NCBI GenBank assembly: GCA_034520885.1 | Contig: JAXHNE010000007.1 | Span: forward strand, 1 to 52,826 | Source: Candidatus Saccharimonadota bacterium | GTDB taxonomy: Bacteria > Patescibacteriota > Saccharimonadia > Saccharimonadales > JAXHNE01 | DNA length: 52,826 nucleotides | Reading direction: 5' to 3' | Part shown: positions 1-52,826 of the stretch, one piece after another | Layout of the letters: the number at the start of each line of letters is the position of its first letter | Position numbering within the stretch: the stretch's first letter is position 1 | The notes under the pieces: model-generated | What the model saw: only the letters and a program-made list of their open reading frames with translations | Told to the model about the DNA's origin: nothing | Databases searched by the model: none | Translations under genes and position numbers: made by a program

Positions 1-65
1 CTGACCCGCCCCGACCGGCACCTTACTCGGTCACCAGTACCTATATTGCGACGCCAACGTTTTAG
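1..65 (+). CDS. 3' end of an ORF cut by the window edge; probable tandem paralog of the secreted protein 118..1161
   Basis: Frame 3 reads DPPRPAPYSVTSTYIATPTF then TAG 63-65. This resembles the C-terminus of the next ORF (..PPGIYATTLTYVALASF*). Confidence 0.45.
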   Translation, partial: DPPRPAPYSVTSTYIATPTF

Positions 66-117
66 CAAAGCGTACACGGGTTAAATTTTGCGGCGATCTG
101 GCATACAATTAACGTAA

Positions 118-1161
118 ATGAGATCAAAGCGGCACAAAACAATTCTTCTTATAGCGGCACTGGCCTTCGGGCTGGTGCCGTTGTTTTTGGCCGTGCGGGT
201 GAGTGCGGCCACCCTTGGCGAGAGAAGCGTGCGTATTACCAATCCGCGTCCGGGAGAGTCAGCGGATCATTTGTATGGTTTCGAATACCCCAGTGCTTCG
301 AATATTGGCTCCGTTGCTTTTGAATTTTGTGATAATTCGGCGGTGTTCGACGGGCCGTGCACGCCACCGGCGGGATTTAATGCGGATACCGCTTCACTCG
401 TCTACCAGGACGGGGAAACCGGATATGGTATTCACCCCAACACCACTGTTAATCGGTTGGTAATTTCGCGGCCGCCGGCCGCCGTTACTCCCGGCGCGGC
501 CAACTACGTGTTCGAAAATATCGTTAATTCGCAGGACGCCAACAACACCGTTTATGTACGGATTCACTTGCATGCCAGTGATGACGGTACCGGGCCGACC
601 GTGGATTTCGGCGCGGTGGCCTTTAGTACCAGCCAATACATTTCCGTGGACGCCTACGTTCCTCCGTACTTGTTATTTTGCGCGGCCTTAACGGTGAACC
701 CGGACTGCACGACGAGCCAAGGCAATTATATTGATTTTGGTGAGTTGGAGAGCAATCTGCCCTCTACGGCCACCTCGCAGTACTCCGGAGCGACCAACGA
801 TGACTCCGGGTATACCGTATCGGTGCACGGGACGACCATGACGGCCGGTAACAACGTGATACCCGCTTTGGAGTCCCAAGGCCCGAGCGTACCGGGTTCC
901 GGCCAATTCGGTATTAACCTTCGTAACAACACCAACCCCAACGTTGGTATTAATCCTTCGGGGCCAGGTAACGCGACGGCCTCCGGTAATTACGCTACGC
1001 CGAATTTGTATCGCTTTCGAACCGGGGACGTGTTAAGCTCGGCCGGTATATCTTCCAGTTACGATTTATTCACGGTATCTTATGTAGTAAACGTGGAGTC
1101 CGACCAACCCCCGGGGATATACGCCACAACGTTAACCTACGTGGCCTTGGCGTCATTTTAG
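118..1161 (+). CDS. secreted cell-surface protein of unknown function (possibly WxL-like surface protein)
   Basis: 347-aa ATG ORF. N-terminal basic stretch plus hydrophobic signal sequence (KTILLIAALAFGLVPLFLAVRVSAA). Thr/Asn/Gly-rich; no catalytic motif recognised. Confidence 0.6.
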   Translation: MRSKRHKTILLIAALAFGLVPLFLAVRVSAATLGERSVRITNPRPGESADHLYGFEYPSASNIGSVAFEFCDNSAVFDGPCTPPAGFNADTASLVYQDGETGYGIHPNTTVNRLVISRPPAAVTPGAANYVFENIVNSQDANNTVYVRIHLHASDDGTGPTVDFGAVAFSTSQYISVDAYVPPYLLFCAALTVNPDCTTSQGNYIDFGELESNLPSTATSQYSGATNDDSGYTVSVHGTTMTAGNNVIPALESQGPSVPGSGQFGINLRNNTNPNVGINPSGPGNATASGNYATPNLYRFRTGDVLSSAGISSSYDLFTVSYVVNVESDQPPGIYATTLTYVALASF

Positions 1162-1231
1162 TTGCGGATTAGCCCCACGCATGGGTACAATGGATACTAA
1201 GCATAAGACAAGATTTCAAGGAGGGATTATA

Positions 1232-2224
1232 GTGAGTAGCTTTAAACGGCTCGGTCTGATAATAGTGAGTTTCGCGTTGGTGTTTTCAGTGTCCAACGCG
1301 CGGGTGTTTTCGCAGGAACAACCAGCGCGAGGAACCGGGGGAAGTGGACTAAGTATCTCACCCACGCGCTTCGAATTAAGTATTTTACCGGGTAATGACG
1401 ATACCGTTCAAATTAGCGTACAAAACGTGACCGGGTCTACCATAGAGGCCACGCCGGTTATCAACGACTTCGTGTCGGATAATGACACCGGACAACCACG
1501 CCTACTCATTAATGAAGAACGTGATGACCTCCCCTCCATCAAGCCGTTTTTCAACGAGCTAGAGAGTATGCGAATAGAAGCCGGGGAAACCGAAACCAAG
1601 GAAATTCCGGTGGAGATCCCGGAAAATACTCCGGCCGGCGGGTACTACGGGGTAATTCGTTTCCTTGCTTCTCCGGAAGGAACGGCCGCGCCGGATGACG
1701 GACAGGTAGCGTTGACGGCCAGTTTGGCCCCCGTCGTGCTGATAACCGTCCCCGGAGACATTACCGAGCAAGTGCAATTTCGAAACATACTGTATTACCG
1801 TAACGACGCCAGCGGGACTTTCTTTACTTCCAAGCCGGAACAAGTCGGTTTGCAGATTGTCAACCAAGGAAACGGTTTCGTGCAACCCTTCGGGCAAGTC
1901 AGCGTAAAAGACATGTTCGGAGAAGAAGTACATTCCTACGAACTCAACGATACCGACCCCAAAGGCAACATTATTCCGAGGAGTACCCGTGTATTTCGTG
2001 ACGACTTACCCGATATCGGTACGCCGGGGCGCTACACCACCACGGCCAACGTGAGTTACGGAAACGGCGGTGAGGTGTTAACACTTTCCAAATCGTTTTG
2101 GTACTTACCGTATTGGTTTTTGGCGATACTTGCCGTCGGACTGGGCGCACTAGTTTATGGTGGTTTCCTGGTAAAACGCCGCGTGAACACCGGAAGCTAT
2201 AAAAAGCCCAAGACACGAAAATAA
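1232..2224 (+). CDS. cell-surface protein with signal peptide and C-terminal TM anchor (DUF916-like architecture)
   Basis: AGGAGGG at 1219-1225 followed by GTG 1232 (the track ORF starts at 1181). C-terminal YWFLAILAVGLGALVYGGFLVKRR anchor. Follows the secreted paralogs, as in Gram-positive WxL/DUF916 clusters. Confidence 0.55.
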   Translation: MSSFKRLGLIIVSFALVFSVSNARVFSQEQPARGTGGSGLSISPTRFELSILPGNDDTVQISVQNVTGSTIEATPVINDFVSDNDTGQPRLLINEERDDLPSIKPFFNELESMRIEAGETETKEIPVEIPENTPAGGYYGVIRFLASPEGTAAPDDGQVALTASLAPVVLITVPGDITEQVQFRNILYYRNDASGTFFTSKPEQVGLQIVNQGNGFVQPFGQVSVKDMFGEEVHSYELNDTDPKGNIIPRSTRVFRDDLPDIGTPGRYTTTANVSYGNGGEVLTLSKSFWYLPYWFLAILAVGLGALVYGGFLVKRRVNTGSYKKPKTRK

Positions 2225-2285
2225 ACACACTCTTTTTTAGGGAAAGGCGCGCCGCGCTTATGCTACTATTTAGGTAGGTAAGACA

Positions 2286-3158
2286 ATGAAATACAAACGC
2301 TTGTTATCGGTTCTCGTCTGTTTGCTACTGGTGGTATTCATGGCGGGCGTTGTTGGTGCCCAGCAAGAAGAAGGGTCTATCGGTCTTGAAGGGCAAGTAA
2401 GTGCTCCGCCTCCGGAAAACGGTGCCACTATTACCGTGCCGTCCAACGGTGCTTCCTTTTCGGATTTACCGGTTACCGTGCAAGGGGTGTGCCCGGACGG
2501 CTTGCTAGTCAAGGTGTTTAAGAATAACGTATTTGCCGGATCGGTACAGTGCGAAGGTGGAAGTTATTCGATCGTGATTGATTTATTCGGCGGCCAAAAC
2601 GAGCTCGTGGCCCGGGTTTTTGACGACCTTGACCAGCCGGGACCGGACTCCAACATCGTCACGGTTACTTATGACGACCCGCGCGCCGGTGCCCAAGACC
2701 GCGTAACCCTTACCAGCAACTTCGCCAAACGTGGTGCTAACCCCGGGCAGACTCTGGATTGGCCGATAATTTTAAGCGGCGGGAGCAGTCCGTACGCTAT
2801 TAGTATCGACTGGGGTGATGGCAGCGAGCAACAACTTCTTACCAGGGAGTTCGCCGGCACCTTCGATATTAGCCACGCCTACGAAAATCCCGGCGTGTAC
2901 AACGTGATCGTCAAGGCGGTCGACGCCAATGAAGGCACCGCTTTTTTGCAATTAGTGGCCATCGCTAACGGTCCGCTCAGCCAGGAAGATGGCGGTGATG
3001 GTGCCGCCGGAAGCGGTGACGGCGAACAAGAGGCGCGGATTTTATGGCAACCGGCGGCCATTTTGATACCGTTTATCATCTTCACCTTTTGGCTGGGGAA
3101 GAAATACCAGCTCAAGGTCATCAAACAACGCATCGCCCGCGGCGAACGTCCTTTTTAG
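2286..3158 (+). CDS. secreted PKD-domain protein with C-terminal TM anchor
   Basis: Signal sequence LLSVLVCLLLVVFMAGVVGAQQ. PKD-like signature ISIDWGDGSEQ..HAYENPGVYNVIVKAVD. C-terminal hydrophobic helix followed by KKYQLK. Confidence 0.65.
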   Translation: MKYKRLLSVLVCLLLVVFMAGVVGAQQEEGSIGLEGQVSAPPPENGATITVPSNGASFSDLPVTVQGVCPDGLLVKVFKNNVFAGSVQCEGGSYSIVIDLFGGQNELVARVFDDLDQPGPDSNIVTVTYDDPRAGAQDRVTLTSNFAKRGANPGQTLDWPIILSGGSSPYAISIDWGDGSEQQLLTREFAGTFDISHAYENPGVYNVIVKAVDANEGTAFLQLVAIANGPLSQEDGGDGAAGSGDGEQEARILWQPAAILIPFIIFTFWLGKKYQLKVIKQRIARGERPF

Positions 3159-3183
3159 AATGTAAGCGGTCAGCTCGAGCTCG

Positions 3184-3630
3184 TTAGTCGTTGCCGCAGT
3201 AGTCGTTCACTAACTCTTCAACCCCTCCGCGTGTTCGGGCGCTTCCCGTATCAAATACGTTTTCGGCTTCATCGGTCTGTTGCAGCGACAATGTCCACTC
3301 CTCGCCCTCCGCTTCATATTGAAAAGCAATTTCATCCGTTTCCACGCAAGCGTCCGCCGGCACCCCGACGAGGGTACGCCCGCCGGCAGTGATGGTCGCG
3401 TAGTTAAAACGAAGACCATCTTTCGACAAGTTTTGATGAACATCCAGTTCTTCGAATAACTCGGCTTTTTCGTTTCGTAGTTGTTCGTTGCTATCGGAAA
3501 GTTCGTTGATACTCAAGAAGGAGGCGGCCGCCGCTCCTATGATCGCGATACCTCCTACGAGTTTCCGATTGAGCCATCCGGGTAATCGCCGCTCTTTGGT
3601 GTTTGCTCCGTTCGCTTCGAGACTTGTCAT
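3184..3630 (-). CDS. membrane-anchored hypothetical protein
   Basis: 148-aa ORF with one N-terminal TM helix (LVGGIAIIGAAAASFLSI). GTGAGG SD-like motif upstream of the ATG. Confidence 0.5.
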   Translation of the reverse strand: MTSLEANGANTKERRLPGWLNRKLVGGIAIIGAAAASFLSINELSDSNEQLRNEKAELFEELDVHQNLSKDGLRFNYATITAGGRTLVGVPADACVETDEIAFQYEAEGEEWTLSLQQTDEAENVFDTGSARTRGGVEELVNDYCGND

Positions 3631-3688
3631 AATTAAAACCTCACTTTTACAAATTGTCTAAAACTTATTAAATATAGCACGACATATC

Positions 3689-3697
3689 TGTTATAGT
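3689..3697 (+). promoter_or_regulatory. extended -10 (TGTTATAGT) 9 nt upstream of the mnmA ATG; leaderless-type geometry
   Basis: Motif read directly; no SD between it and ATG 3707. Confidence 0.45.
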
Positions 3698-3706
3698 AAA
3701 TTAGTT

Positions 3707-4747
3707 ATGCCTAAAAACGTGTTCGTCGGAATGAGTGGAGGCGTGGATTCGTCCGTGACCGCCGCGCTGCTAAAGGAGCGTGGTTATGACGTCACGGGCG
3801 TGTTCATGAAAAACTGGACGCAAGACTTGCCCGGGTTTCCTTGCCCGTGGAAGGAAGATTTTAACGATGCCAAACGGGTTGCCGTGCAACTGGGGATTCC
3901 GTTCAAAGTTTATGACTTTCAGGATCAGTACCGCCAAAAAGTCGTGGATTACATGATCGAGGAATACAAAGCCGGCCGCACGCCAAATCCGGATATTATT
4001 TGTAATCAAGAGGTAAAGTTTAAGCTGTTTTTTGACGCTGCGCTGGAAGACGGCGCGGAAATGATTGCCACTGGACACTACGCTAGAACAACGAATGGCA
4101 AGCTACTTACCGCCAAGGACGAAAACAAAGATCAAACGTATTTTTTGTACCGGGTTAACAAGGCGGCTTTACGAAAAACCCTGTTCCCGCTCGGGGATTT
4201 TGCCTCCAAAGATGCCGTGCGCCGTGAAGCCAAGCGGCTGGGCTTAGTGACGGCCGGTAAAAAGGACAGCCAGGGGATTTGTTTCGTAGGGAAGGTCGGT
4301 ATTCGGGAGTTTTTATCCCGGTTCGTAAAGGCGCGTCCCGGCAAAGTACTTGATGAACGCGGCCAAGAAGTGGGTGAACACGACGGGGCGATTTTTTATA
4401 CCATTGGCCAGCGAAAAGGCCTGGGTATCGGCGGCGGTCTTCCGTATTACGTTATCGGTAAGGACATGGATAAAAACGAAGTGTACGTAACGCGGGATAT
4501 CTCCAGTGACCGGCTGTGGTCGACCTCTGCCAAGCTGACGGATGCGCATTGGATCAATAATGAGCCGCCGGAAGGGGAGTATTGGTTGCGAACCCGGCAT
4601 CGTGCTCCCAAAGAATGGGTGAAGCTAATAAAGCGCGGCGGCTCGCCAACACTGCGGTTCAAGCAAAAAATCCGGGCTATCACTCCCGGCCAATCCGCCG
4701 TTTTATATGACGATGACCGGGTAGTCGGTGGCGGAATCGTGGTGTAG
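3707..4747 (+). CDS. mnmA: tRNA 2-thiouridine(34) synthase MnmA
   Basis: PP-loop GMSGGVDSSV. Conserved NPDIICN, DQTYFL and QGICFVG motifs. 346 aa. Confidence 0.93.
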   Translation: MPKNVFVGMSGGVDSSVTAALLKERGYDVTGVFMKNWTQDLPGFPCPWKEDFNDAKRVAVQLGIPFKVYDFQDQYRQKVVDYMIEEYKAGRTPNPDIICNQEVKFKLFFDAALEDGAEMIATGHYARTTNGKLLTAKDENKDQTYFLYRVNKAALRKTLFPLGDFASKDAVRREAKRLGLVTAGKKDSQGICFVGKVGIREFLSRFVKARPGKVLDERGQEVGEHDGAIFYTIGQRKGLGIGGGLPYYVIGKDMDKNEVYVTRDISSDRLWSTSAKLTDAHWINNEPPEGEYWLRTRHRAPKEWVKLIKRGGSPTLRFKQKIRAITPGQSAVLYDDDRVVGGGIVV

Positions 4748-4917
4748 GCCGGGTAGCTTGTCTCGTACCCGGAACAATGAACGCCGCTTTAAAAAAACGA
4801 CGTAGTAAGCGGTGACGTCGGTTCAAAAGGCCGCCATACCACACGACCCGGCTTCGCCCGGACGTGCGCCGTGTATGTACGCTATGCCAAACAAAAACCG
4901 CCCAAAACCGGCTAATC

Positions 4918-4926
4918 TGTTAAAAT
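4918..4926 (+). promoter_or_regulatory. extended -10 (TGTTAAAAT), probably the original alaS promoter, now separated from alaS by the GIY-YIG insertion
   Basis: Motif read directly. Removing 4938-5256 would place an ATG 10 nt downstream of it. Confidence 0.4.
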
Positions 4927-4937
4927 GGGGCGGAAGA

Positions 4938-5256
4938 TCCCGTAGTGAGCCCTTGATCACATTATGTTCTATGTTTATTTACTACAATCAGAGGAGCGCT
5001 ATAGGATATACGTCGGCAAAACGACCGATCTTAAAAGACGCGTGAAAGAACATAATGCAGGGCAAAATTCTTCGACAAAATCATACGGACCATGGACGCT
5101 TATATTTTACGAAGCTTACATAAATAGTAAAGATGCTGACAGGGGGAAAGGTACTTGAAGACGACACAAGGACGGCAAGCAATTCACAGAATGCTAAAAT
5201 GTCATCTGGAGAACTATAAAGAAATGAATTTTGCATATCAAGGATCTACTACGGGA
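4938..5256 (+). mobile_element. 319-bp mini-element: GIY-YIG ORF bounded by 20-nt imperfect terminal inverted repeats
   Basis: TCCCGTAGTGAGCCCTTGAT (4938-4957) against ATCAAGGATCTACTACGGGA (5237-5256), 16/20 complementary by eye. Lies between a promoter and the alaS ATG. Confidence 0.55.
4964..5158 (+). CDS. small GIY-YIG nuclease family protein, probably frameshifted (the -1 frame continues to TGA 5257-5259)
   Basis: N-terminal FYVYLLQS..IYVGKTTDLKRRVKEHN GIY-YIG signature. After a G5 run (5142-5146) the -1 frame reads ERYLKTTQGRQAIHRMLK, matching the C-termini of ORFs 49582.. and 50029... Confidence 0.7.
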   Translation: MFYVYLLQSEERYRIYVGKTTDLKRRVKEHNAGQNSSTKSYGPWTLIFYEAYINSKDADRGKGT

Positions 5257-7154
5257 TGACAGCTCAAGAGATTCGACGCGCTTATTTGGAGTTTTTTGAA
5301 ACCCGCGACCACGTGATTATTCCCCGTGCTTCGTTGGTGCCGACCGACGACCCGTCCACGCTATTTACCGGTAGCGGCATGCAGCCCATGATTCAGTATT
5401 TACTGGGCGAAAAGCATCCGGAAGGAGTGCGCCTTGCTGATAGCCAAGTATGTTTCCGGGCGGCGGACATTGATGACGTTGGAGACAACAAGCACACCAC
5501 CAGTTTTGAGATGCTTGGCAACTGGAGCTTGGGAGATTATTTTAAGGACGAGCAAATTCCCTGGATCGCGGAGTTTATGTTCGACGTCGTGGGGCTCGAC
5601 CCGGAGCGCGTATACGTGAGCTGCTACATTGGAAACCAAACTTATAGTATTCCGCGTGACGAACGGGCCATTGAACTGTGGAGCAAGGAGTTTGAAAAAC
5701 GCGGCATTGACCCTAAGGTCGTATCGCTGGGAAGCGCGGAAGACGGCGATAAAAAAGGCATGCAGGGCGGCCGCATTTTCTTGTATGACGGCAACGAAAA
5801 CTGGTGGAGCCGTAACGGTAACGAGGAAAACACGCTCGTGGGCGACCCGTGCGGACCGGACAGTGAAATGTTTTATGACTTCGGTGAAGAATTTCACGAC
5901 GAAACCGTGTGGGGCAAACCGCACCCGGCCAGTGACAGCCCCCGATTTTTCGAAATCGGCAATAACGTTTTCATGGGGTACCGTAAAACCGAAAACGGCT
6001 TCGAGCCGTTGGACAAACCCAATATTGATCACGGATCGGGTTTGGAGCGCATTGCGGCGGCCAGCCTCGGTGACCCGGACATTTTTAAGATTGACTTGTT
6101 ATGGCCAATTATTCAAAAACTAGAAAAATTGTCAGCGAAAACCTATGACGACCACCGCGAAGCCATGCAAGTAATCGCCGACCATCTAAAAGGCGCGGTG
6201 TTTTTAGTGGCCGATGGCGTGCGCCCCGGCAACAAAACCCAAGGGTACGTACTGCGCCGGCTGATGCGCCGGGCAATCCTAAAAGCTTTTGATTTGGGCA
6301 TTGAGCAAAACTTCGTGCAAGAAGCCGCCCCCGTGGTCGCCGAACTTTACCGCGCCGACTTCCCGGAAGTACTCAATCAGGAAGAAGAAATCATCGAGGT
6401 ACTTTTAAAAGAAGAAAAAACTTTCAAACGAACTTTGCGTAAAGGCATAAAAGAGTTTACGAAATTCGCGGACGACGGGAAGATTACGGGAAAAGAAATG
6501 TTCATGTTGTATGACACGTACGGCTTCCCGACGGAGTTGAGTTTGGAGGAAGTACAAAAACGTGAAATCACATTGTCAGATAATTGGCGCCAAGAGTTCG
6601 ACGCTGAAATGCAAAAACAGCGGGAGCGGAGCCAAACGGCCGCCAAAGGTACGTTCAAGGGCGGTCTTGGCGGGCAGAGCATGCAACACAAGAAGTACCA
6701 CACCGCGACACACCTGATGTATCAGGCACTTCGTGACGTGTTGGGCGATCACGTCGTGCAGCACGGCAGCAATATTACCGAAGAGCGGTTGCGGTTCGAC
6801 TTTTCGCATCCCGAAAAAGTGACACCGGAACAAATAGCTAAAGTCGAAGACATTGTTAACCGAGAAATTGCCAAAGATTTGCAAGTTTCGTGGGCGGAGT
6901 ATCCAACGGAAGAAGCTACCGGTAAGCTCGGTGCGCTCGGACAGTTCGGCGACCGTTACGGCGACAGCGTTAAGGTCTATTCCATGAAAGATCCCAAGGC
7001 GCCGGAAAACGAGCGGCCGTTCAGTTTTGAGATTTGCGGCGGGCCGCACGTTGACCACGCACGGCAATTAAGTGAGGGTGGAAAGAAATTCAAGATAACC
7101 AAGGAGCAGTCCAGTAGCGCGGGTATCCGGCGCGTTAAGGCCGTTTTAGCGTAA
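5256..7154 (+). CDS. alaS: alanine--tRNA ligase, compact form lacking the C-terminal C-Ala domain
   Basis: Class II AlaRS N-terminus (EIRRAYLEFFE..HVIIPRASLVP, FEMLGNWS). Editing-domain motifs HTATHLM and CGGPHV. Only 632 aa. Confidence 0.92.
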   Translation: MTAQEIRRAYLEFFETRDHVIIPRASLVPTDDPSTLFTGSGMQPMIQYLLGEKHPEGVRLADSQVCFRAADIDDVGDNKHTTSFEMLGNWSLGDYFKDEQIPWIAEFMFDVVGLDPERVYVSCYIGNQTYSIPRDERAIELWSKEFEKRGIDPKVVSLGSAEDGDKKGMQGGRIFLYDGNENWWSRNGNEENTLVGDPCGPDSEMFYDFGEEFHDETVWGKPHPASDSPRFFEIGNNVFMGYRKTENGFEPLDKPNIDHGSGLERIAAASLGDPDIFKIDLLWPIIQKLEKLSAKTYDDHREAMQVIADHLKGAVFLVADGVRPGNKTQGYVLRRLMRRAILKAFDLGIEQNFVQEAAPVVAELYRADFPEVLNQEEEIIEVLLKEEKTFKRTLRKGIKEFTKFADDGKITGKEMFMLYDTYGFPTELSLEEVQKREITLSDNWRQEFDAEMQKQRERSQTAAKGTFKGGLGGQSMQHKKYHTATHLMYQALRDVLGDHVVQHGSNITEERLRFDFSHPEKVTPEQIAKVEDIVNREIAKDLQVSWAEYPTEEATGKLGALGQFGDRYGDSVKVYSMKDPKAPENERPFSFEICGGPHVDHARQLSEGGKKFKITKEQSSSAGIRRVKAVLA

Positions 7155-7316
7155 CCGGCGGCGAGCGAAAACGTATATTGCAACCTCTGTAAGCGTGCTA
7201 TAATAAAAAACGATTATGCCTAGTAGTGAGCTTTCGGTAATACTTCGTACAAAGTTGTTCCGTAAAGAAAGTTTGGTGCTCGGGCATGTCAGCGCTATAA
7301 AGAACAGTAAGAATAT

Positions 7317-8642
7317 GTGGCAAGGCCAAAGGAAAGTCTACTACTAAGTATGTTCAAGAAATTTGATAAACTAAAGGGCTTGAAAAACAAGCTGCCCGGT
7401 TCCAAGAAATCCGAAGACGAGTACGTCGTGGGTTTGGATATCGGTACGGAAAACGTTAAAGCACTGATTGCTCGTATGGCCGAGGACGAACTGGAGATTA
7501 TCGGTGTCGGAAGAGCGCACCAAGCCTTATCCGATATGCAGGCCGGGGCGATTTCGGACATTGCCAGCGTGGTCGGGAATTGCGATAAGGCGTTGGCCGA
7601 AGCCGAAAAAGAGGCGGGCGTTACGCCGCGCACGGCGGTGATCGGTCTGGCCGGCGAACTGGTAAAAGGTACGACCACGACCGTTCGGTGCACCCGCCAA
7701 AACTCCAAGCGACCACTGGACTTAGCCGAAGTTGAGCGCATCGTTAACATCGTGCAGGAACGAGCCGAAGCCAAAGCCCACAAAGAATTGGCCTACGAAC
7801 TGGGCGGGAAAAACGTGGAAATTCGCCTGGTAAACAGCGCGTTGGTAAGCATTGAGATTGACGGCTATACGGTTACCAATCCGGTTGGTTTCCAAGGAAA
7901 AGAAGTCGTGGTGCAGCTATACACCGCCTTCGCGCCCTTAATTCATATCGGTGCCCTGGAAAAAACCGCCCAAGAACTGGACCTTGATTTACTGGCCGTG
8001 GCCGCCGAACCGTTCGCCGTAGCCCGATCGGTCATCGGTAATGACCCCAACGCCAGCATGAGCGCCGTATTAATGGACGTTGGCGGTGGCACGACCGACA
8101 TCGCCGTGGTGAATGAAGGCGGCGTACAAGGCACGAAAATGTTCGGCATTGGCGGGCGGGCTTATACCAAAGCGGTAGAGCGCGAGACCAACAAGTCCTT
8201 TGAAAGCGCCGAAAAGCTCAAACTGGCTTTCACTGACGGTACGCTCTCCGGCAAGCAAGAAAAAGACGTGGAAGCCGCTTTACGTAAGACATTAAAAGTC
8301 TGGCGTGGCGGCGTAGAGCTGGCGTTGAGTGATTTTAGTAAACTGGATCATATGCCGCATCAGGTGTTTTTGTGTGGCGGCGGATCCAGTTTGGAGATGG
8401 TTCTTGATGAACTACAAAACAGTGATTGGTACAAAAACCTGCCGTTTACGCGCAAACCGGTGGTGAAACATATCGTGCCCGGACAGGTACAAGGAATTGA
8501 CGATATGACGGATCGGGTGCACGACCATACTTTTATTACCGCGATGGGGCTCTTGCGGGTGGGTGCCGATACGCTCTCACACGAAAGCGGCCGCCCGGCC
8601 GGGTCAATACGTGAAAAAATTGATAGGATGTTACGCGTATGA
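7317..8642 (+). CDS. ftsA: FtsA/PilM-family actin-like ATPase (cell division FtsA-like)
   Basis: Phosphate-binding motifs GLDIGTENVK and DVGGGTTDIAV. 441 aa. Start uncertain (GTG 7317 or ATG 7350). Confidence 0.7.
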   Translation: MARPKESLLLSMFKKFDKLKGLKNKLPGSKKSEDEYVVGLDIGTENVKALIARMAEDELEIIGVGRAHQALSDMQAGAISDIASVVGNCDKALAEAEKEAGVTPRTAVIGLAGELVKGTTTTVRCTRQNSKRPLDLAEVERIVNIVQERAEAKAHKELAYELGGKNVEIRLVNSALVSIEIDGYTVTNPVGFQGKEVVVQLYTAFAPLIHIGALEKTAQELDLDLLAVAAEPFAVARSVIGNDPNASMSAVLMDVGGGTTDIAVVNEGGVQGTKMFGIGGRAYTKAVERETNKSFESAEKLKLAFTDGTLSGKQEKDVEAALRKTLKVWRGGVELALSDFSKLDHMPHQVFLCGGGSSLEMVLDELQNSDWYKNLPFTRKPVVKHIVPGQVQGIDDMTDRVHDHTFITAMGLLRVGADTLSHESGRPAGSIREKIDRMLRV

Positions 8643-10273
8643 GTTCCGCGCCGAAAAATAGCAAAAAAATTACGCACTACATTGATGTCGACGATGAAAT
8701 TACCGGCATCATCGACAAGGTCGTGGGCAGCAAGGAAAAAATCGTGGCTTTGGTGTTACCCAAACGAGCCACCGTTATGCAATCCATCGTGAACGTTAAA
8801 CTCTTAAAACGTTCGGCCGACGAGGCGCATAAAAAGATCGTACTTATCACTTCCGACTCGGGCGTTATTCCGCTGGCGGGGATTGCCGGGGTGCACGTGG
8901 CCAAAACCCTGCAGTCCAAGCCGGAGGTGCCCGAAGCGCCCCCAACGGAAACGCCCACCGAAGGCGTTGAAGAAGAGGTCGAGATCGACAAATCCAAATC
9001 TTTGGCGGAACTTAACGGTGATAACGAAGAAACCGCCGAAGTTCCCGAGTCGCCGGAGACTTCCCAAAAGCCCAAGAAAAAAGCCGGCAAAAAAGACAAA
9101 AAATTTAAAATTCCCAACTTTAACAAGTTTCGTATTAAATTGGCGTTGGTTTTTATCGCCTTGATTTTATTGATCGCCGGCTGGGTGACGGCCGCGAAGA
9201 TTTTGCCCAGCGCGGACATCCTCGTAAAAACCGACACGAAAACCTTTAACAAACAGTTGGAGATAAGCGCGGCGCTAAACCCGCCGGAAGAAGGCGACGT
9301 AATTAAAGCCAGCTCTCAGACCCTGGAAAAAGAAAACAGCCAGACCGTTCCGGCGACCGGCAAAAAGAACGTTGGAGACAAAGCCAAAGGTGAAATGGAG
9401 CTAACCAATTGCATCGATGATGACAACAGCCATACCATACCCGCCGGAACCGGATTTACGAAGAACGGAAAAACATTCGTAACGACGAAAAGCGTGTCTT
9501 TGCAAGAAAGTTATTCGCCGGACGGTGAATGCCAAGGTATTGACGGTTTTACGCGTAAGAACGTTGATGTCGTCGCCGACGAAGGCGGCAGTAGCTACAA
9601 CGTTAGCGAAGGGTCGTACAATTCCTCGATTGCCGGGATTCGGGCGTACGGTTCGGACATGAAAGGCGGAACGGATGACATTGTAACCGTTGTCAGCCAA
9701 GACGATATAGATAAAGCCACCCGCCAGTTCAGGGATCAAACCAGTGAGGGTTCAGTAGACGAACTGAAGGTGCAATTGACCGGCCAGGGGTACGTCCCCT
9801 TCGAATCGACTTTCGAATCGGCTGATCCGAACGTGAACGCCAGCCAATCTCCCGGTGATGAGGCCGGATCGGTGACGGTGAATGGTACGGCTACTTTCAC
9901 CATGGTTGGCGTACTAAAAGAGGCGATCGATGAAAAAATCCGGGAAGCTTCGGAGGAAGACATTGATAACACCGCCCAATCCATTTCGGACACCGGCATT
10001 GATAATGCGACGATGCGGTTGGATGAAACCAGCGAAGGCGAGTACGGCTTATCGGTTGAAACTTTGGTAACTGCCGGTCCGCAATTGGATCCCGACGGCC
10101 TGACCCAAGAAATACTGGGTAAAAAATACGGTGAAACCGAGTCCTTGCTTTCTTCCAAAGCCGGGGTCGTTGACGTCGACATCGAGCTTAGTCCTTTTTG
10201 GGTGGGTTCCGTACCGAACAACCCCGACAAAGTTACTATTACCATTGAAAACATCGCGGAAAATGAACAGTAA
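8639..10273 (+). CDS. single-pass membrane protein of unknown function, translationally coupled to the ftsA-like gene
   Basis: ATGA start/stop overlap at 8639-8642. Acidic/Lys-rich linker, then TM helix LALVFIALILLIAGWV and a large extracytoplasmic domain. Confidence 0.6.
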   Translation: MSSAPKNSKKITHYIDVDDEITGIIDKVVGSKEKIVALVLPKRATVMQSIVNVKLLKRSADEAHKKIVLITSDSGVIPLAGIAGVHVAKTLQSKPEVPEAPPTETPTEGVEEEVEIDKSKSLAELNGDNEETAEVPESPETSQKPKKKAGKKDKKFKIPNFNKFRIKLALVFIALILLIAGWVTAAKILPSADILVKTDTKTFNKQLEISAALNPPEEGDVIKASSQTLEKENSQTVPATGKKNVGDKAKGEMELTNCIDDDNSHTIPAGTGFTKNGKTFVTTKSVSLQESYSPDGECQGIDGFTRKNVDVVADEGGSSYNVSEGSYNSSIAGIRAYGSDMKGGTDDIVTVVSQDDIDKATRQFRDQTSEGSVDELKVQLTGQGYVPFESTFESADPNVNASQSPGDEAGSVTVNGTATFTMVGVLKEAIDEKIREASEEDIDNTAQSISDTGIDNATMRLDETSEGEYGLSVETLVTAGPQLDPDGLTQEILGKKYGETESLLSSKAGVVDVDIELSPFWVGSVPNNPDKVTITIENIAENEQ

Positions 10274-10664
10274 CTTTATGGCACTTGATGTCGGGGAAAA
10301 ACGAGTAGGCGTGGCCATCGCTTCGTCGTTGGCTAAACTGCCGCGGCCATTTACGACGCTTGACTACGAGAAGTCCATTGAAAAAATCAAAACCTTGGCA
10401 AACCAAGAAGGGGTTGGTACGATCGTGGTCGGGTTACCGTTAAACCGCCACGAGGAAGCGACCAAGCAGACCGAGTTCACCCGGGCTTTTATGGAGCGAC
10501 TGACTCATTCGGTAGAGGCCAAGATCGACACCTGCAGCGAGGCGCTTTCTTCCGCCAGGGCAAAACGCGAGCTCGAGACGCGTGGCAAGGCTTATGAAAA
10601 GTCGGATATTGACGCTTTGGCCGCGGCCTACATCCTGGAAGATTATTTAAAGGAGCGCCCCTGA
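10263..10664 (+). CDS. ruvX: Holliday junction resolvase-like nuclease RuvX/YqgF
   Basis: MALDVGEKRVGVAIA N-terminal motif, IVVGLPL, DALAAAYILEDYL. The track ORF begins earlier at 10131; start chosen at ATG 10263 (alternative ATG 10278). Confidence 0.85.
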   Translation: MNSNFMALDVGEKRVGVAIASSLAKLPRPFTTLDYEKSIEKIKTLANQEGVGTIVVGLPLNRHEEATKQTEFTRAFMERLTHSVEAKIDTCSEALSSARAKRELETRGKAYEKSDIDALAAAYILEDYLKERP

Positions 10665-11717
10665 ATGAAGGATACCGGCCAACGAACAGAGGAAAACCGT
10701 AAGGTGAAATTTATTATAGTTGCCGTTTTGGTCGTAGTGTTGTTGCTCGCCGTGAGCGTTTTTGCCGTGCGTCACGTATACGAATCCAATCTTCGGCCGG
10801 TAAGTGATTCCCAGGAAATAATCCTGGTGGACATCCCTCAGGGAGCGACTCCGCATGAAATCGCTACCACGCTCGAAGAAAAGGGCGTGATAAGGAAGGG
10901 TTGGGCGTTCGAGTGGTATATTCGCAACGTCGGAGCTCGTGACCAACTAAAAGCGGGTACTTACGAACTGGCTCCCAGTTTGGGCGTGAAACAAGTCGTG
11001 AATATTATTACGCAAGGAGAAGTCGCAACCGATCTGATCACCATATTGCCCGGCCAACGACTGGGAGAAATTAGTGAAAGCTTAGTGAGTGCCGGATTTG
11101 ACCGTGCGGCCGTGGAAAGTGCGCTGGAAGCCGATTCGTACGGTGAACACCCCGCGTTGGTCGATAAACCGACTGACGCCACCCTGGAGGGCTATATTTA
11201 TCCGGAAAGTTTCCAGATAACCACCGACACGACACCGAGCGTCGTAGTGGAAGCTTCGCTTGACCAGCTTCAGGATCGATTGACGCCCGAACTGCGTGCC
11301 CAGATCGTAAAACGCGGCTTAACGGTGCACGAAGGAATTACGCTGGCTTCGATTATTGAGAGGGAAGGCGATACGTCCGAAAACCGTAAACAAATCGCCC
11401 AGGTGTTTTTTAAGCGATTAAACGAAGGAATCAAGCTGGAAGCCGACGCCACGACCCGTTACGCGACCGGGAATCACGACCGGCCACTTACCCGGCAAGA
11501 GCTCAACGAATCCAGTCCGTACAATACCCGGCGCAACCAAGGCTTGCCGCCCGGCCCGATCAGCAATTTTAGCGAAAGTTCCCTTGAGGCCGTCGCCTAT
11601 CCGGCGGAAGGCGACTACCTCTTTTTCGTGACGGGAGATGACGGCGTGACGCGTTTTTCACGTACCATTGCCGAGCATGAACGATTGATCGACCGCCACG
11701 GGGTAAGCGGCGAATAA
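10665..11717 (+). CDS. mltG: endolytic murein transglycosylase MltG (YceG family)
   Basis: N-terminal TM helix. LASIIEREG and YNTRRNQGLPPGPISN motifs typical of YceG/MltG. Confidence 0.88.
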   Translation: MKDTGQRTEENRKVKFIIVAVLVVVLLLAVSVFAVRHVYESNLRPVSDSQEIILVDIPQGATPHEIATTLEEKGVIRKGWAFEWYIRNVGARDQLKAGTYELAPSLGVKQVVNIITQGEVATDLITILPGQRLGEISESLVSAGFDRAAVESALEADSYGEHPALVDKPTDATLEGYIYPESFQITTDTTPSVVVEASLDQLQDRLTPELRAQIVKRGLTVHEGITLASIIEREGDTSENRKQIAQVFFKRLNEGIKLEADATTRYATGNHDRPLTRQELNESSPYNTRRNQGLPPGPISNFSESSLEAVAYPAEGDYLFFVTGDDGVTRFSRTIAEHERLIDRHGVSGE

Positions 11718-11789
11718 CCTATCACCGTCCCGATTTACATAAACAGGGGTGGCTACCCGAAAAACCGCTTGCTTTCGTTACAGCGGTCA

Positions 11790-11849
11790 TGCTATTATCT
11801 ACCGGGTAACTTTCAAGCGTAACTGGTTTACGTTCGGTGAGTTACCCGG
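11790..11849 (+). promoter_or_regulatory. extended -10 (TGCTATTAT, 11790-11798) followed by a structured ~100-nt leader (9-bp stem 11802-11810 / 11841-11849) upstream of the LysM/CHAP gene
   Basis: CCGGGTAAC .. GTTACCCGG pairing read directly. The leader is long compared with the leaderless genes nearby. Confidence 0.35.
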
Positions 11850-11901
11850 AAATCGCTAACAAGGTGAAGTACAGGTATAAATACTAGCTAAAAAGTGATT
11901 T

Positions 11902-13053
11902 TTGACCGGGGAAGGCCCGAGGAGTCGTCCTATTCGTACAGCAGCAGAATATCTCAGTTCCAAACTGGGAATTACATCCGATACCCACAAGAAGAAGCGC
12001 TCGCTATCCAAGCGCCGGTTATTTCGTTCCCGAAAACGAACCGTCCGGTTCACTATTCTTAGCGCCAATGTAGTGCTTTTGGCGGTCGTTACCGTATTCG
12101 TTACCAGTGGACCGGCGAGCGAAGGAAACGCCGCTCACAGTAGCGCGGCGCTACGCAGTAATGACGCGGAGATGCTCAGCCCGCTCGACCAGCTTTCGTC
12201 GGCCGATATCGCGGTGCACGTGGCTCGCATGGCCAATCTTGATGAAACCGTGTCGGTCGTAAACCATGCCGATAGCGTGAATGCCCAGATGGCCGTTTCG
12301 TCCGATGACGACACTGTCGCCCAGAAGCCGCAAATCGTTACCTCGTCACTAAAATCCAAGCAGGACATCGAAACTTATATCGTGAAAGACGGCGACACAT
12401 TATCTTCGGTCGCTAATGATTTTGGCGTTACTTCTGACTCCATTCGATGGTCGAACGGCCTGAGTGGCGAATCTTTGGAAACCGGGAGTGAGCTCAAGAT
12501 CCCGCCGGTAAACGGCATTGTGTATCAGGTAGAAGAAGGCGATACGGTCGATAGCCTGGCGGAACGCTATAGCGCCGATAAGCAAAAATTGATAGAAATG
12601 AACGATGCCGAACTTTCGGGATTGAAAACCGGTGATTATATTATTATTCCCGATGGCGTGCAGCCGGTGAGCCGTCCTTCCTACACGTCTTCGTATTACG
12701 GATATCGCGCTCTTTCCTACGGTCAGGGCAACGGATATGATTACGGGTGGTGTACGTGGCACGTCGCCAATCGACGCCGTGAAGCCGGCAAACCGCTTCC
12801 CAGTAACCTCGGCAATGCTATTACCTGGTACGCCTTAGCTCAAAACGGCGGGCTCGCGACCGGTACGGAACCTCGGGCCGGCGCGGTACTGTGGCACGCT
12901 AACCTCGGTGGTTTGGGACACGTAGGATACGTGGAAAAGATCAACGGAGACGGTTCGGCCGTGGTTTCCGACATGAACTACCCTTATTGGGGACGGGTCA
13001 CCACCCGTACGGTGGAACCCAGCGAGTTCGGTAACTATCGATTTATTTATTAA
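11902..13053 (+). CDS. peptidoglycan hydrolase with two LysM domains and a C-terminal CHAP domain
   Basis: LysM repeats (YIVKDGDTLSSVANDFGV.., YQVEEGDTVDSLAERYS..). CHAP Cys/His region (GWCTWHVANRR .. GHVGYVE). TTG 11902 is the first possible start after an in-frame stop. Confidence 0.8.
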   Translation: MTGEGPRSRPIRTAAEYLSSKLGITSDTHKKKRSLSKRRLFRSRKRTVRFTILSANVVLLAVVTVFVTSGPASEGNAAHSSAALRSNDAEMLSPLDQLSSADIAVHVARMANLDETVSVVNHADSVNAQMAVSSDDDTVAQKPQIVTSSLKSKQDIETYIVKDGDTLSSVANDFGVTSDSIRWSNGLSGESLETGSELKIPPVNGIVYQVEEGDTVDSLAERYSADKQKLIEMNDAELSGLKTGDYIIIPDGVQPVSRPSYTSSYYGYRALSYGQGNGYDYGWCTWHVANRRREAGKPLPSNLGNAITWYALAQNGGLATGTEPRAGAVLWHANLGGLGHVGYVEKINGDGSAVVSDMNYPYWGRVTTRTVEPSEFGNYRFIY

Positions 13054-13068
13054 GACGGCCGCTACCGC

Positions 13069-14354
<1,286 letters not shown>

Positions 14355-14390
14355 TTTGTTTTTATTCGCCGCTTCCGTACCATAGAAACA

Positions 14391-15836
14391 ATGACCTTTT
14401 ATTTTTACGATTTGGAGACGTCGGGCGTAAACCCCAGGGAAGCGAGAGTTATGCAGTTCGCCGGGCAACGCACGGACATGGATCTGCGCCCGGTGGGGGA
14501 ACCCCATAATATCCTCGTAAAAATGACCGAAGACGTTTTGCCGGACCCCGATGCCGTATTGGTCACCGGTATTACGCCCCAAAAAACCATTGCCGACGGC
14601 GTTACCGAGGCCGATTTTTTGCGGACGTTTCAGCGGGAAATCGCTACCAAAGACACGGTTTTCGTTGGTTTCAATACCGTGCGATTCGACGACGAATTTA
14701 TGCGGTATTCGCATTACCGCAACTTCTATGATCCGTATGAGTGGCAATGGAAAGACGGCCGATCGCGCTGGGATATATTGGACGTGGCCCGAATGACACG
14801 GGCACTTCGCCCCGAGGGTATCCAGTGGCCGTACGACGGCAAAGGGAATCCTTCCAACCGGTTGGAATTACTCACCTCCGTTAATAAGCTTTCTCACGAC
14901 AACGCCCATGACGCCTTGGGCGACGTTCGCGCCACGATTGCCGTGGCCGACTTGATAAAAACCCGGCAGCCAAAACTTTTCGACTTTTTACTGCGTATGC
15001 GTGATAAACGAGCGGCGAAAAATTTAGTGCACAATGAAAAGATGTTCGTGTATAGCTCCGGAAAATACTCCAGCGAACAAGAGAAAACCACCATAGCCGC
15101 TAAAATAGCCGATACGCCGGAGGGCGCGGCGTTAGTGTACGATTTAAGCGTTGATCCCGAACCGTTTTTAAAAATGGACGCTACCCAAATTATCGAAGCC
15201 TGGCAGCGGCGCCACGACGACCCCGAACCGAAATTGCCGGTCAAAGCCTTGAAGTACAACCGTTGTCCCGCCATTGCTCCGCTCGGGGTGCTGGACGAAA
15301 AAAGCCAAAACCGCTTAGGACTCGATCCGAAGCGCGCGCTCGCATTTTTACGCCGGATCGAAAAGACGGACTTTGCTCATAAATGCCTTGAAGCCGCGAA
15401 ACGGATGAATCAAGCCCGCGAAGCACGCCAATCACGCTTACTTGATGACGATAATGACGTCGATGCCCGCCTGTATGAAGGTTTCTTTTCCGATACCGAC
15501 AAAACGGCCATGCGGCGCGTGCGGGCGGCTTCCGTTGACCAGCTACGGGAGTTTACGAAGGAAGATTTTAAAGATACCCGCTTACAAGCCTTGCTGCCAT
15601 TATATAAAGCGAGAAATTTCTCCGGAGCATTAGCGGATAGTGAGCGCCGGGCCTGGGAAGAATTCCGGCATCAAAAATTAATGTCCGGCGGGATGCAAAG
15701 CCGGGCCGCCAGATTCATGAAACGTTTACAAGAATTGGACGGTACGACCACCGACCCCGAAAAACGTTACTTATTAGAAGAAATGCAGCTTTACGCGGAG
15801 TCTATTCTGCCGGAGCCGGACGGCTCGAGCTCGTGA
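14391..15836 (+). CDS. sbcB: exodeoxyribonuclease I (SbcB)
   Basis: DEDDh exonuclease motifs (FYDLETSG, GFNTVRFDDEF, HDALGDV) and the SbcB-type C-terminal region. 481 aa. Confidence 0.85.
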   Translation: MTFYFYDLETSGVNPREARVMQFAGQRTDMDLRPVGEPHNILVKMTEDVLPDPDAVLVTGITPQKTIADGVTEADFLRTFQREIATKDTVFVGFNTVRFDDEFMRYSHYRNFYDPYEWQWKDGRSRWDILDVARMTRALRPEGIQWPYDGKGNPSNRLELLTSVNKLSHDNAHDALGDVRATIAVADLIKTRQPKLFDFLLRMRDKRAAKNLVHNEKMFVYSSGKYSSEQEKTTIAAKIADTPEGAALVYDLSVDPEPFLKMDATQIIEAWQRRHDDPEPKLPVKALKYNRCPAIAPLGVLDEKSQNRLGLDPKRALAFLRRIEKTDFAHKCLEAAKRMNQAREARQSRLLDDDNDVDARLYEGFFSDTDKTAMRRVRAASVDQLREFTKEDFKDTRLQALLPLYKARNFSGALADSERRAWEEFRHQKLMSGGMQSRAARFMKRLQELDGTTTDPEKRYLLEEMQLYAESILPEPDGSSS

Positions 15837-15981
15837 TATCTCCGGATTGATCCTCACGGTCATCGCTGCGGCGTACATGGCTGGCTACCAACAAGACGAT
15901 TAGCAAACCCAGCAATGACTGGGCGAACGTAATTTTTATATCGGTTCCCGGGATACTCCCCAGAACAATAAGCTCCAACAT
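15802..15981 (-). CDS. possible small membrane protein (doubtful)
   Basis: Internal ATG of track ORF 15802..16011 gives MLELIVLGSIPG.. with one hydrophobic helix. Overlaps the sbcB 3' end by 35 nt. Confidence 0.25.
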   Translation of the reverse strand: MLELIVLGSIPGTDIKITFAQSLLGLLIVLLVASHVRRSDDREDQSGDITSSSRPAPAE

Positions 15982-16045
15982 GATGACATCCTTTTCTTCA
16001 CCATAACACAAAAATGACGGTAACGCAACTAAGTATAAAAGGTAA

Positions 16046-16453
16046 TCATTTAAGTTTGTTTTTTAGCCAGCGTGAGAAAGTGTCCAAGCGTTTTCGGTTC
16101 CCCAAAAACAGCGTCAGCGCGGTAAAAAGTAGTACGATCGCCACGGCGAGAGTAAGGTTTTGGGTGTAAGTTGATATAAGATAAATCCCGATCCCCATGA
16201 ATAGCACCGAGAAAATGTCGTACGCCGCTTGCACGGCGGGGTGTTCATGAAAAATAAACTTCCCGAGCTTTATACCGTTCTCTTTGACGTAAACCACCAG
16301 TTTTTTTGCCCAGTTGTGGTTAATCGACAGGAACCCCAACCCGGCGAGCAACAAAGGAATGCCGCCCGGCCCGGGAAGCCACCCCAAAGTCGGCGATAGC
16401 GCGATAAGCGTCACGCCTATCAGGTCGAAAATAATATGGCGTAAACGCTTCAT
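16046..16453 (-). CDS. PGPGW-domain membrane protein
   Basis: LPGPGGIPLLLAGLGFLS motif and 3-4 TM helices. 135 aa. Directly downstream of pheA. Confidence 0.7.
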   Translation of the reverse strand: MKRLRHIIFDLIGVTLIALSPTLGWLPGPGGIPLLLAGLGFLSINHNWAKKLVVYVKENGIKLGKFIFHEHPAVQAAYDIFSVLFMGIGIYLISTYTQNLTLAVAIVLLFTALTLFLGNRKRLDTFSRWLKNKLK

Positions 16454-16471
16454 ACCTTCATTATAAACTAC

Positions 16472-17305
16472 TTAGTATACGATTCCGGAGGCGTAGCTTC
16501 CGAGTCGCTCAATTTCACAGCCGCGGCTGGCCAGTTCTTTCAATGCCGCCTCTAGGCGCCCATCATCCAGGCCGCCCACGACATCGATGTAAAACATATA
16601 GTGCCAGGCTTTGCCGACAAGCGGCCGGGAATGAAGCAGGGTTAAGTTGAGATCGCGTTCGGCGAACGTGCCGAGAGCCCGGTAAAGCGCCCCGGGCTTG
16701 GTGTCGCCGGCCGTTCGCAGCACCAACGACGTTTTATCGGCCGATTTGTCGGGGGTTACCGGCTTTTTACGCAGTACGACGAAACGAGTATAGTTTTCGC
16801 GGTTGGTTTCTACTGCGTTTCGTAAGACGTGCATGCCGTAAAGCTCTGCGGCCTGGCGGCTGGCGATTGCCGCCTTGGAGGGGTCGCCCCACTGTTTAAC
16901 GTCCCGTACGCTCAGGGCGGTATCGTGATGTTCGAAACGTCGCGACTCGGGTAAATGCTCGTCCAGAAATTGTTCACATTGTGCCAGGGCGACCGGATGA
17001 GAGTGTACTTCTTTTATGTCGTTTAGTTTCGCCTCTTTGAATCCAATCAGTGCTTGGTCGATTTTTAAATACACTTCACCGATAATCGACGCGTCCGATT
17101 CGATAAGCAAATCGTAGACTTCGTTGATTGATCCGTATAGTGAATTTTCAATCGCGCATATCGCGTAATCGGCTTCGTTTAATGCCGCGAAGACGTTTTT
17201 GAACGGCAAATCACAAATAACGGGAGTAATACTCCTTTTGAAGTAACTTCGCGCGGCAATATCGTGAAAAGACGCTTCGCCGCCCTGTATCGCAACCGTT
17301 CGCAT
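16472..17305 (-). CDS. pheA: prephenate dehydratase (PDT + ACT domains)
   Basis: PDT-type N-terminus (VAIQGGEASFHD), TRFVVL motif, C-terminal ACT region (SLVLRTAGDTKPGALYRALGTFA). TGCTACGCT -10-like motif 7 nt before the ATG. Confidence 0.88.
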   Translation of the reverse strand: MRTVAIQGGEASFHDIAARSYFKRSITPVICDLPFKNVFAALNEADYAICAIENSLYGSINEVYDLLIESDASIIGEVYLKIDQALIGFKEAKLNDIKEVHSHPVALAQCEQFLDEHLPESRRFEHHDTALSVRDVKQWGDPSKAAIASRQAAELYGMHVLRNAVETNRENYTRFVVLRKKPVTPDKSADKTSLVLRTAGDTKPGALYRALGTFAERDLNLTLLHSRPLVGKAWHYMFYIDVVGGLDDGRLEAALKELASRGCEIERLGSYASGIVY

Positions 17306-17412
17306 GAGCCATAGCGTAGCACATTACCTTGGTTTGCAATCAACAACGGCTTATTTTAATATAAGCATAAGGATTCAAATAAAGTTGAAATCCAAACAAA
17401 AAGGGAGCAACA

Positions 17413-18345
17413 GTGGGTGATAGTCGTATGGGCAGAGAGGGTGCACCAACGGCGCGAAGTAATCTTCCGTCGGGTAACCGTACCCGCTCCGACTGTTTGA
17501 CTGTTAGCGATTCCCACGAACAAGAGAAGCTCCCCCCGGATTTTTTCGTACCCAGCTTTTCGGTCTATCGTCCGGTGCTTGCTACGGAAGAAATGATTGA
17601 TTTTCATGGTCAACTCGAGTCACTTTTCGACCGGCTGCCTTATAAAGTTCAACCGCTTGGGAGTATGGCGATCCGTTTATTGGAGCAGCATCAGTTAATT
17701 GGCGTATTCCGTGACGCTAACGTTGAGGCTTATGCGGATGAGATGCATGACGTATCCGACGGAGTTAAGAAAGGGCTTCAGCAACAAGTAAAAGGCCAAC
17801 CCAAAGAGCTTAAAATGCCAACGGGCGGCTTGTATCCGTTTGGCAACAGAAATAAATCGGTTGGTATCGTCCCCGGTGGCTGGAAGGGTTTTAAAGCGCG
17901 CTATGCGGACACCGACAAAAAAGGAAACCCCATATTCAATTCACGAATAGTAAGTGAAACCAGCCTTATAGTCGGTGCGCTTGCTCAAATGTATGCCAGT
18001 GAATACGAGAAAGACGATGAAATGGTGGAGAACGACGAATTAACGGAAGTTGATATGAGGCCCTTGTTCGCTCGTACCCCACATCTTAAAGTTGCCCGGA
18101 AAACACGAGGCCGAAAAATTTCAAGCAAGGAGGTCTCAGAACTGAATGGCCAAATTGGTGAGATTATGCCGAGTGAAATCCCGTTATTCGACCCCATAAT
18201 TCAATTAAGGCTTGATCGCGACAAAGAAGGGTTCTATCATGATCCGCTCGGTAGACGGGTAAACTATAAAAACCTCATTCGCTTGAGAAACCCTGAAGAA
18301 TACGGCCGTTTGCTACACGGCAACCTTGATGACAACGGTCATTAG
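17413..18345 (+). CDS. hypothetical protein
   Basis: 310-aa ORF with a GTG start preceded by AAGGGAG at 5-nt spacing. No recognisable motifs. Confidence 0.55.
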   Translation: MGDSRMGREGAPTARSNLPSGNRTRSDCLTVSDSHEQEKLPPDFFVPSFSVYRPVLATEEMIDFHGQLESLFDRLPYKVQPLGSMAIRLLEQHQLIGVFRDANVEAYADEMHDVSDGVKKGLQQQVKGQPKELKMPTGGLYPFGNRNKSVGIVPGGWKGFKARYADTDKKGNPIFNSRIVSETSLIVGALAQMYASEYEKDDEMVENDELTEVDMRPLFARTPHLKVARKTRGRKISSKEVSELNGQIGEIMPSEIPLFDPIIQLRLDRDKEGFYHDPLGRRVNYKNLIRLRNPEEYGRLLHGNLDDNGH

Positions 18346-18386
18346 CATTGACCCCACGGTCAAAATAACAGTATAATTGTCTTTCA

Positions 18387-21200
18387 ATGTCTGATGTTAT
18401 TCGAGTGCGGGGAGCGCGCGAACACAACTTGAAAGATGTGTCGGTTGATATCCCCAGAGACAAATTGATTGTGATTACCGGGTTAAGCGGATCCGGGAAG
18501 TCCAGCTTGGCATTCGACACGATTTATGCCGAAGGTCAGCGGCGCTATGTCGAATCACTCAGCGCTTACGCGCGACAATTCTTGGGGCTTATGGAAAAAC
18601 CCGACGTCGATCAAATTGACGGCTTAAGCCCGGCCATCAGTATCGACCAAAAATCCACCAGCCGGAACCCTCGTTCCACGGTGGCCACCGTTACGGAAAT
18701 TTATGATTATTTGCGACTGCTTTTTGCGCGCGTGGGGACGCCGCACTGTTCGATTTGTGGCAAAACGGTTCAGCGCCAAACTATTACGGCGATCGTTCAC
18801 CAAGTAGCAAAATTGCGTCCACGGGCACGCATGATCATCCTCGCCCCGATCGTAATCGACAAAAAAGGCGCGTTCGAACACGTTCCGGAACAATACCAGC
18901 AGGCCGGTTTCGCGCGGGTGCGCGTTGACGGCGTGGTTTACGCCCTGGACGAGTTCCCGGAACTGGATAAAAAGTACAAGCATACGATCGAGGTAGTGGT
19001 AGACCGTTTGGTGAACGATGAAGCCAGCCGTAATCGACTGTCGCAATCCGTGGAGCAGGCCTTGGATTTGGCGGACGGCAAACTAAAGGTATTGCTCGCC
19101 GATGAAAAAACCACCCACGATTATTCACTAAAATACGCCTGCGTTGATCACCCGGAGGTGTTGATTCCCGAACTCGAACCGCGAACCTTTAGTTTTAATA
19201 GTCCGCATGGTGCCTGCCCGGTGTGCACGGGGCTCGGTTCGCGCTTGGAGGTCGACCCCGAGCTGGTTATTCCCAATGGCCGACTTACTATCGCGGAAGG
19301 AGCAATCCGGCCGTACAATCGCGTAAGTGCCGATGCGTGGTGGATGAAAAAACTCCAAGCCGTTTCCGAAGTTCATGGGTTCGATTTACACGTACCGACC
19401 GCGGAGCTTTCCGACGAAGACACTCGAATAATAATGTACGGCACTGGCGAGCAAACCTATCCGGTGCAATTGGGAAGCGGGCGAACTTTCGATTCCACTT
19501 ACGAAGGAGTCGTGCCCAACCTGGAACGGCGCCACCGTGAGACCGAAAGTGATTTTATGCGCCGGGACATCGAACGGTTTATGCGCGAGAAACCCTGCCA
19601 TGCCTGCCACGGGCAACGTTTACGAAAAGAAGTTTTGGCCATTACGGTCGGCGGAAAATCAATAATTGATATTTGCAATCTTTCCATTGACCAAGCCGCC
19701 GATACGTTCGAAAAATTGCGGCTTAACAAGCAAGAACAAAAAATTGGCCATCAAATACTAAAAGAAATTAAAGCCCGGCTGAGCTTTATGCAAAATGTCG
19801 GTTTGAATTACTTAAGTTTGGCACGGGGTGCGGCCACGCTTTCCGGCGGCGAAGCCCAGCGTATTCGTCTGGCCACGCAAATCGGTTCGGGACTCGAAGG
19901 CGTGCTTTACGTTCTGGACGAACCGAGCATCGGCCTGCATCAACGCGACAACGGCCGGCTCATTAAAACTTTGAAACGTTTGCGGGACTTGGGTAATACG
20001 GTGATTGTCGTGGAACACGACGAAGACACCATTCGCACCGCGGACTATCTACTGGATATCGGCCCCGGTGCGGGCGTGCACGGCGGGGAAGTCGTCGCTT
20101 CCGGACCCCCAAAAGAGGTCGAAAAAGTAAAAGAAAGCGTTACCGGGCAATATCTACGTGGCAATAAAAAAGTAAAAACCCCAAAAACCCGCCGCAAAGG
20201 CAACGGGCGGGCGTTGCGTATCATCGGTGCTCACGAACACAATCTCAAAGACGTTACCGTGGAAGTGCCGCTGGGCAAAATGGTGGTCGTGAGCGGAGTG
20301 TCCGGTTCAGGCAAATCCAGTCTCATTAATGACATTTTGGCCAAGGAGCTTTCCGCCCGGCTCATGCGGGCCAATGCGGTTCCCGGCCGGCATCAATCAA
20401 TCGAAGGTATCGAACATTTAGACAAAGCGATCGTTATCGATCAATCGCCCATTGGCCGTACGCCGCGTTCCAACCCGGCGACCTACACCGGATTGTTCAC
20501 GCCTATCCGGGAATTGTTCGCATCCGTTCCGGAGTCAAAACTACGGGGGTACAAGCCGGGCCGTTTCAGTTTTAACGTAAAAGGCGGACGCTGTGAAAAC
20601 TGTGCCGGTGACGGAATCATTAAAATCGAAATGCATTTTTTGCCGGACGTCTACGTGCCGTGCGAGGAATGTAAAGGGAAGCGGTACAACCGCGAAGCGC
20701 TAGAGATTCACTACAAGGGCAAAACCATTAGTGACGTACTTGAAATGACCACCGAAACGGCCTTGACGTTTTTTGCGAACGTTCCCGTAATCGCCCGCAA
20801 ACTACAAACCTTGGTCGACGTCGGCCTGGGCTACATAACGCTCGGGCAGTCCGCGGTAACGCTTTCCGGCGGCGAAGCCCAGCGCGTAAAATTGGCCACT
20901 GAACTTTCCAAACGATCCACCGGAAAAACACTGTATATTTTGGACGAACCGACCACCGGGCTACACATGGACGACATAGAAAAATTACTGGGCGTGCTCC
21001 ACGCTCTGGTAAATAATGGCAATAGCATGATTATTATCGAGCACAACCTGGACATTATTAAAAATGCCGATCATATCATTGATATGGGACCGGAAGGCGG
21101 CGATGGCGGAGGTGAAATTATCGCCGAAGGCACACCGGAAGAAATCGCAACTAATCCGCAATCATATACCGCGGGATTTTTAAAGCGGGTAATAAAGTAA
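18387..21200 (+). CDS. uvrA: excinuclease ABC subunit UvrA
   Basis: Two ABC modules (GLSGSGKSSLAFDT, GVSGSGKSSLIND, LSGGEAQR twice) and zinc-finger cysteines. 937 aa. TATAAT 9 nt before the ATG. Confidence 0.97.
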   Translation: MSDVIRVRGAREHNLKDVSVDIPRDKLIVITGLSGSGKSSLAFDTIYAEGQRRYVESLSAYARQFLGLMEKPDVDQIDGLSPAISIDQKSTSRNPRSTVATVTEIYDYLRLLFARVGTPHCSICGKTVQRQTITAIVHQVAKLRPRARMIILAPIVIDKKGAFEHVPEQYQQAGFARVRVDGVVYALDEFPELDKKYKHTIEVVVDRLVNDEASRNRLSQSVEQALDLADGKLKVLLADEKTTHDYSLKYACVDHPEVLIPELEPRTFSFNSPHGACPVCTGLGSRLEVDPELVIPNGRLTIAEGAIRPYNRVSADAWWMKKLQAVSEVHGFDLHVPTAELSDEDTRIIMYGTGEQTYPVQLGSGRTFDSTYEGVVPNLERRHRETESDFMRRDIERFMREKPCHACHGQRLRKEVLAITVGGKSIIDICNLSIDQAADTFEKLRLNKQEQKIGHQILKEIKARLSFMQNVGLNYLSLARGAATLSGGEAQRIRLATQIGSGLEGVLYVLDEPSIGLHQRDNGRLIKTLKRLRDLGNTVIVVEHDEDTIRTADYLLDIGPGAGVHGGEVVASGPPKEVEKVKESVTGQYLRGNKKVKTPKTRRKGNGRALRIIGAHEHNLKDVTVEVPLGKMVVVSGVSGSGKSSLINDILAKELSARLMRANAVPGRHQSIEGIEHLDKAIVIDQSPIGRTPRSNPATYTGLFTPIRELFASVPESKLRGYKPGRFSFNVKGGRCENCAGDGIIKIEMHFLPDVYVPCEECKGKRYNREALEIHYKGKTISDVLEMTTETALTFFANVPVIARKLQTLVDVGLGYITLGQSAVTLSGGEAQRVKLATELSKRSTGKTLYILDEPTTGLHMDDIEKLLGVLHALVNNGNSMIIIEHNLDIIKNADHIIDMGPEGGDGGGEIIAEGTPEEIATNPQSYTAGFLKRVIK

Positions 21201-21201
21201 A

Positions 21202-21537
21202 ATGATTGAAAAATCGGTTGAATTGGCAGTGGACGATTTTGAAACCGAGTTTGCCGTAACGCCACCTCCCAAGGAGAGTGACGTTGTCCCCAGGCTGGCA
21301 CTTTGGCTTTCCGTGGAGCGTTCGGCAAAAATGTGCTTTGACGATGGGCGTTTACCGGCCAGTGAAGACCTCGTGCTGAGGCGAGTGCAAGCCGATTCGC
21401 GTTTACGTGCCACGCGCATTGCCCGCAACCACGCCATAGATAACGGCACTCCTTATGCCCGTGGGTTGCTAATGCATTTCGCGCAAAGAGTCACTGATAG
21501 GCGAAGCGAGGAAGAAATTCGTAAGTACTACGCATGA
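21202..21537 (+). CDS. hypothetical protein
   Basis: 111-aa ORF starting 1 nt after the uvrA stop. No recognisable motifs. Confidence 0.45.
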   Translation: MIEKSVELAVDDFETEFAVTPPPKESDVVPRLALWLSVERSAKMCFDDGRLPASEDLVLRRVQADSRLRATRIARNHAIDNGTPYARGLLMHFAQRVTDRRSEEEIRKYYA

Positions 21538-21606
21538 AATACGTGCACAAAAATATCACTTTGTTATACTAAAGTGGTAAAGTGATAGCCTAATACTGGA
21601 GAAAAT

Positions 21607-22329
21607 ATGTCAGCGGACGAGATAGTCGTTAATGTAAAAGAACGCAATGTAATCAAAAAAGGATTAAATTCTCTTCGTGAGAACGGGGAAGTTCCCGCCG
21701 TGTTGCACAATCACGGCAAAGACTCCATACACTTGCAAGGGAATTATGTTGAGTTAATGAAAATGTATCAGGAAGCCGGGCGGCACCACCCGGTGTTTTT
21801 GAGTGTCGGCGGTAAAAAACACATGGCCTTGGTGAAAGAAGCGGATTTTGAGCCGACCAAACAGAAGCTGCGCCACATCGTGTTTCAAGCGATTCGCCAA
21901 AACGAAAAAACCACCGCGGAAATCCCGCTCGTTTTCAAAGAAGATACGGAAATTCCTGCCGAACGAGCCGGACTGTTGGTGCTTCGGTCTCTCGATTATG
22001 TAGAAGTCGAAGCCCTTCCCAAAGACTTTCCCGACGAGCTGGTGGTTGATCCGAGCACGCTCGCGGAAGTCGGTGATACCCTCACCGTTGCGGATATCAA
22101 GGTACCGGACGGCGTGGAAATTATTACGGAGGCCGAACACGGAATTGCTTCGGTAGAAATGCCACGTGATCAGGTGGCCGAAGCCGACGCCGCTGCCGCC
22201 GATCTTGCCGAGGATGCCGAATCCAGCGATGAAGTGCCGTCCGACCAAGATACGGAAGAAGAATCGACAGAAGAAGCCGAATCCGAGGACTCATCAGAGG
22301 AAGGCGAAGAAGAAAAACCCTCCGAATAA
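21607..22329 (+). CDS. rplY: 50S ribosomal protein L25/general stress protein Ctc with an acidic C-terminal tail
   Basis: L25/Ctc N-terminal fold (RENGEVPAVLHNHGKDSIHL..), beta-barrel domain, then a Glu/Asp/Ser-rich tail. GGAGAAAAT before the ATG. Confidence 0.85.
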   Translation: MSADEIVVNVKERNVIKKGLNSLRENGEVPAVLHNHGKDSIHLQGNYVELMKMYQEAGRHHPVFLSVGGKKHMALVKEADFEPTKQKLRHIVFQAIRQNEKTTAEIPLVFKEDTEIPAERAGLLVLRSLDYVEVEALPKDFPDELVVDPSTLAEVGDTLTVADIKVPDGVEIITEAEHGIASVEMPRDQVAEADAAAADLAEDAESSDEVPSDQDTEEESTEEAESEDSSEEGEEEKPSE

Positions 22330-22335
22330 AGCGAG

Positions 22336-24120
22336 CTATTCTTCCAAGAACCCACCTGACTGGTGCGACCAGAGCTCCGCGTAGATACCCGCTTTATACA
22401 TGAGTTCTTTGTGGGTGCCTTCTTCGACGATTTCCCCGTTCTCCATAACCAAAATTCTGTCCATTTTCTGGATAGTGCTCAAGCGGTGAGCTACCACGAG
22501 CGCCGTGCGATTTTGCATGAGTTTCCACAATGCGTCTTGGATCAAAGTTTCGCTTTCGGAGTCCAGGGCACTGGTTGCTTCGTCAAGTACGAGAATCGGG
22601 GCGTTTTTCAGTATGGCCCTGGCAATGGCGATCCGTTGGCGCTGCCCTCCACTTAGTTTTACGCCACGCTCTCCGACCAGTGTGTCGTAGCCGTGTGGCA
22701 TATCAGCAATAAAGCTATCCGCGTTAGCGAGCTTCGCTGCCGCGGAGATTTCTTCGTCGGTCGCGTCGGGCCGGGCGTATGCGATGTTTTCGGTAATGGA
22801 GCGGTGAAACAACAATGGCTCTTGGGGCACGGTCGCTATGACCTTACGCAAGGAACGCTGCGTTACCTCCGCGATATTCTGGCCATCTATGTCTATGGAA
22901 CCATCGCTTACGTCCATAGTGCGTTGTAATAGTTTGGTAATGGTCGTTTTACCGCTTCCGGAGTGACCGACTAACCCAATTTTTTCACCGGGTTTAATCC
23001 GGAGATCAAGGTTTTCGAACAATAGGCTTCCATCAACGACATCCGGATATGCAAAATTGACTCCTTTTAATTCTATTGAACCCCGGGGAACTCGCAGATC
23101 TTTGGCGTGCTCCGCGTCTTTCACGTCCGGTTCGCGGCGTAAAATATACGTCATGTCATTCGCATCACCGAGCGCGCGGTTCAGGTTTCGGAACACTCGA
23201 TTCGATTCACGTAGTCGCCGAGTGAGTGACATCGTGTAGCTTACCGCCAAAAATAATACTCCAGCGTCCGCGCCGAAGTCGGTTATGGCAATAATGCCTG
23301 ACAAAAAGGCCACGAAAGCAATGGTGTTATTCATGGAGTGGCTTATAAGATCGTTCACCCAAGCCTTACTCAGAAGATTCCAGTATCTACTGGACGTGTC
23401 CTTGGCCTGTGCGGTGAATAAACCGAGCTCATATTCTTCATTCGCGAACGAACGAACCGCCGACACGTTGGTTACCATATCGGCCAGCTTCCCGGTACGC
23501 TCACTTTCGCTTGATGCGAGCGCCCGGTCATACGGTAACGTAGCCTTCGTGCGCCGATACATAACAACGAAATAAATAATCGATAATACGAAAAATGCCG
23601 CCGCATACAACGGAGCGGTAAATAAAAGTACTCCGAATGAACTTACGTAGGCAACGATTCCCGTGGTGATGCTCCACGTAAGTTCGTCCATTGTTCGCTC
23701 ATAAGCTCGCAGGAATTTAGTGGTTTGGGATACCAACGATCCGCCAAAATTACTGGCGTGAAACCGATCTTCCAGGTGTTGTAGGTGATCGAAGATATAT
23801 ATAGCGATGTGCTGCAGGGCGGCTATCTCATAGCGCCATACGTGCCATACCTGGGTACGCCACAACAACAGTCCGAGCGTAATGGAAATAAAATACGCCA
23901 AAAGATATGGTACGAATGTAGTAAATTGGAGTGCCTCGCCACCTTGGGCGGCTCGCTGTATAACATCGAACGCCCGTGAAATAATTAGCGGTGGAATAAT
24001 TTCCTGGGCAATTACCGCCAACCCGGCACCGCCCGTGCCGATCCAAAACGATTTTTTATGTGGTTTGGTAAATCGCCAAAACAAACCCAGGGTTTGCTTG
24101 ACGTTGGTCGATTGTTTCAT
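22336..24120 (-). CDS. ABC exporter, fused permease/ATP-binding protein (MsbA/MdlB-like)
   Basis: Six-TM N-terminal domain. Walker A GHSGSGKTT, signature LSGGQRQR, Walker B ILVLDEATSALD. Confidence 0.9.
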   Translation of the reverse strand: MKQSTNVKQTLGLFWRFTKPHKKSFWIGTGGAGLAVIAQEIIPPLIISRAFDVIQRAAQGGEALQFTTFVPYLLAYFISITLGLLLWRTQVWHVWRYEIAALQHIAIYIFDHLQHLEDRFHASNFGGSLVSQTTKFLRAYERTMDELTWSITTGIVAYVSSFGVLLFTAPLYAAAFFVLSIIYFVVMYRRTKATLPYDRALASSESERTGKLADMVTNVSAVRSFANEEYELGLFTAQAKDTSSRYWNLLSKAWVNDLISHSMNNTIAFVAFLSGIIAITDFGADAGVLFLAVSYTMSLTRRLRESNRVFRNLNRALGDANDMTYILRREPDVKDAEHAKDLRVPRGSIELKGVNFAYPDVVDGSLLFENLDLRIKPGEKIGLVGHSGSGKTTITKLLQRTMDVSDGSIDIDGQNIAEVTQRSLRKVIATVPQEPLLFHRSITENIAYARPDATDEEISAAAKLANADSFIADMPHGYDTLVGERGVKLSGGQRQRIAIARAILKNAPILVLDEATSALDSESETLIQDALWKLMQNRTALVVAHRLSTIQKMDRILVMENGEIVEEGTHKELMYKAGIYAELWSHQSGGFLEE

Positions 24121-24335
24121 ACCCAGGCCTCCACCTGATAATTATGTAATTTCTATAAGTGTTTTTTAGATAAAGGGCGCGGAAAGACGCCCATTTTTAA
24201 TGTCACGGTGGTCATTTTGTCGGCGCCTTTCCTTTATTTTGTAAATATTGCTACAATTTTACTACTTATTTTTTAACTGTCAAGCCGATATTGTGGCTTG
24301 CCAAGCGCCTGTACCCGTTCTACACTACATTTCCG

Positions 24336-25211
24336 ATGGAGAAGATCATACTTTACTACAAGTTCGTGCCGGTCGATGACCCGGAGACCGTAAAGTTTTG
24401 GCAGCGTAATTTGTGCGAACGGCTAAACCTACGGGGGCGGATTATTATTTCCCGGCACGGCATTAATGGCACGCTCGGCGGCGACATTAAAAATTTAAAG
24501 CTATATCGCCGTGAAATGAACGAACACCCGTCGTTCAAGAAGATCCAATACAAGTGGAGTGATGGTAGTCAGGCCGACTTTCCACGTTTGAGCGTAAAGG
24601 TTCGTCCCGAACTCGTAACTTTGGCACCGGAGGAAGATTTTGACGTGTTTGGCAGCACCAAGGGGTTGAGCCCTCAGCAATGGCATGACTATATAGAAAA
24701 ACACCCCGACGTTTTGATTTTGGACGCCCGCAATGAGTACGAAAGCGAAATCGGTGCTTTCAAAGGAAAAAACGTCATAAAACCAAAAATTAATGCCTTC
24801 CGCGAAATAAAGCCGGAGTTGGAAAAGCTGCCCAAAGACCGGCCGATTTTAACCTATTGTACCGGTGATATTCGCTGTGAATACTTGAGTGCCTACATGA
24901 AACACAAGGGATTTGACGAGGTGTATCACCTTGATGGCGGCATTGTTAAATACGGGCAAGAATACAAGGATAAAGGCCATTGGGAGGGGAGGTGTTTCGT
25001 ATTTGATAACCGCTTAAACATCGCCTTTTCCGAAGACGCGAAAGACATCGGCGAGTGTATTCATTGCGGTGAGCGTACCAGTAATCACCAAAATTGCGCT
25101 AACCAGGCCTGCAATCTATTCGCCCTGGTGTGCGAGGCCTGCACTGCCACACTTTCGGTGTGTTCCGGATCTTGCGCGGACGCGGTGAACCTCGAAACGC
25201 CTGTCTCATAA
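24336..25211 (+). CDS. trhO: rhodanese-related sulfurtransferase / tRNA uridine(34) hydroxylase TrhO (UPF0176/YceA family)
   Basis: ILYYKF N-terminus. Rhodanese active-site loop YCTGDIRCE. C-terminal Cys-rich region. The track ORF starts at TTG 24291; ATG 24336 is preferred. Confidence 0.82.
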   Translation: MEKIILYYKFVPVDDPETVKFWQRNLCERLNLRGRIIISRHGINGTLGGDIKNLKLYRREMNEHPSFKKIQYKWSDGSQADFPRLSVKVRPELVTLAPEEDFDVFGSTKGLSPQQWHDYIEKHPDVLILDARNEYESEIGAFKGKNVIKPKINAFREIKPELEKLPKDRPILTYCTGDIRCEYLSAYMKHKGFDEVYHLDGGIVKYGQEYKDKGHWEGRCFVFDNRLNIAFSEDAKDIGECIHCGERTSNHQNCANQACNLFALVCEACTATLSVCSGSCADAVNLETPVS

Positions 25212-25237
25212 AATACGAATACGCTATACTTCTTGGT

Positions 25238-25792
25238 ATGAAACGCATACGCAACCAGCAGGACCCACTGTACGTACCGGATTATTTTGCCGGGGGAGTC
25301 GGGGATATCGATTTCGCGAAATTAAAAAAGGACGGCGTAAAAGTACTGGCTTTCGATGCGGATAATACGCTCATTGCCTTTTCGTTGTCACCGTTTCATC
25401 CGAAACATATCGGCGACAAATTACTCAAGAAACTGCAAAAAAATCGGAAGTTGTTTGATAAATGGATCATTGCCAGTAACCGGCCGACCAATGACCTTCA
25501 AGAGCTAGCGACCAGTATTCGCGCCCAAGTGGTTCGCGCGGGGCTACTGCATCGAAAACCGCGGAAGGAATACTTCCGGGAGGTAATTAAACGTGCCGAC
25601 GTGAAACCCGGACAAATCGCCATGGTCGGCGATAAGCTTTTGGCTGATATGTACGGGGCGAAACGAACGGGGATGAAAACGGTAATGGTGAAACCGGTAG
25701 GAGCCGACAATCCCTTGGACTGGCTTATTCAGACGCGCCGTCTCGAACGATGGTTACTTAAAAAATTCATCAAGCCGTCTTCGTTTTCATGA
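25238..25792 (+). CDS. YqeG-family HAD-IIIA phosphatase
   Basis: DADNTLI motif I and VGDKLLADMYGAKRTGMKTVMV motif III. TATACT 7 nt before ATG 25238 (the track ORF starts at 25130, inside trhO). Confidence 0.8.
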   Translation: MKRIRNQQDPLYVPDYFAGGVGDIDFAKLKKDGVKVLAFDADNTLIAFSLSPFHPKHIGDKLLKKLQKNRKLFDKWIIASNRPTNDLQELATSIRAQVVRAGLLHRKPRKEYFREVIKRADVKPGQIAMVGDKLLADMYGAKRTGMKTVMVKPVGADNPLDWLIQTRRLERWLLKKFIKPSSFS

Positions 25793-27306
25793 AATCGCCG
25801 CTAGAAGAAAAGCTCGCTCAACTGCCAACGACCCCCGGCGTATATTTTCATAAAAATGCCGCCGGTGAAATTATTTACATTGGTAAAGCCGCGAACTTAC
25901 GCGGCCGGGTGCGGCAATATTTCCAAAAGTCACGCGGCCGGGATCCGAAAACAGAGGCTCTGGTGGCCGAGATACGCGATATTGATTGGCGGGAAGTCGA
26001 AACGGAGCTTGACGCGTTATTTTTGGAGGCGGAGCTGATTCGGCGTTACATGCCGCAATACAATATTTTGCTACGGGATGATAAAAGTTTGGCCTACGTA
26101 CGGGTTTCGCATAAGTCAAAACACCCAACGGTGACGATCACGCGTCGGCCGCTGGACGATAACGCTGACTATCTGGGGCCTTACCATAGCGCTCTTACCG
26201 TAAAACGTGCCCTGAAGGCGTTACGCAAAATATTCCCGTACTCTACGCACAAAGGGGTCGTCCCCAAACGGGCGTGCCTGCAAGCACATTTGGGGTTGTG
26301 TCCGGGTTTGGAGGCGGACATGGCCCCACTGGGCGAATATCGGGCGAACTTGAAAAAACTCACGAAGTACTTACGCGCCGAACGCGTGCAAGTGATGCGC
26401 GAACTGGAAAAAGAAATGAAAGAAAGTGCGAAAAAGTCGCAATTCGAAAAAGCAGCCAAACTGCGCAACCAATTGTTCGCTTTACGCCACCTTTCCCGGC
26501 AGATCGTATTCTCAGATAGCGAATCGCTGGATATCAGCAAAGACTATGGGCTGCGTGACCTGCAAAAACTACTTAATTTGCCAGCCGTTCCGCGCCGGAT
26601 CGAAGGTTATGATGTGAGCCACCAACACGGAACCGACAACGTGGCCAGTATGGTGGTGTTTACGGCGGGCATTCCCGATAAATCGGCATATCGCAAATTC
26701 AAACTCCGTATTCCAGGTAATAACGACTTCGCGCACATGCACGAGGCGCTTTCACGCAGGCTCAAACCGCGTTACATAAAAAATTGGGGAAAGCCGGATC
26801 TCATTTTGATTGACGGCGGCAAAGGGCAGTTGTCTTCCGCGATAAAGGCGTGTGAAGAAGCCGGCATTGAAATTCCAATGATCGGGCTGGCCAAGCGTGA
26901 GGAAGAAATTATTATGCACGTTAATTCGCGGGTCGTACTTTCCGATAAGGAGCTGAAAAACCAAAGCGGCTTCGTGCGAAAGGAAGGGGAGTTCCTGGTA
27001 GGGGAGCTGCCGAAAACGAGCCACATCGTAAAACTTCTCCAACGAATCAGGGATGAATCGCACCGTTTTGCGGTAAGCTACCATTCTTCACTAAAACAAA
27101 AACGCCAAACGGCCAGCATCTTAGAGGAGATTCCAACCATCGGACCGGCAACACGTAAAAAGTTAACCAAGGCGTTCGGTGGCTTTCGCGGGGTCGTGCG
27201 GGCACGTAGGGCTGATCTTGAAAAGGTAGTTGGCAAGTCAAAAGCGAGCCTAATCCGACAATACCTTCGGGCGTACAAAAGCAAGGAAGATCATGAAAAG
27301 GAGTAA
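25789..27306 (+). CDS. uvrC: excinuclease ABC subunit UvrC (compact, 505 aa)
   Basis: N-terminal GIY-YIG (GVYFHKNAAGEIIYIGKAANLRGRV). UVR-like helix (AAKLRNQLFALRHL). RNase H-like endonuclease domain. C-terminal HhH (IPTIGPATRKKL). Confidence 0.9.
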   Translation: MKSPLEEKLAQLPTTPGVYFHKNAAGEIIYIGKAANLRGRVRQYFQKSRGRDPKTEALVAEIRDIDWREVETELDALFLEAELIRRYMPQYNILLRDDKSLAYVRVSHKSKHPTVTITRRPLDDNADYLGPYHSALTVKRALKALRKIFPYSTHKGVVPKRACLQAHLGLCPGLEADMAPLGEYRANLKKLTKYLRAERVQVMRELEKEMKESAKKSQFEKAAKLRNQLFALRHLSRQIVFSDSESLDISKDYGLRDLQKLLNLPAVPRRIEGYDVSHQHGTDNVASMVVFTAGIPDKSAYRKFKLRIPGNNDFAHMHEALSRRLKPRYIKNWGKPDLILIDGGKGQLSSAIKACEEAGIEIPMIGLAKREEEIIMHVNSRVVLSDKELKNQSGFVRKEGEFLVGELPKTSHIVKLLQRIRDESHRFAVSYHSSLKQKRQTASILEEIPTIGPATRKKLTKAFGGFRGVVRARRADLEKVVGKSKASLIRQYLRAYKSKEDHEKE

Positions 27307-28003
27307 AATAAAGCGTGTTATGAAAATACTGATGTTGGTCGTTTTAGTTGTTCTCGTTGCGGAGGCTGCCGCTCTTCTCGTACTTAAAAGCCAGGTTGCT
27401 CGATATGATGCCCATTGGGAGCGGGTTGCGGCACGGGAATCGCCCGAAGATGCGCTTACGTATCTTGCGCTCGGTGATTCCGCGGCGCAGGGCATAGGTG
27501 CCACGAGCCCGCAACGAGGCTATGTCGGCTTGATTGCAAAGTCACTGGAGAACAAACACCAACGACCCGTACACACCATAAATATCAGTAAAACGGGAGC
27601 ACGTTTACAAGATTGTATTGACGAACAGTTACCACGGCTCACAAAACTATCCCCGGATGTCGTCACGATTCAAATTGGCGCGAATAATATGAAGGACTTT
27701 AGTCCTGATAACTTTCAAAAGCGAATGAATACTATTATGCAAGCCCTGCCAGAGCATGCGGCTATAAGCGATATACCGTATTTCGGGGGCGGAAGACACC
27801 GGGGGCTGGAGGATAACGTGCTTCGGGCCAATCAAATTATTCACGGTTTGGCAAAAAAGCACCGGCTGAGCGTTGCGCCACTGCATGAATTTACCAAAGA
27901 CCGGGACAGTCTCTTAACCTACTCCGCCGATCTTTTTCATCCCGGCAACATCGGTTACAAAAATTGGCATGACGCGTTTTGGAGCGTATTTAACCGGGAT
28001 TGA
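27293..28003 (+). CDS. SGNH/GDSL-family hydrolase with N-terminal membrane anchor
   Basis: Block I ALGDSAAQG, block III IGANN, block V DLFHPG. TM helix ILMLVVLVVLVAEAAALLV. Confidence 0.75.
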   Translation: MKRSKIKRVMKILMLVVLVVLVAEAAALLVLKSQVARYDAHWERVAARESPEDALTYLALGDSAAQGIGATSPQRGYVGLIAKSLENKHQRPVHTINISKTGARLQDCIDEQLPRLTKLSPDVVTIQIGANNMKDFSPDNFQKRMNTIMQALPEHAAISDIPYFGGGRHRGLEDNVLRANQIIHGLAKKHRLSVAPLHEFTKDRDSLLTYSADLFHPGNIGYKNWHDAFWSVFNRD

Positions 28004-28023
28004 TCTGCTATACTTCCGCAGTT

Positions 28024-29247
28024 ATGACCGATCCGTATTCCAAAAAATATTTTACGCGTAACCGAAAACGTTTACGTGCTCTCGTGGACGATGACGTGCC
28101 GATTATCGTAACCGCTAATACGCAAGTTCAGTATAGTGCGGACACCGCTTTCCCTTTCCGTCAGGACAGTAATTTTTGGTATCTGACGGGTGTTGACGAA
28201 CCGGATATGATTTACGTTCATGACGGTCACAAAGAAACTTTGATTCTTCCTAAGCCCAACGGTGTGCGGGATGTCTTTGACGGTGCAATAAACCAAGCGG
28301 AAGTTATAAAGCGTTCCGGAATCGAACGGGTCATTTCTCACAAGCAAGGCATGATTCTTCTTAAAAGTCTGGTAAAAAAGTATCGCCACATGGCTACTTT
28401 GCTGCCGGCTACCGCCCTTCAATCGCTTCATGGCGTTATGCCCAATCCGGCCCGAAAACAACTTATTAAGCGTTTGCGCCGATTGCGCGCCGGGTTAACG
28501 TTCATGCATCTCGGGACTCCGTTCGCACATTTACGAAGCGTGAAATCCAACGAAGAGCTAACCGCCATACAAGCTTCCATTGATTATACGATCGAAGCTT
28601 TCCAGCGCATTAAGCCGCAAATACGCCAAGGTACGTACGAGTATCAGCTTGAAGCCGATCTAACGCACTCTTTTAATAACCGCTACGCCATACATGCTTA
28701 CCCGCCGATCATTGCGAGCGGCGCGAACGCTACGACCCTGCATTACGGCAAAAACCGTGACCGGCTAAAAAATAATAGCCAGGTGCTCATTGACGTCGGC
28801 GCCGAAGCTTTCCGCGGAGCGGCCGATATTACGCGCACTTACGCCACGTCCAAGCCCGCTCCACGATTGCGCGAGGTGCATGAGGCCGTGGCACACCTAC
28901 AGGATTATGCGCTGGAGTTACTCAAACCGGGTGTTCATATGCGCGAGTACGAAGTGAAAGTCGAAAAGGAAATGGGGCGCACTCTCAAACACTTAGGGTT
29001 GCTGCAACGGGCGACACGCCGCCAAATTAGGAAATTTTACCCACATGCCACGTCGCATAGCCTGGGGCTTGATGTGCATGACAGTTTCGACTACTCGCAA
29101 GCCTTCCGACCGGGTATGGTGTTTACCGTTGAACCGGGCATTTACTTGCCGGACGAAGCCATTGGCGTCCGCATCGAAGACAATGTGCTCATTACCGAAG
29201 AAGGCGTCCGGGTACTTTCTAAGAACTTGTCGCGTGACCTCTGGTAG
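28024..29247 (+). CDS. pepP: Xaa-Pro aminopeptidase (M24B)
   Basis: Metal ligand motifs IDVGAE.., HATSHSLGLDVHD, FTVEPGIY, GVRIEDNVLIT. ATG 28024 preferred over TTG 28000. Confidence 0.85.
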   Translation: MTDPYSKKYFTRNRKRLRALVDDDVPIIVTANTQVQYSADTAFPFRQDSNFWYLTGVDEPDMIYVHDGHKETLILPKPNGVRDVFDGAINQAEVIKRSGIERVISHKQGMILLKSLVKKYRHMATLLPATALQSLHGVMPNPARKQLIKRLRRLRAGLTFMHLGTPFAHLRSVKSNEELTAIQASIDYTIEAFQRIKPQIRQGTYEYQLEADLTHSFNNRYAIHAYPPIIASGANATTLHYGKNRDRLKNNSQVLIDVGAEAFRGAADITRTYATSKPAPRLREVHEAVAHLQDYALELLKPGVHMREYEVKVEKEMGRTLKHLGLLQRATRRQIRKFYPHATSHSLGLDVHDSFDYSQAFRPGMVFTVEPGIYLPDEAIGVRIEDNVLITEEGVRVLSKNLSRDLW

Positions 29248-29266
29248 CGTACAATAGCTTAAGCTT

Positions 29267-29629
29267 ATGGGACGACACGCACCACAACGATTTTTAATCC
29301 GTTGGCTCACCAGTAGTTTGGGGCTTTGGGTGGCCGCCGGGTTGCTCAGCGGCATCACCTACGACAACGACGTTGTCGTACTCATCGCCGCCGGATTCTT
29401 GTTGGCCATTATTAATTCCATTATTAAACCGATCGTTATCTTGCTTTCTTTGCCGGCAATTTTGTTTAGTCTCGGTTTATTCATGATTATCATTAACGGG
29501 CTTATGGTGACCCTGTTAAGCGGCCTCTATTCGCGCTTGGATATTACCAGTTTTACGACCGCGGTGCTTGCCGGTATGGTCATTGGGTTGGTAAACTATT
29601 TAGTAACCACAATTTTGGAGGAAAAATGA
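29267..29629 (+). CDS. phage holin family IV-like (PF04020-type) small membrane protein
   Basis: 120 aa, 4 TM helices. LGLWVAAGLL.. and INSIIKPIVILLSLPAILFSLGLFMIIINGLM are typical of this family. Confidence 0.6.
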   Translation: MGRHAPQRFLIRWLTSSLGLWVAAGLLSGITYDNDVVVLIAAGFLLAIINSIIKPIVILLSLPAILFSLGLFMIIINGLMVTLLSGLYSRLDITSFTTAVLAGMVIGLVNYLVTTILEEK

Positions 29630-29844
29630 CCATATACAACTACATCACCATCGGTTCGGCGCTACTGTTGATTTTTCTTATTCTACTGCAAACCAGGGGC
29701 GCGAGCCTTGGGGCCGGTCTTGGTGGCGGAGCGAGCGGCGAAATTAACACCGTGCGCCGCGGTTCGGACAAAACACTTCACCAGTTAACAATCATGTTGG
29801 CTTTGATTTTTTCCGCGTCGCTGATACTGCACGTGACAGCCTAA
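29626..29844 (+). CDS. secG: preprotein translocase subunit SecG
   Basis: 72 aa, two TM helices flanking a Gly-rich loop (LLQTRGASLGAGLGGGASG). ATGA overlap with the upstream gene. Confidence 0.75.
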   Translation: MTIYNYITIGSALLLIFLILLQTRGASLGAGLGGGASGEINTVRRGSDKTLHQLTIMLALIFSASLILHVTA

Positions 29845-29862
29845 ACGGGGGTAGCTAATTGC

Positions 29863-31644
29863 ATGATTGATCGCAAGACCAAGCTACGGTTCCGTCGAAA
29901 CGTCCGCAAAGGTAAACGACAGGTCGAGGGTATTGGCATCCAAGCCGAGGATCACTTGGAGCGCTTATTCATCCGGCGTTTACACCGACTTATTACTGTG
30001 CGCCGTTTCGTGTTGTCGTGGCTTTTATTGGTCGTTTTCTTGTTCGGCGCCTCGGTATTCCAACTTCGTGCTTTGAGCGATCATTATCTGCGCTCCGCGC
30101 CAGCGGAGGGCGGCGTGTTTACCGAGGGCGTTATCGGATCTTTCACTAACGCCAACCCGCTGTATGCCACCGGTGGCGTTGACGGCGGTGTCTCCCGTTT
30201 ACTGTTTTCGTCGCTTTTGAAATACGACAAAGAGGGTGAACTAACGAATGACCTGGCCACCTCCTGGAAGGCCGACGAAAACGGGGAAGTGTACACCGTC
30301 ACCTTGCGCCAAGACGCGCAGTGGCACGACGGCAACCCGGTTACCGTGGAGGACGTGGTTTTCACGTATAAAATGATCCAGGACCCCAACACGCAGTCGC
30401 CGTTGTTTCCCGGATGGCGGGACGTTAAGATCGAAGCCGTGAATGACGAGCAAATAAAATTCACGCTCCCGAACGTGTTCGCCGCTTTTCCGCACTCCCT
30501 AACGAACGGCATTATTCCCGAACATATTCTCGGTGAAGTCTCCGCCGATCAAATGCGTTCCGATCAATTCAATACGGTGCGGCCGGTCGGTTCCGGCCCC
30601 TTTGAGTGGGAAGCGGTAGAAGTCTCGGGCGATAACCCCGAAGAACGCCAAGAGCAAATTTCGCTGACCCGCAACGAGGCGTATTATGACGGAGCCCCGA
30701 AATTGCGCCGTTTCGTAGTGAAGACTTTCCGGGAAGAATCGGTAATGCTTGAAAGCTATCAAGATCGGGAGATTATGGCCATGAGTGGCTTATCCAATAT
30801 CCCCGATACCATTGAGTCCGACGGCCTTTCGCGTTATAGCGTGCCGCAAACCGGAGCGGTAATGGTGTTTTTCAAAACCAGTGAAGGCGTTTTACAAAAT
30901 AAAGCCGTGCGCCAAGCGTTAACGCACGCGGTTGACGTTAACGATGTGATCGAACAGTTGCTAGAGCCGGTGATTCGCGTGGACAGTCCGCTGCTTCGCG
31001 GTCAGCTCGGATACGACGAAGAGCTTACGCAAAGAGAATACGATCTTAAAAAAGCCCGGAAAATTCTCTCCGAAAACGGGTGGGAAAAAGGCGAAGACGG
31101 CATCATGATAAAAGGCGAACGGCGCCTGGAATTCAACCTAAAAGCGCCAAGCTCCAGTGAGTTCACTATCGTCAGCGGAAAACTCCAAGAATATTGGCGT
31201 GAACTCGGCGCGGAAGTAACCGTGGATCAGCCGGACGATCCCGAACTACAGTCCATCGTTTCCCTGCATCAATACGAGGCCGTGATGTATAGCGTGAGCA
31301 TTGGCAAGGATCCGGACGTATTCGCCTTTTGGCATAGCTCCCAGGCCGATGTCCGCGCGGAGAACCGGCTTAACTTGAGCGAATATCAATCCACGGAAGC
31401 CGACCAGTCGCTAGAAGGCGGCCGAACGCGCGTAAATCCCAAACTGCGCGCGGTGAAATACCAGCCGTTCTTGCAGGCGTGGCGAAACGACGCCCCGGCT
31501 TTGGCGCTGTATCAGCCCCAGTATTTATACGTGGCGCGCGAAGCTATCGGCAGCTTTGATCCGCAAGTGTTGCACGACCCGAATGACCGTTACGGAAACG
31601 TCCACGACTGGACGATAAAAACCCGGAAAATCCACAAAAACTAA
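29863..31644 (+). CDS. ABC transporter substrate-binding protein, family 5 (peptide/nickel type), membrane-anchored; no cognate permease genes adjacent
   Basis: N-terminal TM anchor. SBP_bac_5-like core (LTNDLATSWKADENGEVYTVTLRQDAQWHDGNPVTVEDVVFTY). 593 aa. Confidence 0.8.
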   Translation: MIDRKTKLRFRRNVRKGKRQVEGIGIQAEDHLERLFIRRLHRLITVRRFVLSWLLLVVFLFGASVFQLRALSDHYLRSAPAEGGVFTEGVIGSFTNANPLYATGGVDGGVSRLLFSSLLKYDKEGELTNDLATSWKADENGEVYTVTLRQDAQWHDGNPVTVEDVVFTYKMIQDPNTQSPLFPGWRDVKIEAVNDEQIKFTLPNVFAAFPHSLTNGIIPEHILGEVSADQMRSDQFNTVRPVGSGPFEWEAVEVSGDNPEERQEQISLTRNEAYYDGAPKLRRFVVKTFREESVMLESYQDREIMAMSGLSNIPDTIESDGLSRYSVPQTGAVMVFFKTSEGVLQNKAVRQALTHAVDVNDVIEQLLEPVIRVDSPLLRGQLGYDEELTQREYDLKKARKILSENGWEKGEDGIMIKGERRLEFNLKAPSSSEFTIVSGKLQEYWRELGAEVTVDQPDDPELQSIVSLHQYEAVMYSVSIGKDPDVFAFWHSSQADVRAENRLNLSEYQSTEADQSLEGGRTRVNPKLRAVKYQPFLQAWRNDAPALALYQPQYLYVAREAIGSFDPQVLHDPNDRYGNVHDWTIKTRKIHKN

Positions 31645-31681
31645 TATGCGATGCATAGATTAGTTAACGTTATGCCTGTAT

Positions 31682-32329
31682 TTACGGCCTAGTTTCTTTA
31701 ATAGCTAATAACTCTTCAATGTCTCTAACAAGAAGCTCCACACCGGTATATTTTTTCTTATCAATAAAGAGCGTTGCTAGCCCAACCGATTTTGCAACTA
31801 CTGTATGCTCTAAAGTGTCATCTACGAATAATGCATCTTTTGCGGGAACACCAAAGTGAGTAAGTGTTTGTTGAAAAAAACGCGGATCCGCTTTGCTCAT
31901 ACCGGCTTCTGCGGAAAATGACGTATAGTCAAACCCTTCGTACCGCCCCCATGGTTTCGTTAATTTTACTTCAAACATGTACATATCGGATAAAAGCGAC
32001 ACTTTAATGCCGGTCTGGCGCACTTTCTCGACAAGCTCAATCATCTCTTCGGATGGCGGATTGGTCATAGCGACGGTTGCTTTCTCAAACTGCTTTGCAG
32101 AAGGTAATTGCGAGACACCCAGTATAGCTCCGACGCGTTCAATATAGTTTTTTACGGTAATTTCATTAGCTGCCAGTAACCGAGAATGCTTTGAAATTTC
32201 TTTCTTTTCGGTATCAATCGGGGCTTTACCAAATGACGAAAGCATAATTTTATTAAAGTTTCCCAATGTGTAATCGAAAGAATAAACGCCACCGTAATCA
32301 AGAATAAGCAGTTTATAAGCTGACTTCAT
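31682..32329 (-). CDS. HAD-superfamily hydrolase
   Basis: Motif I LILDYGGV, C-terminal FVDDTLEH (motif IV). 215 aa. AT-richer than its neighbours. Confidence 0.7.
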   Translation of the reverse strand: MKSAYKLLILDYGGVYSFDYTLGNFNKIMLSSFGKAPIDTEKKEISKHSRLLAANEITVKNYIERVGAILGVSQLPSAKQFEKATVAMTNPPSEEMIELVEKVRQTGIKVSLLSDMYMFEVKLTKPWGRYEGFDYTSFSAEAGMSKADPRFFQQTLTHFGVPAKDALFVDDTLEHTVVAKSVGLATLFIDKKKYTGVELLVRDIEELLAIKETRP

Positions 32330-32394
32330 AATCTTTACTATAACAAAACCAAATAAAACCCGACCGAATGGGCGTCAAATTTTATACTTTGATT

Positions 32395-32429
32395 GTGCGC
32401 GAGACCTACCTTCGGCAGGCAAGGAGGAC
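32395..32429 (-). repeat. degenerate copy of the tRNA-Leu(GAG) 3' end carrying an ~19-nt hairpin insertion
   Basis: GTGCGCGAGA + CCTACCTTCGGCAGGCAAG + GAGGAC. The flanks match the acceptor 3' strand and T-stem of tRNA 32724..32811. Confidence 0.6.
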
Positions 32430-32597
32430 TTGACTGGTTTTCTCGCTCAAGAGTGCAAGCACATTTCGCTCGCTGCCCGACAAAGTCGGGCTCCAAAGGA
32501 CTCCTCAATCCGCCACCTGGCGGATCTCACCTACGGTTCAAGTCCTACTAAAACAAAATCCTTTATAGCTCCACACAAAGTGGAGCGACGGAGGATG

Positions 32598-32632
32598 GTG
32601 CGCGAGACCTGCCTTCGGCGGGCAGGGAGGAC
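32598..32632 (-). repeat. second degenerate copy of the tRNA-Leu(GAG) 3' end with the same hairpin insertion; preceded by TGG (CCA)
   Basis: TGGTGCGCGAGA (32596-32607) is identical to the first 12 nt of the real tRNA 3' end. 31/35 identity to copy 32395-32429 by eye. Confidence 0.6.
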
Positions 32633-32723
32633 AGCGCCAGGGCTTCGCGCCTGACTAACCTCGCATTGGAGGTTCAAGACTTTCAAACCATTGAAAAAGC
32701 CAGCACAAGGCTGGCTACTTCAA

Positions 32724-32811
32724 TGGTGCGCGAGAGAGGACTTGAACCTCCACGTCCCTAAGGACACTACGACCTCAACGTAGCCTGTCTACCAGATTCC
32801 AGCACTCGCGC
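32724..32811 (-). tRNA. tRNA-Leu (anticodon GAG), CCA encoded
   Basis: 88 nt. Acceptor GCGCGAG/CTCGCGC, anticodon loop TTGAGGT, long variable arm, T-loop GGTTCAAGTCC. Confidence 0.92.
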
Positions 32812-33050
32812 ATAACAGGTTAAACCGATTAACTTATGGTACGTTTTTTGCCAAGAAATCTCAAGTTTCATACGGGTTCATGTGAGCGTATGAAATTCCG
32901 GTGCTGCTATGCTATGATACAAAGCGACGATATGCTAACGCTTAAGAGAAGGTGATTAAAAAAAGCCAATGAATCCCGTAGGAAACTATTATATAATTTT
33001 TTGTGGACGGAAAGTAGTCAACGGCGCTCAAAGAGGGGGTTTCTAACGGG

Positions 33051-34688
33051 ATGAACAAAGTCGCACACTATCTGCAAGAGCATTTACGCGGTGAGGTAAT
33101 GACCTCTTCCGACGTACGCAAGTACTTTTCTACCGACGGGAGCGTTTTTAAAGTAACACCCGGCATCGTGGTATATCCACGCAGCGAAAACGACGTTCGT
33201 AAAGCCGCCCGTTTTTCCTGGCAACTCGCGGAGCGGGGAAAAGTCGTGCCGATCACCGCGCGCGGCAAAGGTACCGACCAAGCCGGCGGCGCGTTGGGAA
33301 CGGGCATAATGTTGGTGTTCCCGGCGCATATGAACAAGATCCTGGAGCTGGACGGCAAAACCGGCGTTATCACCGCGGAACCGGGTATTATTTACGGAAA
33401 ACTCCAACAAACGCTCCATACCCACAATCGTTTTTTGCCGCCGTTCCCTTCCTCCATAGAGTACAGTACCATCGGCGGAGCGATTGCCAACAATGCCGGT
33501 GGCGAAAAAACCCTCAAGTACGGTAATACCCGCGACTACATTCGCGGTTTACGCATGGTGTTGGCCAACGGGGAGGTGATAGAAACCCGGCGGCTTTCCA
33601 AGCGGGAGCTCAACAAAAAGTTGGGCTTGCAAACGTTCGAAGGCGAAATATACCGCGCCGTGGATACGCTCATTGAGGAAAACAAGAACACCATTGATAA
33701 AAACGTTCCTTCCGTTACCAAAAATTCGGCCGGGTACGCACTCGGCCACGTCAAGCGCAAAGACGGATCATTCGATCTTACGCCGCTGATTGTCGGCTCC
33801 CAAGGAACACTGGGAATCGTTACCGAAGCCACGATCGAAACCGAGTTTCACAACCCGCACGAAACGCTTATTGTCGCTAAGTTTGATGACCTTCAGGTGG
33901 CGGAACAGGCGGTATTGGAGCTGCGCGACCTTCCGGAAATGCCCAGCGCCATGGAAATGGTCGACGAAAACCTCTTAAATTTCATTCACGAGCATAATCC
34001 CAACCAACTCAAAGGCATCATCGATCCGCCGTATCATAAAATGGTGATGTTGATAGAATTCGATAACACCGGCACGCGCACGCAAAAACGCATGACCAAA
34101 AAGGCCAAAAAGATCCTGGACAAATACCAAGTAACTTACGAAGTCGAAACCGACAGCGAAAAACAGGCCGATCTATGGAAGATCCGTCACGGTGCGGCAT
34201 CCGTTATATCTCACACGGAAGGCAATAGTAAGGCCTTGCCGATCATTGAAGACGGCATCGTTCCGGTCGATAAAATCCATCAATATGTGACAAACATTTA
34301 CGATTTGTTCAAAAAACATAACTTGCGGGCAGCTTTGTGGGGCCATGCCGGAAATGCCAACCTGCACATGCAACCGTTTTTGGATCTTTCCCAAGTCGGT
34401 GACCGCCAAAAAATATTTAAAATCATCGACGAATACTACAACATGGTGATTGAACTGGGCGGAAGTACCAGCGGCGAACACAGCGACGGCCGCTTACGGG
34501 CACCCTACCTGGAAAAAATGTACGGCAACGAAGTCTACTCGCTGTTTCAAAAGGTTAAAAAAGCGTTTGATCCCTACGGCATCCTGAACCCGGGCGTCAA
34601 AATGGATGTCAAATTAACCGATGTCAAGCCGCTTTTGCGTCAGGAGTATTCCATGGAACACCTCTACGATCATATGCCAAGGACGTAA
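33051..34688 (+). CDS. FAD-binding oxidoreductase (GlcD / D-lactate dehydrogenase family)
   Basis: FAD_binding_4-type N-terminus (ARGKGTDQAGGA, GGAIANNAGGEKTLKYG) and FAD-oxidase C-terminal domain (GGSTSGEHSDG). AGAGGGGG SD-like motif upstream. Confidence 0.85.
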   Translation: MNKVAHYLQEHLRGEVMTSSDVRKYFSTDGSVFKVTPGIVVYPRSENDVRKAARFSWQLAERGKVVPITARGKGTDQAGGALGTGIMLVFPAHMNKILELDGKTGVITAEPGIIYGKLQQTLHTHNRFLPPFPSSIEYSTIGGAIANNAGGEKTLKYGNTRDYIRGLRMVLANGEVIETRRLSKRELNKKLGLQTFEGEIYRAVDTLIEENKNTIDKNVPSVTKNSAGYALGHVKRKDGSFDLTPLIVGSQGTLGIVTEATIETEFHNPHETLIVAKFDDLQVAEQAVLELRDLPEMPSAMEMVDENLLNFIHEHNPNQLKGIIDPPYHKMVMLIEFDNTGTRTQKRMTKKAKKILDKYQVTYEVETDSEKQADLWKIRHGAASVISHTEGNSKALPIIEDGIVPVDKIHQYVTNIYDLFKKHNLRAALWGHAGNANLHMQPFLDLSQVGDRQKIFKIIDEYYNMVIELGGSTSGEHSDGRLRAPYLEKMYGNEVYSLFQKVKKAFDPYGILNPGVKMDVKLTDVKPLLRQEYSMEHLYDHMPRT

Positions 34689-34690
34689 AA

Positions 34691-34999
34691 ATGAACTTGC
34701 ACGATATTTTAGTGAGCATCAGCGTCGTCGATATCATCGGGCTCACCGGTGCGGCGTTAATTATCTTCGGGTTTTTCCGCATCACCTTGGGTATGTGGAC
34801 GAGCCGGTCGCTTTGGTACGAAATTGATAACCTGGCCGGTGCCACGCTTCTGGGCATTCACGAATTACTTATCGGGGCGTATATTCCCATGGTGCTCAGT
34901 CTTATGTGGGCAATCGTGGCCATTAAAGGGTTAACCTCTTTTCAGCAACGTTCAGATGAACAAAAACTAAAAAAGGCCTTAAAAGACCGCAAGGGCTAA
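34691..34999 (+). CDS. small 3-TM membrane protein of unknown function
   Basis: 102-aa ORF starting 3 nt after the upstream stop. Three hydrophobic helices, basic C-terminal tail. Confidence 0.6.
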   Translation: MNLHDILVSISVVDIIGLTGAALIIFGFFRITLGMWTSRSLWYEIDNLAGATLLGIHELLIGAYIPMVLSLMWAIVAIKGLTSFQQRSDEQKLKKALKDRKG

Positions 35000-35090
35000 A
35001 ACTTTTCCGGAAAATAAAATTCCCTCACCGTGTATGAGGAGAGGGACTTGATTATTCACTTAATCCTTCGTAGCTTTTAGCGAAGAAGGA

Positions 35091-35167
35091 TGGTGGGTTG
35101 TGAGGGACTTGAACCCCCGACCCCCTCGTTGTAAGCGAGGTGCTCTAGCCAGCTGAGCTAACAACCC
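35091..35167 (-). tRNA. tRNA-Val (anticodon TAC), CCA encoded
   Basis: 77 nt. Acceptor GGGTTGT/ACAACCC, D-loop AGCTGGCTA, anticodon loop CTTACAA, T-loop GGTTCAAGTCC. Confidence 0.93.
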
Positions 35168-35335
35168 ATGGATAGTAATTATATTGTAAAAGTTAACTCA
35201 GTGAAACCTATGCTCACCTTTGGCGAGCCCGAAACTTACGTCTTTGCAAACAAGCATGCCATGGCGACACGCCGTGGTTTGCAAGTGAAGGTTTCCCTGC
35301 AATCCGCTGCACAGCAGAGCCACCGGCAGTTCTCA

Positions 35336-35454
35336 CCCCTCGTTGTAAGCGAGGTGCTCCTTGCCCGGCATGTTTTCAGAGTAAGCGTAGTCTGTAATCA
35401 GATTACGCTAACATCCAGAAAACGTGCGGGGTAGCCAGCTGAGCTAACAACCCA
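35336..35454 (-). pseudogene. displaced, interrupted copy of the tRNA-Val 5' half (acceptor 5' strand + D-arm + anticodon arm) with a 72-nt hairpin-forming insertion in the D-loop
   Basis: 35336-35359 (24 nt) and 35432-35454 (23 nt) are identical to the matching parts of tRNA 35091..35167. The insertion is 35360-35431. No matching 3' half. Confidence 0.8.
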
Positions 35455-35467
35455 TTATTTTTGGATG

Positions 35468-35554
35468 TGGTGCGGATGAGAGGACTTGAACCTCCACGGA
35501 GTCGCCTCCACTACGTTCTGAACGTAGCGCGTCTACCAATTCCGCCACATCCGC
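35468..35554 (-). tRNA. tRNA-Leu (anticodon CAG), CCA encoded
   Basis: 87 nt. Acceptor GCGGATG/CATCCGC, anticodon loop TTCAGAA, long variable arm, T-loop GGTTCAAGTCC. Confidence 0.92.
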
Positions 35555-35657
35555 GGGAATAGAACAGGGGACATCATAGCATTCGCGACTAAAAAAGGGA
35601 AGTGTTTGGGCGCAACTCGACAAACCGCGTATACTGGAAAGACCAGAAGGAGGGTCT

Positions 35658-35765
35658 ATGTCAACGGGTGATGATTTACGCATTGCGGCAAAAGACACAT
35701 ATAATGCCGCGCAGAAAAAGAAGGACCGAGCCAAAGAACTCGATCAACAGCAGGATCAATTATAA
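35658..35765 (+). CDS. possible 35-aa small protein (MSTGDDLRIAAKDTYNAAQKKKDRAKELDQQQDQL)
   Basis: Strong SD GAAGGAGGG 5 nt before ATG 35658. The stop is 1 nt before the mazG-like ATG. Below the ORF-track length cutoff. Confidence 0.4.
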   Translation: MSTGDDLRIAAKDTYNAAQKKKDRAKELDQQQDQL

Positions 35766-35766
35766 A

Positions 35767-36096
35767 ATGCCTGATAAAAGTTTAAAGCAATACCAGCAGG
35801 CCGTTGATGATTGGGCGCAAACACTTGAAAAACCTTACTGGTCACCCCTTTCACAGCTCGCTCGACTCATGGAAGAAACCGGTGAATTAGCCCGCATCTA
35901 CAACCACAAATACGGCGACAAGAACAAAAAGCCAACCGAAGCCCCGGATGATATCAAGGACGAAATGGGGGACATCCTGTTTGATCTTATTTGCATGGCT
36001 AACACCGAAAAGGTAAGTCTCAGCGAATGCCTGGATAAAGTAATAGATAAAGCTAACATTCGCGATAAAGACCGCTTCAAGAAGAAAACAAATTAA
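35767..36096 (+). CDS. mazG: MazG-like nucleotide pyrophosphohydrolase domain protein
   Basis: EETGELA .. KDEMGDILFDLICMAN pattern (EExxE/D metal-binding helices). 109 aa from ATG 35767; the track ORF begins earlier and overlaps the tRNA. Confidence 0.75.
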   Translation: MPDKSLKQYQQAVDDWAQTLEKPYWSPLSQLARLMEETGELARIYNHKYGDKNKKPTEAPDDIKDEMGDILFDLICMANTEKVSLSECLDKVIDKANIRDKDRFKKKTN

Positions 36097-36098
36097 AA

Positions 36099-36123
36099 GC
36101 CCGGCTTTGCCGGGCAGGTTTTT
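36099..36123 (+). terminator. rho-independent terminator after the mazG-like gene
   Basis: GCCCGGC TTT GCCGGGC stem-loop followed by AGGTTTTT. Confidence 0.7.
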
Positions 36124-36137
36124 GGGATTCGCATGTT

Positions 36138-36154
36138 TGGTGGCTCCGCACAGA
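36138..36154 (-). repeat. 17-nt direct copy of the tRNA-Phe 3' end (scar)
   Basis: TGGTGGCTCCGCACAGA is identical to 36285-36301. Confidence 0.7.
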
Positions 36155-36250
36155 ATACTAGGTATATTCAATCCAAGCGCCCGCTGGCGCTGTGGCTTGT
36201 GACTGAATAGCGAACTTACAGTTCGAATCACTGCAAGGGTAGCAGTCCAA

Positions 36251-36274
36251 GAAAAAAGCCCAAGACAAGCTTGG
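36251..36274 (-). terminator. terminator-like hairpin + T-run directly after tRNA-Phe
   Basis: On the minus strand, CCAAG CTTGT CTTGG then GCTTTTTTC. The same design follows tRNA-Gly. Confidence 0.5.
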
Positions 36275-36284
36275 ACGTTTTTCT

Positions 36285-36360
36285 TGGTGGCTCCGCACAG
36301 ACTCGAACTGTGGACACAAGGCTCTTCAAGCCTCTGCTCTACCAACTGAGCTACAGAGCC
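36285..36360 (-). tRNA. tRNA-Phe (anticodon GAA), CCA encoded
   Basis: 76 nt. Acceptor GGCTCTG/CGGAGCC, D-loop AGTTGGTA, anticodon loop TTGAAGA, T-loop AGTTCGAGTCT. Confidence 0.93.
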
Positions 36361-36399
36361 ACGCTAAATCATTCTACTCACTAAAAGGTGTTTTGCAAA

Positions 36400-36496
36400 G
36401 AGCCTTGTGTCCCTGGGACACCATGATAATTCTAAATCTCATTCGCTCTTCAAGCCCTTTTCTACCTCCGCTGTCTAGCGGATGAGCTACAGAGCC
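36400..36496 (-). pseudogene. degenerate, rearranged copy of the tRNA-Phe 5' half
   Basis: GAGCTACAGAGCCACGCT (36484-36501) is identical to 36348-36365. GCTCTTCAAGCC (36445-36456) is the anticodon arm. GAGCCTTGTGTCC (36400-36412) is followed by its own inverted copy. Confidence 0.65.
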
Positions 36497-36567
36497 ACGC
36501 TGCAATATTCTACCCCGAGAAGACCATTTTGAGAAGACCGAATAGATGGGGTTAAGGGCACACTTGC

Positions 36568-37026
36568 TTATTTTGATGATAATCGTCGGACGCTACCATT
36601 GTTTTCAATGGATGGGCGCGTCTTTTGGCGAGGAAGTTTTTCGTACGAAGATTCCATTGGGTCTTGAATGACCGGAGAAAAACCAACGCGCAATAGCCCT
36701 TCAACGATTCTATTGGTTCTCGGAAAATAGTATCCGACGAGTTGGCCGGAAAATTGCCGTTCTTCTTCGTCTCTTATGACGAGTCCATCAACGTTCGGAA
36801 AACCACAGTCGCTCAAACCCTTTATTTGAATCTCGACCCGTCTATCGGCTGCTTCATAGCTAAAGAAAGTATCAAGCAAGGCGATATCCCCTAGAAATGG
36901 CCACAATTTCGAGTCAGTGCGACTTGACGCCTCAGCCAGGTCAATAACTCGTTCTACGGGTGGCGATTGCGGTCCGCCTGCTATGAACTCAACATCCGGC
37001 TCCCAATCATGATACGCGGCAGACAT
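36568..37026 (-). CDS. hypothetical protein (cassette)
   Basis: 152-aa ORF. TGGTTAAAT extended -10 (37034-37042) 7 nt before the ATG. No recognisable motifs. Confidence 0.55.
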   Translation of the reverse strand: MSAAYHDWEPDVEFIAGGPQSPPVERVIDLAEASSRTDSKLWPFLGDIALLDTFFSYEAADRRVEIQIKGLSDCGFPNVDGLVIRDEEERQFSGQLVGYYFPRTNRIVEGLLRVGFSPVIQDPMESSYEKLPRQKTRPSIENNGSVRRLSSK

Positions 37027-37121
37027 ATAATTTATTTAACCATATTTACGAGCCAAGTAACAAAAATTACGTAAAAAGTGACCACCCAGACTAAAATTGG
37101 CGAATGGCTTTACGGGGTAAA

Positions 37122-39137
37122 CTAATCGGATAATTTTATTTTCCGTAGCAGTTGAGCGTTAGCTGCCACGATAATAGTGGACAGCGACATGAGTACCGCT
37201 CCAATAGCGGGGGACAGCACGAAACCAAAGCCCGACGTCACGCCGGCCGCCAAAGGTATCGCGATGGCGTTATAGCCCGTAGCCCACACAAGGTTTTGTA
37301 TCATCTTTTTGTAGGTCGCTTTGGAAAGTTTCACGACCTTGGCCACGCCCCGGGGATCGCTGCTGGCCAGTACGATGCCGGCGGATTCAATGGCGACGTC
37401 CGTACCCGCTCCGATAGCCATTCCAATGTCTGCCCGCGAAAGTGCCGGTGCGTCGTTCACGCCATCGCCGACCATTGCCACACGGCTGCCGTCGGCTTGC
37501 AGCTCTTTCACTATATCGGCTTTGTTTTCCGGTAAAACTTCCGCGAAATATTCTTTTATTCCCAGTTGTTTGGCTACCCATGCGGCGACCGGTTTCGAAT
37601 CGCCGGTTAACATGGCCACGCGCTTTCCGGAACGCTGCAACGTTGTTACCGCCTCCTTGGATTCCTCCCGAATAACGTCGGCGAGCATAACGGCTCCGAG
37701 CACTCGTTCATCAGATACTACGTATACCACCGTTTTACCTTCTTCGCCCGCATTGTCCACGGATTTTTTCAAGCCGCGGGGCGGATTGACGTTAAGCTCT
37801 TCAAGCAAACGGGGTCCACCAACGTAAATAGTTTTTCCACTTACCGTCGCCTTGGCGCCTCGGCCCGATAAAGCAGAAAAATTTTTGGCGTTCTCCAGAG
37901 AGATCTTTTTCTCCGTGGCGGAGTTGACGATGGCACGAGCGATAGGGTGTTCCGATTCCGCCTCAACACTTGCCGCAAGAGCGAGCAACTTATCGGTATC
38001 TTTATCGATCGCCACCGTATCCACTACGCCTTGCTCGCCCTTGGTTAGCGTACCGGTTTTATCGAACATCACGACATTAATGTTACGGGCGGACTCCAGC
38101 GCCATGCGTTCCCGTATCAACAACCCGTTGCGCGCGGCGCGGGTCGTGGAAATGGCCGTTACCAAAGGAATTGCCAGTCCAAGCGCGTGAGGGCAGGCGA
38201 TAATCAGCACCGTGACCACTCGTTCCAGTATGAATGCCGCCGATTGATTACTGAACAAGGTCCAGCCTATCATCGTAATAATCGCGGCACCAATGGCAAC
38301 GAATGTCAGGTAAAATGCCGCCCGATCCGCCAGAACTTGTGTTTTTGATTTGCTTTTTTGGGCGTCGTCAACCAGCTTCATAATTCCGGCCAGCGCCGTG
38401 TCGTCGCCCAGTTTGGTTACCTTGATCGTCAGCGAACCGCTGCCGTTGATGGTACCCGCGATCACGCCGTCCTTCCCGGTTTTCTTCACCGGCTTGGACT
38501 CGCCGGTAATCATGGATTCGTTGACATCCGATTCGCCTTTTGCCACCTCGCCGTCGACCGGTACGCTCGAACCGGGCCTTACCAGCACTTTATCGCCGAT
38601 CTTTAACTTTGATACGGCGATTTTTTTGGTTCCTTTCGTGGTTACCAACTCCGCTTCGTCGGGAAGCAGCTTCGCCAGCTCATCCAACGCTCCTTGAGCG
38701 TTACTGACGGAAGCCATTTCCAACCAGTGCCCGAGCAACATCACGGTAACTAAGGTGGCTAGCTCCCACCAAAAGTCCATTCCGTCTACGAGGTTCAGTG
38801 TGACGGCCAAGCTGTATCCAAAAGCTACGCTAATCGCCATTGATATAAGTGTCATCATCCCTGGCTGGCGAGCCGCGATTTCCGCCTTCGCGCTTTTAAG
38901 AAAAACCAAACCGCCGTAAACGAAAATGACAATGCCAAGAATCGCGGGAATGTACTCGCTGCCCGCGAAGGAGGGCGCAGTATAATTTAAAAGCCCCATA
39001 ATCGTTTCGGAGTAGAACAAAACGGGAACGGTCAGCGCAAAACTCAACCAGAACTTCTTTTTGAACATATTCGGGCTGTGCCCGGCATGTTTATCGTGAT
39101 CGTGTTCACCGCCGTGTTCATGATGCGAATGGTTCAT
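37122..39137 (-). CDS. copB: copper-transporting P1B-type ATPase, CopB-like (His-rich N-terminus, CPH motif, no HMA domain)
   Basis: MNHSHHEHGGEHDHDKHAGH N-terminus. TGES, CPH (IIACPHALG), DKTGTLT, GDGVNDAP. AAGGAAAG SD before ATG 39137 (the track ORF extends to 39233). Confidence 0.9.
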   Translation of the reverse strand: MNHSHHEHGGEHDHDKHAGHSPNMFKKKFWLSFALTVPVLFYSETIMGLLNYTAPSFAGSEYIPAILGIVIFVYGGLVFLKSAKAEIAARQPGMMTLISMAISVAFGYSLAVTLNLVDGMDFWWELATLVTVMLLGHWLEMASVSNAQGALDELAKLLPDEAELVTTKGTKKIAVSKLKIGDKVLVRPGSSVPVDGEVAKGESDVNESMITGESKPVKKTGKDGVIAGTINGSGSLTIKVTKLGDDTALAGIMKLVDDAQKSKSKTQVLADRAAFYLTFVAIGAAIITMIGWTLFSNQSAAFILERVVTVLIIACPHALGLAIPLVTAISTTRAARNGLLIRERMALESARNINVVMFDKTGTLTKGEQGVVDTVAIDKDTDKLLALAASVEAESEHPIARAIVNSATEKKISLENAKNFSALSGRGAKATVSGKTIYVGGPRLLEELNVNPPRGLKKSVDNAGEEGKTVVYVVSDERVLGAVMLADVIREESKEAVTTLQRSGKRVAMLTGDSKPVAAWVAKQLGIKEYFAEVLPENKADIVKELQADGSRVAMVGDGVNDAPALSRADIGMAIGAGTDVAIESAGIVLASSDPRGVAKVVKLSKATYKKMIQNLVWATGYNAIAIPLAAGVTSGFGFVLSPAIGAVLMSLSTIIVAANAQLLRKIKLSD

Positions 39138-39285
39138 TGTCGACTTTCCTTGTACCTTATTTCTTTTAATCTCTCCCCAATCATAGCAAAAACACCGGCC
39201 AAAGCTGTGTTTAAGTAGGGGTAAAATAAACAAAAACGCCGATTTACCAGGGTGTTTTATGGCCGACGTTACGCCTTTATATTTA

Positions 39286-39524
39286 CTACGTAACTTTTTG
39301 TTCTAGCTTTGTAACGCGCCGATCGCGATCTTTTAGCTGATTATCCGTGACTTCATTGCTGGTTTCTATTGCTTCTGCTACAGATGCGGAAAGGTCATCA
39401 ATCTTGTTCTCGACTCTATTAAGACGTATGTTGACCTCACCGAGTTGGTTAACAATAGTAGAAGCTTCTTGGGATATTGTCGCTGCTATGAACTGTTTTA
39501 AATCTTGATAACGTCATCATTCAT
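39286..39524 (-). pseudogene. frameshifted paralog of the coiled-coil gene 40529..40807
   Basis: ATG AAT GAT GAC GTT ATC AAG ATT TAA stops after 8 codons. A 1-nt shift continues QDLKQFIAATISQEAS.., homologous to MNDDTIQDLKQFIATTVSQQTS.. of 40529..40807. Confidence 0.75.
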
Positions 39525-39560
39525 ATGGTTATCCTAACATAGAGCATTTGTTGTCGGTTA

Positions 39561-39668
39561 GCTGCATGCCATGGCGACATGCCGTGGGCATATTTCTAGC
39601 CACTAGTGCTGATAAAGTAGGCATTTACAGATTGAAAAACTTGCAGGTCAGTTTAGTTTGTCGCCAGA
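39561..39668 (-). repeat. R1 spacer module, copy a
   Basis: GCTGCATGCCATGGCGACATGCCGTGGGCATATTTCTAGCC.. closely matches 40844-40885. Lies 3' of the stop of 39710..40420. Confidence 0.75.
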
Positions 39669-39709
39669 CTTTTAATACGAACTTATTATTAATCTGCTGG
39701 AATTAATAA

Positions 39710-40420
39710 CTATAACAAATGCACGGTTCTTATACTTCTACACCAGAATCCATAGTATTCAGCATCCATTTCCGATTTATCTCTTGGAACCATTAGAGCT
39801 ATGCCTTCAGGTTTCTGAGATTTATTCTTTAAGTCAGGATATGTATCCCATTCTTCACGAGTTATCAAACCAACAACCTCATATAAATTTTGCTTTCTAA
39901 AAACTCCATTAACATGCTTTATTAAGTTTGCGGCTGCAGTGACAAACTTCATGCTTGTTGATTCCGTAATCGAATCTAGTGAGTATTCGACAGACAATGC
40001 GTTGCTATGATTACCTATAAAGCTATTCTTTACTACTCCATCTCTCATTATGCAAACATCAGGAACGCCTAATGCAGCACAGATTGTTTTGCGTGTATCA
40101 TTCAGCTGGTCAGACAATATAAAAACCCCCGAACTTCTTCTGGTCGTATGTATGTCAATTATGTAATCTGGCTTAAACTCTTCTAATTGAGCCTCTAGTC
40201 TGGATAACTCAGTAGTTTCATGGTTTTCAAGTCCAGTATTGTAGATGCGATTCAAGTCACTATCGATAAAACGCTTATTTTTCTCATGTGCCCGTACGTT
40301 CCCTATAAAAAGCTGAATATATTTTTGTAGTTCAGGATGAGCCTTAATGAATGCATTATGCAAGTCTATTCCGTAAACCTCATCACCGTGAATCGCTGCA
40401 ACTATACCTACTTTTTTCAT
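39710..40420 (-). CDS. succinylglutamate desuccinylase/aspartoacylase (AstE/AspA, M14-like) family protein (cassette)
   Basis: Family motifs AIHGDEVYG, RFIDSDLNRIY, IIDIHTT. TGTTATGAT (40427-40435) 6 nt before the ATG. Confidence 0.7.
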   Translation of the reverse strand: MKKVGIVAAIHGDEVYGIDLHNAFIKAHPELQKYIQLFIGNVRAHEKNKRFIDSDLNRIYNTGLENHETTELSRLEAQLEEFKPDYIIDIHTTRRSSGVFILSDQLNDTRKTICAALGVPDVCIMRDGVVKNSFIGNHSNALSVEYSLDSITESTSMKFVTAAANLIKHVNGVFRKQNLYEVVGLITREEWDTYPDLKNKSQKPEGIALMVPRDKSEMDAEYYGFWCRSIRTVHLL

Positions 40421-40528
40421 TAACTAATCATAACAAATAAGTTATTTAGAGTCCTAGTTTGGTCAAAGGCCAAAAATCATAAAACGTGGTTTTACTTGGG
40501 TCATGTCCTGATTGTAATTAAGTGCTGT

Positions 40529-40807
40529 TTAAGCGGCTTTTTGTTCTAGTTTTGAAATTCGTTTGTTATGATCTTCGAGCTGATTGTCTATAGCCTCGTT
40601 CGATGTGTCTAGCGCCTCTCCAACAGAAGCTGCAAGATCATCAATTTTTGTGCTTAATTTTTTATCAAGTTTGGAAATATTTTTTTCAAGACTAGAAATA
40701 TCCTTTTCTAGGTTAGTGATATCTTCTTTGGTAGCTAAATCAGAGGTCTGCTGAGATACCGTGGTTGCAATAAACTGCTTTAAGTCTTGGATAGTGTCGT
40801 CATTCAT
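40529..40807 (-). CDS. small coiled-coil protein of unknown function (cassette)
   Basis: 92-aa ORF with heptad-like LEKDISSLEKNISKLDKKLSTKIDDL. Has a frameshifted paralog at 39286..39524. Confidence 0.6.
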   Translation of the reverse strand: MNDDTIQDLKQFIATTVSQQTSDLATKEDITNLEKDISSLEKNISKLDKKLSTKIDDLAASVGEALDTSNEAIDNQLEDHNKRISKLEQKAA

Positions 40808-40831
40808 AGGCCTACTTTATCATAGTAAGTT

Positions 40832-40952
40832 TGGTGCCGGATAGCTGCATGCCATGGCGACATGCCGTGGGCATATTTCTAACCGCTTCATCAGATAAGG
40901 TCGACATATATAAGCTCAAAGAACTTGTGAATCAGTTTAATTTGTCAGCAGA
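40832..40952 (-). repeat. R1 spacer module, copy b (ends ..GGCACCA on the coding strand)
   Basis: TGGTGCCGGATAGCTGCATGCCATGGCGACATGCCGTGGGCATATTTCTAACCGC... Lies 3' of the stop of 40992..41717. Confidence 0.75.
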
Positions 40953-40991
40953 ATTACTACAAAATTCTTGATTCACCTAACTCACTATTAC

Positions 40992-41717
40992 TTAGGCGAA
41001 AATGAGATATCGGAGTGCTATTATCGTTAACGCAACGGCTATGACTGTCCTGAACTTACTCTGAGGTATTTTATCGACGACTCTTTTGCCGATATACGAA
41101 CCAAAAAGCACGGTGGGTACGGAAATGAGCGCCGCAATCAAAAGAGTGGGAGTTAATTCTATTTCTGACTGCAAATAGCCGACCAAACGTCCGCCGTCAA
41201 TGATGAGACCAATCGCGCCGGCAGTAAACAAAAAGACTTCCTTTTTTAGGTCAAAGGCCGAGAGGAACGTTGCCCTAATGACCCCCTGCACGCCAAAAAC
41301 CGCCGCGGATAACCCTGTCAAACTACCTCCGAGCACTGCCGTTTTATTGTTTTTGGGCAACTTCCATTCCGGGTTTCTGAGGATGTAGATAACGTAGAAA
41401 AGTATAAAAGCGCCGAGCAAACGTAAAACAATATCACTCGAAAAATCCGGCACTAAGCGTGATCCGATATAGCTCAGTATTAACCCCGGTATGCCGAACA
41501 GCGCGATAAGCCGCCAGTTAATGCCGCTCTTGAAAAAGTACATTTTACCGAAGTTTCCTACCGCGTGAACAATGCCAGTAAATAGCAGTACCGGATTAAA
41601 TCCGTAGAATAAAGCCAAGACGGGCACCATAATCGTTGATGTCCCAAAACTTGTAATAGTGCCGACCGCCGAGGCAAAAAATGCCAACAAGACGAGTAGC
41701 ATAATTTCAATAATCAT
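40992..41717 (-). CDS. TauE/SafE (TSUP) family anion exporter (cassette)
   Basis: 241 aa, ~7-8 TM helices, internal duplication typical of the TSUP family (GTSTIMVP.. / GVQGVIRATFL..). Confidence 0.7.
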   Translation of the reverse strand: MIIEIMLLVLLAFFASAVGTITSFGTSTIMVPVLALFYGFNPVLLFTGIVHAVGNFGKMYFFKSGINWRLIALFGIPGLILSYIGSRLVPDFSSDIVLRLLGAFILFYVIYILRNPEWKLPKNNKTAVLGGSLTGLSAAVFGVQGVIRATFLSAFDLKKEVFLFTAGAIGLIIDGGRLVGYLQSEIELTPTLLIAALISVPTVLFGSYIGKRVVDKIPQSKFRTVIAVALTIIALRYLIFA

Positions 41718-41807
41718 ACTTTTATTCTAGCCCAATATAAGCGAAAAGCCCTACACGGGGCTTAAAAGTCGGAACCCGTCCCGTTTGAAAACGCCTTAAC
41801 GTATTCA

Positions 41808-41905
41808 CGATGCCGCCTGCCGGCATACTTCTAACCGCAAGTCCTGAGAAAGTTGATGTATATAAACTTAAAGAACTTGTGGAGGAGTTTAATTTATCGA
41901 GCGAC
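41808..41905 (-). repeat. R1 spacer module, copy c (diverged)
   Basis: CGATGCCGCCTGCCGGCATACTTCTAACCGC..GAGAAAGTTGATGTATATAAACTTAAAGAACTTGTG. The last 40 nt nearly match 43556-43595. Confidence 0.7.
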
Positions 41906-41920
41906 CTAGTTTAGGTAAAT

Positions 41921-42520
41921 TTAATCAACAGTATCTATGAGCCATACCCCGCCGGAGCGTTTTTCACCATGCCTATTCATAGCTTCGAATATTTTATCTA
42001 CACTAACAAGACGCCACTTAGGGTGTTCGGGACTTGGGTCAATAATTCGTATTTTGTCGCCCACAACTCTGTCGAAGACGACAACGTGTCCCCAATCCTT
42101 TTCTCTGTCGTCAACTAGAACTCCATGATTAAAGCAAAGTAGCGCGTCTGTGTTATTTGCTTCAATCTCACTTAGAGTATTTATCAACTTCTCAGAATCG
42201 CCAATTTCTGAAATAGGCTTTATTTTCAGTCGTAAAGGTATATCAAGATTTTTGAAAGCTGTGTTTGGCTCAAATTCTGGCAAGTATATACGCGTTCCGT
42301 AGCCCGCTGGCGGTTTTTCCTCAGAAGTGCGAACCTTATAAAATAAACCAGCCCTTTCTGGCCTAACGATTAACCCAAGATGATACCCGATTTCCTCGGC
42401 AGGAAGTAGAGGTATGCCATTCTTATACATAATCATCTGAAAACAAGTAGGGACACAACATGATGCCTGTTGAGTAAATGGTATGTAACGAGAGTCATCT
42501 GGTGTTGCCTGTAGTTTCAT
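41921..42520 (-). CDS. putative papain-like/C39-like cysteine peptidase (cassette)
   Basis: Candidate Cys (SCCVPTCFQMIMY) and His (WGHVVVFDRV) catalytic pair. Start set to ATG 42520 because ATG 42532 lies inside the TGATATGAT -10 (42528-42536). Confidence 0.4.
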   Translation of the reverse strand: MKLQATPDDSRYIPFTQQASCCVPTCFQMIMYKNGIPLLPAEEIGYHLGLIVRPERAGLFYKVRTSEEKPPAGYGTRIYLPEFEPNTAFKNLDIPLRLKIKPISEIGDSEKLINTLSEIEANNTDALLCFNHGVLVDDREKDWGHVVVFDRVVGDKIRIIDPSPEHPKWRLVSVDKIFEAMNRHGEKRSGGVWLIDTVD

Positions 42521-42534
42521 TTGTTTAATCATAT

Positions 42535-42589
42535 CAAAGAAGTTAGTGAGAGTCCTGTTTGATCAGAGGCCAATAACAAGCAAAAAACG
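42535..42589 (-). repeat. R2 spacer module (55 nt identical to 44201-44255)
   Basis: CAAAGAAGTTAGTGAGAGTCCTGTTTGATCAGAGGCCAATAACAAGCAAAAAACG, read in both places. Confidence 0.85.
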
Positions 42590-42667
42590 TTTGGGTTGTA
42601 TAGGTGCGCTACCTAGCTACGAAAGTAAAACTTTACTTTTTAGGGTTTTACAAAAAAGAGGCAAATT

Positions 42668-43378
42668 TCAAGTTTTTTGAAATACTGCCCAAATATGGTT
42701 ACAGTTATATTCATTGCCAAAGAAAGTTGCCTTCTTTGGAACACGTTCTAGTGTAACTAGATTGAGATCGCTATAAAATTGCTTGACCTCGTCCTCGGTA
42801 AAAGCTTTTTCATATTTCCCATTAACGGGATGAATGAAGCTGCCAGCATCAGGACCAGGATGCTTTTTAATCATTTCCTTATGAAACTCATCGTCGGTAG
42901 AGAGCAAGTAGACCATTAAATAGCCGCCCGGTTTTAAGACCTGAATTAAATTACTGAGTGCAGCTTCACGACCCTCGATACTTTCAATATCAGTAGAACC
43001 AAAACAATCAATTGCAAAATCCAAGCTATCTGGCTGAATCGTAAAAGGCTTCGTGACATCCTGCACTATAAAATCAGTCTGGTCCGAAACGCCCACTTGT
43101 TCTGCTCGCCTTTTGGCTTCTTCAATAGCGGTTGGAGAAAAATCCAGTCCCGTAGCAATTACACCTTTCATGGCAAGGCCAAGAACATTTCGGCCTTTAC
43201 CGCAACACATCTCCAAACCTTTAAGTTCGCTTAGTTCTTTACCCTGACTTTTTAGCCACTCTAGAAACTTAGTAACCCCGCTTGAAGCGTCATTAGAATC
43301 CATCTGCAGTAAAACTGTTGGTTTTTGGTGTTCTTTGTCCCAGCGTTCTTGTTGTTCTTCGTGTGTAATTGTCTGCAT
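42668..43378 (-). CDS. class I SAM-dependent methyltransferase (cassette)
   Basis: Motif I LEMCCGKGRNVLGLA, motif II-like DFAIDCFG, post-I D (GLDFS). TGTTATACT (43385-43393) 6 nt before the ATG. Confidence 0.8.
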   Translation of the reverse strand: MQTITHEEQQERWDKEHQKPTVLLQMDSNDASSGVTKFLEWLKSQGKELSELKGLEMCCGKGRNVLGLAMKGVIATGLDFSPTAIEEAKRRAEQVGVSDQTDFIVQDVTKPFTIQPDSLDFAIDCFGSTDIESIEGREAALSNLIQVLKPGGYLMVYLLSTDDEFHKEMIKKHPGPDAGSFIHPVNGKYEKAFTEDEVKQFYSDLNLVTLERVPKKATFFGNEYNCNHIWAVFQKT

Positions 43379-43517
43379 GAACTGAGTATAACAAAGAGGC
43401 GACTAGTAAACGTTACGTATAATTAAAACCTGAATTAACTCAAAAACGCCGATTTACCAGGATGTTTTATAGGGGTAGTGTTCCGGTTAAATTCTACGAA
43501 GCTTTAGCGAAGTAGTT

Positions 43518-43605
43518 TGGTGCCGCCTATCAGGCATATTTCTAACCGCTGCACCTGAGAAAGTTGATGTATATAAACTTAAAGAGCCTGTGAGTCAGTT
43601 TATCC
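43518..43605 (-). repeat. R1 spacer module, copy d (ends ..GGCACCA on the coding strand)
   Basis: TGGTGCCGCCTATCAGGCATATTTCTAACCGCTGCACCTGAGAAAGTTGATGTATATAAACTTAAAGAG... Abuts the stop codon of 43605..44186. Confidence 0.75.
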
Positions 43606-44186
43606 TAGGCAGTGATTTGTTCATTAAACGGTTTAGTGCCGTCCAGAACTAAGTCAGCGAACTCTTTCGGGTCATCCCTCTTGATATAGCCTTCTTCTTT
43701 CTCGTACCACTTCTGCCACATTTCCTTTATCTCATCATCTGGCTTTCCGTCCTGACCTTTATCACGTTCAAAGCCACGCTGTATACAGATATCTAAAGGT
43801 GTATCAACAAATATACCAAAAGATAGATATGGCCTGAACTCTTTGCGCAACGAACTGACGCCTTCTAAAATCATTATATTAGTAACTGGCTGGTTAACGA
43901 CCGGCTCTGGATTATGTGATTCCCACCATTTGGAGCGTGGGTAGTTTAAAGATTTAGATCCATTTTTAATTGGCTCAAATACTCGTTCAATTACTAGTGG
44001 CCACCAGTTCTCTGGGTTGTCCCAACCAGCAAAGTCATCTGTATGGATAACTTCTGCGTCGAGTTGCTTTGCAACCAATTTTGCAAGCGTTGATTTACCA
44101 GACCCGCCATGTCCGTCTATAGATACTATTTTGAGACTCCCGCAATTTGGTTGCTTTTTGCTTAATTCTTTCTCTATTCTGTTCAT
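43605..44186 (-). CDS. P-loop nucleoside/nucleotide kinase-like protein (uridine kinase-like; cassette)
   Basis: Walker A IDGHGGSGKSTLAK. Start set to ATG 44186 because ATGs 44195/44198 lie inside the TGGTATGAT -10 (44194-44202). Confidence 0.55.
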   Translation of the reverse strand: MNRIEKELSKKQPNCGSLKIVSIDGHGGSGKSTLAKLVAKQLDAEVIHTDDFAGWDNPENWWPLVIERVFEPIKNGSKSLNYPRSKWWESHNPEPVVNQPVTNIMILEGVSSLRKEFRPYLSFGIFVDTPLDICIQRGFERDKGQDGKPDDEIKEMWQKWYEKEEGYIKRDDPKEFADLVLDGTKPFNEQITA

Positions 44187-44200
44187 TAAACACATCATAC

Positions 44201-44255
44201 CAAAGAAGTTAGTGAGAGTCCTGTTTGATCAGAGGCCAATAACAAGCAAAAAACG
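44201..44255 (-). repeat. R2 spacer module (55 nt identical to 42535-42589), followed by the AAAAACGCCGATTTAC hairpin module
   Basis: Direct comparison of the two stretches. Confidence 0.85.
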
Positions 44256-44298
44256 CCGATTTACTCGATGTTTCACAGAAGTCTGGTTATTACTGCAG

Positions 44299-44356
44299 TT
44301 TGGTTTACCATGAGCGAATGAAATGAGTCGAATGGTGCCGTGGAGGGGACTGTTCC
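44299..44356 (-). repeat. R3 spacer module followed by a decayed tRNA-Gly 3'-end copy
   Basis: TTTGGTTTACCATGAGCGAATGAAATGAGTCGAA, then TGGTGCCGTGGAGGGGACTGTTCC (about 17/24 identical to the tRNA-Gly 3' end TGGTGCGGGTGAGGGGACTCTAAC by eye). Confidence 0.6.
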
Positions 44357-44449
44357 ATTTTGTTGATAAGCTCGGCAATCCGCCGCAGGCGGACTCGTGC
44401 GAACCAAAATACAAAGGTTTAGTAGAACAGTACAACCTTAGTTCATATT

Positions 44450-45031
44450 TTATTTAGCAGGCAATATCATTTCGGTTTGTGGAAGTGAAGTCATGTAGTC
44501 AGGCCTGCCTTCTTCTTCTGGGACTATTGCGTTGGTTCTTTTAAAACCGTAATGTTCATAAAAGCCAATAGCCTTATCGTTATAGCTAATCACTTCTAGG
44601 TAAATGTCGTTATCTCTGCCCAGAACATTAAGGGCTTGGTGCATTAGTTTTCCGCCAACTCCCGTTCCTTGTACTTCCGGCTCTACATACATTGCGCTGA
44701 TCATCTTTCGGCCTCGCTCATCAATCTGGAGGTCTGTATACCCGACCACTTTGCTGTCAATCTTTGCTACATAGATTCCTATTCCCGCGTCGTCGTCCTT
44801 AGCAGACTGCTCCTTTAGGTGCGCAACTCTTCGCGGTACAAATTCTCCGTTCATGCCTTGTGCGTTAACCCGAATATCTTCCTCAGTAATACCAAGTTCA
44901 GCGTTAGGGTAAGCTTCTAGCCAAGCCCTGTCTCTGATGTCACAAATCGTTTCAGCGTCTTCGGGTTTTGCTCGTTCTATTTCTACTGGCGGTTTTTCTG
45001 TTTCTGGCTTCGGTGTAGTTACTTCACTCAT
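44450..45031 (-). CDS. GNAT-family N-acetyltransferase (cassette)
   Basis: Motif A VEPEVQGTGVGGKLMHQAL and YEHYGFK motif B region. TGGTATTAT (45038-45046) 6 nt before the ATG. Confidence 0.85.
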   Translation of the reverse strand: MSEVTTPKPETEKPPVEIERAKPEDAETICDIRDRAWLEAYPNAELGITEEDIRVNAQGMNGEFVPRRVAHLKEQSAKDDDAGIGIYVAKIDSKVVGYTDLQIDERGRKMISAMYVEPEVQGTGVGGKLMHQALNVLGRDNDIYLEVISYNDKAIGFYEHYGFKRTNAIVPEEEGRPDYMTSLPQTEMILPAK

Positions 45032-45132
45032 AAACTAATAATACCAAAGAAGTTAGTTAGAGCCATAGTTTGGGTTGTATAAAAAAACGCCGATTTACTC
45101 GACGTTTCACAGGGGTCATTTTCTAAAATGTG

Positions 45133-45172
45133 TTTGGTTTACCATGAGCGAATGAAATGATTCGAATGGTGC
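45133..45172 (-). repeat. R3 spacer module, copy b (ends ..TTGCACCA on the coding strand)
   Basis: TTTGGTTTACCATGAGCGAATGAAATGATTCGAATGGTGC; nearly identical to 44299-44338. Confidence 0.75.
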
Positions 45173-45296
45173 AAGATAGTTGACCCTACGACGCTAAAGC
45201 TTTGAAGGGCTCAGCGCATTTCAGACATCGGCAATAGAAGAGCATAACAATCAAAAACTCAGTGACTTGATAAAGTTGTTTGGACTTTCGGCAGAT

Positions 45297-45815
45297 TTAA
45301 TTTAGCAAGAACTTCTCTTCAAGCACAGTATTCTCATTCTGGTCTACAATCTTGACCCTCACCCTAACATCCTCTAATACATAGTTATTATCTTCTGGAT
45401 GTTGCCGCGGTACCTTGTCACGAATTTCATCTTTTTCTTTTATGGCTTCATTGACAGATTTTGCCGAAAGATTTTGAGCAACAACTTTATAAGAATAGCT
45501 GTCTCCTTTAAGTCGGCTATATGCAAGTTCAGCACTAAATATTTTCTTATACTGATTCCCTGACTTTGTATCCGCCAAAATCTGCTTAGTCTTAGCTACG
45601 GTTTCTGAGGCAAATCCTTCTTCGTTATCAAAAGCCTCGTTGTCCCAATCAAACTGAAATTCACTGATATAATCCGCAAGAATTTGTGAGTTACCAGTAA
45701 GGTCACTTCGTTCTGGTATATCAACTTTGGCTAAATTTTCTGCAAGTTGCACTAAGTCATCTGACGAGTTAACGGCTTCATCAATGTTATTAATGAATGA
45801 TTTTTCCTGGTTCAT
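45297..45815 (-). CDS. hypothetical protein (cassette)
   Basis: 172-aa ORF. TGATACTAT (45822-45830) 6 nt before the ATG, directly preceded by hairpin GACCC..GGGTC + T-run (45831-45850). Confidence 0.6.
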   Translation of the reverse strand: MNQEKSFINNIDEAVNSSDDLVQLAENLAKVDIPERSDLTGNSQILADYISEFQFDWDNEAFDNEEGFASETVAKTKQILADTKSGNQYKKIFSAELAYSRLKGDSYSYKVVAQNLSAKSVNEAIKEKDEIRDKVPRQHPEDNNYVLEDVRVRVKIVDQNENTVLEEKFLLN

Positions 45816-45893
45816 AAGTTCATAGTATCAAAAAAGACCCTAATTGGGTCTAAATGTTTAAAAGCTCTCTGAGCGAAAACTTTTGGGTCGTAA

Positions 45894-45995
45894 TGGTGCG
45901 AGTGAAGCCTGTCCGCTTTTGGAGGGAGACTCAAAAACTCTTAACCGCGACCCGGTTAAGAGCTAGCTCGACGATTGATAATTTTTGAAGAGGCC
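45894..45995 (-). repeat. R4 spacer module, copy a (begins with the tRNA-like TGGTGCGAGTGA)
   Basis: Shares TGGTGCG[A/G]GTGA and CTCGA[C/A]GATTGAT[A/T]ATTTTTGAAGAG with 46791-46868. Its internal ~26-nt segment is in the opposite orientation. Confidence 0.65.
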
Positions 45996-46086
45996 GAGAG
46001 TTGAGAATCTATTTCAGCCCAGATCAAAAAGAAAACCCCACGTGGTAGTGGGGCTATCTTTTTGGTGCAAGATAAAGAGTGATAAT

Positions 46087-46407
46087 CTAACTCTTTTTTG
46101 ATCGGGCAGCAATTGCAAAATCCATGAAGTACTTCTCTAAACTATGATCTACATTGTCTGTCAGTATCGAATTTGCGAATTGTTCACGTGCTATCAAGAG
46201 TTCATAGGGGTCTTTTCCTTGTGCAGCCCATGCTCTAACAGTTGCGTTTATTAAATCCATACCGCGATGAAAAGCAGTCGTCATGCGTCGCTCATTTCCT
46301 TTTCGCTTGCCATTCAAAGCCCTGCCGACTTCAGATCCAATATTACCCAACTGCCAAAAAACAGAATGAGAAGCCCAAGCAGCCTCATCGAATACATGCT
46401 TACTCAT
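46087..46407 (-). CDS. hypothetical protein, second gene of a two-gene cassette
   Basis: ATG 46407 overlaps the stop of the upstream ORF in the sequence ATGAGTAA. 106 aa, helical, no recognisable motif. Confidence 0.55.
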   Translation of the reverse strand: MSKHVFDEAAWASHSVFWQLGNIGSEVGRALNGKRKGNERRMTTAFHRGMDLINATVRAWAAQGKDPYELLIAREQFANSILTDNVDHSLEKYFMDFAIAARSKKS

Positions 46408-46741
46408 GCACAATCTCCCCAATAATTTCTATGATTTTTTTGCGTACTTCCTTGTCGAGTACATCTTTGGAGGCATTGTCTTGAGAAGGTCTTATATTGA
46501 TCATTGAGTCGAACTCTACAAAATCATCAGTCCCAAAATCATCTGGGTGTAGATTTATGCCCCACAAGTCATTCTGTCTGGAGCCTTGTTTTAGTAATTC
46601 TTGCTCACCATCGTAGTGCATCGGCATATCTAAAATAACGATTCGTTTCTCAATATCAACATCGGCTTTGACGAGCTCTCCAAACATTTTATCAGCCATT
46701 TCTTTAAGCTCATTAACTGATATACTCTTCACGATTTTCAT
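46400..46741 (-). CDS. hypothetical protein, first gene of a two-gene cassette
   Basis: 113-aa acidic ORF. TGTTATACT (46748-46756) 6 nt before the ATG. Confidence 0.6.
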   Translation of the reverse strand: MKIVKSISVNELKEMADKMFGELVKADVDIEKRIVILDMPMHYDGEQELLKQGSRQNDLWGINLHPDDFGTDDFVEFDSMINIRPSQDNASKDVLDKEVRKKIIEIIGEIVHE

Positions 46742-46790
46742 AAGATCAGTATAACAGACGACACCTGGTTAGTATGTCTTATGGGATATT

Positions 46791-46868
46791 TTGGTGCGGG
46801 TGATGAGACCCGCCAAAAGGTGGACAGGCAACTAGGGGCTCTCGAAGATTGATTATTTTTGAAGAGAC
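46791..46868 (-). repeat. R4 spacer module, copy b (begins with TGGTGCGGGTGA, identical to the first 12 nt of the tRNA-Gly 3' end)
   Basis: Direct comparison with 47927-47938 and with 45894-45995. Confidence 0.65.
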
Positions 46869-46927
46869 CAGGGGGTTAGATCTAGGCCCTTCGACAGGCT
46901 CAGGGTCATTCGACTAATAAAAACGCC

Positions 46928-47090
46928 CATGGTTTACCATCTTTCGACCATGAGGCTCAAGATCGAATGGTGAGCGAATGAAATGAGTTGAATGGTGCCG
47001 GATAGCCGGCATATTTCTAACCGCTACACCAGAGAAGGTTGATTTTTATAAGCTCAATGAATTAATCGGCCAATTCGATCTTGCAGCTTA
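46928..47090 (-). repeat. R3 (copy c) + R1 (copy e) spacer modules
   Basis: ..GAATGGTGAGCGAATGAAATGAGTTGAATGGTGCCGGATAGCCGGCATATTTCTAACCGCTACACC... Lies directly 3' of the stop of 47095..47664. Confidence 0.7.
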
Positions 47091-47094
47091 CTTA

Positions 47095-47664
47095 CTAAGC
47101 TAATAAGTGGGGGTTTGTTTTTTGAAGCTCTATAAACTGGTCTAGGTATGGCTTTAAGTATTGTGATTGTTCAATTTTAGAGCGGAACTTATTCTCCCAA
47201 CCCTTCTGCGTAAGATTATACTTTTTCCATAGAGCAATATCTCCATGAATTAGCGTGAAGGCTGGCATTAATTTATCTAGACCGTATATGAATTTACTTT
47301 CTTCATCAGCCATTTTTTCATACTGCTCAATAAGCTCAGCAAAATTGCTAGTGAGCTCATCGTTTTTTAGTTTCAGTAAGGCTTGGTGCTCTTTATTGGA
47401 TTTCTCAGCTACTTGTTTATCATCAAGTGGGAACGCGTCTCCTGCGTAAACTTCTACTAAATCGTGGATGAGTGCGTATTTTATTACTAGGCTTAAATCT
47501 AAAGGTAGATTGTCTTTAGAAATGATAAGCCACGCCGCCATCGCAAGGTTATAAGAATGTTCGGTATCGTTTTCAGGCCTATTTAATTTCGGAATTGGTA
47601 TATTGCGTTCTACTGCTTGAAAATCAATTAAGATACTAATGAAGTTAGTAATGTTTACTGCCAT
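47095..47664 (-). CDS. HD-domain phosphohydrolase (YfbR-like 5'-nucleotidase family; cassette)
   Basis: H..HD..D pattern (TEHSYNLAMAAW, LIHDLVEVYAGD). TGTTAGACT (47671-47679) 6 nt before the ATG. Confidence 0.75.
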   Translation of the reverse strand: MAVNITNFISILIDFQAVERNIPIPKLNRPENDTEHSYNLAMAAWLIISKDNLPLDLSLVIKYALIHDLVEVYAGDAFPLDDKQVAEKSNKEHQALLKLKNDELTSNFAELIEQYEKMADEESKFIYGLDKLMPAFTLIHGDIALWKKYNLTQKGWENKFRSKIEQSQYLKPYLDQFIELQKTNPHLLA

Positions 47665-47744
47665 TACATTAGTCTAACAAAAAGAGACCTGTTCCGCCTC
47701 TTTAGTTAGAAACTATACTGTTTCAAAATTCTTTGGGGTATTCA

Positions 47745-47766
47745 TGGTGCGGGTGAGGGGACTCTA
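47745..47766 (-). repeat. exact 22-nt direct copy of the tRNA-Gly 3' end (att-like scar)
   Basis: TGGTGCGGGTGAGGGGACTCTA is identical to 47927-47948. Confidence 0.85.
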
Positions 47767-47890
47767 CCTACATGTCAAAAACCTTTGCTTTTTGCTCGCA
47801 GGCCGCGGCTCGCGGTCTCGCTGAATTGCTCGACAACGCTCCGCCCGTTAGAGTCCCACGAAACTAAAGCAGTTTAGTTTCTCTCACTCC

Positions 47891-47916
47891 AAGAAAAAAG
47901 CCCTACACAGGGTAGG
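47891..47916 (-). terminator. terminator-like hairpin + T-run directly after tRNA-Gly
   Basis: On the minus strand, CCTAC CCTGT GTAGG then GCTTTTTTCTT. Same design as after tRNA-Phe. Confidence 0.5.
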
Positions 47917-47926
47917 ACGTTTTTCT

Positions 47927-48002
47927 TGGTGCGGGTGAGGGGACTCTAACCCCTGGCCTCTTCCTTGGCAAGGAAGCGCTCTAACAGCTGAGCTACACCC
48001 GC
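47927..48002 (-). tRNA. tRNA-Gly (anticodon GCC), CCA encoded; atypical D-loop (no GG) and T-loop (TTAGAGT)
   Basis: 76 nt. Acceptor GCGGGTG/CACCCGC, D-arm GCTC AGCTGTTA GAGC, anticodon loop TTGCCAA, T-arm AGGGG TTAGAGT CCCCT. Confidence 0.85.
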
Positions 48003-48047
48003 ATGATGTGTAATTGTATTATAAACGAACATATCCAGTTATGCGTT

Positions 48048-48177
48048 GCTTCCTTGGCCTGGCAAGGATTCGCTCCTATGTCATTCGATCATACCATGTC
48101 GATATGACGTGGCATGGCCGTATCGAATGATACGGTAACAGCTGCCGCGTCATTCGACACGATTCAGCTACACCCGC
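48048..48177 (-). pseudogene. displaced, interrupted copy of the tRNA-Gly 5' half with two insertions in the D-arm region
   Basis: Anticodon-arm-like GCTTCCTTGGCCTGGCAAGGATTCGCTC (48048-48075), AACAGCTG (48137-48144) and CAGCTACACCCGC (48165-48177) are colinear with the real tRNA. The insertions carry TCATTCGA / TCGAATGA motifs. Confidence 0.65.
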
Positions 48178-48630
48178 TCGTCACAGTACGGCAACTTTTT
48201 TGCCACACCAAGACGTTACTTATGGTTTGGCAGTCATGTTTGCCGGCTGTTCCTCTTTCCGATCAAAAAATCCTCTTTTTGATCGGGGGACAGAACCTTT
48301 ATGTTTATAAAAATTCTGTCCCTGAATGTTTTACCAAGTCGGGGGTAGATTATAGCGGAGGTGAAAGGGGCGGGCAAGTGCTAAAACAATCACTAGTCGG
48401 AAGAGTCCTCAACTTTGGGCATATGACCCAAAACCCGCACAAGTCCATAATTGTTTTGAACGCACGAATCACCGAACTATAAATACACAAAAATCAAATT
48501 TAAAGCGGATTTAAATCTGATTTTTTATGATATGATACTTATGTCGGTCACTTCACGAAATTTGGCCGAACACGGGAGAAACCGAGGTCTCCCCTGTTGT
48601 ATAAATTACATAATAATAAAAGGACGAACT

Positions 48631-48807
48631 ATGGGCACCAAAAAAATTGGGCACGAACACCGGCGGATGGTCACGCAGAATAACTCCGGAAGCTACAGTA
48701 TTACCCTGCCGATTCAACTGATCCGTGAAGTCAGCTGGCAAAAAGGCCAACGCGTCACCGTGAGGCGCCAGGGCAAAAAACTGATCATCGAGGACTGGGA
48801 GCGGTAA
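48631..48807 (+). CDS. AbrB/MazE/SpoVT-type DNA-binding protein (antitoxin-like), 58 aa
   Basis: SYSITLPIQLIREVSWQKGQRVTVRRQGKKLIIE swapped-hairpin signature. AAGGA 6 nt before ATG 48631 (the track ORF starts at 48532). Confidence 0.6.
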   Translation: MGTKKIGHEHRRMVTQNNSGSYSITLPIQLIREVSWQKGQRVTVRRQGKKLIIEDWER

Positions 48808-48881
48808 GGAAAGCTCGCTCAAGATCCGCTTTTTGAGTGAGTTCTAACTGCTACACTGTTAATGTTAACCAAAGGAGGAGT

Positions 48882-49112
48882 ATGAGCTTATTCAGCGACA
48901 TTAAGGCCAAGGCCGATGCCAACGGCGACGGAAAGGTCAACAAAGACGACCTGGAAGCCCTGCGGGACGACATGAACGGCGATAAAATCGACCAACTAAA
49001 ATCGGTAGCCGACCAAAACGGTGACGGCAAGCTGACCCTGGACGACGTCAAGAACTTCGACTTGGGCGACACCTTTGACGAAGCCAAAAACTCCTTATTC
49101 GGCGACAACTAA
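48882..49112 (+). CDS. small EF-hand-like calcium-binding protein (two DxNGDGK loops)
   Basis: DANGDGKVNKDD and DQNGDGKLTLDD loops. Strong SD AAAGGAGGAG before ATG 48882. Confidence 0.65.
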   Translation: MSLFSDIKAKADANGDGKVNKDDLEALRDDMNGDKIDQLKSVADQNGDGKLTLDDVKNFDLGDTFDEAKNSLFGDN

Positions 49113-49174
49113 AACTCTTGACTGATTACTAATAAAAGTATATGCTTTAGGCTTGTCTTTAATAAAGAAGCCGG

Positions 49175-49474
49175 ATGGAGCATATGCCACAATTCGTTGA
49201 TCGGATTCCCGAGTCACGCGATGAACTAAAAAGGAACGAACTGCCGATTTGCCAGTACGATATTCGCGGTATTGCCCAAATTTGGGGTGAAGAAGTCGCT
49301 GAAATCGCGCGTTATAGCGCCCAACGCGTGAGGCGCCAAGGTGGTGTCAACCCACAGGCAGTGGAGTCAATCATTCCCGAAGGGCGTGACGGTATGCTCC
49401 ATGAACACGAACTATTTCGTTGTATCGGTAACTTATTAGTGTGGTGGGAGCATACGGATAAAAGCGGAAGCTAA
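49175..49474 (+). CDS. hypothetical protein
   Basis: 99-aa ORF. TTGACT..TATATG promoter-like motifs at 49117-49145. No recognisable motif. Confidence 0.45.
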   Translation: MEHMPQFVDRIPESRDELKRNELPICQYDIRGIAQIWGEEVAEIARYSAQRVRRQGGVNPQAVESIIPEGRDGMLHEHELFRCIGNLLVWWEHTDKSGS

Positions 49475-49506
49475 TTGTCTGGTTGTTTGCTACAATTAAC
49501 TCCGAT

Positions 49507-49539
49507 GGCGCTGTGGCGGAATGGTAACGCAAGGGTCTG
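49507..49539 (+). repeat. displaced copy of the tRNA-Cys 5' half (positions 1-34, ending inside the anticodon)
   Basis: GGCGCTGTGGCGGAATGGTAACGCAAGGGTCTG matches 49822-49854 with one mismatch (49533). Confidence 0.85.
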
Positions 49540-49821
49540 TCGTACCTACGGTAGATCTCCCGAAGGGAGACAAAACCCCACATGTATCACGTATACGTAT
49601 TAATGAGTAAAAAAACCGGGCGTTTGTATATCGGTAGTACAGCTGATGTTGTAAATAGGCTTAGACTTCACAACAACGGTAGGGTAAAATCTACCAAGGG
49701 TTATAGACCGTGGAAGCTACTTGAGCACTCTAGCTGTGATACACGATCCGAAGCCACGAGGCTTGAGCGACATTTAAAGTCTGGACAACAGCGAGAACGA
49801 CTCAAGAAAAAGTATAACCAT
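49540..49821 (+). mobile_element. 282-bp insertion carrying only a GIY-YIG ORF, bracketed by tRNA-Cys 5'-half copies
   Basis: See the flanking repeats 49507-49539 and 49822-49854. Stable hairpin TCTCCCGAAGGGAGA at its 5' end. Confidence 0.6.
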
Positions 49822-49842
49822 GGCGCTGTGGCGGAATGGTAA
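49582..49842 (+). CDS. small GIY-YIG nuclease family protein (86 aa); the last 7 codons overlap tRNA-Cys
   Basis: YHVYVLMSKKTGRLYIGSTADVVNRLRLHN..GYRPWKLL..EATRLERHLKSGQ GIY-YIG/URI signature. Confidence 0.8.
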   Translation: MYHVYVLMSKKTGRLYIGSTADVVNRLRLHNNGRVKSTKGYRPWKLLEHSSCDTRSEATRLERHLKSGQQRERLKKKYNHGAVAEW

Positions 49843-49896
49843 CGCAAAGGTCTGCAAAACCTTTTTTTGCCGGTTCAAATCCGGTCGGCGCCTCCA
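49822..49896 (+). tRNA. tRNA-Cys (anticodon GCA), CCA encoded
   Basis: 75 nt. Acceptor GGCGCTG/CGGCGCC (one G-U pair), anticodon arm AAGGT CTGCAAA ACCTT, T-arm GCCGG TTCAAAT CCGGT. Confidence 0.9.
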
Positions 49897-49909
49897 ATAT
49901 TAATAACAT

Positions 49910-49996
49910 GCGCGGGTGGTGGAATTGGTAGACATAGGAGACTTAAAATCTCCGGCCTAAAACGGCGTGCGGGTTCAAGTCCCGCCCCGCGCACCA
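49910..49996 (+). tRNA. tRNA-Leu (anticodon TAA), CCA encoded
   Basis: 87 nt. Acceptor GCGCGGG/CCCGCGC, anticodon arm GGAGA CTTAAAA TCTCC, long variable arm, T-loop GGTTCAAGTCC. Confidence 0.92.
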
Positions 49997-50082
49997 TTAA
50001 ACTTCGCTATCGCTTCGCTTAATTAGCTATGCACTATACCTATATTCTTAAAAGCATTTCACAAGAGGGTGCTATTTACATT
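49981..50082 (+). repeat. direct repeat copy 1: last 16 nt of tRNA-Leu(TAA) + spacer + first ~18 codons of the GIY-YIG ORF
   Basis: About 100 nt with only a few mismatches to 50366-50467 (offset 385 nt). Confidence 0.85.
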
Positions 50083-50277
50083 GGCAGTACTTCTGATTTG
50101 AAAAGGCGGATTGGTAAACATAACGCCAACCCGGACAGTAAACATGTTGATAAATATCGGCCTTGGAAAATAGAAAGTTATTTTGCTTTTTCGGATAAGA
50201 GAGAAGCTGAAAATTTTGAGCGTTATCTTAAATCAAGTTCTGGCAAATCTTTTCTAAAAAAGAGGTTGATATCATAA
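50029..50277 (+). CDS. small GIY-YIG nuclease family protein (82 aa)
   Basis: HYTYILKSISQEGAIYIGSTSDLKRRIGKHN..YRPWKIE..EAENFERYLKSSSGK signature. Confidence 0.8.
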   Translation: MHYTYILKSISQEGAIYIGSTSDLKRRIGKHNANPDSKHVDKYRPWKIESYFAFSDKREAENFERYLKSSSGKSFLKKRLIS

Positions 50278-50365
50278 AGAGGTTGATATCATACAGTTTT
50301 AAGCAAGCGATGACGGAGTTTAATAACGGCCGGAGCGAAAGGTAAGCGTAGCAAAGCGGAGTTTA

Positions 50366-50467
50366 CCCGCCCCGCGCACCATTAAACTTCGCTATCGCTT
50401 CGCTTAATTAGCTATGCACTATACCTATATTCTTAAAAGCATTTCACGAGAGGGCGCTTTTTACATT
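50366..50467 (+). repeat. direct repeat copy 2, preceded by a decayed tRNA-Leu T-arm (GCGGAGTTTACCCGCC)
   Basis: CCCGCCCCGCGCACCATTAAACTTCGCTATCGCTTCGCTTAATTAGCTATGCACTATACC.. is repeated from 49981. Confidence 0.85.
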
Positions 50468-50470
50468 AGA
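50414..50470 (+). pseudogene. truncated second GIY-YIG copy (only the first ~18 codons are retained)
   Basis: MHYTYILKSISREGAFYI, then unrelated sequence. Track ORF 50414..50698 is a fusion artefact. Confidence 0.7.
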
Positions 50471-50601
50471 TCGAAAACCCGCACTATGACCGCGGAGATG
50501 AACGCCTTATCCACAGATAGCTCGTTAGCTCGGTTGACTTTTAACCAAAACCACGATAAGTTTTATTTAACTTCACAAAATAAATTTAAAAAAGTGAAAC
50601 A

Positions 50602-52692
50602 ATGTTCCAAAAGAAAAGAACTACCAAAACCAGCAAAACCAAATCCAGCAAAACTCGTAAGCGTGCACCGGCCAAAAAAACCCGGAAAGGTTTACTGAAA
50701 AACCACAAAGGTTTTATCCCGTTGCGCGGTAAATCTCGTAAGTCAAAAAAGATAAAATTTGGCTCAAAAACTTCCAAAAAAACCAAGATGCTTGGCCTGG
50801 CTGGCGTATTGGCATTTGGCGCGGTAGGATCGTATTTATTGTTTTTTAGTTCCGCGCAAGTGGCGAACTCGAAGGTATATAAAAACGGTGTCCTGACAAA
50901 AATTGATCCATCCGGGCATACTATAACAAATACTGCTTCAGATGGTACGACCTTTGGAAGAGTTGAATTACCGGGCTTGATTGGTTATGCATGGGACTTG
51001 AGTTGGTCAAATGACGGCAGAAGGTTAGCGGTTTTCACTAAAACAGAGTCTGGACACGATGCCATGGTATTCATCTATGGCGGAGATTATACGCTGGAAA
51101 ATTCGTTTACTATACCAAGAGGAGATGACTATAATAGTGTTGGGATTGGCAGTATACAGTGGAACTCAAATGGTGATCAACTGCTTATAGGTTTAAGGAG
51201 TATAGGTTCTGGGATCGAGTCGTATGAGGCGATTATTGCCAACAAAGAAGGAAATATAACTTACAGAAATAAACTACAGCAGAATGATCACACCACATAC
51301 AGATCAGTTACTTGGATAGACCAAGGTAACAAAATTGCATATTTTGGAACTGGTGGAATTCGAACAATGTTTATTGACGGGAGTGCAGACCAGCTGGAAG
51401 TTCCGACTAGTCAGATACCAACAGCATTAGAGAGCCCAGAAGTCTTCCAGAATAGGATTTCCCTAATGCGATCTTCTAGGACGGGTGATGACGTTGCCTT
51501 TATATTCAATAATAACGTGTTTGTTATGGATACTAAGGATTTCGAGATTGAGCAAGTATCCTTTTCTGATAACGCTACTTCAGATAAACTCACCTGGTCA
51601 CCTGATGGAAAGCTCATTAATTATAGTCGACGATTAGAGGTGAGTCCAAATGCATCAAGCCAAGTTATTAACCTTTCTAAAGGAACAGATGAGGCCTTCG
51701 GAGGTCCTTTTAGTGCGGGTCACAGCTGGCGACCTATCTCCAATACCTCTCAACAAGTAGACTTCAACGGTGATGGCTTCAGCGATATATTCTTTTACGA
51801 ACCGGGCAGTGCAAAAGATAGTGTTTGGTACGGCTCTGATGGAATGAGCAGTAAGCGGCCCGCAACATTAGGACAGTTTGATGTCATTAACAGCGACAAC
51901 ACCCCAAGCATCAATGTAATCGGCACAAGCTACAAACCCATCCACGGCGACTTCAACGGTGATGGCTACACCGATATCTTTTGGTACGGCCCCGGTTCAA
52001 CCAATGACAGTATTTGGTACGGTGGCGCTGGGGATGGTGAGTTTACTCGTCATACTGCAGTGAACGTCGCCGGAAGTAACTACAACCCAGTTGCTGGCGA
52101 CTTCAACGGCGACGGCTTCTCCGACATATACTTCTATGCTCCCGGCGGAACAACCGACTACATTTGGTACGGCCAAAACAACAAAGATGGTAACTTTGAC
52201 AGTAAGCAGAAGAATATCAGTGGTGACTATAAGCCAGTGTCCGGCGACTTCAACGGCGACGGCTACGGCGATATATTATGGTATGCCCCGGGACAAGCGG
52301 CTGACTACGTTTGGTATGGAAGTGGTCAAAAGAATAACTTCACGAGTCGCCCAATAAGCGTCAACGTCAGTGCATACGAGCCATTCGGCGGCGACTTCAA
52401 CGGCGACGGCTTCTCCGACATATACTTCTATGCTCCCGGCGGAACAACCGACTACATTTGGTACGGCAAAAACAACAAAACCGGTAACTTTGACAGTAAG
52501 CAGAAGAATGTCAGGGGTGACTATAGGCCAGCATCCGGCGATTTCAACAGTGACGGCTACACCGATATCTTCTGGTACGGCCCCGGTTCAACCAACGATA
52601 GCATTTGGTATGGCGGCCCGGGAGATGTTCAGTTCGAACTGTTCACTGATGTAAATGTTGGTGGAGACGCGAAGCCGATACCTGGCAGATAA
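50602..52692 (+). CDS. large surface protein: Lys-rich N-terminal tail, TM anchor, beta-propeller-like region and six FG-GAP/VCBS-type repeats
   Basis: TM MLGLAGVLAFGAVGSYLLFF. Repeats of the form GDFNGDG[FY][ST]DI[FY][FW]Y.PG...D.[IV]WYG. 696 aa. Confidence 0.8.
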   Translation: MFQKKRTTKTSKTKSSKTRKRAPAKKTRKGLLKNHKGFIPLRGKSRKSKKIKFGSKTSKKTKMLGLAGVLAFGAVGSYLLFFSSAQVANSKVYKNGVLTKIDPSGHTITNTASDGTTFGRVELPGLIGYAWDLSWSNDGRRLAVFTKTESGHDAMVFIYGGDYTLENSFTIPRGDDYNSVGIGSIQWNSNGDQLLIGLRSIGSGIESYEAIIANKEGNITYRNKLQQNDHTTYRSVTWIDQGNKIAYFGTGGIRTMFIDGSADQLEVPTSQIPTALESPEVFQNRISLMRSSRTGDDVAFIFNNNVFVMDTKDFEIEQVSFSDNATSDKLTWSPDGKLINYSRRLEVSPNASSQVINLSKGTDEAFGGPFSAGHSWRPISNTSQQVDFNGDGFSDIFFYEPGSAKDSVWYGSDGMSSKRPATLGQFDVINSDNTPSINVIGTSYKPIHGDFNGDGYTDIFWYGPGSTNDSIWYGGAGDGEFTRHTAVNVAGSNYNPVAGDFNGDGFSDIYFYAPGGTTDYIWYGQNNKDGNFDSKQKNISGDYKPVSGDFNGDGYGDILWYAPGQAADYVWYGSGQKNNFTSRPISVNVSAYEPFGGDFNGDGFSDIYFYAPGGTTDYIWYGKNNKTGNFDSKQKNVRGDYRPASGDFNSDGYTDIFWYGPGSTNDSIWYGGPGDVQFELFTDVNVGGDAKPIPGR

Positions 52693-52711
52693 ATTTAAAA
52701 AGAGTAAAACA

Positions 52712-52826
52712 ATGTTCCAAAAGAAAAGAACTACCAAAACCAGCAAAACCAAATCCAGCAAAACTCGTAAGCGTGCACAGGCCAAAAAAGCCCGGAAACG
52801 TTTATTGATGAAAAATCGCAAAGGTT
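52712..52826 (+). CDS. 5' end of a tandem paralog of 50602..52692 (cut by the window edge)
   Basis: MFQKKRTTKTSKTKSSKTRKRAQAKKARKRLLMKNRKG. The first ~70 nt and ~20 nt upstream are identical to the 50602 gene. Confidence 0.7.
   Translation, partial: MFQKKRTTKTSKTKSSKTRKRAQAKKARKRLLMKNRKG

Follow-up and report, generated by a model that had tools for sequence, protein, structure and literature searches.

Positions 4938-5256 of the DNA analysed here (the window: 52,826 nt, forward strand, contig JAXHNE010000007.1 of the Candidatus Saccharimonadota assembly GCA_034520885.1) are probably a degenerate copy of an autonomous mini mobile element of about 310-340 bp that belongs to a family of CPR/Patescibacteria. 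The mobility of these elements is inferred from their distribution only, in the absence of experiments or transcript data. The family, which we compiled as 49 unique full-length copies from metagenome contigs, appears to be a large and undescribed family of GIY-YIG elements of the ultra-small CPR bacteria; no description of such mini-elements was found in the literature searched, although this absence is no proof of novelty.

An inserted block between the alaS promoter and the alaS start codon

The 319-bp block (all features described below are on the + strand) separates an extended -10 box, TGTTAAAAT (4918-4926), from the ATG of the host gene alaS (5256-7154, 632 aa; Pfam tRNA-synt_2c, E 1.6e-107), and its ends, TCC...GGA, were set by comparison with the family. 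The box, already recognized in a first-pass annotation of the window, appears to be the ancestral leaderless alaS promoter that now drives the element. The two inverted arms, 4937-4957 and 5237-5257, are 21 nt each and complementary at 17/21 positions, with two of the four mismatches being G.T; the last two nucleotides of the right arm are the A and T with which the alaS start codon begins. As that annotation had it, the arms bound a segment in which the only sizeable ORF (4964-5158, 64 aa in its current state, with a TGA at 5156-5158) encodes a GIY-YIG protein (Pfam, E 5e-15). Within the 52.8-kb window, the 9-mer TCCCGTAGT is found in both arms only (0.19 occurrences expected), and no other match to the arm 20-mer was found at up to 3 mismatches. 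Recurrence of the 20-nt arms, which that annotation had named as a check, is seen in the family, where the arms both recur and covary.

Relatives lack the block. A TAnnnT -10 box lies 5-12 nt before the alaS ATG (mode about 7-8 nt), without any insert, in 72 of the 79 Saccharibacteria relatives, and carries the TG extension in 59 of those 72. The element is absent before alaS in the closest relatives, L161 and L162, and 18 nt of the window promoter, gctaatctgttaaaatgg, are identical in L161, the closest of all, where they stand immediately 5' of alaS. The synteny mnmA-alaS-...-ftsA is maintained in most relatives. An exact look-up of the AlaS protein returned no record, and the nearest other AlaS in the databases is 78% identical. 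The first-pass annotation had proposed a search for empty sites and had held that a 319-bp spacing preserved in relatives without the ORF would refute an insertion; the empty sites exist, with the -10 box directly before the alaS ATG, and relatives without the ORF lack the spacing as well.

Leaderless-type gaps between the -10 box and the ATG, which had also been pointed out elsewhere in the window, are indeed common there: TAnnnT occurs 4-12 nt (mostly 6-9) before the ATG in about half of the window genes, and others have GGAG/GAGG sites. The obg gene of the window (13086) is an empty leaderless site, and obg of contig L107 is an occupied one. A sigma-70 scan of the + strand at 4600-5500 detected no -35/-10 pair, only extended -10 boxes.

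A family of elements at the starts of leaderless genes

Comparison of sequences establishes the insertion, the family and its architecture. The shared layout consists of a -10 box, a short spacer, ATG(N), the 21-nt left arm, a GIY-YIG ORF of 90-98 aa, the right arm and the ATG of the host gene. The elements occupy at least 20 different host genes, including dnaG-, topA-, valS/ileS-, greA-, obg-, def- and typA-like genes; six different Saccharibacteria contigs, the DnaG proteins of which are 55-80% identical, carry an element at the dnaG start. A left-hand ATG is present in 37 of the 49 copies, most of the others having 1-nt variants (CTG, TTG, ACG), and a -10 box lies 5-9 nt upstream of this ATG in 28 of the 37, compared to 10% of control ATGs (p = 6.5e-21). 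Selection acts on the arms, which are invariant while the synonymous sites of the ORF diverge.

As a rule, a second copy of the host start lies at the left edge of the element, most often 4 nt long (TGGA, TGAA, TATG; also TGA); in L136, for example, the flanks are ATGA..ATGA, matching the host start. Among 58 elements, 25 have a 4-nt duplication, compared to 11% under the null, and 41 have one of at least 3 nt. The duplications span 0-8 nt in this count, and reach 11-15 nt, extending into the arm core, in L157, L089 and L164 (up to 15 nt in the latter), a variability that does not fit a simple fixed-stagger transposase. Furthermore, we identified nine ORF-less hairpin miniatures of 57-124 nt with the same arms, the same mismatch and short flanking duplications, one of which, L122, is placed at a leaderless start. 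Like the insertion itself, the duplications and the miniatures are plain from the alignments. The empty sites, the recurrence and the ORF-less miniatures are three independent lines of support for the earlier proposal that a minimal mobile element had inserted exactly at a leaderless start.

In the window copy, the position where family copies carry ATG(N) reads AAGA (4934-4937; ATGA expected), which would be a degenerate left copy of the target duplication; by the same comparison, AAG at 4934-4936 would be the former 5'-terminal start codon. Deletion of the block regenerates a leaderless alaS ATG, as had been noted, but the 10-nt gap that this deletion implies is less likely to be ancestral than a gap of 7 nt, the mode in relatives and the distance at which an ATG at 4934 would stand from the -10 box, because elements of the family are flanked by a short target duplication. 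A 10-nt spacing was found in none of the 72 relatives. Judging from these alignments, the ancestral spacing was more likely 7 nt, with a degenerate duplication, although an insertion without duplication, at 10 nt, is not excluded given that L161 has a spacing of 12 nt.

The same data bear on the possibility that an ordinary resident small GIY-YIG gene precedes alaS and that the inverted repeat is a chance occurrence or a local regulatory hairpin. Small ORFs of the GIY-YIG type do occur frequently in CPR genomes, and the window contains two more, but the gene is absent at this position in relatives, the arms covary across 47 sequences, and the unit recurs at many genes along with a duplicated start codon. 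The comparative data already contradict this reading, and we give it next to no credence. The two additional GIY-YIG loci, at 49582 and 50029, had been taken for paralogs; the loci are there, but identity is only 35-39% and neither matching arms nor P2-type pairing was seen around them by eye; they look like other subfamilies.

The GIY-YIG nuclease

Shifting to the -1 frame from G5146 yields a 98-aa protein, the C-terminal part of which (5146-5259; ERYLKTTQGR...YQGSTTG, stop) ends at the TGA at 5257-5259, overlapping the alaS ATG at 5256. The -1 repair is correct, since the repaired protein aligns over 99-100% of its length, with 65-73% identity, to more than 100 proteins of 96-98 aa in the databases, and the previously suggested restoration of the C-terminus by a -1 shift at GGGGG is borne out. 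The loss of one nucleotide is located in or beside the G5 run (5142-5146) by alignment to intact homologues, and placement in the run preserves the invariant Arg60. Repair raises the Pfam PF01541 score from 55.9 bits for the truncated ORF to 62.3 bits (cut-off 22.6). Residues Y3, Y5, Y16, G18, R26, H30, N31, E50 and E62 are invariant in 22 homologues; the current window ORF stops short of E62. Overall, we detected 136 homologues, the closest of which are those full-length matches at 65-73% identity, and 3181 clusters (50% identity) at E <= 1e-10. When identical proteins in differing contexts were sought as a trace of recent transposition, the P0087 protein was found at one locus only, after an RNase Y gene, and a check for phage carriage found no relatives in IMG/VR.

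Among solved structures, UPF0213 BH0048, At-HIGLE and Slx1 come closest, with I-TevI much weaker. In phmmer searches, 1zg2 (3.8e-6) and 1ywl (3e-3) came first and Slx1 next; the top Foldseek hits were 7wme, 1zg2, 6sei and 4xlg, and I-TevI ranked 10th (E 0.64), all these scores being modest. The nuclease is accordingly nearest to the UPF0213/YhbQ-Slx1 branch rather than to I-TevI or UvrC. The AF2 model contains the catalytic domain only (beta-beta-alpha-beta-alpha-alpha), followed by 6 disordered residues that are encoded by the right arm; a C-terminal DNA-binding domain of the I-TevI/Seg type is absent from this model of the 98-aa protein. With TIGR01453, the NCBIfam model of group-I-intron endonucleases, the protein reaches 20.3 bits, the cut-off being 56. 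The element contains terminal inverted repeats like those of a TIR insertion sequence or MITE, and the GIY-YIG nuclease is its only ORF, with no DDE, HUH, serine or tyrosine transposase. That this nuclease moves the element is an inference.

A GIY-YIG domain could alternatively denote a classical free-standing homing endonuclease gene of the Seg/I-TevI type, which recognizes one long target, here the alaS start region, and spreads through double-strand-break repair between alleles. The repeated occupation of the dnaG start in six contigs is consistent with this explanation, and copying by repair could produce the long duplications that extend into the arm. However, no single long conserved target is apparent, the right arm preceding at least 20 different, unrelated host genes; the protein of 90-98 aa lacks a DNA-binding domain and falls far below the TIGR01453 cut-off; the nearest structures are those of Slx1 and UPF0213; and the element resembles a transposon in its inverted arms, short duplications and ORF-less miniatures. 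We consider a homing gene very unlikely.

Covariation and the three-helix fold

Covariation was analyzed on alignment A4, which includes 47 sequences. The left arm (5' strand of P1, A4 columns 8-28) contains an invariant GTAGT core, matched by ACTAC in the right arm (3' strand of P1), along with a conserved unpaired GA and an obligatory 2x2 mismatch. The 5' strand of P2, CATTATGTTC (4960-4969), holds and sequesters the nuclease start codon (4964-4966) and pairs with GAACATAATG (5048-5057; I5, 11/11), which covers the E-H-N codons of the nuclease and the synonymous sites of which are invariant family-wide. P3 is formed by CAAAATTCTTC (5063-5073) and AATGAATTTTG (5223-5233; A4 columns 140-150/301-311), as indicated by both the fold and covariation. 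The minimum free energy fold of the window RNA includes all three helices.

Across A4, 94.8% of the cells in P1, P2 and P3 are paired, whereas shuffles reach 81% and slid controls about 40%. Changes on both sides of a pair account for 245 cells versus 66 in shuffles, none of 500 shuffles reaching as high, and affect 26 pairs; in P3, they are seen in 8 of the 11 pairs. In P2, columns 34/134 are GC in 36 sequences, CG in 7 and AU in 4, and columns 43/125 are CG in 39 and UA in 6. This covariation is strong, and at family level the pairing of the arms exceeds chance by far. G-U and A-C mismatches are about equally frequent (35 vs 24 in P1, 13 vs 14 in P3), so the data are silent on whether the structure acts as RNA or as single-stranded DNA.

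Rfam searches of 4880-5300 on both strands gave no match even at E <= 10, and the whole window yielded only tRNAs at gathering score; on this basis, we reject a group I or group II intron or a known ribozyme. Visual inspection showed junction strands (2, 5 and 3 nt) unlike those of a hammerhead, and P1 does not qualify as a bulge-helix-bulge motif. In several copies (L136, L114), moreover, the host ORF would be out of frame after splicing at the arm edges.

The arms might nevertheless serve RNA-level removal: the long-range stem that they form in the primary transcript would be cut by a double-strand-specific RNase (RNase III), as happens to the intervening sequences (IVS) of 23S rRNA, producing a host mRNA with a very short leader or none and making the element harmless at the RNA level, a process that may accompany DNA mobility rather than replace it. 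P1, a 21-bp helix with an internal loop, joins both ends of the element and finishes on the host AUG, which is partly paired in P1 in most copies (columns 8-9/335-336) and therefore must be freed; the L122 miniature, at a leaderless start, has no ORF for coupling. The IVS serve as a precedent (PMC4990558), and the GIY-YIG-containing insertions in CPR rRNA genes do not belong to the group I or group II introns (PMC11270868). On the other side, a cut within the stem would leave 8-12 nt of the arm on the host mRNA and thus no 5'-terminal AUG, G-U pairs are not in excess over A-C pairs, transcript data are missing, and the conserved left ATG and the stop positions of the mini-ORF (see below) are given no role. 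We therefore regard RNA-level removal as unlikely, albeit not negligible.

Expression of the element and state of the window copy

Under the reading that we favour, that of a mobile element, insertion would occur with a short target duplication, modally 4 nt, and autonomous copies would persist almost only where the duplication rebuilds the ATG of a leaderless gene. The element seems to have neither a promoter nor a ribosome-binding site of its own, and the host promoter would transcribe it. The duplicated 5'-terminal AUG would open a mini-ORF of 3-9 codons that traverses the left arm and terminates a few nucleotides short of the nuclease AUG, and the nuclease ORF would in turn end on the host AUG or 11-25 nt upstream. 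Given these positions of the mini-ORF and nuclease stops, the nuclease and the host gene are most likely translated by a termination-reinitiation relay. Of 37 copies in the family, 26 have a mini-ORF whose end falls 2-8 nt upstream of the nuclease ATG, and the nuclease stop either overlaps the host ATG or precedes it by 11-25 nt. We regard the relay as plausible yet unproven, because in the other 11 copies the mini-ORF does not end close to the nuclease ATG and the AT-rich subfamily lacks an SD-like sequence before the host ATG. P1 would be a cis-acting end structure, as suggested by its retention in the miniatures, and P2 and P3 may restrain the translation of the nuclease.

In the window copy, this relay would be broken twice, by AAG in place of the left ATG and by the 1-nt deletion in the ORF, leaving the copy dead. 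We favour this interpretation of a degenerate copy, with the caveat that a sequencing error in the homopolymer could account for the frameshift; the second defect, AAG, is not an error of this kind. Of the two fates previously envisaged for the nuclease gene, decay and slippage at the G-run, the evidence points to decay, because the homologues are unshifted and the left ATG is lost as well. No frameshift was found in the homologues examined (the listed database matches and the metagenome copies), all of which are intact, and we reject programmed frameshifting at the G-run for this reason.

It cannot be ruled out that the window copy is intact and active, with a true run of six G misread as five and with AAG representing the original flank of an insertion without duplication. 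The break does coincide with a G5 run, the ORF is otherwise well preserved, as are P1, P2 and P3, and the 12-nt spacer of L161 makes a 10-nt spacer conceivable. This account is weakened by the unbroken long ORFs nearby (mnmA, alaS, ftsA-like), no further broken genes having been noticed in the window; by the left ATG in 37/49 family copies, with 1-nt variants in most others; by the absence of 10-nt spacing in all 72 relatives; and by the existence of an internal -10 box specific to this copy. An intact copy is a minority possibility in our assessment.

That internal extended -10-like box, TGCTAAAAT (5192-5200), is a direct repeat (D4) of the upstream box and a candidate replacement promoter for alaS. 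In the decayed copy, alaS is probably expressed from it, together with AAGGA (5240-5244), a weak SD-like ribosome-binding site inside the right arm, 11 nt before the alaS ATG; use of the promoter is inferred. The box is not conserved in the seven closest elements and so is no family feature. The window contains 9 TGNTANAAT boxes where chance predicts 7, which is no enrichment, and the internal promoter is therefore only a candidate that may be a chance match. All three routes that had been considered for alaS expression, read-through or coupling, an internal promoter, and RNA-level removal, remain possible.

Relationship to known mobile elements

The element shares features with several known systems and differs from each of them. 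UPF0213/YhbQ and Slx1/HIGLE have the same minimal catalytic domain, with conserved Tyr, Tyr, Arg, His and Glu. Slx1, unlike the element nuclease, partners with Slx4 and has a RING/PHD domain, and UPF0213 proteins have no assigned mobile context, whereas the element gene is framed by inverted arms at gene starts. The T-even Seg genes and I-TevI, like the element, are selfish nuclease genes beside conserved genes, and in I-TevI an RNA structure hides the start codon, as P2 does here. However, the Seg/I-TevI proteins are 200-250 aa long, with a DNA-binding domain and one long target each, and their genes show no inverted arms, target duplication, miniatures or reliance on a host start codon.

The REP/BIME-RAYT (TnpA-REP) and IS200/IS605 systems likewise place one small nuclease gene between inverted, short structured repeats. 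As in the element, the same repeat is also dispersed as ORF-less hairpins, and imperfect hairpins with obligatory mismatches are recognition features, as they would be in the element; REPs further have a conserved GTAG at the hairpin foot, comparable to the element core, which we treat as a lead only. The enzymes differ, GIY-YIG as opposed to the HUH/Y1 transposase of RAYT and IS200/IS605; the unit is less than half the size of those systems; and IS200/IS605 make no target duplications, whereas the element shows short ones. With TIR insertion sequences and MITEs, the element shares inverted ends, short direct duplications and non-autonomous miniatures, but it has no DDE, serine or tyrosine transposase, and its duplication length does not appear to be fixed. 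To our knowledge, the smallest autonomous insertion sequences are about 600-700 bp, well above the 319 bp of the element. The 23S rRNA IVS of Coxiella, Salmonella and Leptospira are also small inserts, the ends of which pair into a stem, with a small ORF and a host RNA that stays functional; the element differs in lying at the 5' end of a protein-coding transcript, and its excision by RNase III has not been demonstrated.

These comparisons raise the possibility of a new class of prokaryotic transposable elements. Its only protein, a structure-specific nuclease of the Slx1/UPF0213 type and about 95 aa, would recognize the arms of the element in folded form, as a hairpin or a three-way junction bearing the obligatory 2x2 mismatch, instead of a long DNA sequence. 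Duplications of about 4 bp and ORF-less miniatures would result, in keeping with the REP/RAYT logic but with another enzyme; the autonomous form would survive by residing at positions +1 to +5 of leaderless genes, borrowing the host promoter and 5'-terminal AUG and handing ribosomes on to the host gene in a three-cistron reinitiation relay. We advance this full scheme tentatively, as a serious contender rather than the expected outcome. If correct, it would combine a nuclease family not known for driving transposition with a very small autonomous element of defined three-helix fold, at about 320 bp among the smallest autonomous mobile elements known, and would explain the abundance of small GIY-YIG ORFs in CPR/Patescibacteria genomes. 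The non-intron GIY-YIG insertions in CPR rRNA genes, which we did not analyze, may be elements of the same kind and might be explained as well.

Since the element lies between a leaderless promoter and the start of an essential gene (alaS, dnaG, topA, obg), it constitutes a natural experiment on gene expression, one that concerns 5'-terminal AUG recognition, 70S reinitiation or RNA processing. In genome annotation, such units yield false "upstream genes", displaced promoters and duplicated start codons. The decayed copy at alaS illustrates how a host gene could regain a promoter inside the remnant, the internal box being the candidate.

A GIY-YIG element at the alaS start

The 508-nt gap between mnmA (3707-4747) and alaS (5256-7154) contains the two arms of an inverted repeat (4937-4957 and 5237-5257) that are complementary at 17 of 21 positions, with G.T accounting for two of the four mismatches. 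Within the window, the 9-mer TCCCGTAGT is confined to these arms (0.19 expected). The sole real ORF between them (4964-5158, 64 aa) encodes a GIY-YIG domain; the -1 frame from G5146 extends it to 98 aa, ending at a TGA (5257-5259) that overlaps the alaS ATG. The first-pass annotation had described inverted repeats bounding a segment with this single ORF, and a -1 shift at the G-run that restores the nuclease C-terminus; both stand, the closest homologues (96-98 aa, 65-73% identity) covering 99-100% of the repaired protein, with a nearly invariant C-terminal F-E-Y-Q-G-S-T-T. The source organism is a Saccharibacterium, with the nearest AlaS 74% identical among species-representative genomes and 78% in the protein collection.

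We compared 79 relatives in which the alaS 5' end is present. TAnnnT lies 5-12 nt upstream of the alaS ATG in 72 of these, with a TG extension in 59 and a spacing of 7-8 nt in 57. The GIY-YIG block is absent upstream of alaS in all 79, and the 319-bp spacing is not kept where the ORF is missing. The only relative with any GIY-YIG ORF upstream of alaS, L027, has one of a different subtype and retains an alaS -10 box of its own. In the closest relative, L161, the upstream region reads gctaatctgttaaaatgg-acagtgaaat-ATGACAGCA, sharing 18 nt of promoter with window positions 4909-4926. About half of the window genes have the same leaderless layout, and the remainder have GGAG/GAGG sites. Judging from the sequence comparison, the block is an insertion at the leaderless alaS start, as initially proposed. 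As a separate observation, two relatives, L011 and L029, show ATA at the alignment position of the alaS ATG and carry an ATG 3 nt 5' of it (..ggcatgATAAAT); their alaS start may have shifted by one codon.

A large family with a common architecture

We identified 136 homologues of the repaired protein, and a profile search recovered 3181 clusters (50% identity) at E <= 1e-10. From 80 metagenome loci, 49 unique full-length elements of one layout were obtained: a -10 box, 5-9 nt, ATG(N), the left arm (A)TCC-N-GTAGT-RR..., ~7 nt, ATT-ATG, the nuclease ORF, the right arm ...YY-ACTAC-N-GG and the ATG of the host ORF. The arms thus recur, and the window element is, on this evidence, a member of a large family with a single architecture. 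The host ORFs are varied (dnaG-, topA-, valS/ileS-, greA-, obg-, def- and typA-like, among others). The left ATG is present in 37 of the 49 copies, and 28 of these 37 have a -10 hexamer 5-9 nt 5' of it, compared with 10% of control ATGs (p = 6.5e-21). Copies at different genes are 85-88% identical at the DNA level in an AT-rich subgroup; in the Saccharibacteria subgroup, synonymous ORF sites have diverged, and both arms are essentially invariant.

A conserved fold

Covariation was assessed on A4, the 47-sequence family alignment, against 500 shuffles and slid partners. Three helices are supported: P1, formed by the two arms; P2, (G)ATTATGTTC paired with GAACATAAT(C), which encloses the nuclease start codon; and P3, in which the G-Q/L-N codons and the segment just 5' of the right arm form 11 bp. 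The observed fraction of paired cells is 94.8%, whereas shuffles give 81.3% and slid partners 34-44%. Changes on both sides affect 26 pairs (17.0 in shuffles) and 245 cells (66 in shuffles), and none of the 500 shuffles attained the observed covariation values. Nine arm positions pair almost always, several with three or four pair types, and P2 columns 34/134, a non-coding base and a first codon position, are always paired (GC 36, CG 7, AU 4). At two arm positions Watson-Crick pairs never occur, the bases being GA opposite CT or AG opposite TC; conservation of this 2x2 mismatch argues that the arms would act in folded form.

P1, P2 and P3 meet in a three-way junction whose linkers are 2-5 nt long. 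All three are included in the minimum free energy fold of the window RNA (z = -2.1). No Rfam family matches the element. G-U and A-C mismatches are equally frequent in the helices, and therefore the data do not distinguish RNA from single-stranded DNA.

The nuclease

The AF2 model (pLDDT 83) shows a GIY-YIG catalytic domain without additional domains. Because the six C-terminal residues, which the right arm encodes, are disordered in the model and the ORF of a 90-aa subfamily ends before the arm, we conclude that what is conserved in the nuclease tail is the DNA or RNA and not the protein. No NCBIfam model exceeds its cut-off for the nuclease. Among solved structures, the closest relatives are UPF0213 BH0048, At-HIGLE and Slx1-Slx4, with I-TevI far weaker. 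The most economical inference is thus that the enzyme is a structure-specific nuclease with the folded arms as its substrate, its activity being itself inferred.

Expression of the nuclease and the host gene

The elements of the family show no promoter or Shine-Dalgarno sequence of their own. The left ATG opens a mini-ORF, typically M-D/N-P-V-V-D/E/K-F or MDHVVSP, and in 26 of 37 copies this mini-ORF ends 2-8 nt 5' of the nuclease ATG. The nuclease ORF has a stop codon that either overlaps with the host ATG or precedes it by 11-25 nt (mode 14 nt). This arrangement fits, without proving, a relay in which a leaderless start on the left ATG would lead to translation of the mini-ORF, whose stop would allow reinitiation on the nuclease and then on the host gene, and in which P2 would limit free initiation at the nuclease start. 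RNase cleavage of P1 in place of such a relay remains a live alternative.

In the window copy, the left start (4934-4936) is AAG where the family has ATG; the intact equivalent is L136, a family locus reading ATGA|TCCCG...CAGGA|TGAC. One base is missing from the window ORF at or beside the G5 run. The first-pass annotation had the nuclease gene either decaying or dependent on slippage; given the AAG start and the lost base, we take the copy to be dead, although sequencing error cannot be excluded as the source of the G-run frameshift. An internal TGCTAAAAT box (5192-5200) is missing from the seven closest elements, boxes of this type are not enriched in the window, and AAGGA is found at 5240-5244. 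In our reading of a dead copy, alaS is expressed from the internal box, with AAGGA as a weak ribosome-binding site; this is inferred from sequence alone.

Duplications, miniatures and inferred mobility

Direct duplications flank the arms, with a modal length of 4 nt (25/58 elements, versus 11% with mismatched flanks) and at least 3 nt in 41/58; TGGA, TGAA and TATG are the most frequent. If the arms are read TCC...GGA, the host ATG consists of the last arm A and the TG of the duplication. Nine miniatures of 57-124 nt lack the ORF but have the same arms and mismatch, together with duplications of the same type. One of them (785-916 in locus L122) is on a leaderless ATGGA start, and others lie away from gene starts; therefore, the target at the DNA level seems to be short. 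Selection for expression and harmlessness is, we infer, the best explanation for the confinement of autonomous copies to leaderless starts. Since duplication length is not fixed, reaching 11-15 nt and extending into the arm core in L157, L089 and L164, a copy-and-repair mechanism is still possible.

The RNase Y gene has a 3' end (..IEFAK, stop; GCCAAGTAGTAG) that resembles an arm core. This 3' end is occupied by a full element in L164 (1470-1810, 15-nt duplication TTCGCCAAGTAGTAG) and, in L090 and L091, by miniatures without an ORF; as an arm-like site, it may be targeted preferentially. Tandem elements occur in L120, L124 and L122 (450-916), the last with a full copy in TAA..TAA flanks 12 nt 5' of the miniature on the next gene's ATGGA start. 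Another left arm directly follows the element in L099 (L099/L101), and a solo left arm is duplicated 5' of a variant element in L148 (core CCGTTAGAG/CTCTAACGG).

Known systems and neighboring loci

Full-text literature searches turned up no description of these elements. REP/RAYT systems, TIR elements with MITEs, free-standing homing endonuclease genes and rRNA intervening sequences each have some traits in common with the element, but in each case it fails to meet a defining feature. One paper notes CPR rRNA genes whose insertions contain GIY-YIG ORFs; these insertions are introns of neither group I nor group II (PMC11270868).

Elsewhere in the window, a GIY-YIG paralog (49582-49842, 86 aa) lies between a partial tRNA-Cys copy (49505-49539; 35 nt of the 5' half, 34/35 identical to 49820-49854), preceded at 8 nt by TGCTACAAT (49488-49496), and the complete tRNA-Cys (49822-49896), which encodes its last residues and stop codon. 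Like the alaS element, 49505-49896 combines a promoter, a duplicated 5' end, a nuclease gene and an intact gene, but its duplication is 35 nt long and there are no matching arms. Within 49981-50467, a 97% identical 102-nt direct repeat (49981-50082 and 50366-50467) runs from the tRNA-Leu(taa) 3' end across a 32-nt spacer into the GIY-YIG ORF 50029-50277, of which it includes the first 54 nt; the second copy of the repeat opens a truncated ORF (50414...), and AAAGAGGTTGATATCAT is a 17-nt tandem duplication at 50259-50292. In L027 (2432-2816), from another Saccharimonadales genome, the 96-aa GIY-YIG ORF upstream of alaS (2505-2795) lies between the arms of a perfect 23-nt inverted repeat (GAACTTGATTCAGGACCCAGTCA / TGACTGGGTCCTGAATCAAGTTC); in this group, small GIY-YIG genes may generally be framed by inverted repeats.

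The region 39000-48000 (GC 0.37-0.44 vs ~0.50 elsewhere) is a run of short minus-strand genes with textbook leaderless promoters and near-identical upstream sequences (for example, tcaaacaggactctcactaacttctttg before starts 42532 and 44198), and may be an island of paralogous genes. After the GIY-YIG cluster, 50602-52692 encodes a 696-aa protein with many FG-GAP/VCBS-like DFNGDG(F/Y)(S/T)DI(F/Y/L)(F/W)Y repeats.

Follow-up and report, generated by a model that had tools for sequence, protein, structure and literature searches.

Partial support for a site-specific accretion island at the tRNA-Gly(GCC) gene of a Saccharimonadales (TM7/CPR) genome

Introduction

In the tycheposons of Prochlorococcus, repeated integration at one tRNA displaces older elements into an island, through which partial tRNAs and fragmented integrases lie scattered. 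The cargo is small and adaptive and the genome streamlined; 910 of 937 tycheposons have tyrosine recombinases and partial-tRNA flanks, and a minority use large serine recombinases (LSRs) (10.1101/2020.12.28.424599). In the ssrA-specific islands of Dehalococcoides, the gene for the LSR DsiB directly adjoins the 3' end of a small stable-RNA gene, tandem islands downstream are parted by ~20-bp direct repeats of the target 3' end, some units lack integrases ('cis-mobilizable', accretion) and the cargo is strain-specific (PMC3146451). The 'suicidal' tyrosine integrases of the SSV family in hyperthermophilic archaea are encoded by ORFs that themselves contain the attachment site. When such an element enters a tRNA gene, the integrase gene is broken into two parts that flank the element; fragments accumulate in genomes, and joined forms can be hybrids of different elements (PMC7253208).

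Integrons (IntI, attI, attC) hold co-oriented, mostly single-gene cassettes with a conserved recombination element at each cassette 3' end, and new cassettes appear to enter beside a fixed site. The large serine integrases of phages and ICEs (Bxb1, phiC31, A118, TP901-1) have the domain order Resolvase, Recombinase, zinc ribbon and coiled coil, and use a short common core without long attP/attB identity; their zinc-ribbon-domain motif is shifted in attP relative to attB. The well-studied members have attP outside the integrase ORF, and none of them is known to lose a C-terminal segment on integration. Here we compare these systems with a locus in a 52,826-nt stretch of DNA from a Saccharimonadales genome (the window).

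Results

A low-GC array lies between tRNA-Phe (36285-36360, minus strand) and tRNA-Gly(GCC), both called with ARAGORN (Table 1). Every substantial ORF of the ORF list between these tRNAs is on the minus strand, including all 13 described in an earlier, sequence-only reading of this DNA. That reading judged the island AT-richer by eye, and windowed GC indeed drops from 0.52-0.535 at 37-39 kb to 0.37-0.45 at 39-48 kb. A repeat search likewise recovers its modules R1-R4 and their GCACCA ends in place (R1 as families D1/D3, R2 as D2/D5, R3 as D4/D8, R4 as D11 and D7, the AAACGCCGATTTAC module as D9/D13, and the 22-nt tRNA-Gly 3'-end copy as D7). The tRNA-Gly ends in the shared core GCACCA and has an unusual T-loop, TTAGAGT; the same tRNA flanks arrays in related loci L002, L008, L010, L012, L014, L018, L020, L023, L029 and L031. 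At the other border, the 3' end of tRNA-Phe is repeated over 18 nt (36137-36154), and the 5' half of a second tRNA-Phe is present (36474-36513).

Pfam agrees with most function labels that the island ORFs had been given; 'C39-like peptidase' is not confirmed, since the ORF at 41921-42532 has no match at E<=0.01. An R2-like leader separates the two ORFs of cargo unit 39710..40807, the 92-aa member of which has a homologue in the L012 array. The CopB-like ATPase has host-like GC and recurs as cargo of these elements in other loci, where homologues (58-59% amino acid identity) adjoin tails or recombinase fragments (L019, L029 and L030). R2 leaders have an extended -10 box (TGnTATGAT) 7-9 nt ahead of ATG and occur also in L010 at 85-87% identity, and the terminator module follows GCACCA also in L010, L012 and L014.

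Table 1. Features of the island and its borders in the window.
Feature	Position	Strand	Evidence and remarks
tRNA-Phe locus, other island border	36137..36513	-	ARAGORN, repeats
CopB-like P-type ATPase, distal array end	37122..39233	-	Pfam E1-E2_ATPase 1.5e-49
R1 tail, presumed oldest, degenerate and truncated	39561..39668	+	repeats, HMM
AstE/AspA-like hydrolase (cargo unit 39710..40807)	39710-40420	-	Pfam AstE_AspA_cat 4.9e-18
92-aa coiled-coil ORF (cargo unit 39710..40807)	40529-40807	-	
R1 tail with ~22-25-nt hairpin insertion after core	40832..40968	+	HMM 50 bits
TauE/SafE-family exporter	40992..41717	-	Pfam TauE 1.5e-27
R1 tail, mutated core (CGATGC in place of TGGTGC)	41810..41911	+	HMM 40 bits
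203-aa cargo ORF, no Pfam family	41921..42532	-	Pfam scan
R2 leader, promoter-like	42528..42589	-	repeats; others 44194-44255, 40427-40488, 45031-45062
SAM methyltransferase	42668..43378	-	Pfam 7.7e-14
Terminator module (..GTAAATCGGCGTTTTT)	43441..43470	-	others 39231-39260, 44248-44290, 45082-45124
R1 tail, frame intact (WCRLSGIFLTAAPEKVDVYKLKEPVSQFILGSDLF..)	43518..43622	+	HMM 55 bits
P-loop (uridine-kinase-like) kinase	43605..44198	-	Pfam PRK 2.6e-9
Composite junction: TGGTGC and tRNA-Gly-like stretch 44333-44354 (17/22)	44333..44448	+	
GNAT acetyltransferase	44450..45031	-	Pfam 2.1e-15
R1 tail, FQT subfamily, frameshifted (WCKIVD.. then ..FQTSAIEEHNNQKLSDLIKLFGLSADLI)	45167..45302	+	HMM 18 bits, 1.2e-5
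172-aa cargo ORF, no known family	45297..45815	-	Pfam scan
R4 module, end ..TTCACTCGCACCA	45894..46006	-	repeats
FQT-subfamily tail, truncated; only TGGTGCAAGATA (WCKI) remains	46063..46086	+	
111-aa ORF (cargo unit 46087..46741)	46087-46422	-	ORF list
DUF5674 protein (cargo unit 46087..46741)	46400-46741	-	Pfam 5.7e-30
ORF-less spacer: R3 (46928-46999), R4 body, tRNA-Gly 3' copy GGTCTCATCACCCGCACCA (18/22)	46791..46999	-	
R1 tail, intact (WCRIAGIFLTATPEKVDFYKLNELIGQFDLAAYLLS*)	46993..47100	+	HMM 54 bits
HD-domain hydrolase	47095..47664	-	Pfam HD_3 2e-25
Terminator (tRNA-type), diverged R4-like body, exact 22-nt tRNA-Gly 3' copy (47745-47766)	47745..47926	-	
tRNA-Gly(GCC), integration target	47927..48002	-	ARAGORN; Rfam tRNA 72 bits

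TGGTGC, the reverse complement of GCACCA, occurs nine times on the plus strand in 2,734 nt of island spacers and not once in the opposite orientation. Shuffled sequence gives a mean of 0.47 and a maximum of 4 in 2000 shuffles, so that the proposed scar ends are ~19-fold enriched over their control. In 10 of 10 loci with both a tail (R1, see below) and tRNA-Gly(GCC), the tails are on the tRNA 3' side and the opposite strand; the arrays are linked to this tRNA. Strains also differ at a TGGTGC: contigs L012 and L013 share 99.95% identity across 4.27 kb and cease to be related exactly beyond one, as expected if polymorphism falls at CACCA scars. The earlier interpretation of GCACCA ends as real site-specific recombination junctions is supported. 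What the cassettes contain varies completely among syntenic relatives. L010 is collinear with the window (housekeeping genes ~67% identical at the nucleotide level) and carries different cargo; R1, R2 and the terminator module are common to the two at 78-93% identity. We further note that, depending on the locus, the same downstream sequences are preceded by a real tRNA, by an R4 copy or by a tail. GCACCA is the apparent universal junction.

The R1 repeats are coding. Their plus strand encodes a 35-aa C-terminal tail that begins exactly at TGGTGC and shows clear codon periodicity. Over 21 copies, drawn from 15 loci besides the window itself, entropy by codon position is 0.91/0.75/1.30, and single-nucleotide codon differences are 1286 synonymous versus 1153 non-synonymous in frame, compared with 660/2038 and 426/2223 in the other two frames. 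In-frame stops number 0, where the other frames have 33-85. Of the 21 copies, 19 reach their stop at codon 36-38 (the exceptions are codon 44 in window copy 43518 and 39 in L021 copy 6824), and homology among the copies begins exactly at the invariant TGGTGC. A protein search with the tail profile matched 62 clusters, all of 31-114 aa and always C-terminally, four of which share a conserved N-terminal extension. A profile of this extension matches 134 proteins, among which one bears the name 'site-specific recombinase, partial [Patescibacteria]'; some terminate '...NIWCG*' and others run '...NIWC[SNR]IVDAFQTAA...' into the tail, and a longer fragment contains a Zn_ribbon_recom domain. These homologies show R1 to be the 3' end of an LSR gene, its last 35 codons.

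The tail appears constrained at the DNA level as well. TGGTGC is invariant across tails, third codon positions included, and in 24 of 24 tails examined GTT[AT]GAAA has a spacing of exactly 15 nt to the core, with GTTAGAG 12 nt from it in the tRNA; this fits an att half-site. R1 had previously been taken for a displaced tRNA 3' end retaining the GGTTAGA T-loop signature. We reject a decayed tRNA, as R1 has no Rfam tRNA match at E<=0.1 and carries a coding signal instead: GGTTAGA corresponds to codons F-L-T (TTT CTA ACC) and reads GTTTGAA in the other tail subfamily. The R1, ..GGCACCA and ..TATCTTGCACCA scars, all likewise attributed to tRNA ends, represent the 35-codon tail and have only the 6-bp core TGGTGC in common with the tRNA.

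Within the window, the tail-profile search finds no R1 copy outside 39.5-47.1 kb. The tail at 46993..47100 begins with TGGTGC and is convergent with the HD ORF. In the tail at 40832..40968 TGGTGC is out of frame because the hairpin insertion follows the core, and the degenerate copy at 39561 adjoins a frameshifted copy of the 92-aa ORF (~39290-39523). WCKIVDAFQT tails comparable to the 46063 remnant are present in L008, L015 and L029, and the composite junction also holds a remnant of the C-terminal half of a tail (KYKGLVEQYNLSS, 44407-44445).

True tRNA-Gly 3' copies exist beside the tails. They match the tRNA at 22/22 at 47745, 18/22 at 46792 (with the L002 TCTCTTC allele as reference) and 17/22 at 44333, with 45894 more diverged; the idea of progressively decayed copies thus holds for the first three, which are less tRNA-like away from the gene, and fails for the R1-type scars. 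R4 modules carry such copies and mark this second junction class, which lies in the T-loop. It repeats the final 22-23 nt of the tRNA, beginning at the T-loop, and probably goes with a second family of LSRs, the gene of which would end there. Its youngest junction is 47745..47926, a layout also found directly 3' of tRNA-Gly in L012 and L020.

No recombinase was in view in the sequence-only reading, which therefore left the mobility function open. Consistent with the former, a Pfam scan of 50 ORFs, covering the large ORFs of the window, found no recombinase or transposase domain, and tblastn of the window with two LSRs and recombinase C-terminal fragments matched only the tails. A candidate recombinase family is nevertheless identified in relatives, and the R1 repeats are its remnants. 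In L029, a full-length 498-aa LSR (Pfam Resolvase and Recombinase) reads TGG TGC GGG TGA into tRNA-Gly, ending '...NIWCG*', and L031 has the same arrangement; the two LSRs first seen at tRNA-Gly, in L002 and L018, have the core in another frame and are not R1 partners. A matching tail lies 8.3 kb from the L029 LSR. Joined in silico, the two show 93-96% identity, gapless over the junction, to the contiguous ORFs P0074, P0077 and P0068. Split and joined forms both exist, and attP therefore most likely lies inside the recombinase ORF, as a serine-recombinase counterpart of the archaeal SSV-type integrases. L029 also displays tandem accretion, with an older unit (tail, CsoR/ATPase operon, N-terminally truncated recombinase) distal to the intact one.

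Discussion

The view of the window as a site-specific accretion island at tRNA-Gly(GCC) is partly supported by our analysis. We consider it probable that the island grew by repeated LSR integration at the 3' end of this tRNA, as repeated insertion there had been proposed, by a recombinase whose reading frame spans its own attachment site. The core would sit 35 codons ahead of the recombinase stop, and LSR-catalysed crossover within GCACCA would cut the gene in two. The recombinase body would then be left adjoining the tRNA, now ending '...WCG*' inside it, while the 35-codon tail would be carried to the end of the element away from the tRNA, convergent with the cargo genes, which therefore always have the orientation of the tRNA. 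Each new arrival would displace older units from the tRNA. In the window, the mobility halves would have been lost by deletion, and cargo with R2, R3 and terminator modules, together with decaying tails and tRNA-end copies, would have been kept. Some observations count against this reading. Searches of 5.8 and of 1.8 billion proteins turned up no full-length recombinase that retains its tail, the form predicted to carry attP; all ORFs with a tail from these searches are N-terminally truncated, and more than 100 recombinase fragments share one start point ('GIT..').

The recombinase body is also absent from every window unit, with the junction exactly at GCACCA; after random deletion, ragged recombinase ends would be expected. 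Such clean, residue-free junctions are consistent with a possible but unlikely alternative, integron-like trans-mobilisation, in which the recombinase-free units (leader, gene and tail) are themselves mobile. Putative small circles with both att arms would enter or leave any GCACCA by means of an LSR supplied from another part of the genome or from a co-resident element, with tRNA-Gly perhaps in the role of attI and the tail in that of attC. Depending on the genome, the same leaders indeed come after a tRNA, after an R4 copy or after a tail. Between L010 and the window, conservation is higher for the modules than for housekeeping genes, and L010 has a single recombinase-free cassette precisely between the tRNA GCACCA and a tRNA-type terminator. 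Moreover, what could be a second arm is seen at seven junctions: T[TC]CTAAC or TTTCAAAC, which repeats the GTTAGAAA/GTTTGAAA of the tail in inverted orientation and is placed consistently at +31 to +33 from GCACCA. This putative arm, however, is present at only 7 of 39 junctions, and intermediate stages of recombinase decay (in L029 a complete LSR followed by a 105-aa fragment, and in other places fragments 156-278 aa long) fit progressive loss. In addition, LSRs are normally inactive on attL or attR without a directionality factor.

Integration within GCACCA also has to be weighed against crossovers that all took place in the tRNA T-loop, with '...WCG*' as the native recombinase end and the tail-GCACCA-terminator-R4 block as a conserved distal element end, the carried-along fossil of one ancient event. 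The 22-23-nt repeats suggest such a crossover site, and R4 and an identical 'terminator' after both L029 tails, which continue identically over the 48 nt compared, permit this reading and count against ours. One of these tails is followed by R4 and a tRNA 3' copy into which the older recombinase fragment reads, and R4 modules bearing 22-nt tRNA copies are common to the window, L012, L020 and L029. We nonetheless regard T-loop-only crossover as quite improbable. The tails have diverged into many lineages under purifying selection, and a translated, joined gene is therefore needed; contiguous recombinase-tail ORFs matching the split halves at 93-96% exist. Many unrelated sequence classes follow tail-GCACCA, and L012 and L013 break at GCACCA without a tRNA copy.

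That R1-R4 are generic intergenic repeats (REP/MITE-like or regulatory terminators and promoters, with coincidental CACCA ends), spread by homologous recombination or gene conversion without a dedicated recombinase, is highly improbable and already contradicted by the evidence in hand: terminator-like hairpins and promoter-like boxes are indeed present in the modules, which also recur in a single locus, but R1 has codon periodicity and identity to a recombinase C-terminus, is confined to part of the window and is strictly oriented with its enriched core, the modules are consistently tied to tRNA-Gly, and a promoter scan shows no excess over shuffles (17 versus 19.1).

Accretion by an LSR that splits its own gene relates to each of the systems introduced above. 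As in integrons, cassettes are co-oriented and mostly single-gene, end in a conserved element and appear to enter beside a fixed site. In contrast to integrons, the locus has no IntI tyrosine recombinase, no attC-type folded imperfect palindrome and no GTTRRRY core, its cassettes have their own promoter-like and terminator modules, and its fixed site is a tRNA gene; the likeness to integron arrays suggested earlier does not extend to membership. The domain order and short core are those of phage and ICE large serine integrases, and the half-site motif recalls them too, with its spacing to the core of 15 nt in a P-type arm and of 12 nt in a B-type arm.

The Dehalococcoides islands share the LSR gene adjoining a stable-RNA gene, the tandem units, the ~20-bp repeats of the target end, the integrase-free members and the variable cargo. 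Here, however, a CPR bacterium is the host and tRNA-Gly rather than ssrA the target; the units are much smaller (often one gene of 0.6-1 kb), most junctions consist of a 6-bp core and a recombinase ORF piece without a target repeat, and no DsiA-like second recombinase is seen (PMC3146451). With the SSV integrases, the locus shares the predicted attachment site within the ORF, the split by tRNA integration and the accumulated fragments; it differs in its serine rather than tyrosine recombinase, its bacterial host and a tRNA overlap of 6 bp instead of tens of bp (PMC7253208). The split here removes only the last 35 residues and the 498-aa part therefore keeps its Pfam Resolvase and Recombinase domains; it may well be active after the split. 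Finally, the comparison with tycheposon-type tRNA islands is apt. The main junction here is a recombinase tail, no replication module was identified, and the lineage and gene families are others; shared with tycheposons are repeated integration at one tRNA with displacement of older elements, scattered partial tRNAs and integrase fragments, and small cargo in a streamlined genome (10.1101/2020.12.28.424599).

The R1 repeats form the end of a coding sequence

The names that homologues and related contigs bear assign the window to Candidatus Saccharimonadales (TM7, CPR). The island between the tRNA-Phe and tRNA-Gly(GCC) genes contains 13 intact minus-strand ORFs and one broken ORF, and the organization that a sequence-only reading had described there is real as a whole. 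Pfam assignments bear out the labels CopB-like P-type ATPase, AstE/AspA-like hydrolase, TauE exporter, SAM methyltransferase, P-loop kinase, GNAT, DUF5674 and HD hydrolase, while the label "C39-like peptidase" finds no such backing. Every repeat family was recovered, including an exact 22-nt copy of the tRNA-Gly 3' end, and the impression of AT-richer DNA from ~39 kb is matched by a fall in GC content from ~0.52-0.535 over CopB to 0.37-0.45 at 39-48 kb. The recurrent CACCA ends also stand out from shuffled sequence. TGGTGC, the plus-strand form of this core (GCACCA on the tRNA strand), occurs nine times on the plus strand in the 2,734 nt of spacers (shuffle mean 0.47, maximum 4, 2000 shuffles) and not once in the opposite orientation within the same spacers.

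Read on the plus strand, R1 is an open frame, WC[RHKQ][IV]x[DG][VIA]F[LQ]T...[YF]KLKELVxxFNLxxxL[LI]* (asterisk, stop codon), that starts exactly at TGGTGC and stops beside the stop codon of the converging cargo gene. Across the 21 clean copies compared, codon-position entropies are 0.91/0.75/1.30 and single-nucleotide codon differences are 1286 synonymous versus 1153 non-synonymous in frame, against 660/2038 and 426/2223 in the other two frames. In-frame stops number zero, versus 33-85 in the other five frames, and the terminal stop falls at codon 36-38 in 19/21 copies. Upstream of TGGTGC, these 21 copies share no homology. Many more copies were gained from metagenome and genome scans; a GTDB scan with a first, narrow tail profile recovered only L010, a locus syntenic with the window, the pattern being unable to match the tails of the related loci L002 and L008. 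The two classes of scar that had been taken for displaced tRNA 3' ends are in fact two tail subfamilies, ..GGCACCA corresponding to WCR.. (FLT type) and ..TATCTTGCACCA to WCKI.. (FQT type).

A tail HMM finds 6-7 copies in the window, all on the plus strand between 39.5 and 47.1 kb; two are intact (43518 and 46993) and the rest are core-mutated, interrupted, frameshifted or truncated. The absence of any copy outside the island in the 52.8 kb speaks against R1 as a generic REP-like repeat. As a tRNA-like RNA it was rejected, Rfam returning only the six real tRNAs at E<=0.1. An IMG/VR scan with an R1 17-mer gave one match, on the opposite strand within a 63-aa phage ORF, as fits chance. A 92-aa coiled-coil gene with a homologue in the array of the related locus L012 (52% amino acid identity) is present twice in the window, one copy frameshifted. 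Both copies are followed by an R1 tail with the same hairpin insertion, which makes this a local duplication of a whole cassette.

The tails are also constrained as DNA. The core TGGTGC is invariant, third codon positions included, and GTT[AT]GAAA lies exactly 15 nt from it in 24/24 tails examined; this constraint fits a recombinase-binding arm. In the tRNA-Gly gene, GTTAGAG stands at 12 nt from the core. The half-sites of serine integrases hold the motif for the zinc-ribbon domain at distances from the centre that differ between attP and attB, and the spacing of 15 nt in the tail and 12 nt in the tRNA offers a suggestive parallel.

The tail belongs to a large serine recombinase

Searching 1.84 billion representative proteins with the tail profile yielded 62 clusters, each of 31-114 aa and always matched at the C-terminus, four of which have a conserved extension upstream of WC. 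A profile of this extension retrieved 134 proteins, one annotated "site-specific recombinase, partial [Patescibacteria]". The extension-bearing proteins come in two forms, one ending "...SNIELKDKKLSY...NIWCG*" and the other continuing into the tail as "...NIWC[SNR]IVDAFQTAA...L[IV]*". The WCG ending is exactly what reading on from TGGTGC into the tRNA-Gly reverse complement produces (TGG TGC GGG TGA). Indeed, the recombinase end at the related locus L031 reads into tRNA-Gly, and so does a full-length 498-aa large serine recombinase (LSR) at L029, for which Resolvase and Recombinase domains are recorded and which includes the conserved C-terminal region. A tail, WCNIVDAFQTAAMLAQEDYKLKHLAEQFQLSGSLL*, lies 8.3 kb from this recombinase/tRNA junction. 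When the L029 LSR is joined in silico at WC to the L029 tail, the product aligns right over the junction, without gaps and at 93-96% identity, with contiguous ORFs of other samples. The recombinase fragment P0185 further carries Zn_ribbon_recom, a zinc-ribbon domain typical of LSRs.

Protein searches returned no full-length recombinase still bearing the tail, all tail-bearing ORFs being without an N-terminus. More than 100 recombinase fragment clusters share a start (G|IT(T/Q)..) ~105 residues before WC, with unrelated sequence upstream. This 105-aa piece, seen in P0117, P0144, P0077, P0074 and others as well as at L029 and L030, is 75-80% identical across genomes. Its common start could be a second recurrent breakpoint, or else non-autonomous elements may have a conserved end there. 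For the 534-aa and 380-aa genes in the intact element of L029, no Pfam family is recorded.

Two other sources for the N-terminal part were rejected. LSRs of the L002/L018 type have TTG GTG CGG (..LVRVKRL*) as their codons across the core, a shift of one base from the tail frame, which codon periodicity fixes. A tail gene continuing to the left of TGGTGC, as in a circular cassette, meets stops 1-3 codons upstream in at least two copies, the window's K*VEWC and the NH*NWC of L018. We also note that the tRNA-Gly reverse complement provides stops for both recombinase families, one with the TGA that follows TGGTGCGGG and the other with a TAA within the T-loop. At L014, a 600-aa LSR converges on tRNA-Val and overlaps its 3' end, with a Peptidase_M78 (IrrE-like) gene beside it; this is another tRNA-targeting LSR element in the group.

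The window itself retains only the last 35 codons and no catalytic part, and thus holds remnants of LSR elements rather than an element. None of the 50 Pfam-scanned ORFs covering its large ORFs has a recombinase domain; besides the ORFs of the island, those scanned are housekeeping genes, including MnmA, AlaRS, RuvX, MltG, Obg, UvrA and UvrC, or lack a Pfam family. With the L002 LSR and recombinase C-terminal fragments as queries, tblastn likewise found tails only. The earlier logic of serial insertion at a tRNA end stands, whereas its account of most scars, and of a mobility function out of sight, does not.

Cassette-level variation at the GCACCA core

L010 has ~67% nucleotide identity to the window in housekeeping genes, and carries only two unrelated small genes between tRNA-Gly and tRNA-Cys. 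The two loci have R1, R2 and the terminator module in common at 78-93% identity. Cargo differs in every related locus, and the related tail copies are all 3' of tRNA-Gly wherever the flank suffices. The prediction that cassette polymorphism would fall at the CACCA scars holds in relatives, which are other genomes than the window's: L012 and L013 share a 4.27-kb stretch at 99.95% identity, which takes in the tRNA cluster and two cassettes, and become unrelated exactly from a TGGTGC on. For the window's own genome, an exact-protein look-up of the HD cassette matched only one short contig of identical context, giving no strain variation. Identical downstream sequences come after a genuine tRNA in one locus and after an R4 copy or a tail in others, and GCACCA thus behaves as a universal junction.

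CopB-like copper ATPases (58-59% amino acid identity) are a recurrent cargo beside tails at L019, L029 and L030, accompanied in the latter two by CsoR-like repressors. The window copy has host-like GC and no tail at its 3' end.

Coordinates of features in the window and in related loci
Feature	Locus	Coordinates	Strand	Remark
tRNA-Phe	window	36285-36360	minus	island border
tRNA-Gly(GCC)	window	47927-48002	minus	other island border
tRNA-Phe region	window	36137-36513		copy of tRNA 3' end
R2 leaders	window	42528-42589, 44194-44255, 40427-40488, 45031-45062		extended -10 box TGnTATGAT 7-9 nt before ATG
Exact tRNA-Gly 3' copy	window	47745-47766		22 nt
R4 sites examined	window	46791-46880, 45894-46006		
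R4 site examined	L012	10685-10830		
R4 site examined	L029	10418-10540		
92-aa coiled-coil gene	window	39290-39523, 40529-40807		two copies
Four small ORFs	window	48114-49474	plus	
CopB-like copper ATPase	window	37122-39233		
CopB-like copper ATPase	L019	3863-5869		
CopB-like copper ATPase	L029	5801-7882		
CopB-like copper ATPase	L030	10493-12517		
Recombinase fragment	L029	10100-10429		common start
Recombinase fragment	L030	10001-10432		common start
600-aa LSR	L014	6719-8521		converges on tRNA-Val
R1 17-mer match	L011	5451-5642		63-aa phage ORF

R4 modules mark a second class of junction

Unlike the tails, R4 modules have at their ends true copies of the final 22-23 nt of tRNA-Gly, beginning in the T-loop. 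The window contains three of these modules, of which that at 47745 has a more diverged body, and others occur in L012, L020 and L029. The copies are most tRNA-like beside the gene, with 22/22 matches at 47745, 18/22 at 46792 and 17/22 at 44333, that at 45894 being more diverged. The copy in L012 represents a different tRNA-Gly allele (TCTCTTC) from the resident gene, and thus came from elsewhere. At tRNA-Gly in L002 and L018, another LSR family reads the tRNA end as ..LVRVKRL*, with its stop in the T-loop, and in L002 the tRNA end recurs as a degenerate copy at a distance of 5.3 kb. We infer that R4-type junctions derive from T-loop crossovers by this family or its miniature derivatives.

The array might then be read outward from the tRNA as a layered record: first tRNA-Gly, a terminator, an R4 body and an old 3' end (47745); second the HD cassette with its tail (46993); third R3, R4 and an older 3' end (46792); fourth the DUF5674 cassette, and so on outward. 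At the start of the R4 body, tRNA-Gly positions ~44-60 recur in inverted form (CTCTAACTCTCGACCTCTT), and the body also has a hairpin whose loop, AAAATAATCAAT, is conserved; it may represent an att arm or an inversion product.

A recombinase gene that probably spans its own attachment site

In the simplest reading, attP would lie inside the recombinase ORF, 35 codons before its end, with TGGTGC as its core. Recombination with GCACCA at the tRNA-Gly end would carry the recombinase body to the tRNA-proximal junction and the tail to the distal one, and the joined form of recombinase and tail would be the attP of the free element. Such attP x attB recombination would be catalysed by the LSR. The model accounts for the sharp cut in homology at TGGTGC, for the tail's constant convergence on cargo and for the orientation of all cargo along with the tRNA.

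L029 displays both ends of such an element, with attL (LSR into tRNA) and attR (tail) 8.3 kb apart and both halves matching contiguous ORFs. Element bounds share only a short core with the target, TGGTGC being found at the tRNA, every tail and the R4 copies, and homology ends there. L029 is also a tandem pair, in which the tRNA-proximal unit has an intact recombinase and the older unit consists of a copper-ATPase operon with its own tail and a recombinase reduced to its last ~105 residues. The window looks like a later stage than L029, with only cargo and tails left. We regard integration within the recombinase ORF as the probable main explanation of the island.

Cargo leaders in the window begin right at GCACCA, and the recombinase body is missing from every unit, a precision not predicted by simple deletion. 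Seven junctions have T[TC]CTAAC or TTTCAAAC 31-33 nt after GCACCA, an inverted tail motif that might serve as a second arm, and recombinase-free cassettes might accordingly move in trans.

A bolder and rather unlikely reading is that Saccharimonadales possess an integron-like system of LSR gene capture, in which small cassettes of leader arm, gene and tail arm would be exchanged at the GCACCA of tRNA-Gly. Each integration would swap or remove the 35-residue tail, and the tailed or tail-less state would record, and perhaps control, integration versus excision. If true, this would be a self-rewiring recombinase switch, which has not been described for serine integrases.

Expression modules and tRNA neighbourhoods

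In front of each cassette stand a terminator-like module and an R2 leader, whose TGnTATGAT is near the ATG. The position of this extended -10 box suggests leaderless transcripts of the cassette genes. Terminator-like sites number 13, versus 7.6 in shuffles; a generic sigma-70 promoter scan was uninformative (17 sites versus 19.1 in shuffles).

The usual layout in relatives is tRNA-Gly, a variable run of co-oriented small genes, tRNA-Cys and tRNA-Leu(taa) (L008, L010, L012 and L023, the last tRNA being seen only where the locus extends that far), and L026 shows the tRNA-Cys/Leu end of such a run. In the window (47927-49996) and L029, tRNA-Gly(-) instead stands back to back with tRNA-Cys(+)/tRNA-Leu-taa(+), which implies an inversion with one end at tRNA-Gly. 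Four small plus-strand ORFs in the window, one MazE/AbrB-like and one EF-hand/dockerin-like, may represent the remaining part of the former array.

In these Saccharimonadales, the T-loop of tRNA-Gly(GCC) reads TTAGAGT or TTTGAGT and lacks the C that is usual at position 56; the D-loop is missing the GG pair, a change that may be compensatory. About 130 nt downstream of the tRNA-Phe gene, past a tRNA-type terminator, 18 nt of the gene's 3' end recur exactly, and upstream of the gene lies a second tRNA-Phe, of which only the 5' half is present and whose upstream region is similar. tRNA-Phe seems to be an integration target also.

Implications

Little is known of the ways in which Saccharibacteria, ultra-small epibiotic members of the CPR bacteria, gain genes, and the recombinase described here names a likely mobility function for one of their widespread hypervariable loci. 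That the apparent scars are pieces of a recombinase gene is a useful lesson for annotating such islands. If the ORF truly spans the attachment site, it would be a bacterial serine-recombinase parallel to the archaeal "suicidal" tyrosine integrases and would suggest an independent origin of gene-splitting integration. The site pair is precisely defined (the tRNA-Gly 3' end; the recombinase 3' end plus tail), making the hypothesis directly testable. An active enzyme would offer a site-specific integration tool for a conserved tRNA-Gly site in a group that, to our knowledge, has few genetic tools.

Comparison with known systems

The island is not an integron. An IntI-type tyrosine recombinase is missing among the 50 Pfam-scanned window ORFs, and the enzymes of the relatives are serine recombinases. 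Integron attC sites, with imperfect inverted repeats, R and L boxes and a GTTRRRY core, are not matched by a 35-codon frame with the core TGGTGC, and where integron cassettes are promoterless and served by a common Pc, the cassettes here may have promoters of their own in the promoter-like leaders. REP- or MITE-like repeats scattered without a link to a site were not found over the 52.8 kb and the related loci, the scope of this comparison.

A limited literature search turned up neither an account of this locus in Saccharibacteria or Patescibacteria nor any serine integrase with an ORF that spans attP. The gene-splitting geometry matches that of the SSV-family "suicidal" integrases of archaea (PMC7253208), where attP lies within the ORF and the gene is partitioned on integration; here, split (..WCG* at the tRNA, with a distant tail) and joined forms of one sequence are both present. 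The differences are a Resolvase-family serine recombinase, a bacterial host (Saccharimonadales) and the removal of only a short tail.

As an LSR integrative element, the system is represented by the Resolvase and Recombinase domains of the 498-aa protein in L029 and the zinc ribbon of P0185, whereas the window has the tail only. Among the closest parallels to the array are tycheposon islands, which are tRNA accretion islands (10.1101/2020.12.28.424599) with a tyrosine recombinase and a replication module as hallmark gene families; the likeness lies in partial tRNA copies, up to eight recombinase tails and the tandem units in L029. The ssrA islands of Dehalococcoides have an LSR beside the target gene, tandem units with 20-bp repeats between them, and integrase-less units (PMC3146451). 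They are resembled by the 22-nt repeats at R4 junctions and by the LSR beside the target in L002, L018 and L029. Since the target here is tRNA-Gly and not ssrA, the island is an analogue of the Dehalococcoides islands rather than a member of their class.

Follow-up and report, generated by a model that had tools for sequence, protein, structure and literature searches.

How did a small GIY-YIG nuclease gene come to lie between two copies of the 5′ part of a tRNA-Cys gene? The question is raised by positions 49507-49896 of a contig from Candidatus Saccharimonadota bacterium (JAXHNE010000007.1), which was analyzed over its whole length of 52,826 nt and is referred to here as the window. The original prediction was that the open reading frame (ORF) had inserted into tRNA-Cys inside the anticodon, with duplication of the tRNA 5′ half, and that such ORFs may provide the mobility function of a family of minimal elements.

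Anatomy of the tRNA-Cys locus and related units in the window

The duplication of the tRNA-Cys 5′ part around an intact 86-aa GIY-YIG ORF was confirmed. The direct repeat (49505-49539 and 49820-49854) comprises 35 nt with 97% identity, and its sole mismatch lies at 49533, where the upstream copy carries G and the tRNA carries A. Both ARAGORN and Rfam classified the downstream tRNA-Cys(GCA) (49822-49896) as intact. The ORF (49582-49842) is the only one in the 315-bp unit and overlaps this tRNA by 21 nt, i.e. six codons and the stop. When the first 46 nt of tRNA-Cys were aligned with their own 420-nt upstream region in a gap-tolerant manner, a score of 70 was obtained, compared with a maximum of 34 in 200 shuffles. 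With this score, and with the recurrence of the architecture in dozens of independent genomes, a chance origin is excluded.

The break at anticodon base G34 was also found to be real, but it marks the insertion of a hairpin pair and not the junction with the ORF. Hairpin A (49540-49555) is weak in the window copy; hairpin B (TCTCCCGAAGGGAGA, 49556-49570) consists of the stem TCTCCC/GGGAGA and a GAA loop. After this 31-nt insert the upstream copy resumes with CAAAACC (49571-49577), corresponding to tRNA positions 35-41. The copy therefore represents tRNA nt 1-41, cleanly interrupted after G34 and continued at C35. Its A28-to-G mismatch is paired by a C at position 42 of the tail (ACCCC versus ACCTT). 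The junctions of the ORF lie at about tRNA position 41 of this decoy copy on one side and at +1 of the intact tRNA on the other.

Table 1. Coordinates of the tRNA-Cys unit and of the other units and relics in the window
Feature	Position	Strand	Remarks
Upstream decoy copy, tRNA-Cys nt 1-33 (through wobble base G34)	49507..49539	+	begins precisely at tRNA +1; differs from resident gene at one position
Hairpin pair, 31 nt, between decoy G34 and C35	49540..49570	.	identical position in 58 other loci; stem covariation
Decoy tail CAAAACC, tRNA-Cys nt 35-41	49571..49577	+	followed by CCAC and ATG
Gene for 86-aa GIY-YIG nuclease, Slx1/UPF0213 branch, catalytic domain only	49582..49842	+	last 21 nt within tRNA-Cys
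Intact resident tRNA-Cys(GCA)	49822..49896	+	identical copy in three related metagenome contigs
tRNA-Leu(TAA), usual neighbour of tRNA-Cys	49910..49996	+	target of second element family
Second-family element, 3′ side of tRNA-Leu	49997..50381	+	conserved leader 49997-50028
Second tandem copy of second-family element, truncated	50382..50467	+	leader and first 54 nt of ORF
Third GIY-YIG unit	4937..5257	+	ORF from 4964, frameshift near 5143, end about 5257
ORF-less relic upstream of tRNA-Val	35336..35453	-	tRNA 1-22 (35453-35432), 72-nt insert, tRNA 23-46 (35359-35336)
ORF-less relic upstream of tRNA-Phe	36445..36496	-	tRNA 1-14, 16-nt hairpin TCCGCTAGACAGCGGA, about nt 17-40
ORF-less relic upstream of tRNA-Gly	48049..48177	-	tRNA 1-12, 13-21, 22-43; inserts of 21, 59, and 5 nt with palindromes

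Each of the three GIY-YIG ORFs in the window lies in a 0.3-0.4-kb unit with direct or inverted repeats, as had been observed originally. The second-family ORF (50029-50277) was shortened by a 17-nt tandem duplication (50259-50292); the ancestral 99-aa ORF ended at 50345. The leader of this element has an inverted-repeat partner at 50297-50324, and 16 nt of the tRNA-Leu 3′ end are copied within the element (50366-50381). This second GIY-YIG family targets tRNA 3′ ends. The third unit is bounded by 21-nt inverted repeats (4937-4957 and 5237-5257), the right arm of which extends over the alaS start codon.

The pseudo-copies at tRNA-Val, tRNA-Phe, and tRNA-Gly had been suspected to be ORF-less remnants of the same process. 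They indeed share the design with upstream 5′ copies; being interrupted, these copies were missed by a scan for the best local alignment and were found by a gap-tolerant scan. The intact tRNA-Val lies 168 nt beyond its relic, and at the tRNA-Phe relic a promoter-like TAGAAT is duplicated too. The decayed copies in the window comprise (i) one frameshifted ORF, (ii) one truncated ORF, and (iii) three ORF-less relics. Copies of the 3′ ends of tRNA-Gly and tRNA-Phe are also present. For the cassette island, a connection with the same nuclease family had been suggested, and it remains circumstantial: no GIY-YIG ORF was found within the island, but copies of the 3′ end of tRNA-Gly, in various states of decay, lie at its cassette boundaries, matching the logic of the second GIY-YIG family.

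Recurrence at tRNA genes and empty sites

Relatives of the ORF share their strand with a tRNA in 80 of 80 species-genome loci from Patescibacteria and some Bacteroidota. The tRNA lies just downstream in about 78 of them, with the ORF stop -22 to +56 nt from tRNA +1. It is tRNA-Cys in about 72 of the 80 loci and Ser(GCT), Met(CAT), or Arg in the remainder. An upstream 5′ pseudo-copy accompanies 50 of 77 ORF-adjacent tRNAs versus 5 of 116 other tRNAs at the same loci (Fisher p = 9 × 10−21), which bears out the proposed association of small GIY-YIG ORFs with tRNA genes and partial tRNA duplications. Four of these five other tRNAs adjoin further GIY-YIG ORFs; the fifth is a second tRNA-Cys in L058. 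Tandem ORFs occur at L006, L051, L053, L056, and L079, and among the loci there are also nested hairpins as well as pseudo-copies with hairpins both upstream and downstream of the tRNA. Within one species the arrangement is identical in 24 contigs. Relatives in Bacteroidota carry a different, single hairpin, at 21/22. Full-text literature searches yielded no description of this arrangement in bacteria, and the design of decoy, hairpins, and GIY-YIG gene at tRNA genes does not seem to have been described before.

Empty tRNA-Cys sites in relatives had been named as a check of the original prediction, and one was found. Scanning metagenomes for the exact tRNA-Cys sequence identified the relatives L082, L083, and L084, all with an identical tRNA-Cys and all without a GIY-YIG ORF; a metagenome scan with the 99-aa upstream neighbour protein returned no relatives. 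In L084 the Gly/Cys/Leu order is kept and the element is absent, whereas L082 contains just a 24-nt fragment of a foreign-type tRNA-Cys. There is presence/absence polymorphism at a conserved tRNA-Cys target. The 59 nt upstream of tRNA-Cys in L082 and L083 were also considered as an ORF remnant; this was not supported, as the tblastn match rests on tRNA-encoded residues.

It had been proposed that such elements carry a replacement tRNA half, which may hold for the tRNA-Cys unit. D-stem pairing is kept in 48 of 57 upstream copies, 18 of which have a D-stem that is different from that of the resident tRNA and compensated. At no fewer than 18 loci, the upstream copy comes from another functional tRNA-Cys type than the resident gene. 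Its acceptor strand is fully compatible with the resident 3′ strand in only 12 of 54 cases. In Mantel tests, covariation of the ORF and of the hairpins with the broken upstream copy was weak (r = 0.09-0.16 for the ORF), and there was none with the functional tRNA 5′ half; the similarities of ORF and hairpins were also uncorrelated with those of the neighbouring tRNA-Leu. The gradient in the positional mismatch profile along the tRNA copies was non-significant (P = 0.08), and matching of acceptor strands in the downstream pseudo-halves was ambiguous as to an imported 5′ half. In at least one locus, L068, the resident tRNA seems to have been interrupted at 34/35 by a composite with hairpins at its flanks and a tRNA of its own.

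The GIY-YIG protein and the hairpin pair

The 86-aa protein matches the Pfam GIY-YIG family PF01541 with E = 2 × 10−16 (60 bits; cutoff 22.6). The GIY and YIG motifs and the active-site Arg, His/Asn, and Glu are conserved: in 31 relatives there is no variation at Y16, G18, R26, H30, N31, or E62, and hardly any at Y5. Among proteins of solved structure, its nearest relatives are UPF0213 proteins and the structure-specific endonuclease SLX1 (E = 4 × 10−12 to 1 × 10−6), with sequence matches to BH0048 (PDB 1zg2, 4 × 10−12), EF2693 (PDB 1ywl, 2 × 10−10), and SLX1 (1 × 10−7). Judged by these matches, the protein belongs to the Slx1/UPF0213 branch and is nearer to bacterial UPF0213 than to SLX1 proper. 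The score for TIGR01453 was 17 bits, below the cutoff of 56. No further Pfam domain was detected in the 86 aa, including the C-terminal RING/PHD-type domain of eukaryotic SLX1; the whole protein is catalytic domain, with no C-terminal DNA-binding region. The match to I-TevI is weak (E = 1 × 10−3 over 32 residues). Of the idea of a homing-type mobility protein, the association with tRNA genes and the empty site speak in favour, but the catalytic-domain-only Slx1/UPF0213 type does not conform to homing endonucleases of the I-TevI type.

Where it could be measured, dN/dS was about 0.06, indicating strong purifying selection. Between loci the synonymous sites of the ORF are saturated, and the protein is strongly conserved. 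This pattern fits long-term maintenance, and a benefit to the host could explain it equally well. A profile of the protein's family matched 5,269 cluster representatives at E ≤ 1 × 10−10. Searches for membership in defence systems or phage families gave nothing significant, searches of phage and plasmid proteins gave weak, unrelated matches only, and the pattern of the hairpin pair had 0 matches in viral contigs.

In 58 loci the hairpin pair occupies exactly 34/35, and in about 15 it occupies 11/12; T-loops of downstream pseudo-copies contain it as well. Every site that it occupies in tRNA-Cys copies reads [G/C]^CAA. Stem cells are paired in 98.7% of cases; 48 show changes on both sides, and one-sided or G-T changes number 0. 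Among 300 stem cells there are 0 G-U pairs, i.e. the stems covary without wobble pairs. This argues against an RNA structure and for pairing at the DNA level. Perfect hairpins can also arise without selection, via template-switch correction of quasi-palindromes. Folds of the window copy alone were not significant, and the single similar hairpin found elsewhere in the 52.8-kb window corresponds to chance level.

Candidate explanations and the closest known systems

On balance, we think that 49507-49896 is probably one complete copy of a miniature, selfish, homing-like element at the 5′ edge of a tRNA gene, and the window copy is apparently active. A promoter specific to the unit is apparently lacking; the tRNA promoter probably drives its transcription, so that the unit would form the 5′ leader of the tRNA. 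Its nuclease, without a DNA-binding domain, would recognize hairpin- or cloverleaf-forming DNA of the tRNA gene and not a long sequence. Putative cuts would fall at [G/C]^CAA in the D-loop, anticodon loop, and T-loop, as suggested solely by the positions of the hairpins. A cut, naive tRNA-Cys gene would then be repaired off the element-bearing gene, with the decoy 5′ part as left arm and the intact tRNA as right arm. Since the tRNA sequence would be the only homology in this repair, a duplicated 5′ part and repeats ending at the tRNA boundary would be expected. The hairpin pair would fill the cut site of the decoy, which would protect the decoy from cleavage and interrupt a direct repeat that puts the element at risk of deletion. 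The cell probably has a single, essential tRNA-Cys gene, and events that leave no intact copy would be lost. Further rounds of cleavage and repair where an element is already present would produce the tandem ORFs, the nested hairpins, and the pseudo-copies with hairpins upstream and downstream of the tRNA.

Several observations stand against a homing-like element. The intact tRNA beside the nuclease gene keeps every putative cut site, which is at odds with self-immunity. Simple homing predicts a native left end of the upstream copy, yet its acceptor strand is often incompatible with the resident tRNA (compatible in 12 of 54). The arrangement at L068 and the weakness of the Mantel signals between ORF and upstream copy do not fit either, and no vector is apparent, as copies are absent from the searched viral contigs, phages, and plasmids.

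A rival explanation is a transposon-like element resembling single-strand hairpin elements (IS200/IS605, REP/RAYT). Its transposase would be the GIY-YIG nuclease, and the hairpin pair would serve as its cis-acting end or be a miniature, non-autonomous derivative of it; insertion would occur at [G/C]^CAA without target duplication, and the tRNA duplications would be a secondary rescue. Clean insertions of 30/31-nt units are seen in tRNA-Cys copies at three CAA sites that differ from one another, and further insertions lie inside other units at TCTC^CCG (L070 and L076). Each unit consists of one 15-16-nt hairpin paired with an inverted copy of itself, bulge variants in reverse complement included; the triloops (GNA/TNC) and the strict Watson-Crick pairing are as DNA hairpins should show, and solo units without an adjacent ORF occur in D-arms and downstream pseudo-copies. 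This explanation is nevertheless unlikely: the units are found nowhere but in tRNA pseudo-copies next to GIY-YIG genes, a right-end hairpin flanking the ORF is absent, the Bacteroidota relatives have another hairpin at another site, and we know of no GIY-YIG transposase. Distinctly unlikely, in our assessment, is a host-beneficial, domesticated gene, i.e. a nuclease and structured leader maintained in the tRNA operon, which might repair or protect an integration-prone, heavily transcribed tRNA gene or control how much tRNA is made; the upstream half would then be a functional leader and not a mobility scar. The strong purifying selection over deep divergence, the size of the family, the fixed position at the tRNA promoter, the identical arrangement within one species, and an upstream copy that is still tRNA-like despite the saturated synonymous sites of the ORF are all compatible with such a role. 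Against it speak the patchy distribution with an empty site by an identical tRNA, the foreign type of upstream halves, the tandem arrays and nested hairpins, the frameshifted and truncated copies within one window, the occurrence of one design on different tRNA species in distant phyla, and the lack of G-U pairs, which is contrary to an RNA leader structure.

That the ORF is a chance passenger in the remnant of an integrase island or in a tandem tRNA duplication is very improbable. Partial tRNA duplication is the classical footprint of integrative elements, and tRNA-Gly and tRNA-Phe 3′-end copies do occur in the window; here, however, the 5′ portion is duplicated, i.e. the wrong half for an att remnant, the 315-bp unit has no integrase, and the shared junction of ORF and tRNA in 80 genomes and the recurrence statistics contradict chance. 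That a group I intron encoding an endonuclease invaded the tRNA-Cys anticodon loop deserves almost no credence. The breakpoint 34/35 coincides with that of the classical group I intron of tRNA-Leu(UAA), but Rfam scans for group I or other tRNA introns found no ribozyme match at gathering or permissive thresholds, the ORF fills the 282 bp between the repeats, and a complete, uninterrupted tRNA lies downstream.

Among known systems, fungal mitochondrial mobile GIY-YIG ORFs, e.g. in Allomyces atp6, bring along a copy of part of their target gene. Like the tRNA-Cys element, they leave one functional gene and one displaced fragment; unlike it, they target a protein-coding gene, duplicate its 3′ end, and have no hairpin module, and their enzymes are I-TevI-like with DNA-binding domains. 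UPF0213 proteins (1zg2, 1ywl) and SLX1 share the minimal GIY-YIG core with the window protein. SLX1 entries are about 300 aa long compared with 86 aa, and SLX1 has a RING-type domain and the partner SLX4; for UPF0213 proteins we know of no reported link to tRNA genes. Islands and prophages with tyrosine integrases also insert in tRNA genes, duplicate a part, and leave the gene intact, but they encode an integrase, span kilobases, and usually duplicate the 3′ part, in contrast to a nuclease, 0.3 kb, and the 5′ part here. REP/BIME sequences with RAYT and IS200/IS605 resemble the element in their short perfect DNA hairpins, often as inverted pairs, with one small nuclease gene. They insert by a short fixed motif without target duplication; the hairpin pair seems to do likewise at [G/C]^CAA, but within tRNA pseudo-copies only. 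They also differ in using an HUH Y1 transposase and in their genome-wide distribution, whereas the only ORF of the window unit is GIY-YIG.

The free-standing GIY-YIG homing endonuclease SegB of phage T4 resides in a tRNA gene cluster and targets a conserved T-psi-C stem-loop motif of tRNA genes with a 27-bp recognition site (PMC2330249). Both systems place a GIY-YIG gene among tRNA genes, and SegB spreads with flanking tRNA DNA. SegB is, however, a phage protein outside the Slx1/UPF0213 branch of the window protein, and it lacks a decoy tRNA half, a hairpin pair, and target duplication. In rRNA genes of CPR bacteria, GIY-YIG ORFs lie in insertions that do not qualify as introns of group I or group II; they are sparse, the authors place them outside spread by homing, and tRNA is not mentioned (PMC11270868). 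These insertions share the phylum and the location at stable-RNA genes with the element in the window but lie inside the rRNA genes.

Returning to the homing-like element, a broader generalization is possible but doubtful: minimal Slx1/UPF0213-type GIY-YIG proteins might be the mobility enzymes of an unrecognized class of bacterial elements, which would read tRNA-gene DNA hairpins by structure, use short perfect hairpins as cis-acting ends or immunity inserts, and generate ORF-less cassettes at tRNA 3′ ends too, including the island by tRNA-Gly in the window. If mobile, such elements (about 0.3 kb) would be among the smallest autonomous ones known and would show how a nuclease that lacks a DNA-binding domain attains target specificity. 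The small stand-alone GIY-YIG proteins (UPF0213, YhbQ/YazA-like) form a very large family and have no assigned function; for many of them, the reproducible context at a tRNA gene, with a decoy tRNA part and conserved DNA hairpins, offers the first concrete testable hypothesis. Related copies are carried by cultured Flavobacteriia isolates, Hyunsoonleella sp. (L064) and Gaetbulibacter aestuarii JCM 17455 (L072), and experiments are therefore feasible. The elements also create tRNA pseudo-halves, shape the structure of tRNA operons in Patescibacteria, and give rise to mis-called ORFs, of which P0002, P0006, and P0023 are extended N-terminally through decoy and hairpins.

Anatomy of the tRNA-Cys element

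The intact tRNA-Cys(GCA) gene is preceded by a second copy of its 5′ part, with a GIY-YIG open reading frame (ORF) between the two. The original prediction, a model's reading of the sequence alone, had claimed this duplication with its single mismatch, and a gap-tolerant alignment of the first 46 nt of tRNA-Cys with the upstream region recovered it (score 70; at most 34 in 200 shuffles). The predicted 86-codon ORF was also found, reading into the intact gene, whose first 21 nt encode its last six codons and stop. The duplication had been thought to break at G34. A break is indeed present there, but positions 35-41 resume after the insert; the upstream copy (decoy) therefore comprises tRNA positions 1-41 with a clean insertion at G34/C35. 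The mismatch, A28 to G, is paired by a C at position 42 of the copy's tail.

Features of the tRNA-Cys element and of other units in the window
Feature	Position	Strand	Remarks
Upstream copy of tRNA-Cys nt 1-33 plus two leader bases	49505-49539		One mismatch, at 49533
Hairpin-pair insert, 31 nt	49540-49570		Two adjacent hairpins between G34 and C35 of upstream copy
CAAAACC (tRNA-Cys 35-41), upstream copy resumed	49571-49577		Directly 3′ of insert
GIY-YIG ORF, 86 codons	49582-49842		Between both tRNA-Cys copies; Pfam E = 2e-16
tRNA-Cys(GCA), intact	49822-49896	+	ARAGORN and Rfam
Second-family GIY-YIG ORF	50029-50277		After tRNA-Leu(TAA)
tRNA-Phe 3′-end copy, 17 nt	36138-36154	-	130-160 nt downstream of gene
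tRNA-Gly 3′-end copy, 22 nt	47745-47766	-	130-160 nt downstream of gene
Cassette island	39700-47926	-	Directly downstream of tRNA-Gly(GCC)
tRNA-Gly 3′-end copies at cassette boundaries (examples)	47745-47759, 46792-46806, 45894-45908, 44333-44347	-	
ORF, 122 aa	48114-48482	+	Overlaps minus-strand tRNA-Gly relic and palindromes; no Pfam match; may not be a gene
117-nt stretch at start of FG-GAP gene (696 aa)	50582-50698		
Recurrence of 117-nt stretch	52692-52808		After FG-GAP stop; 93% identical

Catalytic residues are invariant in the alignment of relatives of the 86-aa protein. Between loci, synonymous sites are saturated and non-synonymous differences amount to ~0.15 (dN/dS ~0.06 where computable). 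UPF0213 and SLX1 proteins are its nearest sequence relatives, and the nearest solved structures are those of bacterial UPF0213 proteins and SLX1 structure-specific endonucleases, with I-TevI a marginal match. The protein carries no DNA-binding domain, scored far below the cutoff of the homing-endonuclease model TIGR01453, and fitted none of the defence-system and phage families. It belongs to a large family, with 5,269 cluster representatives at E <= 1e-10.

Recurrence beside tRNA genes and the hairpin pair

Database relatives of the 86-aa protein stem from metagenome-assembled genomes of Patescibacteria (CPR). When aligned, many have C-termini resembling translated tRNA 5′ ends, and some have N-terminal extensions resembling a translated tRNA half plus hairpin. 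In P0002, P0006, P0023 and many other database entries for the family, 20-50 extra N-terminal residues are probably translated decoy and hairpins, the start codons being mis-called through these parts. Scanning a single genome for each species yielded 224 relatives, of which the best 80 loci were kept.

A same-strand tRNA adjoins the ORF in all of these best 80 loci, with the ORF stop at -22 to +56 nt from the tRNA +1 in ~78 of them. The neighbour is tRNA-Cys(GCA) in ~72; the others are (i) tRNA-Ser(GCT); (ii) tRNA-Met(CAT), in cultured Flavobacteriia; and (iii) tRNA-Arg, in other Bacteroidota. Most loci have an upstream tRNA copy starting at +1. Under a strict criterion, such a copy accompanies 50 of 77 ORF-adjacent tRNAs vs 5 of 116 other tRNAs from the same loci (Fisher p = 9e-21), and the proposed association of GIY-YIG ORFs with partial tRNA duplications thus holds. 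Four of those five adjoin additional GIY-YIG ORFs, and the fifth is a second tRNA-Cys (locus L058). Tandem ORFs occur in several of the 80 loci.

Relative to the resident tRNA, the upstream copies range from identical to a clearly different tRNA-Cys type (80 loci). D-stem pairing is kept in 48 of 57 copies, including 18 with a different, compensated D-stem; these 18 derive from another functional tRNA-Cys type and not from in-place decay. As to which 5′ half would be imported, ORF and hairpins agree marginally more with the upstream copy than with the 5′ half of the resident tRNA, and loci L082 and L051 lean to the same side. On the other side, upstream copy and resident tRNA are themselves correlated (r = 0.335), and locus L068 looks like a resident tRNA gene split, with an imported tRNA. 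Across the 80 loci, ORF and hairpin similarities show no correlation with the neighbouring tRNA-Leu.

The upstream copy of 58 tRNA-Cys loci carries a 30/31-nt insert exactly at G34/C35; CAAAAC comes next, and the ATG 3-12 nt after that. The insert consists of a single 15-16-nt hairpin unit (TC-NNN-C / triloop / G-NNN-GA) present as an inverted pair, with TNC in the first loop, GNA in the second and GATC in the centre; bulged variants of one hairpin are the reverse complements of those of the other. Pairing is kept in 98.7% of stem cells across 25 standard copies; 48 cells changed on both sides and none on one side only (G-T). This strict Watson-Crick covariation, together with the GNA triloops, points to hairpins at the DNA level, or to palindromes held perfect by template switching, and not to RNA structure.

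The pair also occupies other positions: C11/C12 of the upstream copy (~15 loci), the T-loop of pseudo-copies situated 3′ of the intact tRNA, and sites nested within other units. Every tRNA-Cys hairpin site reads [G/C]^CAA; the tRNA-Ser site is likewise 34/35 (TTTG^CTAAAC), and Bacteroidota relatives have a different hairpin, single and long, at 21/22. The hairpin units are not dispersed, since a search of the whole window returned one other matching hairpin, the chance level. We also noted tRNA-Cys pseudo-copies (~nt 22-76, some nearly full length) 10-200 nt 3′ of the intact gene in L009, L012, L018, L020, L025, L030, L036, L045, L066, L068 and L075, each split by a hairpin pair at 34/35, sometimes with another in the T-loop; in several of these loci the upstream and downstream pairs are near-identical.

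Empty sites and a homing-like reading

Three metagenome contigs (L082, L083, L084) carry a tRNA-Cys identical to that of the window in the same gene order, tRNA-Gly(-) / tRNA-Cys / tRNA-Leu(TAA), and the GIY-YIG ORF was found in none of the three. L084 is the empty site sought by the original prediction (gene, TATAAT box, tRNA-Cys). All that L082 shows, 59 nt upstream of its tRNA-Cys, is a 24-nt 5′ fragment of another tRNA-Cys type. In L083, an HNH endonuclease gene stands in place of the element on the opposite strand, which suggests that nuclease genes of a second kind also use this site. This gene (4820-5455, minus strand) lies just upstream of tRNA-Cys and is preceded by a reversed fragment resembling the tRNA-Cys anticodon arm; tRNA-Cys is separated from tRNA-Leu(TAA) by a 457-nt insert (5455-5911) that contains an ORF of its own. 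That spacing is 13 nt in the window and 33 nt in L084; in L082 the genes are directly adjacent.

The finding stands, is out of the ordinary and exceeds what could be seen from the sequence alone. With anatomy, recurrence, polymorphism, DNA-type hairpin covariation and protein affiliation observed, we lean towards a selfish, homing-like element of tRNA genes; any particular chemistry is much less probable. Transcription of the unit would be driven by the tRNA promoter; many loci have promoter-like -10 boxes 5′ of the decoy +1. The nuclease would recognise hairpin-forming tRNA-gene DNA and cut at loop positions, and the cut gene would be repaired from an element-bearing one; with tRNA sequence as the sole homology, repeats would end at the tRNA boundary. 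The hairpin pair would mark and block the decoy's cut site. If an occupied locus were cut and repaired again and again, the outcome would be tandem ORFs and nested hairpins, as well as pseudo-copies bearing hairpins on either side of the tRNA.

We place the element with the known homing-type selfish nuclease genes, and there is a fair chance that its mechanism is new. The nearest architectural analogue is a fungal mitochondrial GIY-YIG ORF that arrives with a duplicate gene end, and the hairpin logic resembles that of REP/RAYT and IS200/IS605 elements. In function, T4 SegB comes closest, a homing endonuclease of the GIY-YIG type whose target is a motif in the tRNA T-loop (PMC2330249). GIY-YIG ORFs in non-intron insertions of CPR rRNA genes were noted in a 2024 survey, which does not mention tRNA (PMC11270868). 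A full-text literature search of incomplete coverage returned no account of decoy, hairpins and GIY-YIG ORF at tRNA genes; given that coverage, an earlier description may exist.

Relics and a second family

Members of two or more families of GIY-YIG units, 0.3-0.4 kb in size and flanking tRNA genes, are present in the window together with their relics. As predicted, tRNA-Val, -Phe and -Gly have ORF-less relics of the tRNA-Cys element's design; the tRNA-Gly relic is absent from relatives with identical tRNA-Cys. A frameshifted GIY-YIG ORF at the alaS start is flanked by 21-nt inverted repeats. All stages are present: intact copy (tRNA-Cys), ORF-less relics and frameshifted ORF.

The ORF after tRNA-Leu(TAA) belongs to a different subfamily (members 99-105 aa) and was shortened from an ancestral 99 aa by a 17-nt tandem duplication creating a stop. 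This second family lies closely 3′ of a tRNA gene (25-160 nt) in five of seven contexts examined, namely Leu-TAA, Ser-GGA, Tyr, Met and one odd tRNA-like call. In three of these five (L088, L089 and L093), a 14-18-nt copy of the tRNA 3′ end follows the ORF by ~20 nt (7 nt in L093). In this family, a conserved leader pairs with the ORF 3′ end as a 21-39-nt inverted repeat. The window has one full and one truncated unit; L082 and L084 have none. The expectation that all three GIY-YIG ORFs of the window sit in 0.3-0.4-kb units with duplicated or inverted target sequence was borne out.

One Saccharimonadales-type species (L094-L099, about 3067-3500) has ORF-less units, each ~130-230 nt long, downstream of tRNA-Leu(TAA). 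Every unit ends with a copy (~15-20 nt) of the 3′ end of the tRNA; the second such copy is degraded. Their number varies between strains (one in L094, L095 and L097; two in L096 and L098). In the window, the tRNA-Phe and tRNA-Gly 3′-end copies each follow a terminator-like hairpin, the layout of the second family without ORF. Cassette boundaries in the island, which also has a recurring motif GCGGTTAGAAATATGCC...GGCA, carry progressively decayed tRNA-Gly 3′-end copies (8 matches in the window vs ~1 expected), and the island looks like serial insertions at the tRNA-Gly 3′ end. The 117-nt recurrence suggests a tandem FG-GAP paralogue past the window end.

What the first reader, a model, noticed from the sequence alone, without database searches (positions are those of the whole stretch)
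49981..50470. GIY-YIG unit after tRNA-Leu(TAA) flanked by ~100-nt direct repeats that include the tRNA 3' end; the second unit is truncated
Seen: 49981-50082 and 50366-50467 (offset 385 nt) are near-identical. Each consists of the last 16 nt of tRNA-Leu(TAA) including CCA, a 32-nt spacer, and the first ~18 codons of a GIY-YIG ORF. The first copy continues into a complete 82-aa ORF. The second breaks off into unrelated sequence. Upstream of the second repeat is a decayed T-arm (GCGGAGTTTACCCGCC against GCGGGTTCAAGTCCCGCC). The pattern resembles tandem insertion at a tRNA 3' end with restoration of the tRNA. It is the mirror image of the tRNA-Cys case, where the 5' half is duplicated.
Basis: partly seen in the sequence, partly recalled or inferred. 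Interest (0 to 1): 0.7.

Follow-up and report, generated by a model that had tools for sequence, protein, structure and literature searches.

The report
Tiny nuclease transposon behind tRNA genes
Behind a leucine tRNA gene of a Saccharibacteria (TM7) genome sit one and a bit copies of a roughly 370-base selfish DNA element that encodes only a small GIY-YIG nuclease, and relatives of it sit exactly at the 3' end of many different tRNA genes, each time next to a copy of that tRNA's last 13-16 bases; I found no description of such an element.

Summary
The repeat is real: 49981-50082 and 50366-50467 match at 99 of 102 bases, and contigs from two independent sequencing runs support the tandem order.

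It is not a 100-nt flanking repeat. It is 16 nt of tRNA-Leu(UAA), positions 61-76, followed by the first 86 nt of a second, truncated element.

Each element has about 26-nt terminal inverted repeats (TTAAACTTCGCT... / ...AGCGRAGTTTA) around a 97-105-aa Slx1/UPF0213-type GIY-YIG gene. In the window a 17-bp tandem duplication cuts that gene to 82 aa.

A DNA pattern taken from the 5' repeat found 75 loci in public metagenomes and genomes:
- 44 of 69 distinct element ends directly abut CCA (background 1.5%).
- 30 abut called tRNA genes (Ser, SeC, Met, Tyr, Pro, Leu, Glu).
- After the 3' repeat comes a copy of the local tRNA's last 11-16 nt.
- ORF-less miniature copies, decayed copies and tandem arrays recur.

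Best reading: a tRNA-3'-end-specific mobile element, probably inserted at a staggered break made by its own nuclease. The mechanism is inferred. No empty site was found, and six literature searches found no description.

The parts
49910..49996 (+). tRNA-Leu(UAA) gene, intact, CCA encoded; this is the insertion target
   Evidence: ARAGORN; Rfam tRNA 56.3 bits; acceptor stem GCGCGGG/CCCGCGC pairs perfectly
49981..49996 (+). Target copy 1: tRNA positions 61-76 (CCCGCCCCGCGCACCA: T-stem 3' strand, acceptor 3' strand, discriminator, CCA)
   Evidence: Identical 16-mer at 50366-50381
49997..50024 (+). Element 1, 5' terminal inverted repeat TTAAACTTCGCTATCGCTTCGCTTAATT (two CTTCGCT motifs)
   Evidence: Conserved at DNA level in loci from many organisms; pairs with the 3' repeat in the ssDNA fold
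50029..50277 (+). Element 1 GIY-YIG nuclease ORF, 82 aa. The catalytic core is intact; the C-terminal roughly 17 aa are lost to a frameshift
   Evidence: Pfam PF01541 E 2e-17; Y3, Y5, Y17, G19, R27, H31, N32, E64 conserved; relatives are 97-105 aa
50259..50292 (+). 17-bp perfect tandem duplication (AAAGAGGTTGATATCAT twice) that brings a stop codon into frame
   Evidence: the repeat finder family D6; removing one copy restores ...ISYSFKQAMTEFNNGRSER*, which aligns with relatives
50340..50365 (+). Element 1, 3' terminal inverted repeat AGGTAAGCGTAGCAAAGCGGAGTTTA; it contains the ancestral stop TAA at 50343-50345.
   Evidence: Same sequence class ends every full and miniature copy; pairs with 49997-50024
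50366..50381 (+). Target copy 2: duplicate of tRNA-Leu positions 61-76
   Evidence: 16/16 identical to 49981-49996
50382..50467 (+). Element 2, 5' fragment only: 5' inverted repeat (50382-50409), 4-nt linker, first 18 codons (50414-50467). It is broken off at 50467/50468
   Evidence: 97% identical to 49997-50082; the sequence beyond matches no element; Pfam finds nothing in the 94-aa read-through ORF
49822..49896 (+). tRNA-Cys(GCA), neighbour in the same tRNA cluster; carries the second type of GIY-YIG unit on its 5' side
   Evidence: ARAGORN; the same Cys-Leu(taa) pair is found in relatives L007, L083-L094
49505..49842 (+). Second subfamily unit (context, not part of the repeat): copy of tRNA-Cys positions 1-34 (49507-49539), 31-nt hairpin insert (49540-49570), positions 35-43 (49571-49579), GIY-YIG ORF g1 (49582-49842) running 21 nt into tRNA-Cys
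   Evidence: the same architecture with host-specific tRNA parts is in L083, L093, L094

Best explanation
49997-50467 holds two tandem copies of a very small mobile element. The first is nearly full length (369 bp plus its 16-bp target copy). The second is a truncated 5' stump.

The element consists of about 26-28-nt imperfect terminal inverted repeats around a single gene for a roughly 100-aa Slx1/UPF0213-type GIY-YIG nuclease. It has no promoter of its own. It sits immediately after the last base of a tRNA gene, in the tRNA's orientation, so it is probably expressed by read-through from the tRNA promoter (inferred).

Shown by comparison:
- The family inserts exactly at the 3' end of many different tRNA genes, after CCA where CCA is encoded and after the discriminator where it is not.
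- Each insertion is followed by a copy of the local tRNA from about position 61 to its end (16 nt, or about 13 nt without CCA).
- ORF-less miniature derivatives, decayed copies and tandem arrays are common.

Inferred mechanism:
- The nuclease makes a staggered break in the tRNA gene. One nick is at the T-loop/T-stem border (60/61) on the bottom strand. The other is at the end of the gene on the top strand.
- The element is joined in, and gap filling duplicates positions 61-76. The tRNA stays intact, and the target is regenerated behind the element.
- A regenerated target, or unequal crossing-over between the 16-nt copies, gives tandem units such as those in the window.
- Later a deletion removed most of unit 2, and a 17-bp slippage truncated the nuclease of unit 1. 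The window copy is therefore probably decaying.
For: Anatomy in the window.

Family ends:
- The closest protein relatives (60-73% identity) carry the same DNA ends. In L007 the element sits after the same tRNA-Leu(taa) and is followed by that host's own 16-mer, cccacctcgcgcacca, against cccgccccgcgcacca here.
- A pattern that starts 2 nt inside the element found 47 metagenome and 28 genome loci.
- 44 of 69 distinct ends are preceded by CCA, against a 1.5% background.
- 30 ends abut an ARAGORN tRNA within 1 nt: Ser (four anticodons), SeC, Met, Tyr, Pro, Leu, Glu.

Local duplication after G[CT]G[AG]AGTTTA:
- 16 nt in the window, L007, L012, L016 (twice), L062, L076.
- 13 nt in L033 and L070, and 12-14 nt in L027, all three without CCA.
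- 15-16 nt in L046, without CCA; 12-13 nt in L015; 11 nt in L019.
- Control scores on the upstream side are mostly 3-5 (higher only where a second element or tandem copy lies upstream).

Other hallmarks of mobility:
- Miniature TIR-only units of about 85-90 nt occur in L016, L027, L033, L046, L062. Tandem units occur in L016, L040, L051, L054, L070, L074.
- Of 57 ends that start TTAAAC, 14 keep an ORF of 90 aa or more, 7 are truncated or cut by the contig end, 12 are short forms and 24 are solo ends.
- Hosts span Saccharibacteria, other Patescibacteria, Thermodesulfovibrionia, Brocadiia and others. Two MAGs each carry two loci.

Protein: catalytic residues are conserved. Best structural matches are Slx1, UPF0213 BH0048 and At-HIGLE, which are structure-specific nucleases.

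No integrase lies nearby. No promoter was found in the element.
Against: - No empty site, excision product or polymorphic insertion was found, so movement is inferred from distribution only.
- The duplication is long and not of fixed length (11-16 nt), and its right edge tracks the end of the tRNA gene with or without CCA. That is odd for a cut measured from a sequence motif and suggests recognition of structure or another process.
- No GIY-YIG enzyme is known to carry out transposition in prokaryotes (my own knowledge), and a 100-aa protein has no evident separate DNA-binding domain.
- In related Saccharibacteria the same tRNA-Leu end carries other small units without GIY-YIG or these repeats, yet with the same kind of duplication. 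The duplication may therefore come from a process that this nuclease does not own.
- 5' and 3' repeats do not co-vary within elements.
Confidence: 0.6

Rival explanations
1. Homing rather than transposition. The nuclease cuts element-free alleles of the same tRNA locus, and double-strand-break repair copies the element from a filled allele. The downstream 16-nt tRNA copy serves as a built-in right homology arm. Tandem units arise by unequal exchange between the 16-nt copies.
For: GIY-YIG enzymes are classic homing endonucleases. T4/T6 SegB is a free-standing GIY-YIG gene in a tRNA cluster, cleaves tRNA-gene DNA and drives tandem amplification through microhomology (PMC2330249; PMC13096335). 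Downstream copies sometimes differ by 1-2 nt from the upstream tRNA (L020, L031, L045).
Against: Homing does not create inverted-repeat ends, miniature derivatives or a fresh target duplication at each new tRNA type. The element is found behind at least seven tRNA identities, each with its own matching copy. The protein is Slx1/UPF0213-like and lacks the DNA-binding module of Seg/I-TevI enzymes.
Confidence: 0.2
2. The 16-nt repeat is an att core. The unit is a miniature passenger integrated and excised by a tyrosine integrase supplied in trans. This resembles genomic islands that integrate at the T-loop sublocation of tRNA genes. On this reading the GIY-YIG gene is cargo or an addiction or competition factor.
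For: Direct repeats running from the T-loop to the 3' end are the hallmark of integrase-borne islands at tRNA genes (my own knowledge of tRNA integration sites). Related Saccharibacteria carry other small units with the same repeat at tRNA-Leu(taa), one or two units depending on the sample.
Against: No integrase lies in the element or in the annotated neighbours. One conserved element would need a different attP for each of seven or more unrelated tRNA ends, yet both copies match the local tRNA. The terminal inverted repeats abut the repeat exactly, as in transposons.
Confidence: 0.08
3. A purely local event: a 385-bp segmental tandem duplication (or an assembly collapse or expansion) of an ordinary tRNA-linked housekeeping GIY-YIG gene, with no mobility involved.
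For: Small UPF0213-type GIY-YIG proteins are widespread: 3229 clusters at E up to 1e-3. Slippage clearly operates here, as shown by the 17-bp duplication.
Against: Independent contigs support the arrangement. The same ends, the same position relative to CCA and host-specific duplications recur at many tRNAs and in several phyla, with miniature and decayed copies. A housekeeping gene would not behave this way.
Confidence: 0.04

Closest known systems
Free-standing GIY-YIG homing endonuclease genes of T-even phages (SegB in the tRNA gene cluster)
   Same: A GIY-YIG nuclease gene embedded among tRNA genes; selfish spread; SegB cleaves tRNA-gene DNA and promotes tandem amplification of a tRNA-segB unit through microhomology (PMC2330249, PMC13096335).
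   Different: Seg enzymes are 200 aa or more and carry a separate DNA-binding domain. They have no inverted-repeat ends, no target duplication, no miniature derivatives, and a phage rather than cellular setting. The protein here is Slx1/UPF0213-like. NCBIfam's group I intron endonuclease model scores only 17-19 bits against a cut-off of 56.
Bacterial insertion sequences with their miniature inverted-repeat derivatives (MITEs)
   Same: Terminal inverted repeats, a direct duplication of the target, one small gene, ORF-less short derivatives, decayed copies, more than one copy per genome, and patchy distribution across phyla.
   Different: There is no DDE, HUH, serine or tyrosine transposase; the only protein is a GIY-YIG nuclease. 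The duplication is long (13-16 bp) and its edges are set by tRNA landmarks. Target choice is extremely narrow: the last base of a tRNA gene.
Integrase-borne islands and prophages at tRNA genes (T-loop sublocation)
   Same: An intact tRNA on one side and a partial 3' copy, from about position 58-61 to the end, on the other side. The tRNA 3' end serves as a safe, conserved landing site.
   Different: No integrase; about 0.37 kb instead of several kb; one element family uses many unrelated tRNA ends, each with a locally matching copy.
Slx1 / UPF0213 (YhbQ, BH0048, EF2693) stand-alone GIY-YIG nucleases
   Same: Fold and catalytic motifs. Slx1 cuts branched DNA at junctions, which fits cut sites placed at the helix ends of a tRNA-gene cruciform or cloverleaf (inference).
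   Different: Slx1 works with Slx4 in eukaryotic repair. The bacterial UPF0213 proteins have no assigned function (PDB entry names only). None has been reported as part of a mobile element in the papers I could search.

Membership tests
GIY-YIG nuclease superfamily (Pfam PF01541) | Profile match above the curated cut-off | tested here: met
   g2 63.6 bits, g1 60.4, g3 55.9, against a cut-off of 22.6
GIY-YIG nuclease superfamily (Pfam PF01541) | Catalytic motif residues (GIY Tyr, YIG Tyr/Gly, Arg, His-Asn, Glu) | tested here: met
   Y3, Y5, Y17, G19, R27, H31, N32, E64 are invariant or nearly so in 21 and 30 sequences, and are present in the window's g2
Slx1 / UPF0213 (YhbQ-like) subgroup | Closest sequence and fold relatives are Slx1 and UPF0213 proteins; single-domain protein | tested here: met
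   phmmer against PDB: 1zg2 E 0.003, 1ywl 0.045, 7wme 0.067. Foldseek on the AF2 model (pLDDT 84): 6seh, 1zg2, 7wme, 7cq2, 4xm5 at probability 1.0; UvrC only at E above 1
Free-standing or intron-borne GIY-YIG homing endonuclease (I-TevI/Seg type) | Separate sequence-specific DNA-binding domain joined to the catalytic domain | tested here: not met
   Whole protein is 97-105 aa. Beyond the core there is only one predicted helix, residues 83-93. TIGR01453 scores 17-19 bits against a cut-off of 56
Free-standing or intron-borne GIY-YIG homing endonuclease (I-TevI/Seg type) | Cleaves the element-free allele; spreads by break repair without target duplication | not testable with these tools
   Needs enzyme assays or crosses. 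The observed duplication and inverted repeats are not expected for homing
Group I intron with homing endonuclease in a tRNA gene | Group I ribozyme fold around the ORF, inserted within the tRNA | tested here: not met
   A permissive Rfam scan of 47500-52826 finds only the three tRNAs. The element lies after the CCA, not within the tRNA
Insertion sequence / MITE (inverted-repeat transposon) | Terminal inverted repeats at the exact borders | tested here: met
   TTAAACTTCGCTAACGCTTCGCTTA against the reverse complement TAAACTTCRCTNCGYTWCGCTTA, about 21 of 26 in L031 (read by eye). Conserved in 16 full and 8 short copies; the two ends pair in the fold
Insertion sequence / MITE (inverted-repeat transposon) | Target-site duplication that differs with each insertion site | tested here: met
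   The host-specific tRNA end is duplicated at Leu, Ser, Met, SeC, Tyr, Glu and Pro genes. Its length is 11-16 nt, so it is not fixed
Insertion sequence / MITE (inverted-repeat transposon) | Encodes a recognised transposase (DDE, HUH, Ser or Tyr) | tested here: not met
   The only ORF is the GIY-YIG nuclease
Insertion sequence / MITE (inverted-repeat transposon) | Filled and empty sites in close relatives, or demonstrated movement | tested here: inconclusive
   No joints were seen in contigs of runs holding the window or L012.
Integrase-mediated tRNA-gene island | Tyrosine or serine integrase in or next to the element | tested here: not met
   None in the element. The 16 ORFs scanned between 36.6 and 52.7 kb (not every ORF there) are a P-type ATPase, TauE, methyltransferase, GNAT, kinase, HD, MazE-like and FG-GAP proteins, several with no match
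Integrase-mediated tRNA-gene island | Direct repeat of the tRNA 3' part at both borders | tested here: met
   16 nt at 49981-49996 and 50366-50381

The most novel reading that the evidence does not exclude
This is a previously unrecognised class of prokaryotic transposable element. Its sole protein, a roughly 100-aa Slx1-like GIY-YIG nuclease, acts as the transposase. It would recognise the structure of tRNA genes (T-arm and acceptor end) rather than a sequence. It would insert precisely behind any tRNA gene with a 13-16-bp duplication, ride on tRNA transcription, and spawn MITE-like derivatives across Patescibacteria and other phyla.
Probability: 0.35. Interest if true: 0.9.

Novelty: new variant of a known kind. 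Interest (0 to 1): 0.75.

Why it matters
If the small GIY-YIG protein is what moves the element, this adds a nuclease family not yet counted among prokaryotic transposases. At about 370 bp it would be one of the smallest autonomous mobile elements.

Its targeting rule is also unusual: the exact end of a tRNA gene, whatever the tRNA. That rule is interesting mechanistically (how does a 100-aa protein read a tRNA gene?). It is also interesting as a possible site-specific insertion tool.

It gives a first functional context to part of the large UPF0213/YhbQ group of small GIY-YIG proteins that have no known role.

It explains odd tRNA-end fragments, CCA-ending pseudo-repeats and small ORFs that clutter tRNA clusters in Saccharibacteria and other candidate-phyla genomes and that confuse annotation.

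Together with the tRNA-Cys subfamily, it suggests that tRNA genes in these reduced genomes are a battleground for several tiny nuclease elements.

Tried and rejected
- Assembly artefact: rejected from Logan contigs of two runs.
- Group I intron or other known RNA: the Rfam scan found only tRNAs.
- Integrase or other recombinase nearby: none.
- 'Decayed T-arm' reading: rejected, because the same G[CT]G[AG]AGTTTA ends elements at tRNAs with quite different T-arms.
- Remnant of element 2 or a second target copy in 50468-50601: no similarity to any collected element.
- Own promoter in the 5' repeat: none above the shuffled expectation.
- Co-variation between the 5' and 3' repeats, which would argue for an RNA or ssDNA stem under selection: not seen; mismatches occur either way.
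- The g3 site in AlaRS-linked relatives lacks the gene, but synteny differs there, so it is not a clean empty site.
- Literature: six full-text searches found no description of a GIY-YIG element with inverted repeats at tRNA 3' ends. The library lacks most subscription journals, so prior description cannot be excluded.

Full report
**1. Observation**

The window carries tRNA-Cys(GCA) at 49822-49896 and tRNA-Leu(UAA) at 49910-49996 (Rfam tRNA 66.7 and 56.3 bits). The repeat finder and blastn give a 102-nt direct repeat, 49981-50082 against 50366-50467, offset 385, 99/102 identical, E 2.6e-44.

Copy 1 continues as an 82-aa ORF (50029-50277; Pfam GIY-YIG, 63.6 bits). Copy 2 loses all similarity after 50467. 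The three mismatches (50064, 50071, 50075) all lie in the last 19 nt.

The arrangement is not an assembly artefact. In run X1 (salt pan metagenome) separate contigs cover tRNA into repeat, repeat into ORF, ORF end into second repeat, and second repeat into downstream. The shared 82 nt has about twice the depth (25.9 against 10.5-13.2). In run X2 one contig spans 50257-50617 without a break.

**2. What the unit really is**

The closest relatives of the ORF (60-73% identity) are 97-105 aa. The window ORF is cut short by a perfect 17-bp tandem duplication at 50259-50292. Without it the frame runs to TAA at 50343-50345 and aligns over the family's C-terminal ...F(K/R)xAxxxFNNGR tail.

Three relatives fetched with their DNA share more than the protein. 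They have the same 5' sequence, TTAAACTTCGCTAWCGCTTCGCTTAATT, a few bases before the ATG. They have the same 3' sequence...AAGCG.A.C...G.GAAGTTTA. These two are imperfect inverted repeats of each other. In a single-strand fold of the window copy they pair and close the element (z -3.4).

In L007 the element sits behind the same tRNA-Cys/tRNA-Leu(UAA) pair. It starts right after CCA and is followed by cccacctcgcgcacca, that host's own tRNA-Leu end. The window has cccgccccgcgcacca on both sides.

The window therefore reads as follows:

| Coordinates | Feature |
|---|---|
| 49910-49996 | tRNA-Leu(UAA) |
| 49997-50365 | element 1 |
| 50366-50381 | 16-nt copy of tRNA positions 61-76 |
| 50382-50467 | first 86 nt of element 2 |
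| 50468 onward | unrelated DNA |

**3. A family, and where it sits**

I searched for a 24-nt degenerate pattern from the 5' repeat. It begins 2 nt inside the element, so it says nothing about the flank. It found 47 metagenome loci and 28 loci in species-representative genomes.

- Of 69 distinct ends, 57 begin TTAAAC and 44 are immediately preceded by CCA, against a trinucleotide background of 1.5%.
- 30 ends coincide within 1 nt with the 3' end of an ARAGORN tRNA: Ser with four anticodons, SeC, Met, Tyr, Pro, Leu, Glu.
- Where both ends are present, the 3' repeat is followed by a copy of the local tRNA's 3' part:

| Duplication | Loci |
|---|---|
| 16 nt | window, L007, L012, L016 (twice), L062, L076 |
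| 13 nt | L033, L064, L070 |
| 12-14 nt | L027 |
| 15-16 nt | L046 |
| 12-13 nt | L015 |
| 11 nt | L019 |

- In L027, L033, L046 and L070 the tRNA genes do not encode CCA. There the element follows the discriminator or the next base.
- The left edge is nearly always position 61, the first base after the T-loop.
- The same test on the upstream side mostly scores 3-5, and higher only where a second element or tandem copy lies upstream.

Other features of the family:

- Miniature copies made only of the two repeats and about 30-40 nt between them exist (L016, L027, L033, L046, L062). So do internally deleted copies (L015, L054).
- Many copies are decayed. Of the 57 ends, 14 keep an ORF of 90 aa or more, 7 are truncated or cut by the contig end, 12 are short forms and 24 are solo 5' ends.
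- A second unit starting right after the duplicated CCA, as in the window, recurs in L016, L040, L051, L054, L070 and L074.
- Hosts named in the genome collection include several Saccharibacteria, other Patescibacteria (Kazan, Doudnabacteria, Peribacteria), Thermodesulfovibrionia/Nitrospiraceae and Brocadiia. Two MAGs have two loci each.
- The window's own host is a Saccharimonadales bacterium. Its AlaRS has 72-73% identity to named Saccharibacteria proteins.

**4. The protein**

All GIY-YIG catalytic positions are conserved, including in the window copy. Sequence search of the PDB finds only UPF0213 proteins BH0048 and EF2693 and an SLX1 homologue.

An AlphaFold model of relative P0003 (pLDDT 84) is most like Slx1, BH0048 and At-HIGLE. 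UvrC's domain is far weaker. There is no extra domain, only one C-terminal helix. The group I intron endonuclease model is far below its cut-off.

The protein is therefore of the Slx1/YhbQ type, whose characterised members cut branched DNA. It is not of the I-TevI/Seg type. The wider family is large: 3229 clusters at E up to 1e-3 and 364 at E up to 1e-10. A 47%-identical relative also lies just behind a tRNA-Ile end, next to CTTCGCTTCG motifs.

**5. How it probably works**

Shown: a conserved inverted-repeat element with one nuclease gene; exact placement at tRNA 3' ends; a locally matching duplication; miniature and decayed copies; tandem units; wide, patchy host range.

Inferred:

- The nuclease makes a staggered break, at 60/61 on one strand and at the gene end on the other.
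- Insertion and gap repair then duplicate positions 61-76. This keeps the tRNA intact and recreates the target, which invites a second insertion.
- Alternatively, unequal exchange between the 16-nt copies gives dimers.
- Because the right edge follows the tRNA end with or without CCA, recognition of a folded tRNA-gene structure is more plausible than a ruler from a sequence motif. An Slx1-like enzyme might see such a structure.
- With no promoter of its own, the element likely depends on read-through from the tRNA.
- The window copies are both damaged, one by a 17-bp slippage and one by a deletion, so they are probably inactive relics.

**6. Rivals**

- Homing by break repair, as for SegB (PMC2330249; PMC13096335), explains a GIY-YIG gene among tRNAs and tandem amplification. 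It does not explain inverted repeats, miniatures, or new matching duplications at seven tRNA types.
- An integrase acting in trans would explain the repeat's extent, which is that of classical T-loop att sites. No integrase is near, and one element would need many att variants.
- A caution: related Saccharibacteria carry other small units, without these repeats or a nuclease, at tRNA-Leu(UAA) with the same kind of duplication, and one or two units depending on the sample. The duplication-forming step may therefore not be unique to this element.
- No empty site could be obtained.

**7. Novelty**

Six full-text searches found nothing that describes such an element. The library is incomplete, so this is absence of evidence only.

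I file it as a new variant of known kinds, between homing-endonuclease genes and inverted-repeat transposons. There is a fair chance (about 0.35) that it is a new class in which a GIY-YIG nuclease is the transposase.

Noticed in passing
window 49505-49896; L083-L096: The tRNA-Cys case is a conserved architecture of a second GIY-YIG subfamily. It consists of a host-specific copy of tRNA-Cys positions 1-34, a roughly 31-nt insert between G34 and C35, host-specific positions 35-43, and the ORF, whose stop abuts or overlaps an intact tRNA-Cys. The insert folds into a long hairpin with compensatory changes between hosts and a conserved AGATC loop. L083 and L094 also have a hairpin insert in the D-loop of the upstream copy.
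   Followed up: partly
window 4938-5258: A third GIY-YIG gene (4964-5158, truncated to 64 aa) lies between mnmA and alaS. It is flanked by a 22-nt inverted repeat (GATCCCGTAGTGAGCCCTTGAT / ATCAAGGATCTACTACGGGATG) whose 3' arm overlaps the alaS start. Relatives with 76-78% identical AlaRS have no GIY-YIG there (L097-L100), but gene order differs.
   Followed up: partly
L083/L084/L086/L089 about 2066-2430; L093 2533-2650; L094 2012-2330: In related Saccharibacteria the 3' end of tRNA-Leu(UAA) carries other roughly 110-160-nt units. They contain a terminator-like hairpin and an antisense T-arm-like piece, with no GIY-YIG and no TTAAAC repeats. Each is followed by a 14-19-nt copy of the tRNA end. 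The site holds one unit in L083 and two in L084.
   Followed up: partly
L035 21-76 and 991-1047; L052 8327-8383; L082 203-324: Two to four head-to-tail copies of a 33-nt piece of the 5' inverted repeat, each ending in ...AGCCA or ...AGCTA, lie right behind tRNA-Ser(UGA). It looks as if the repeat end itself recreates a CCA-type target, or slips.
   Followed up: no
window 50582-50698 and 52692-52808: A 117-nt repeat (93-95% identical) covers the upstream 20 nt and the lysine-rich N-terminus of the 696-aa FG-GAP repeat protein (50602-52692) and the start of the next gene. This suggests tandem paralogues. The protein also has internal roughly 294-nt repeats (51756-52634).
   Followed up: no
window about 38000-40000: G+C drops from about 0.50 (1-38 kb) to about 0.41 (40-47 kb and 50-52 kb). 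The tRNA cluster with the GIY-YIG units lies in the low-GC part.
   Followed up: no
window 48532-48807 and 48837-49112: Two small ORFs lie upstream of the tRNA cluster. One has a MazE/AbrB-type antitoxin domain (E 8e-6). The other has an EF-hand/dockerin-like calcium-binding pair.
   Followed up: no
L101-L103 about 760-1500: A more distant relative (P0065, seen on 70 or more contigs) lies about 70 nt behind a tRNA-Ile end, next to CTTCGCTTCG motifs. A second, different GIY-YIG ORF lies just upstream. In L102 and L103 the tRNA is no longer called.
   Followed up: partly
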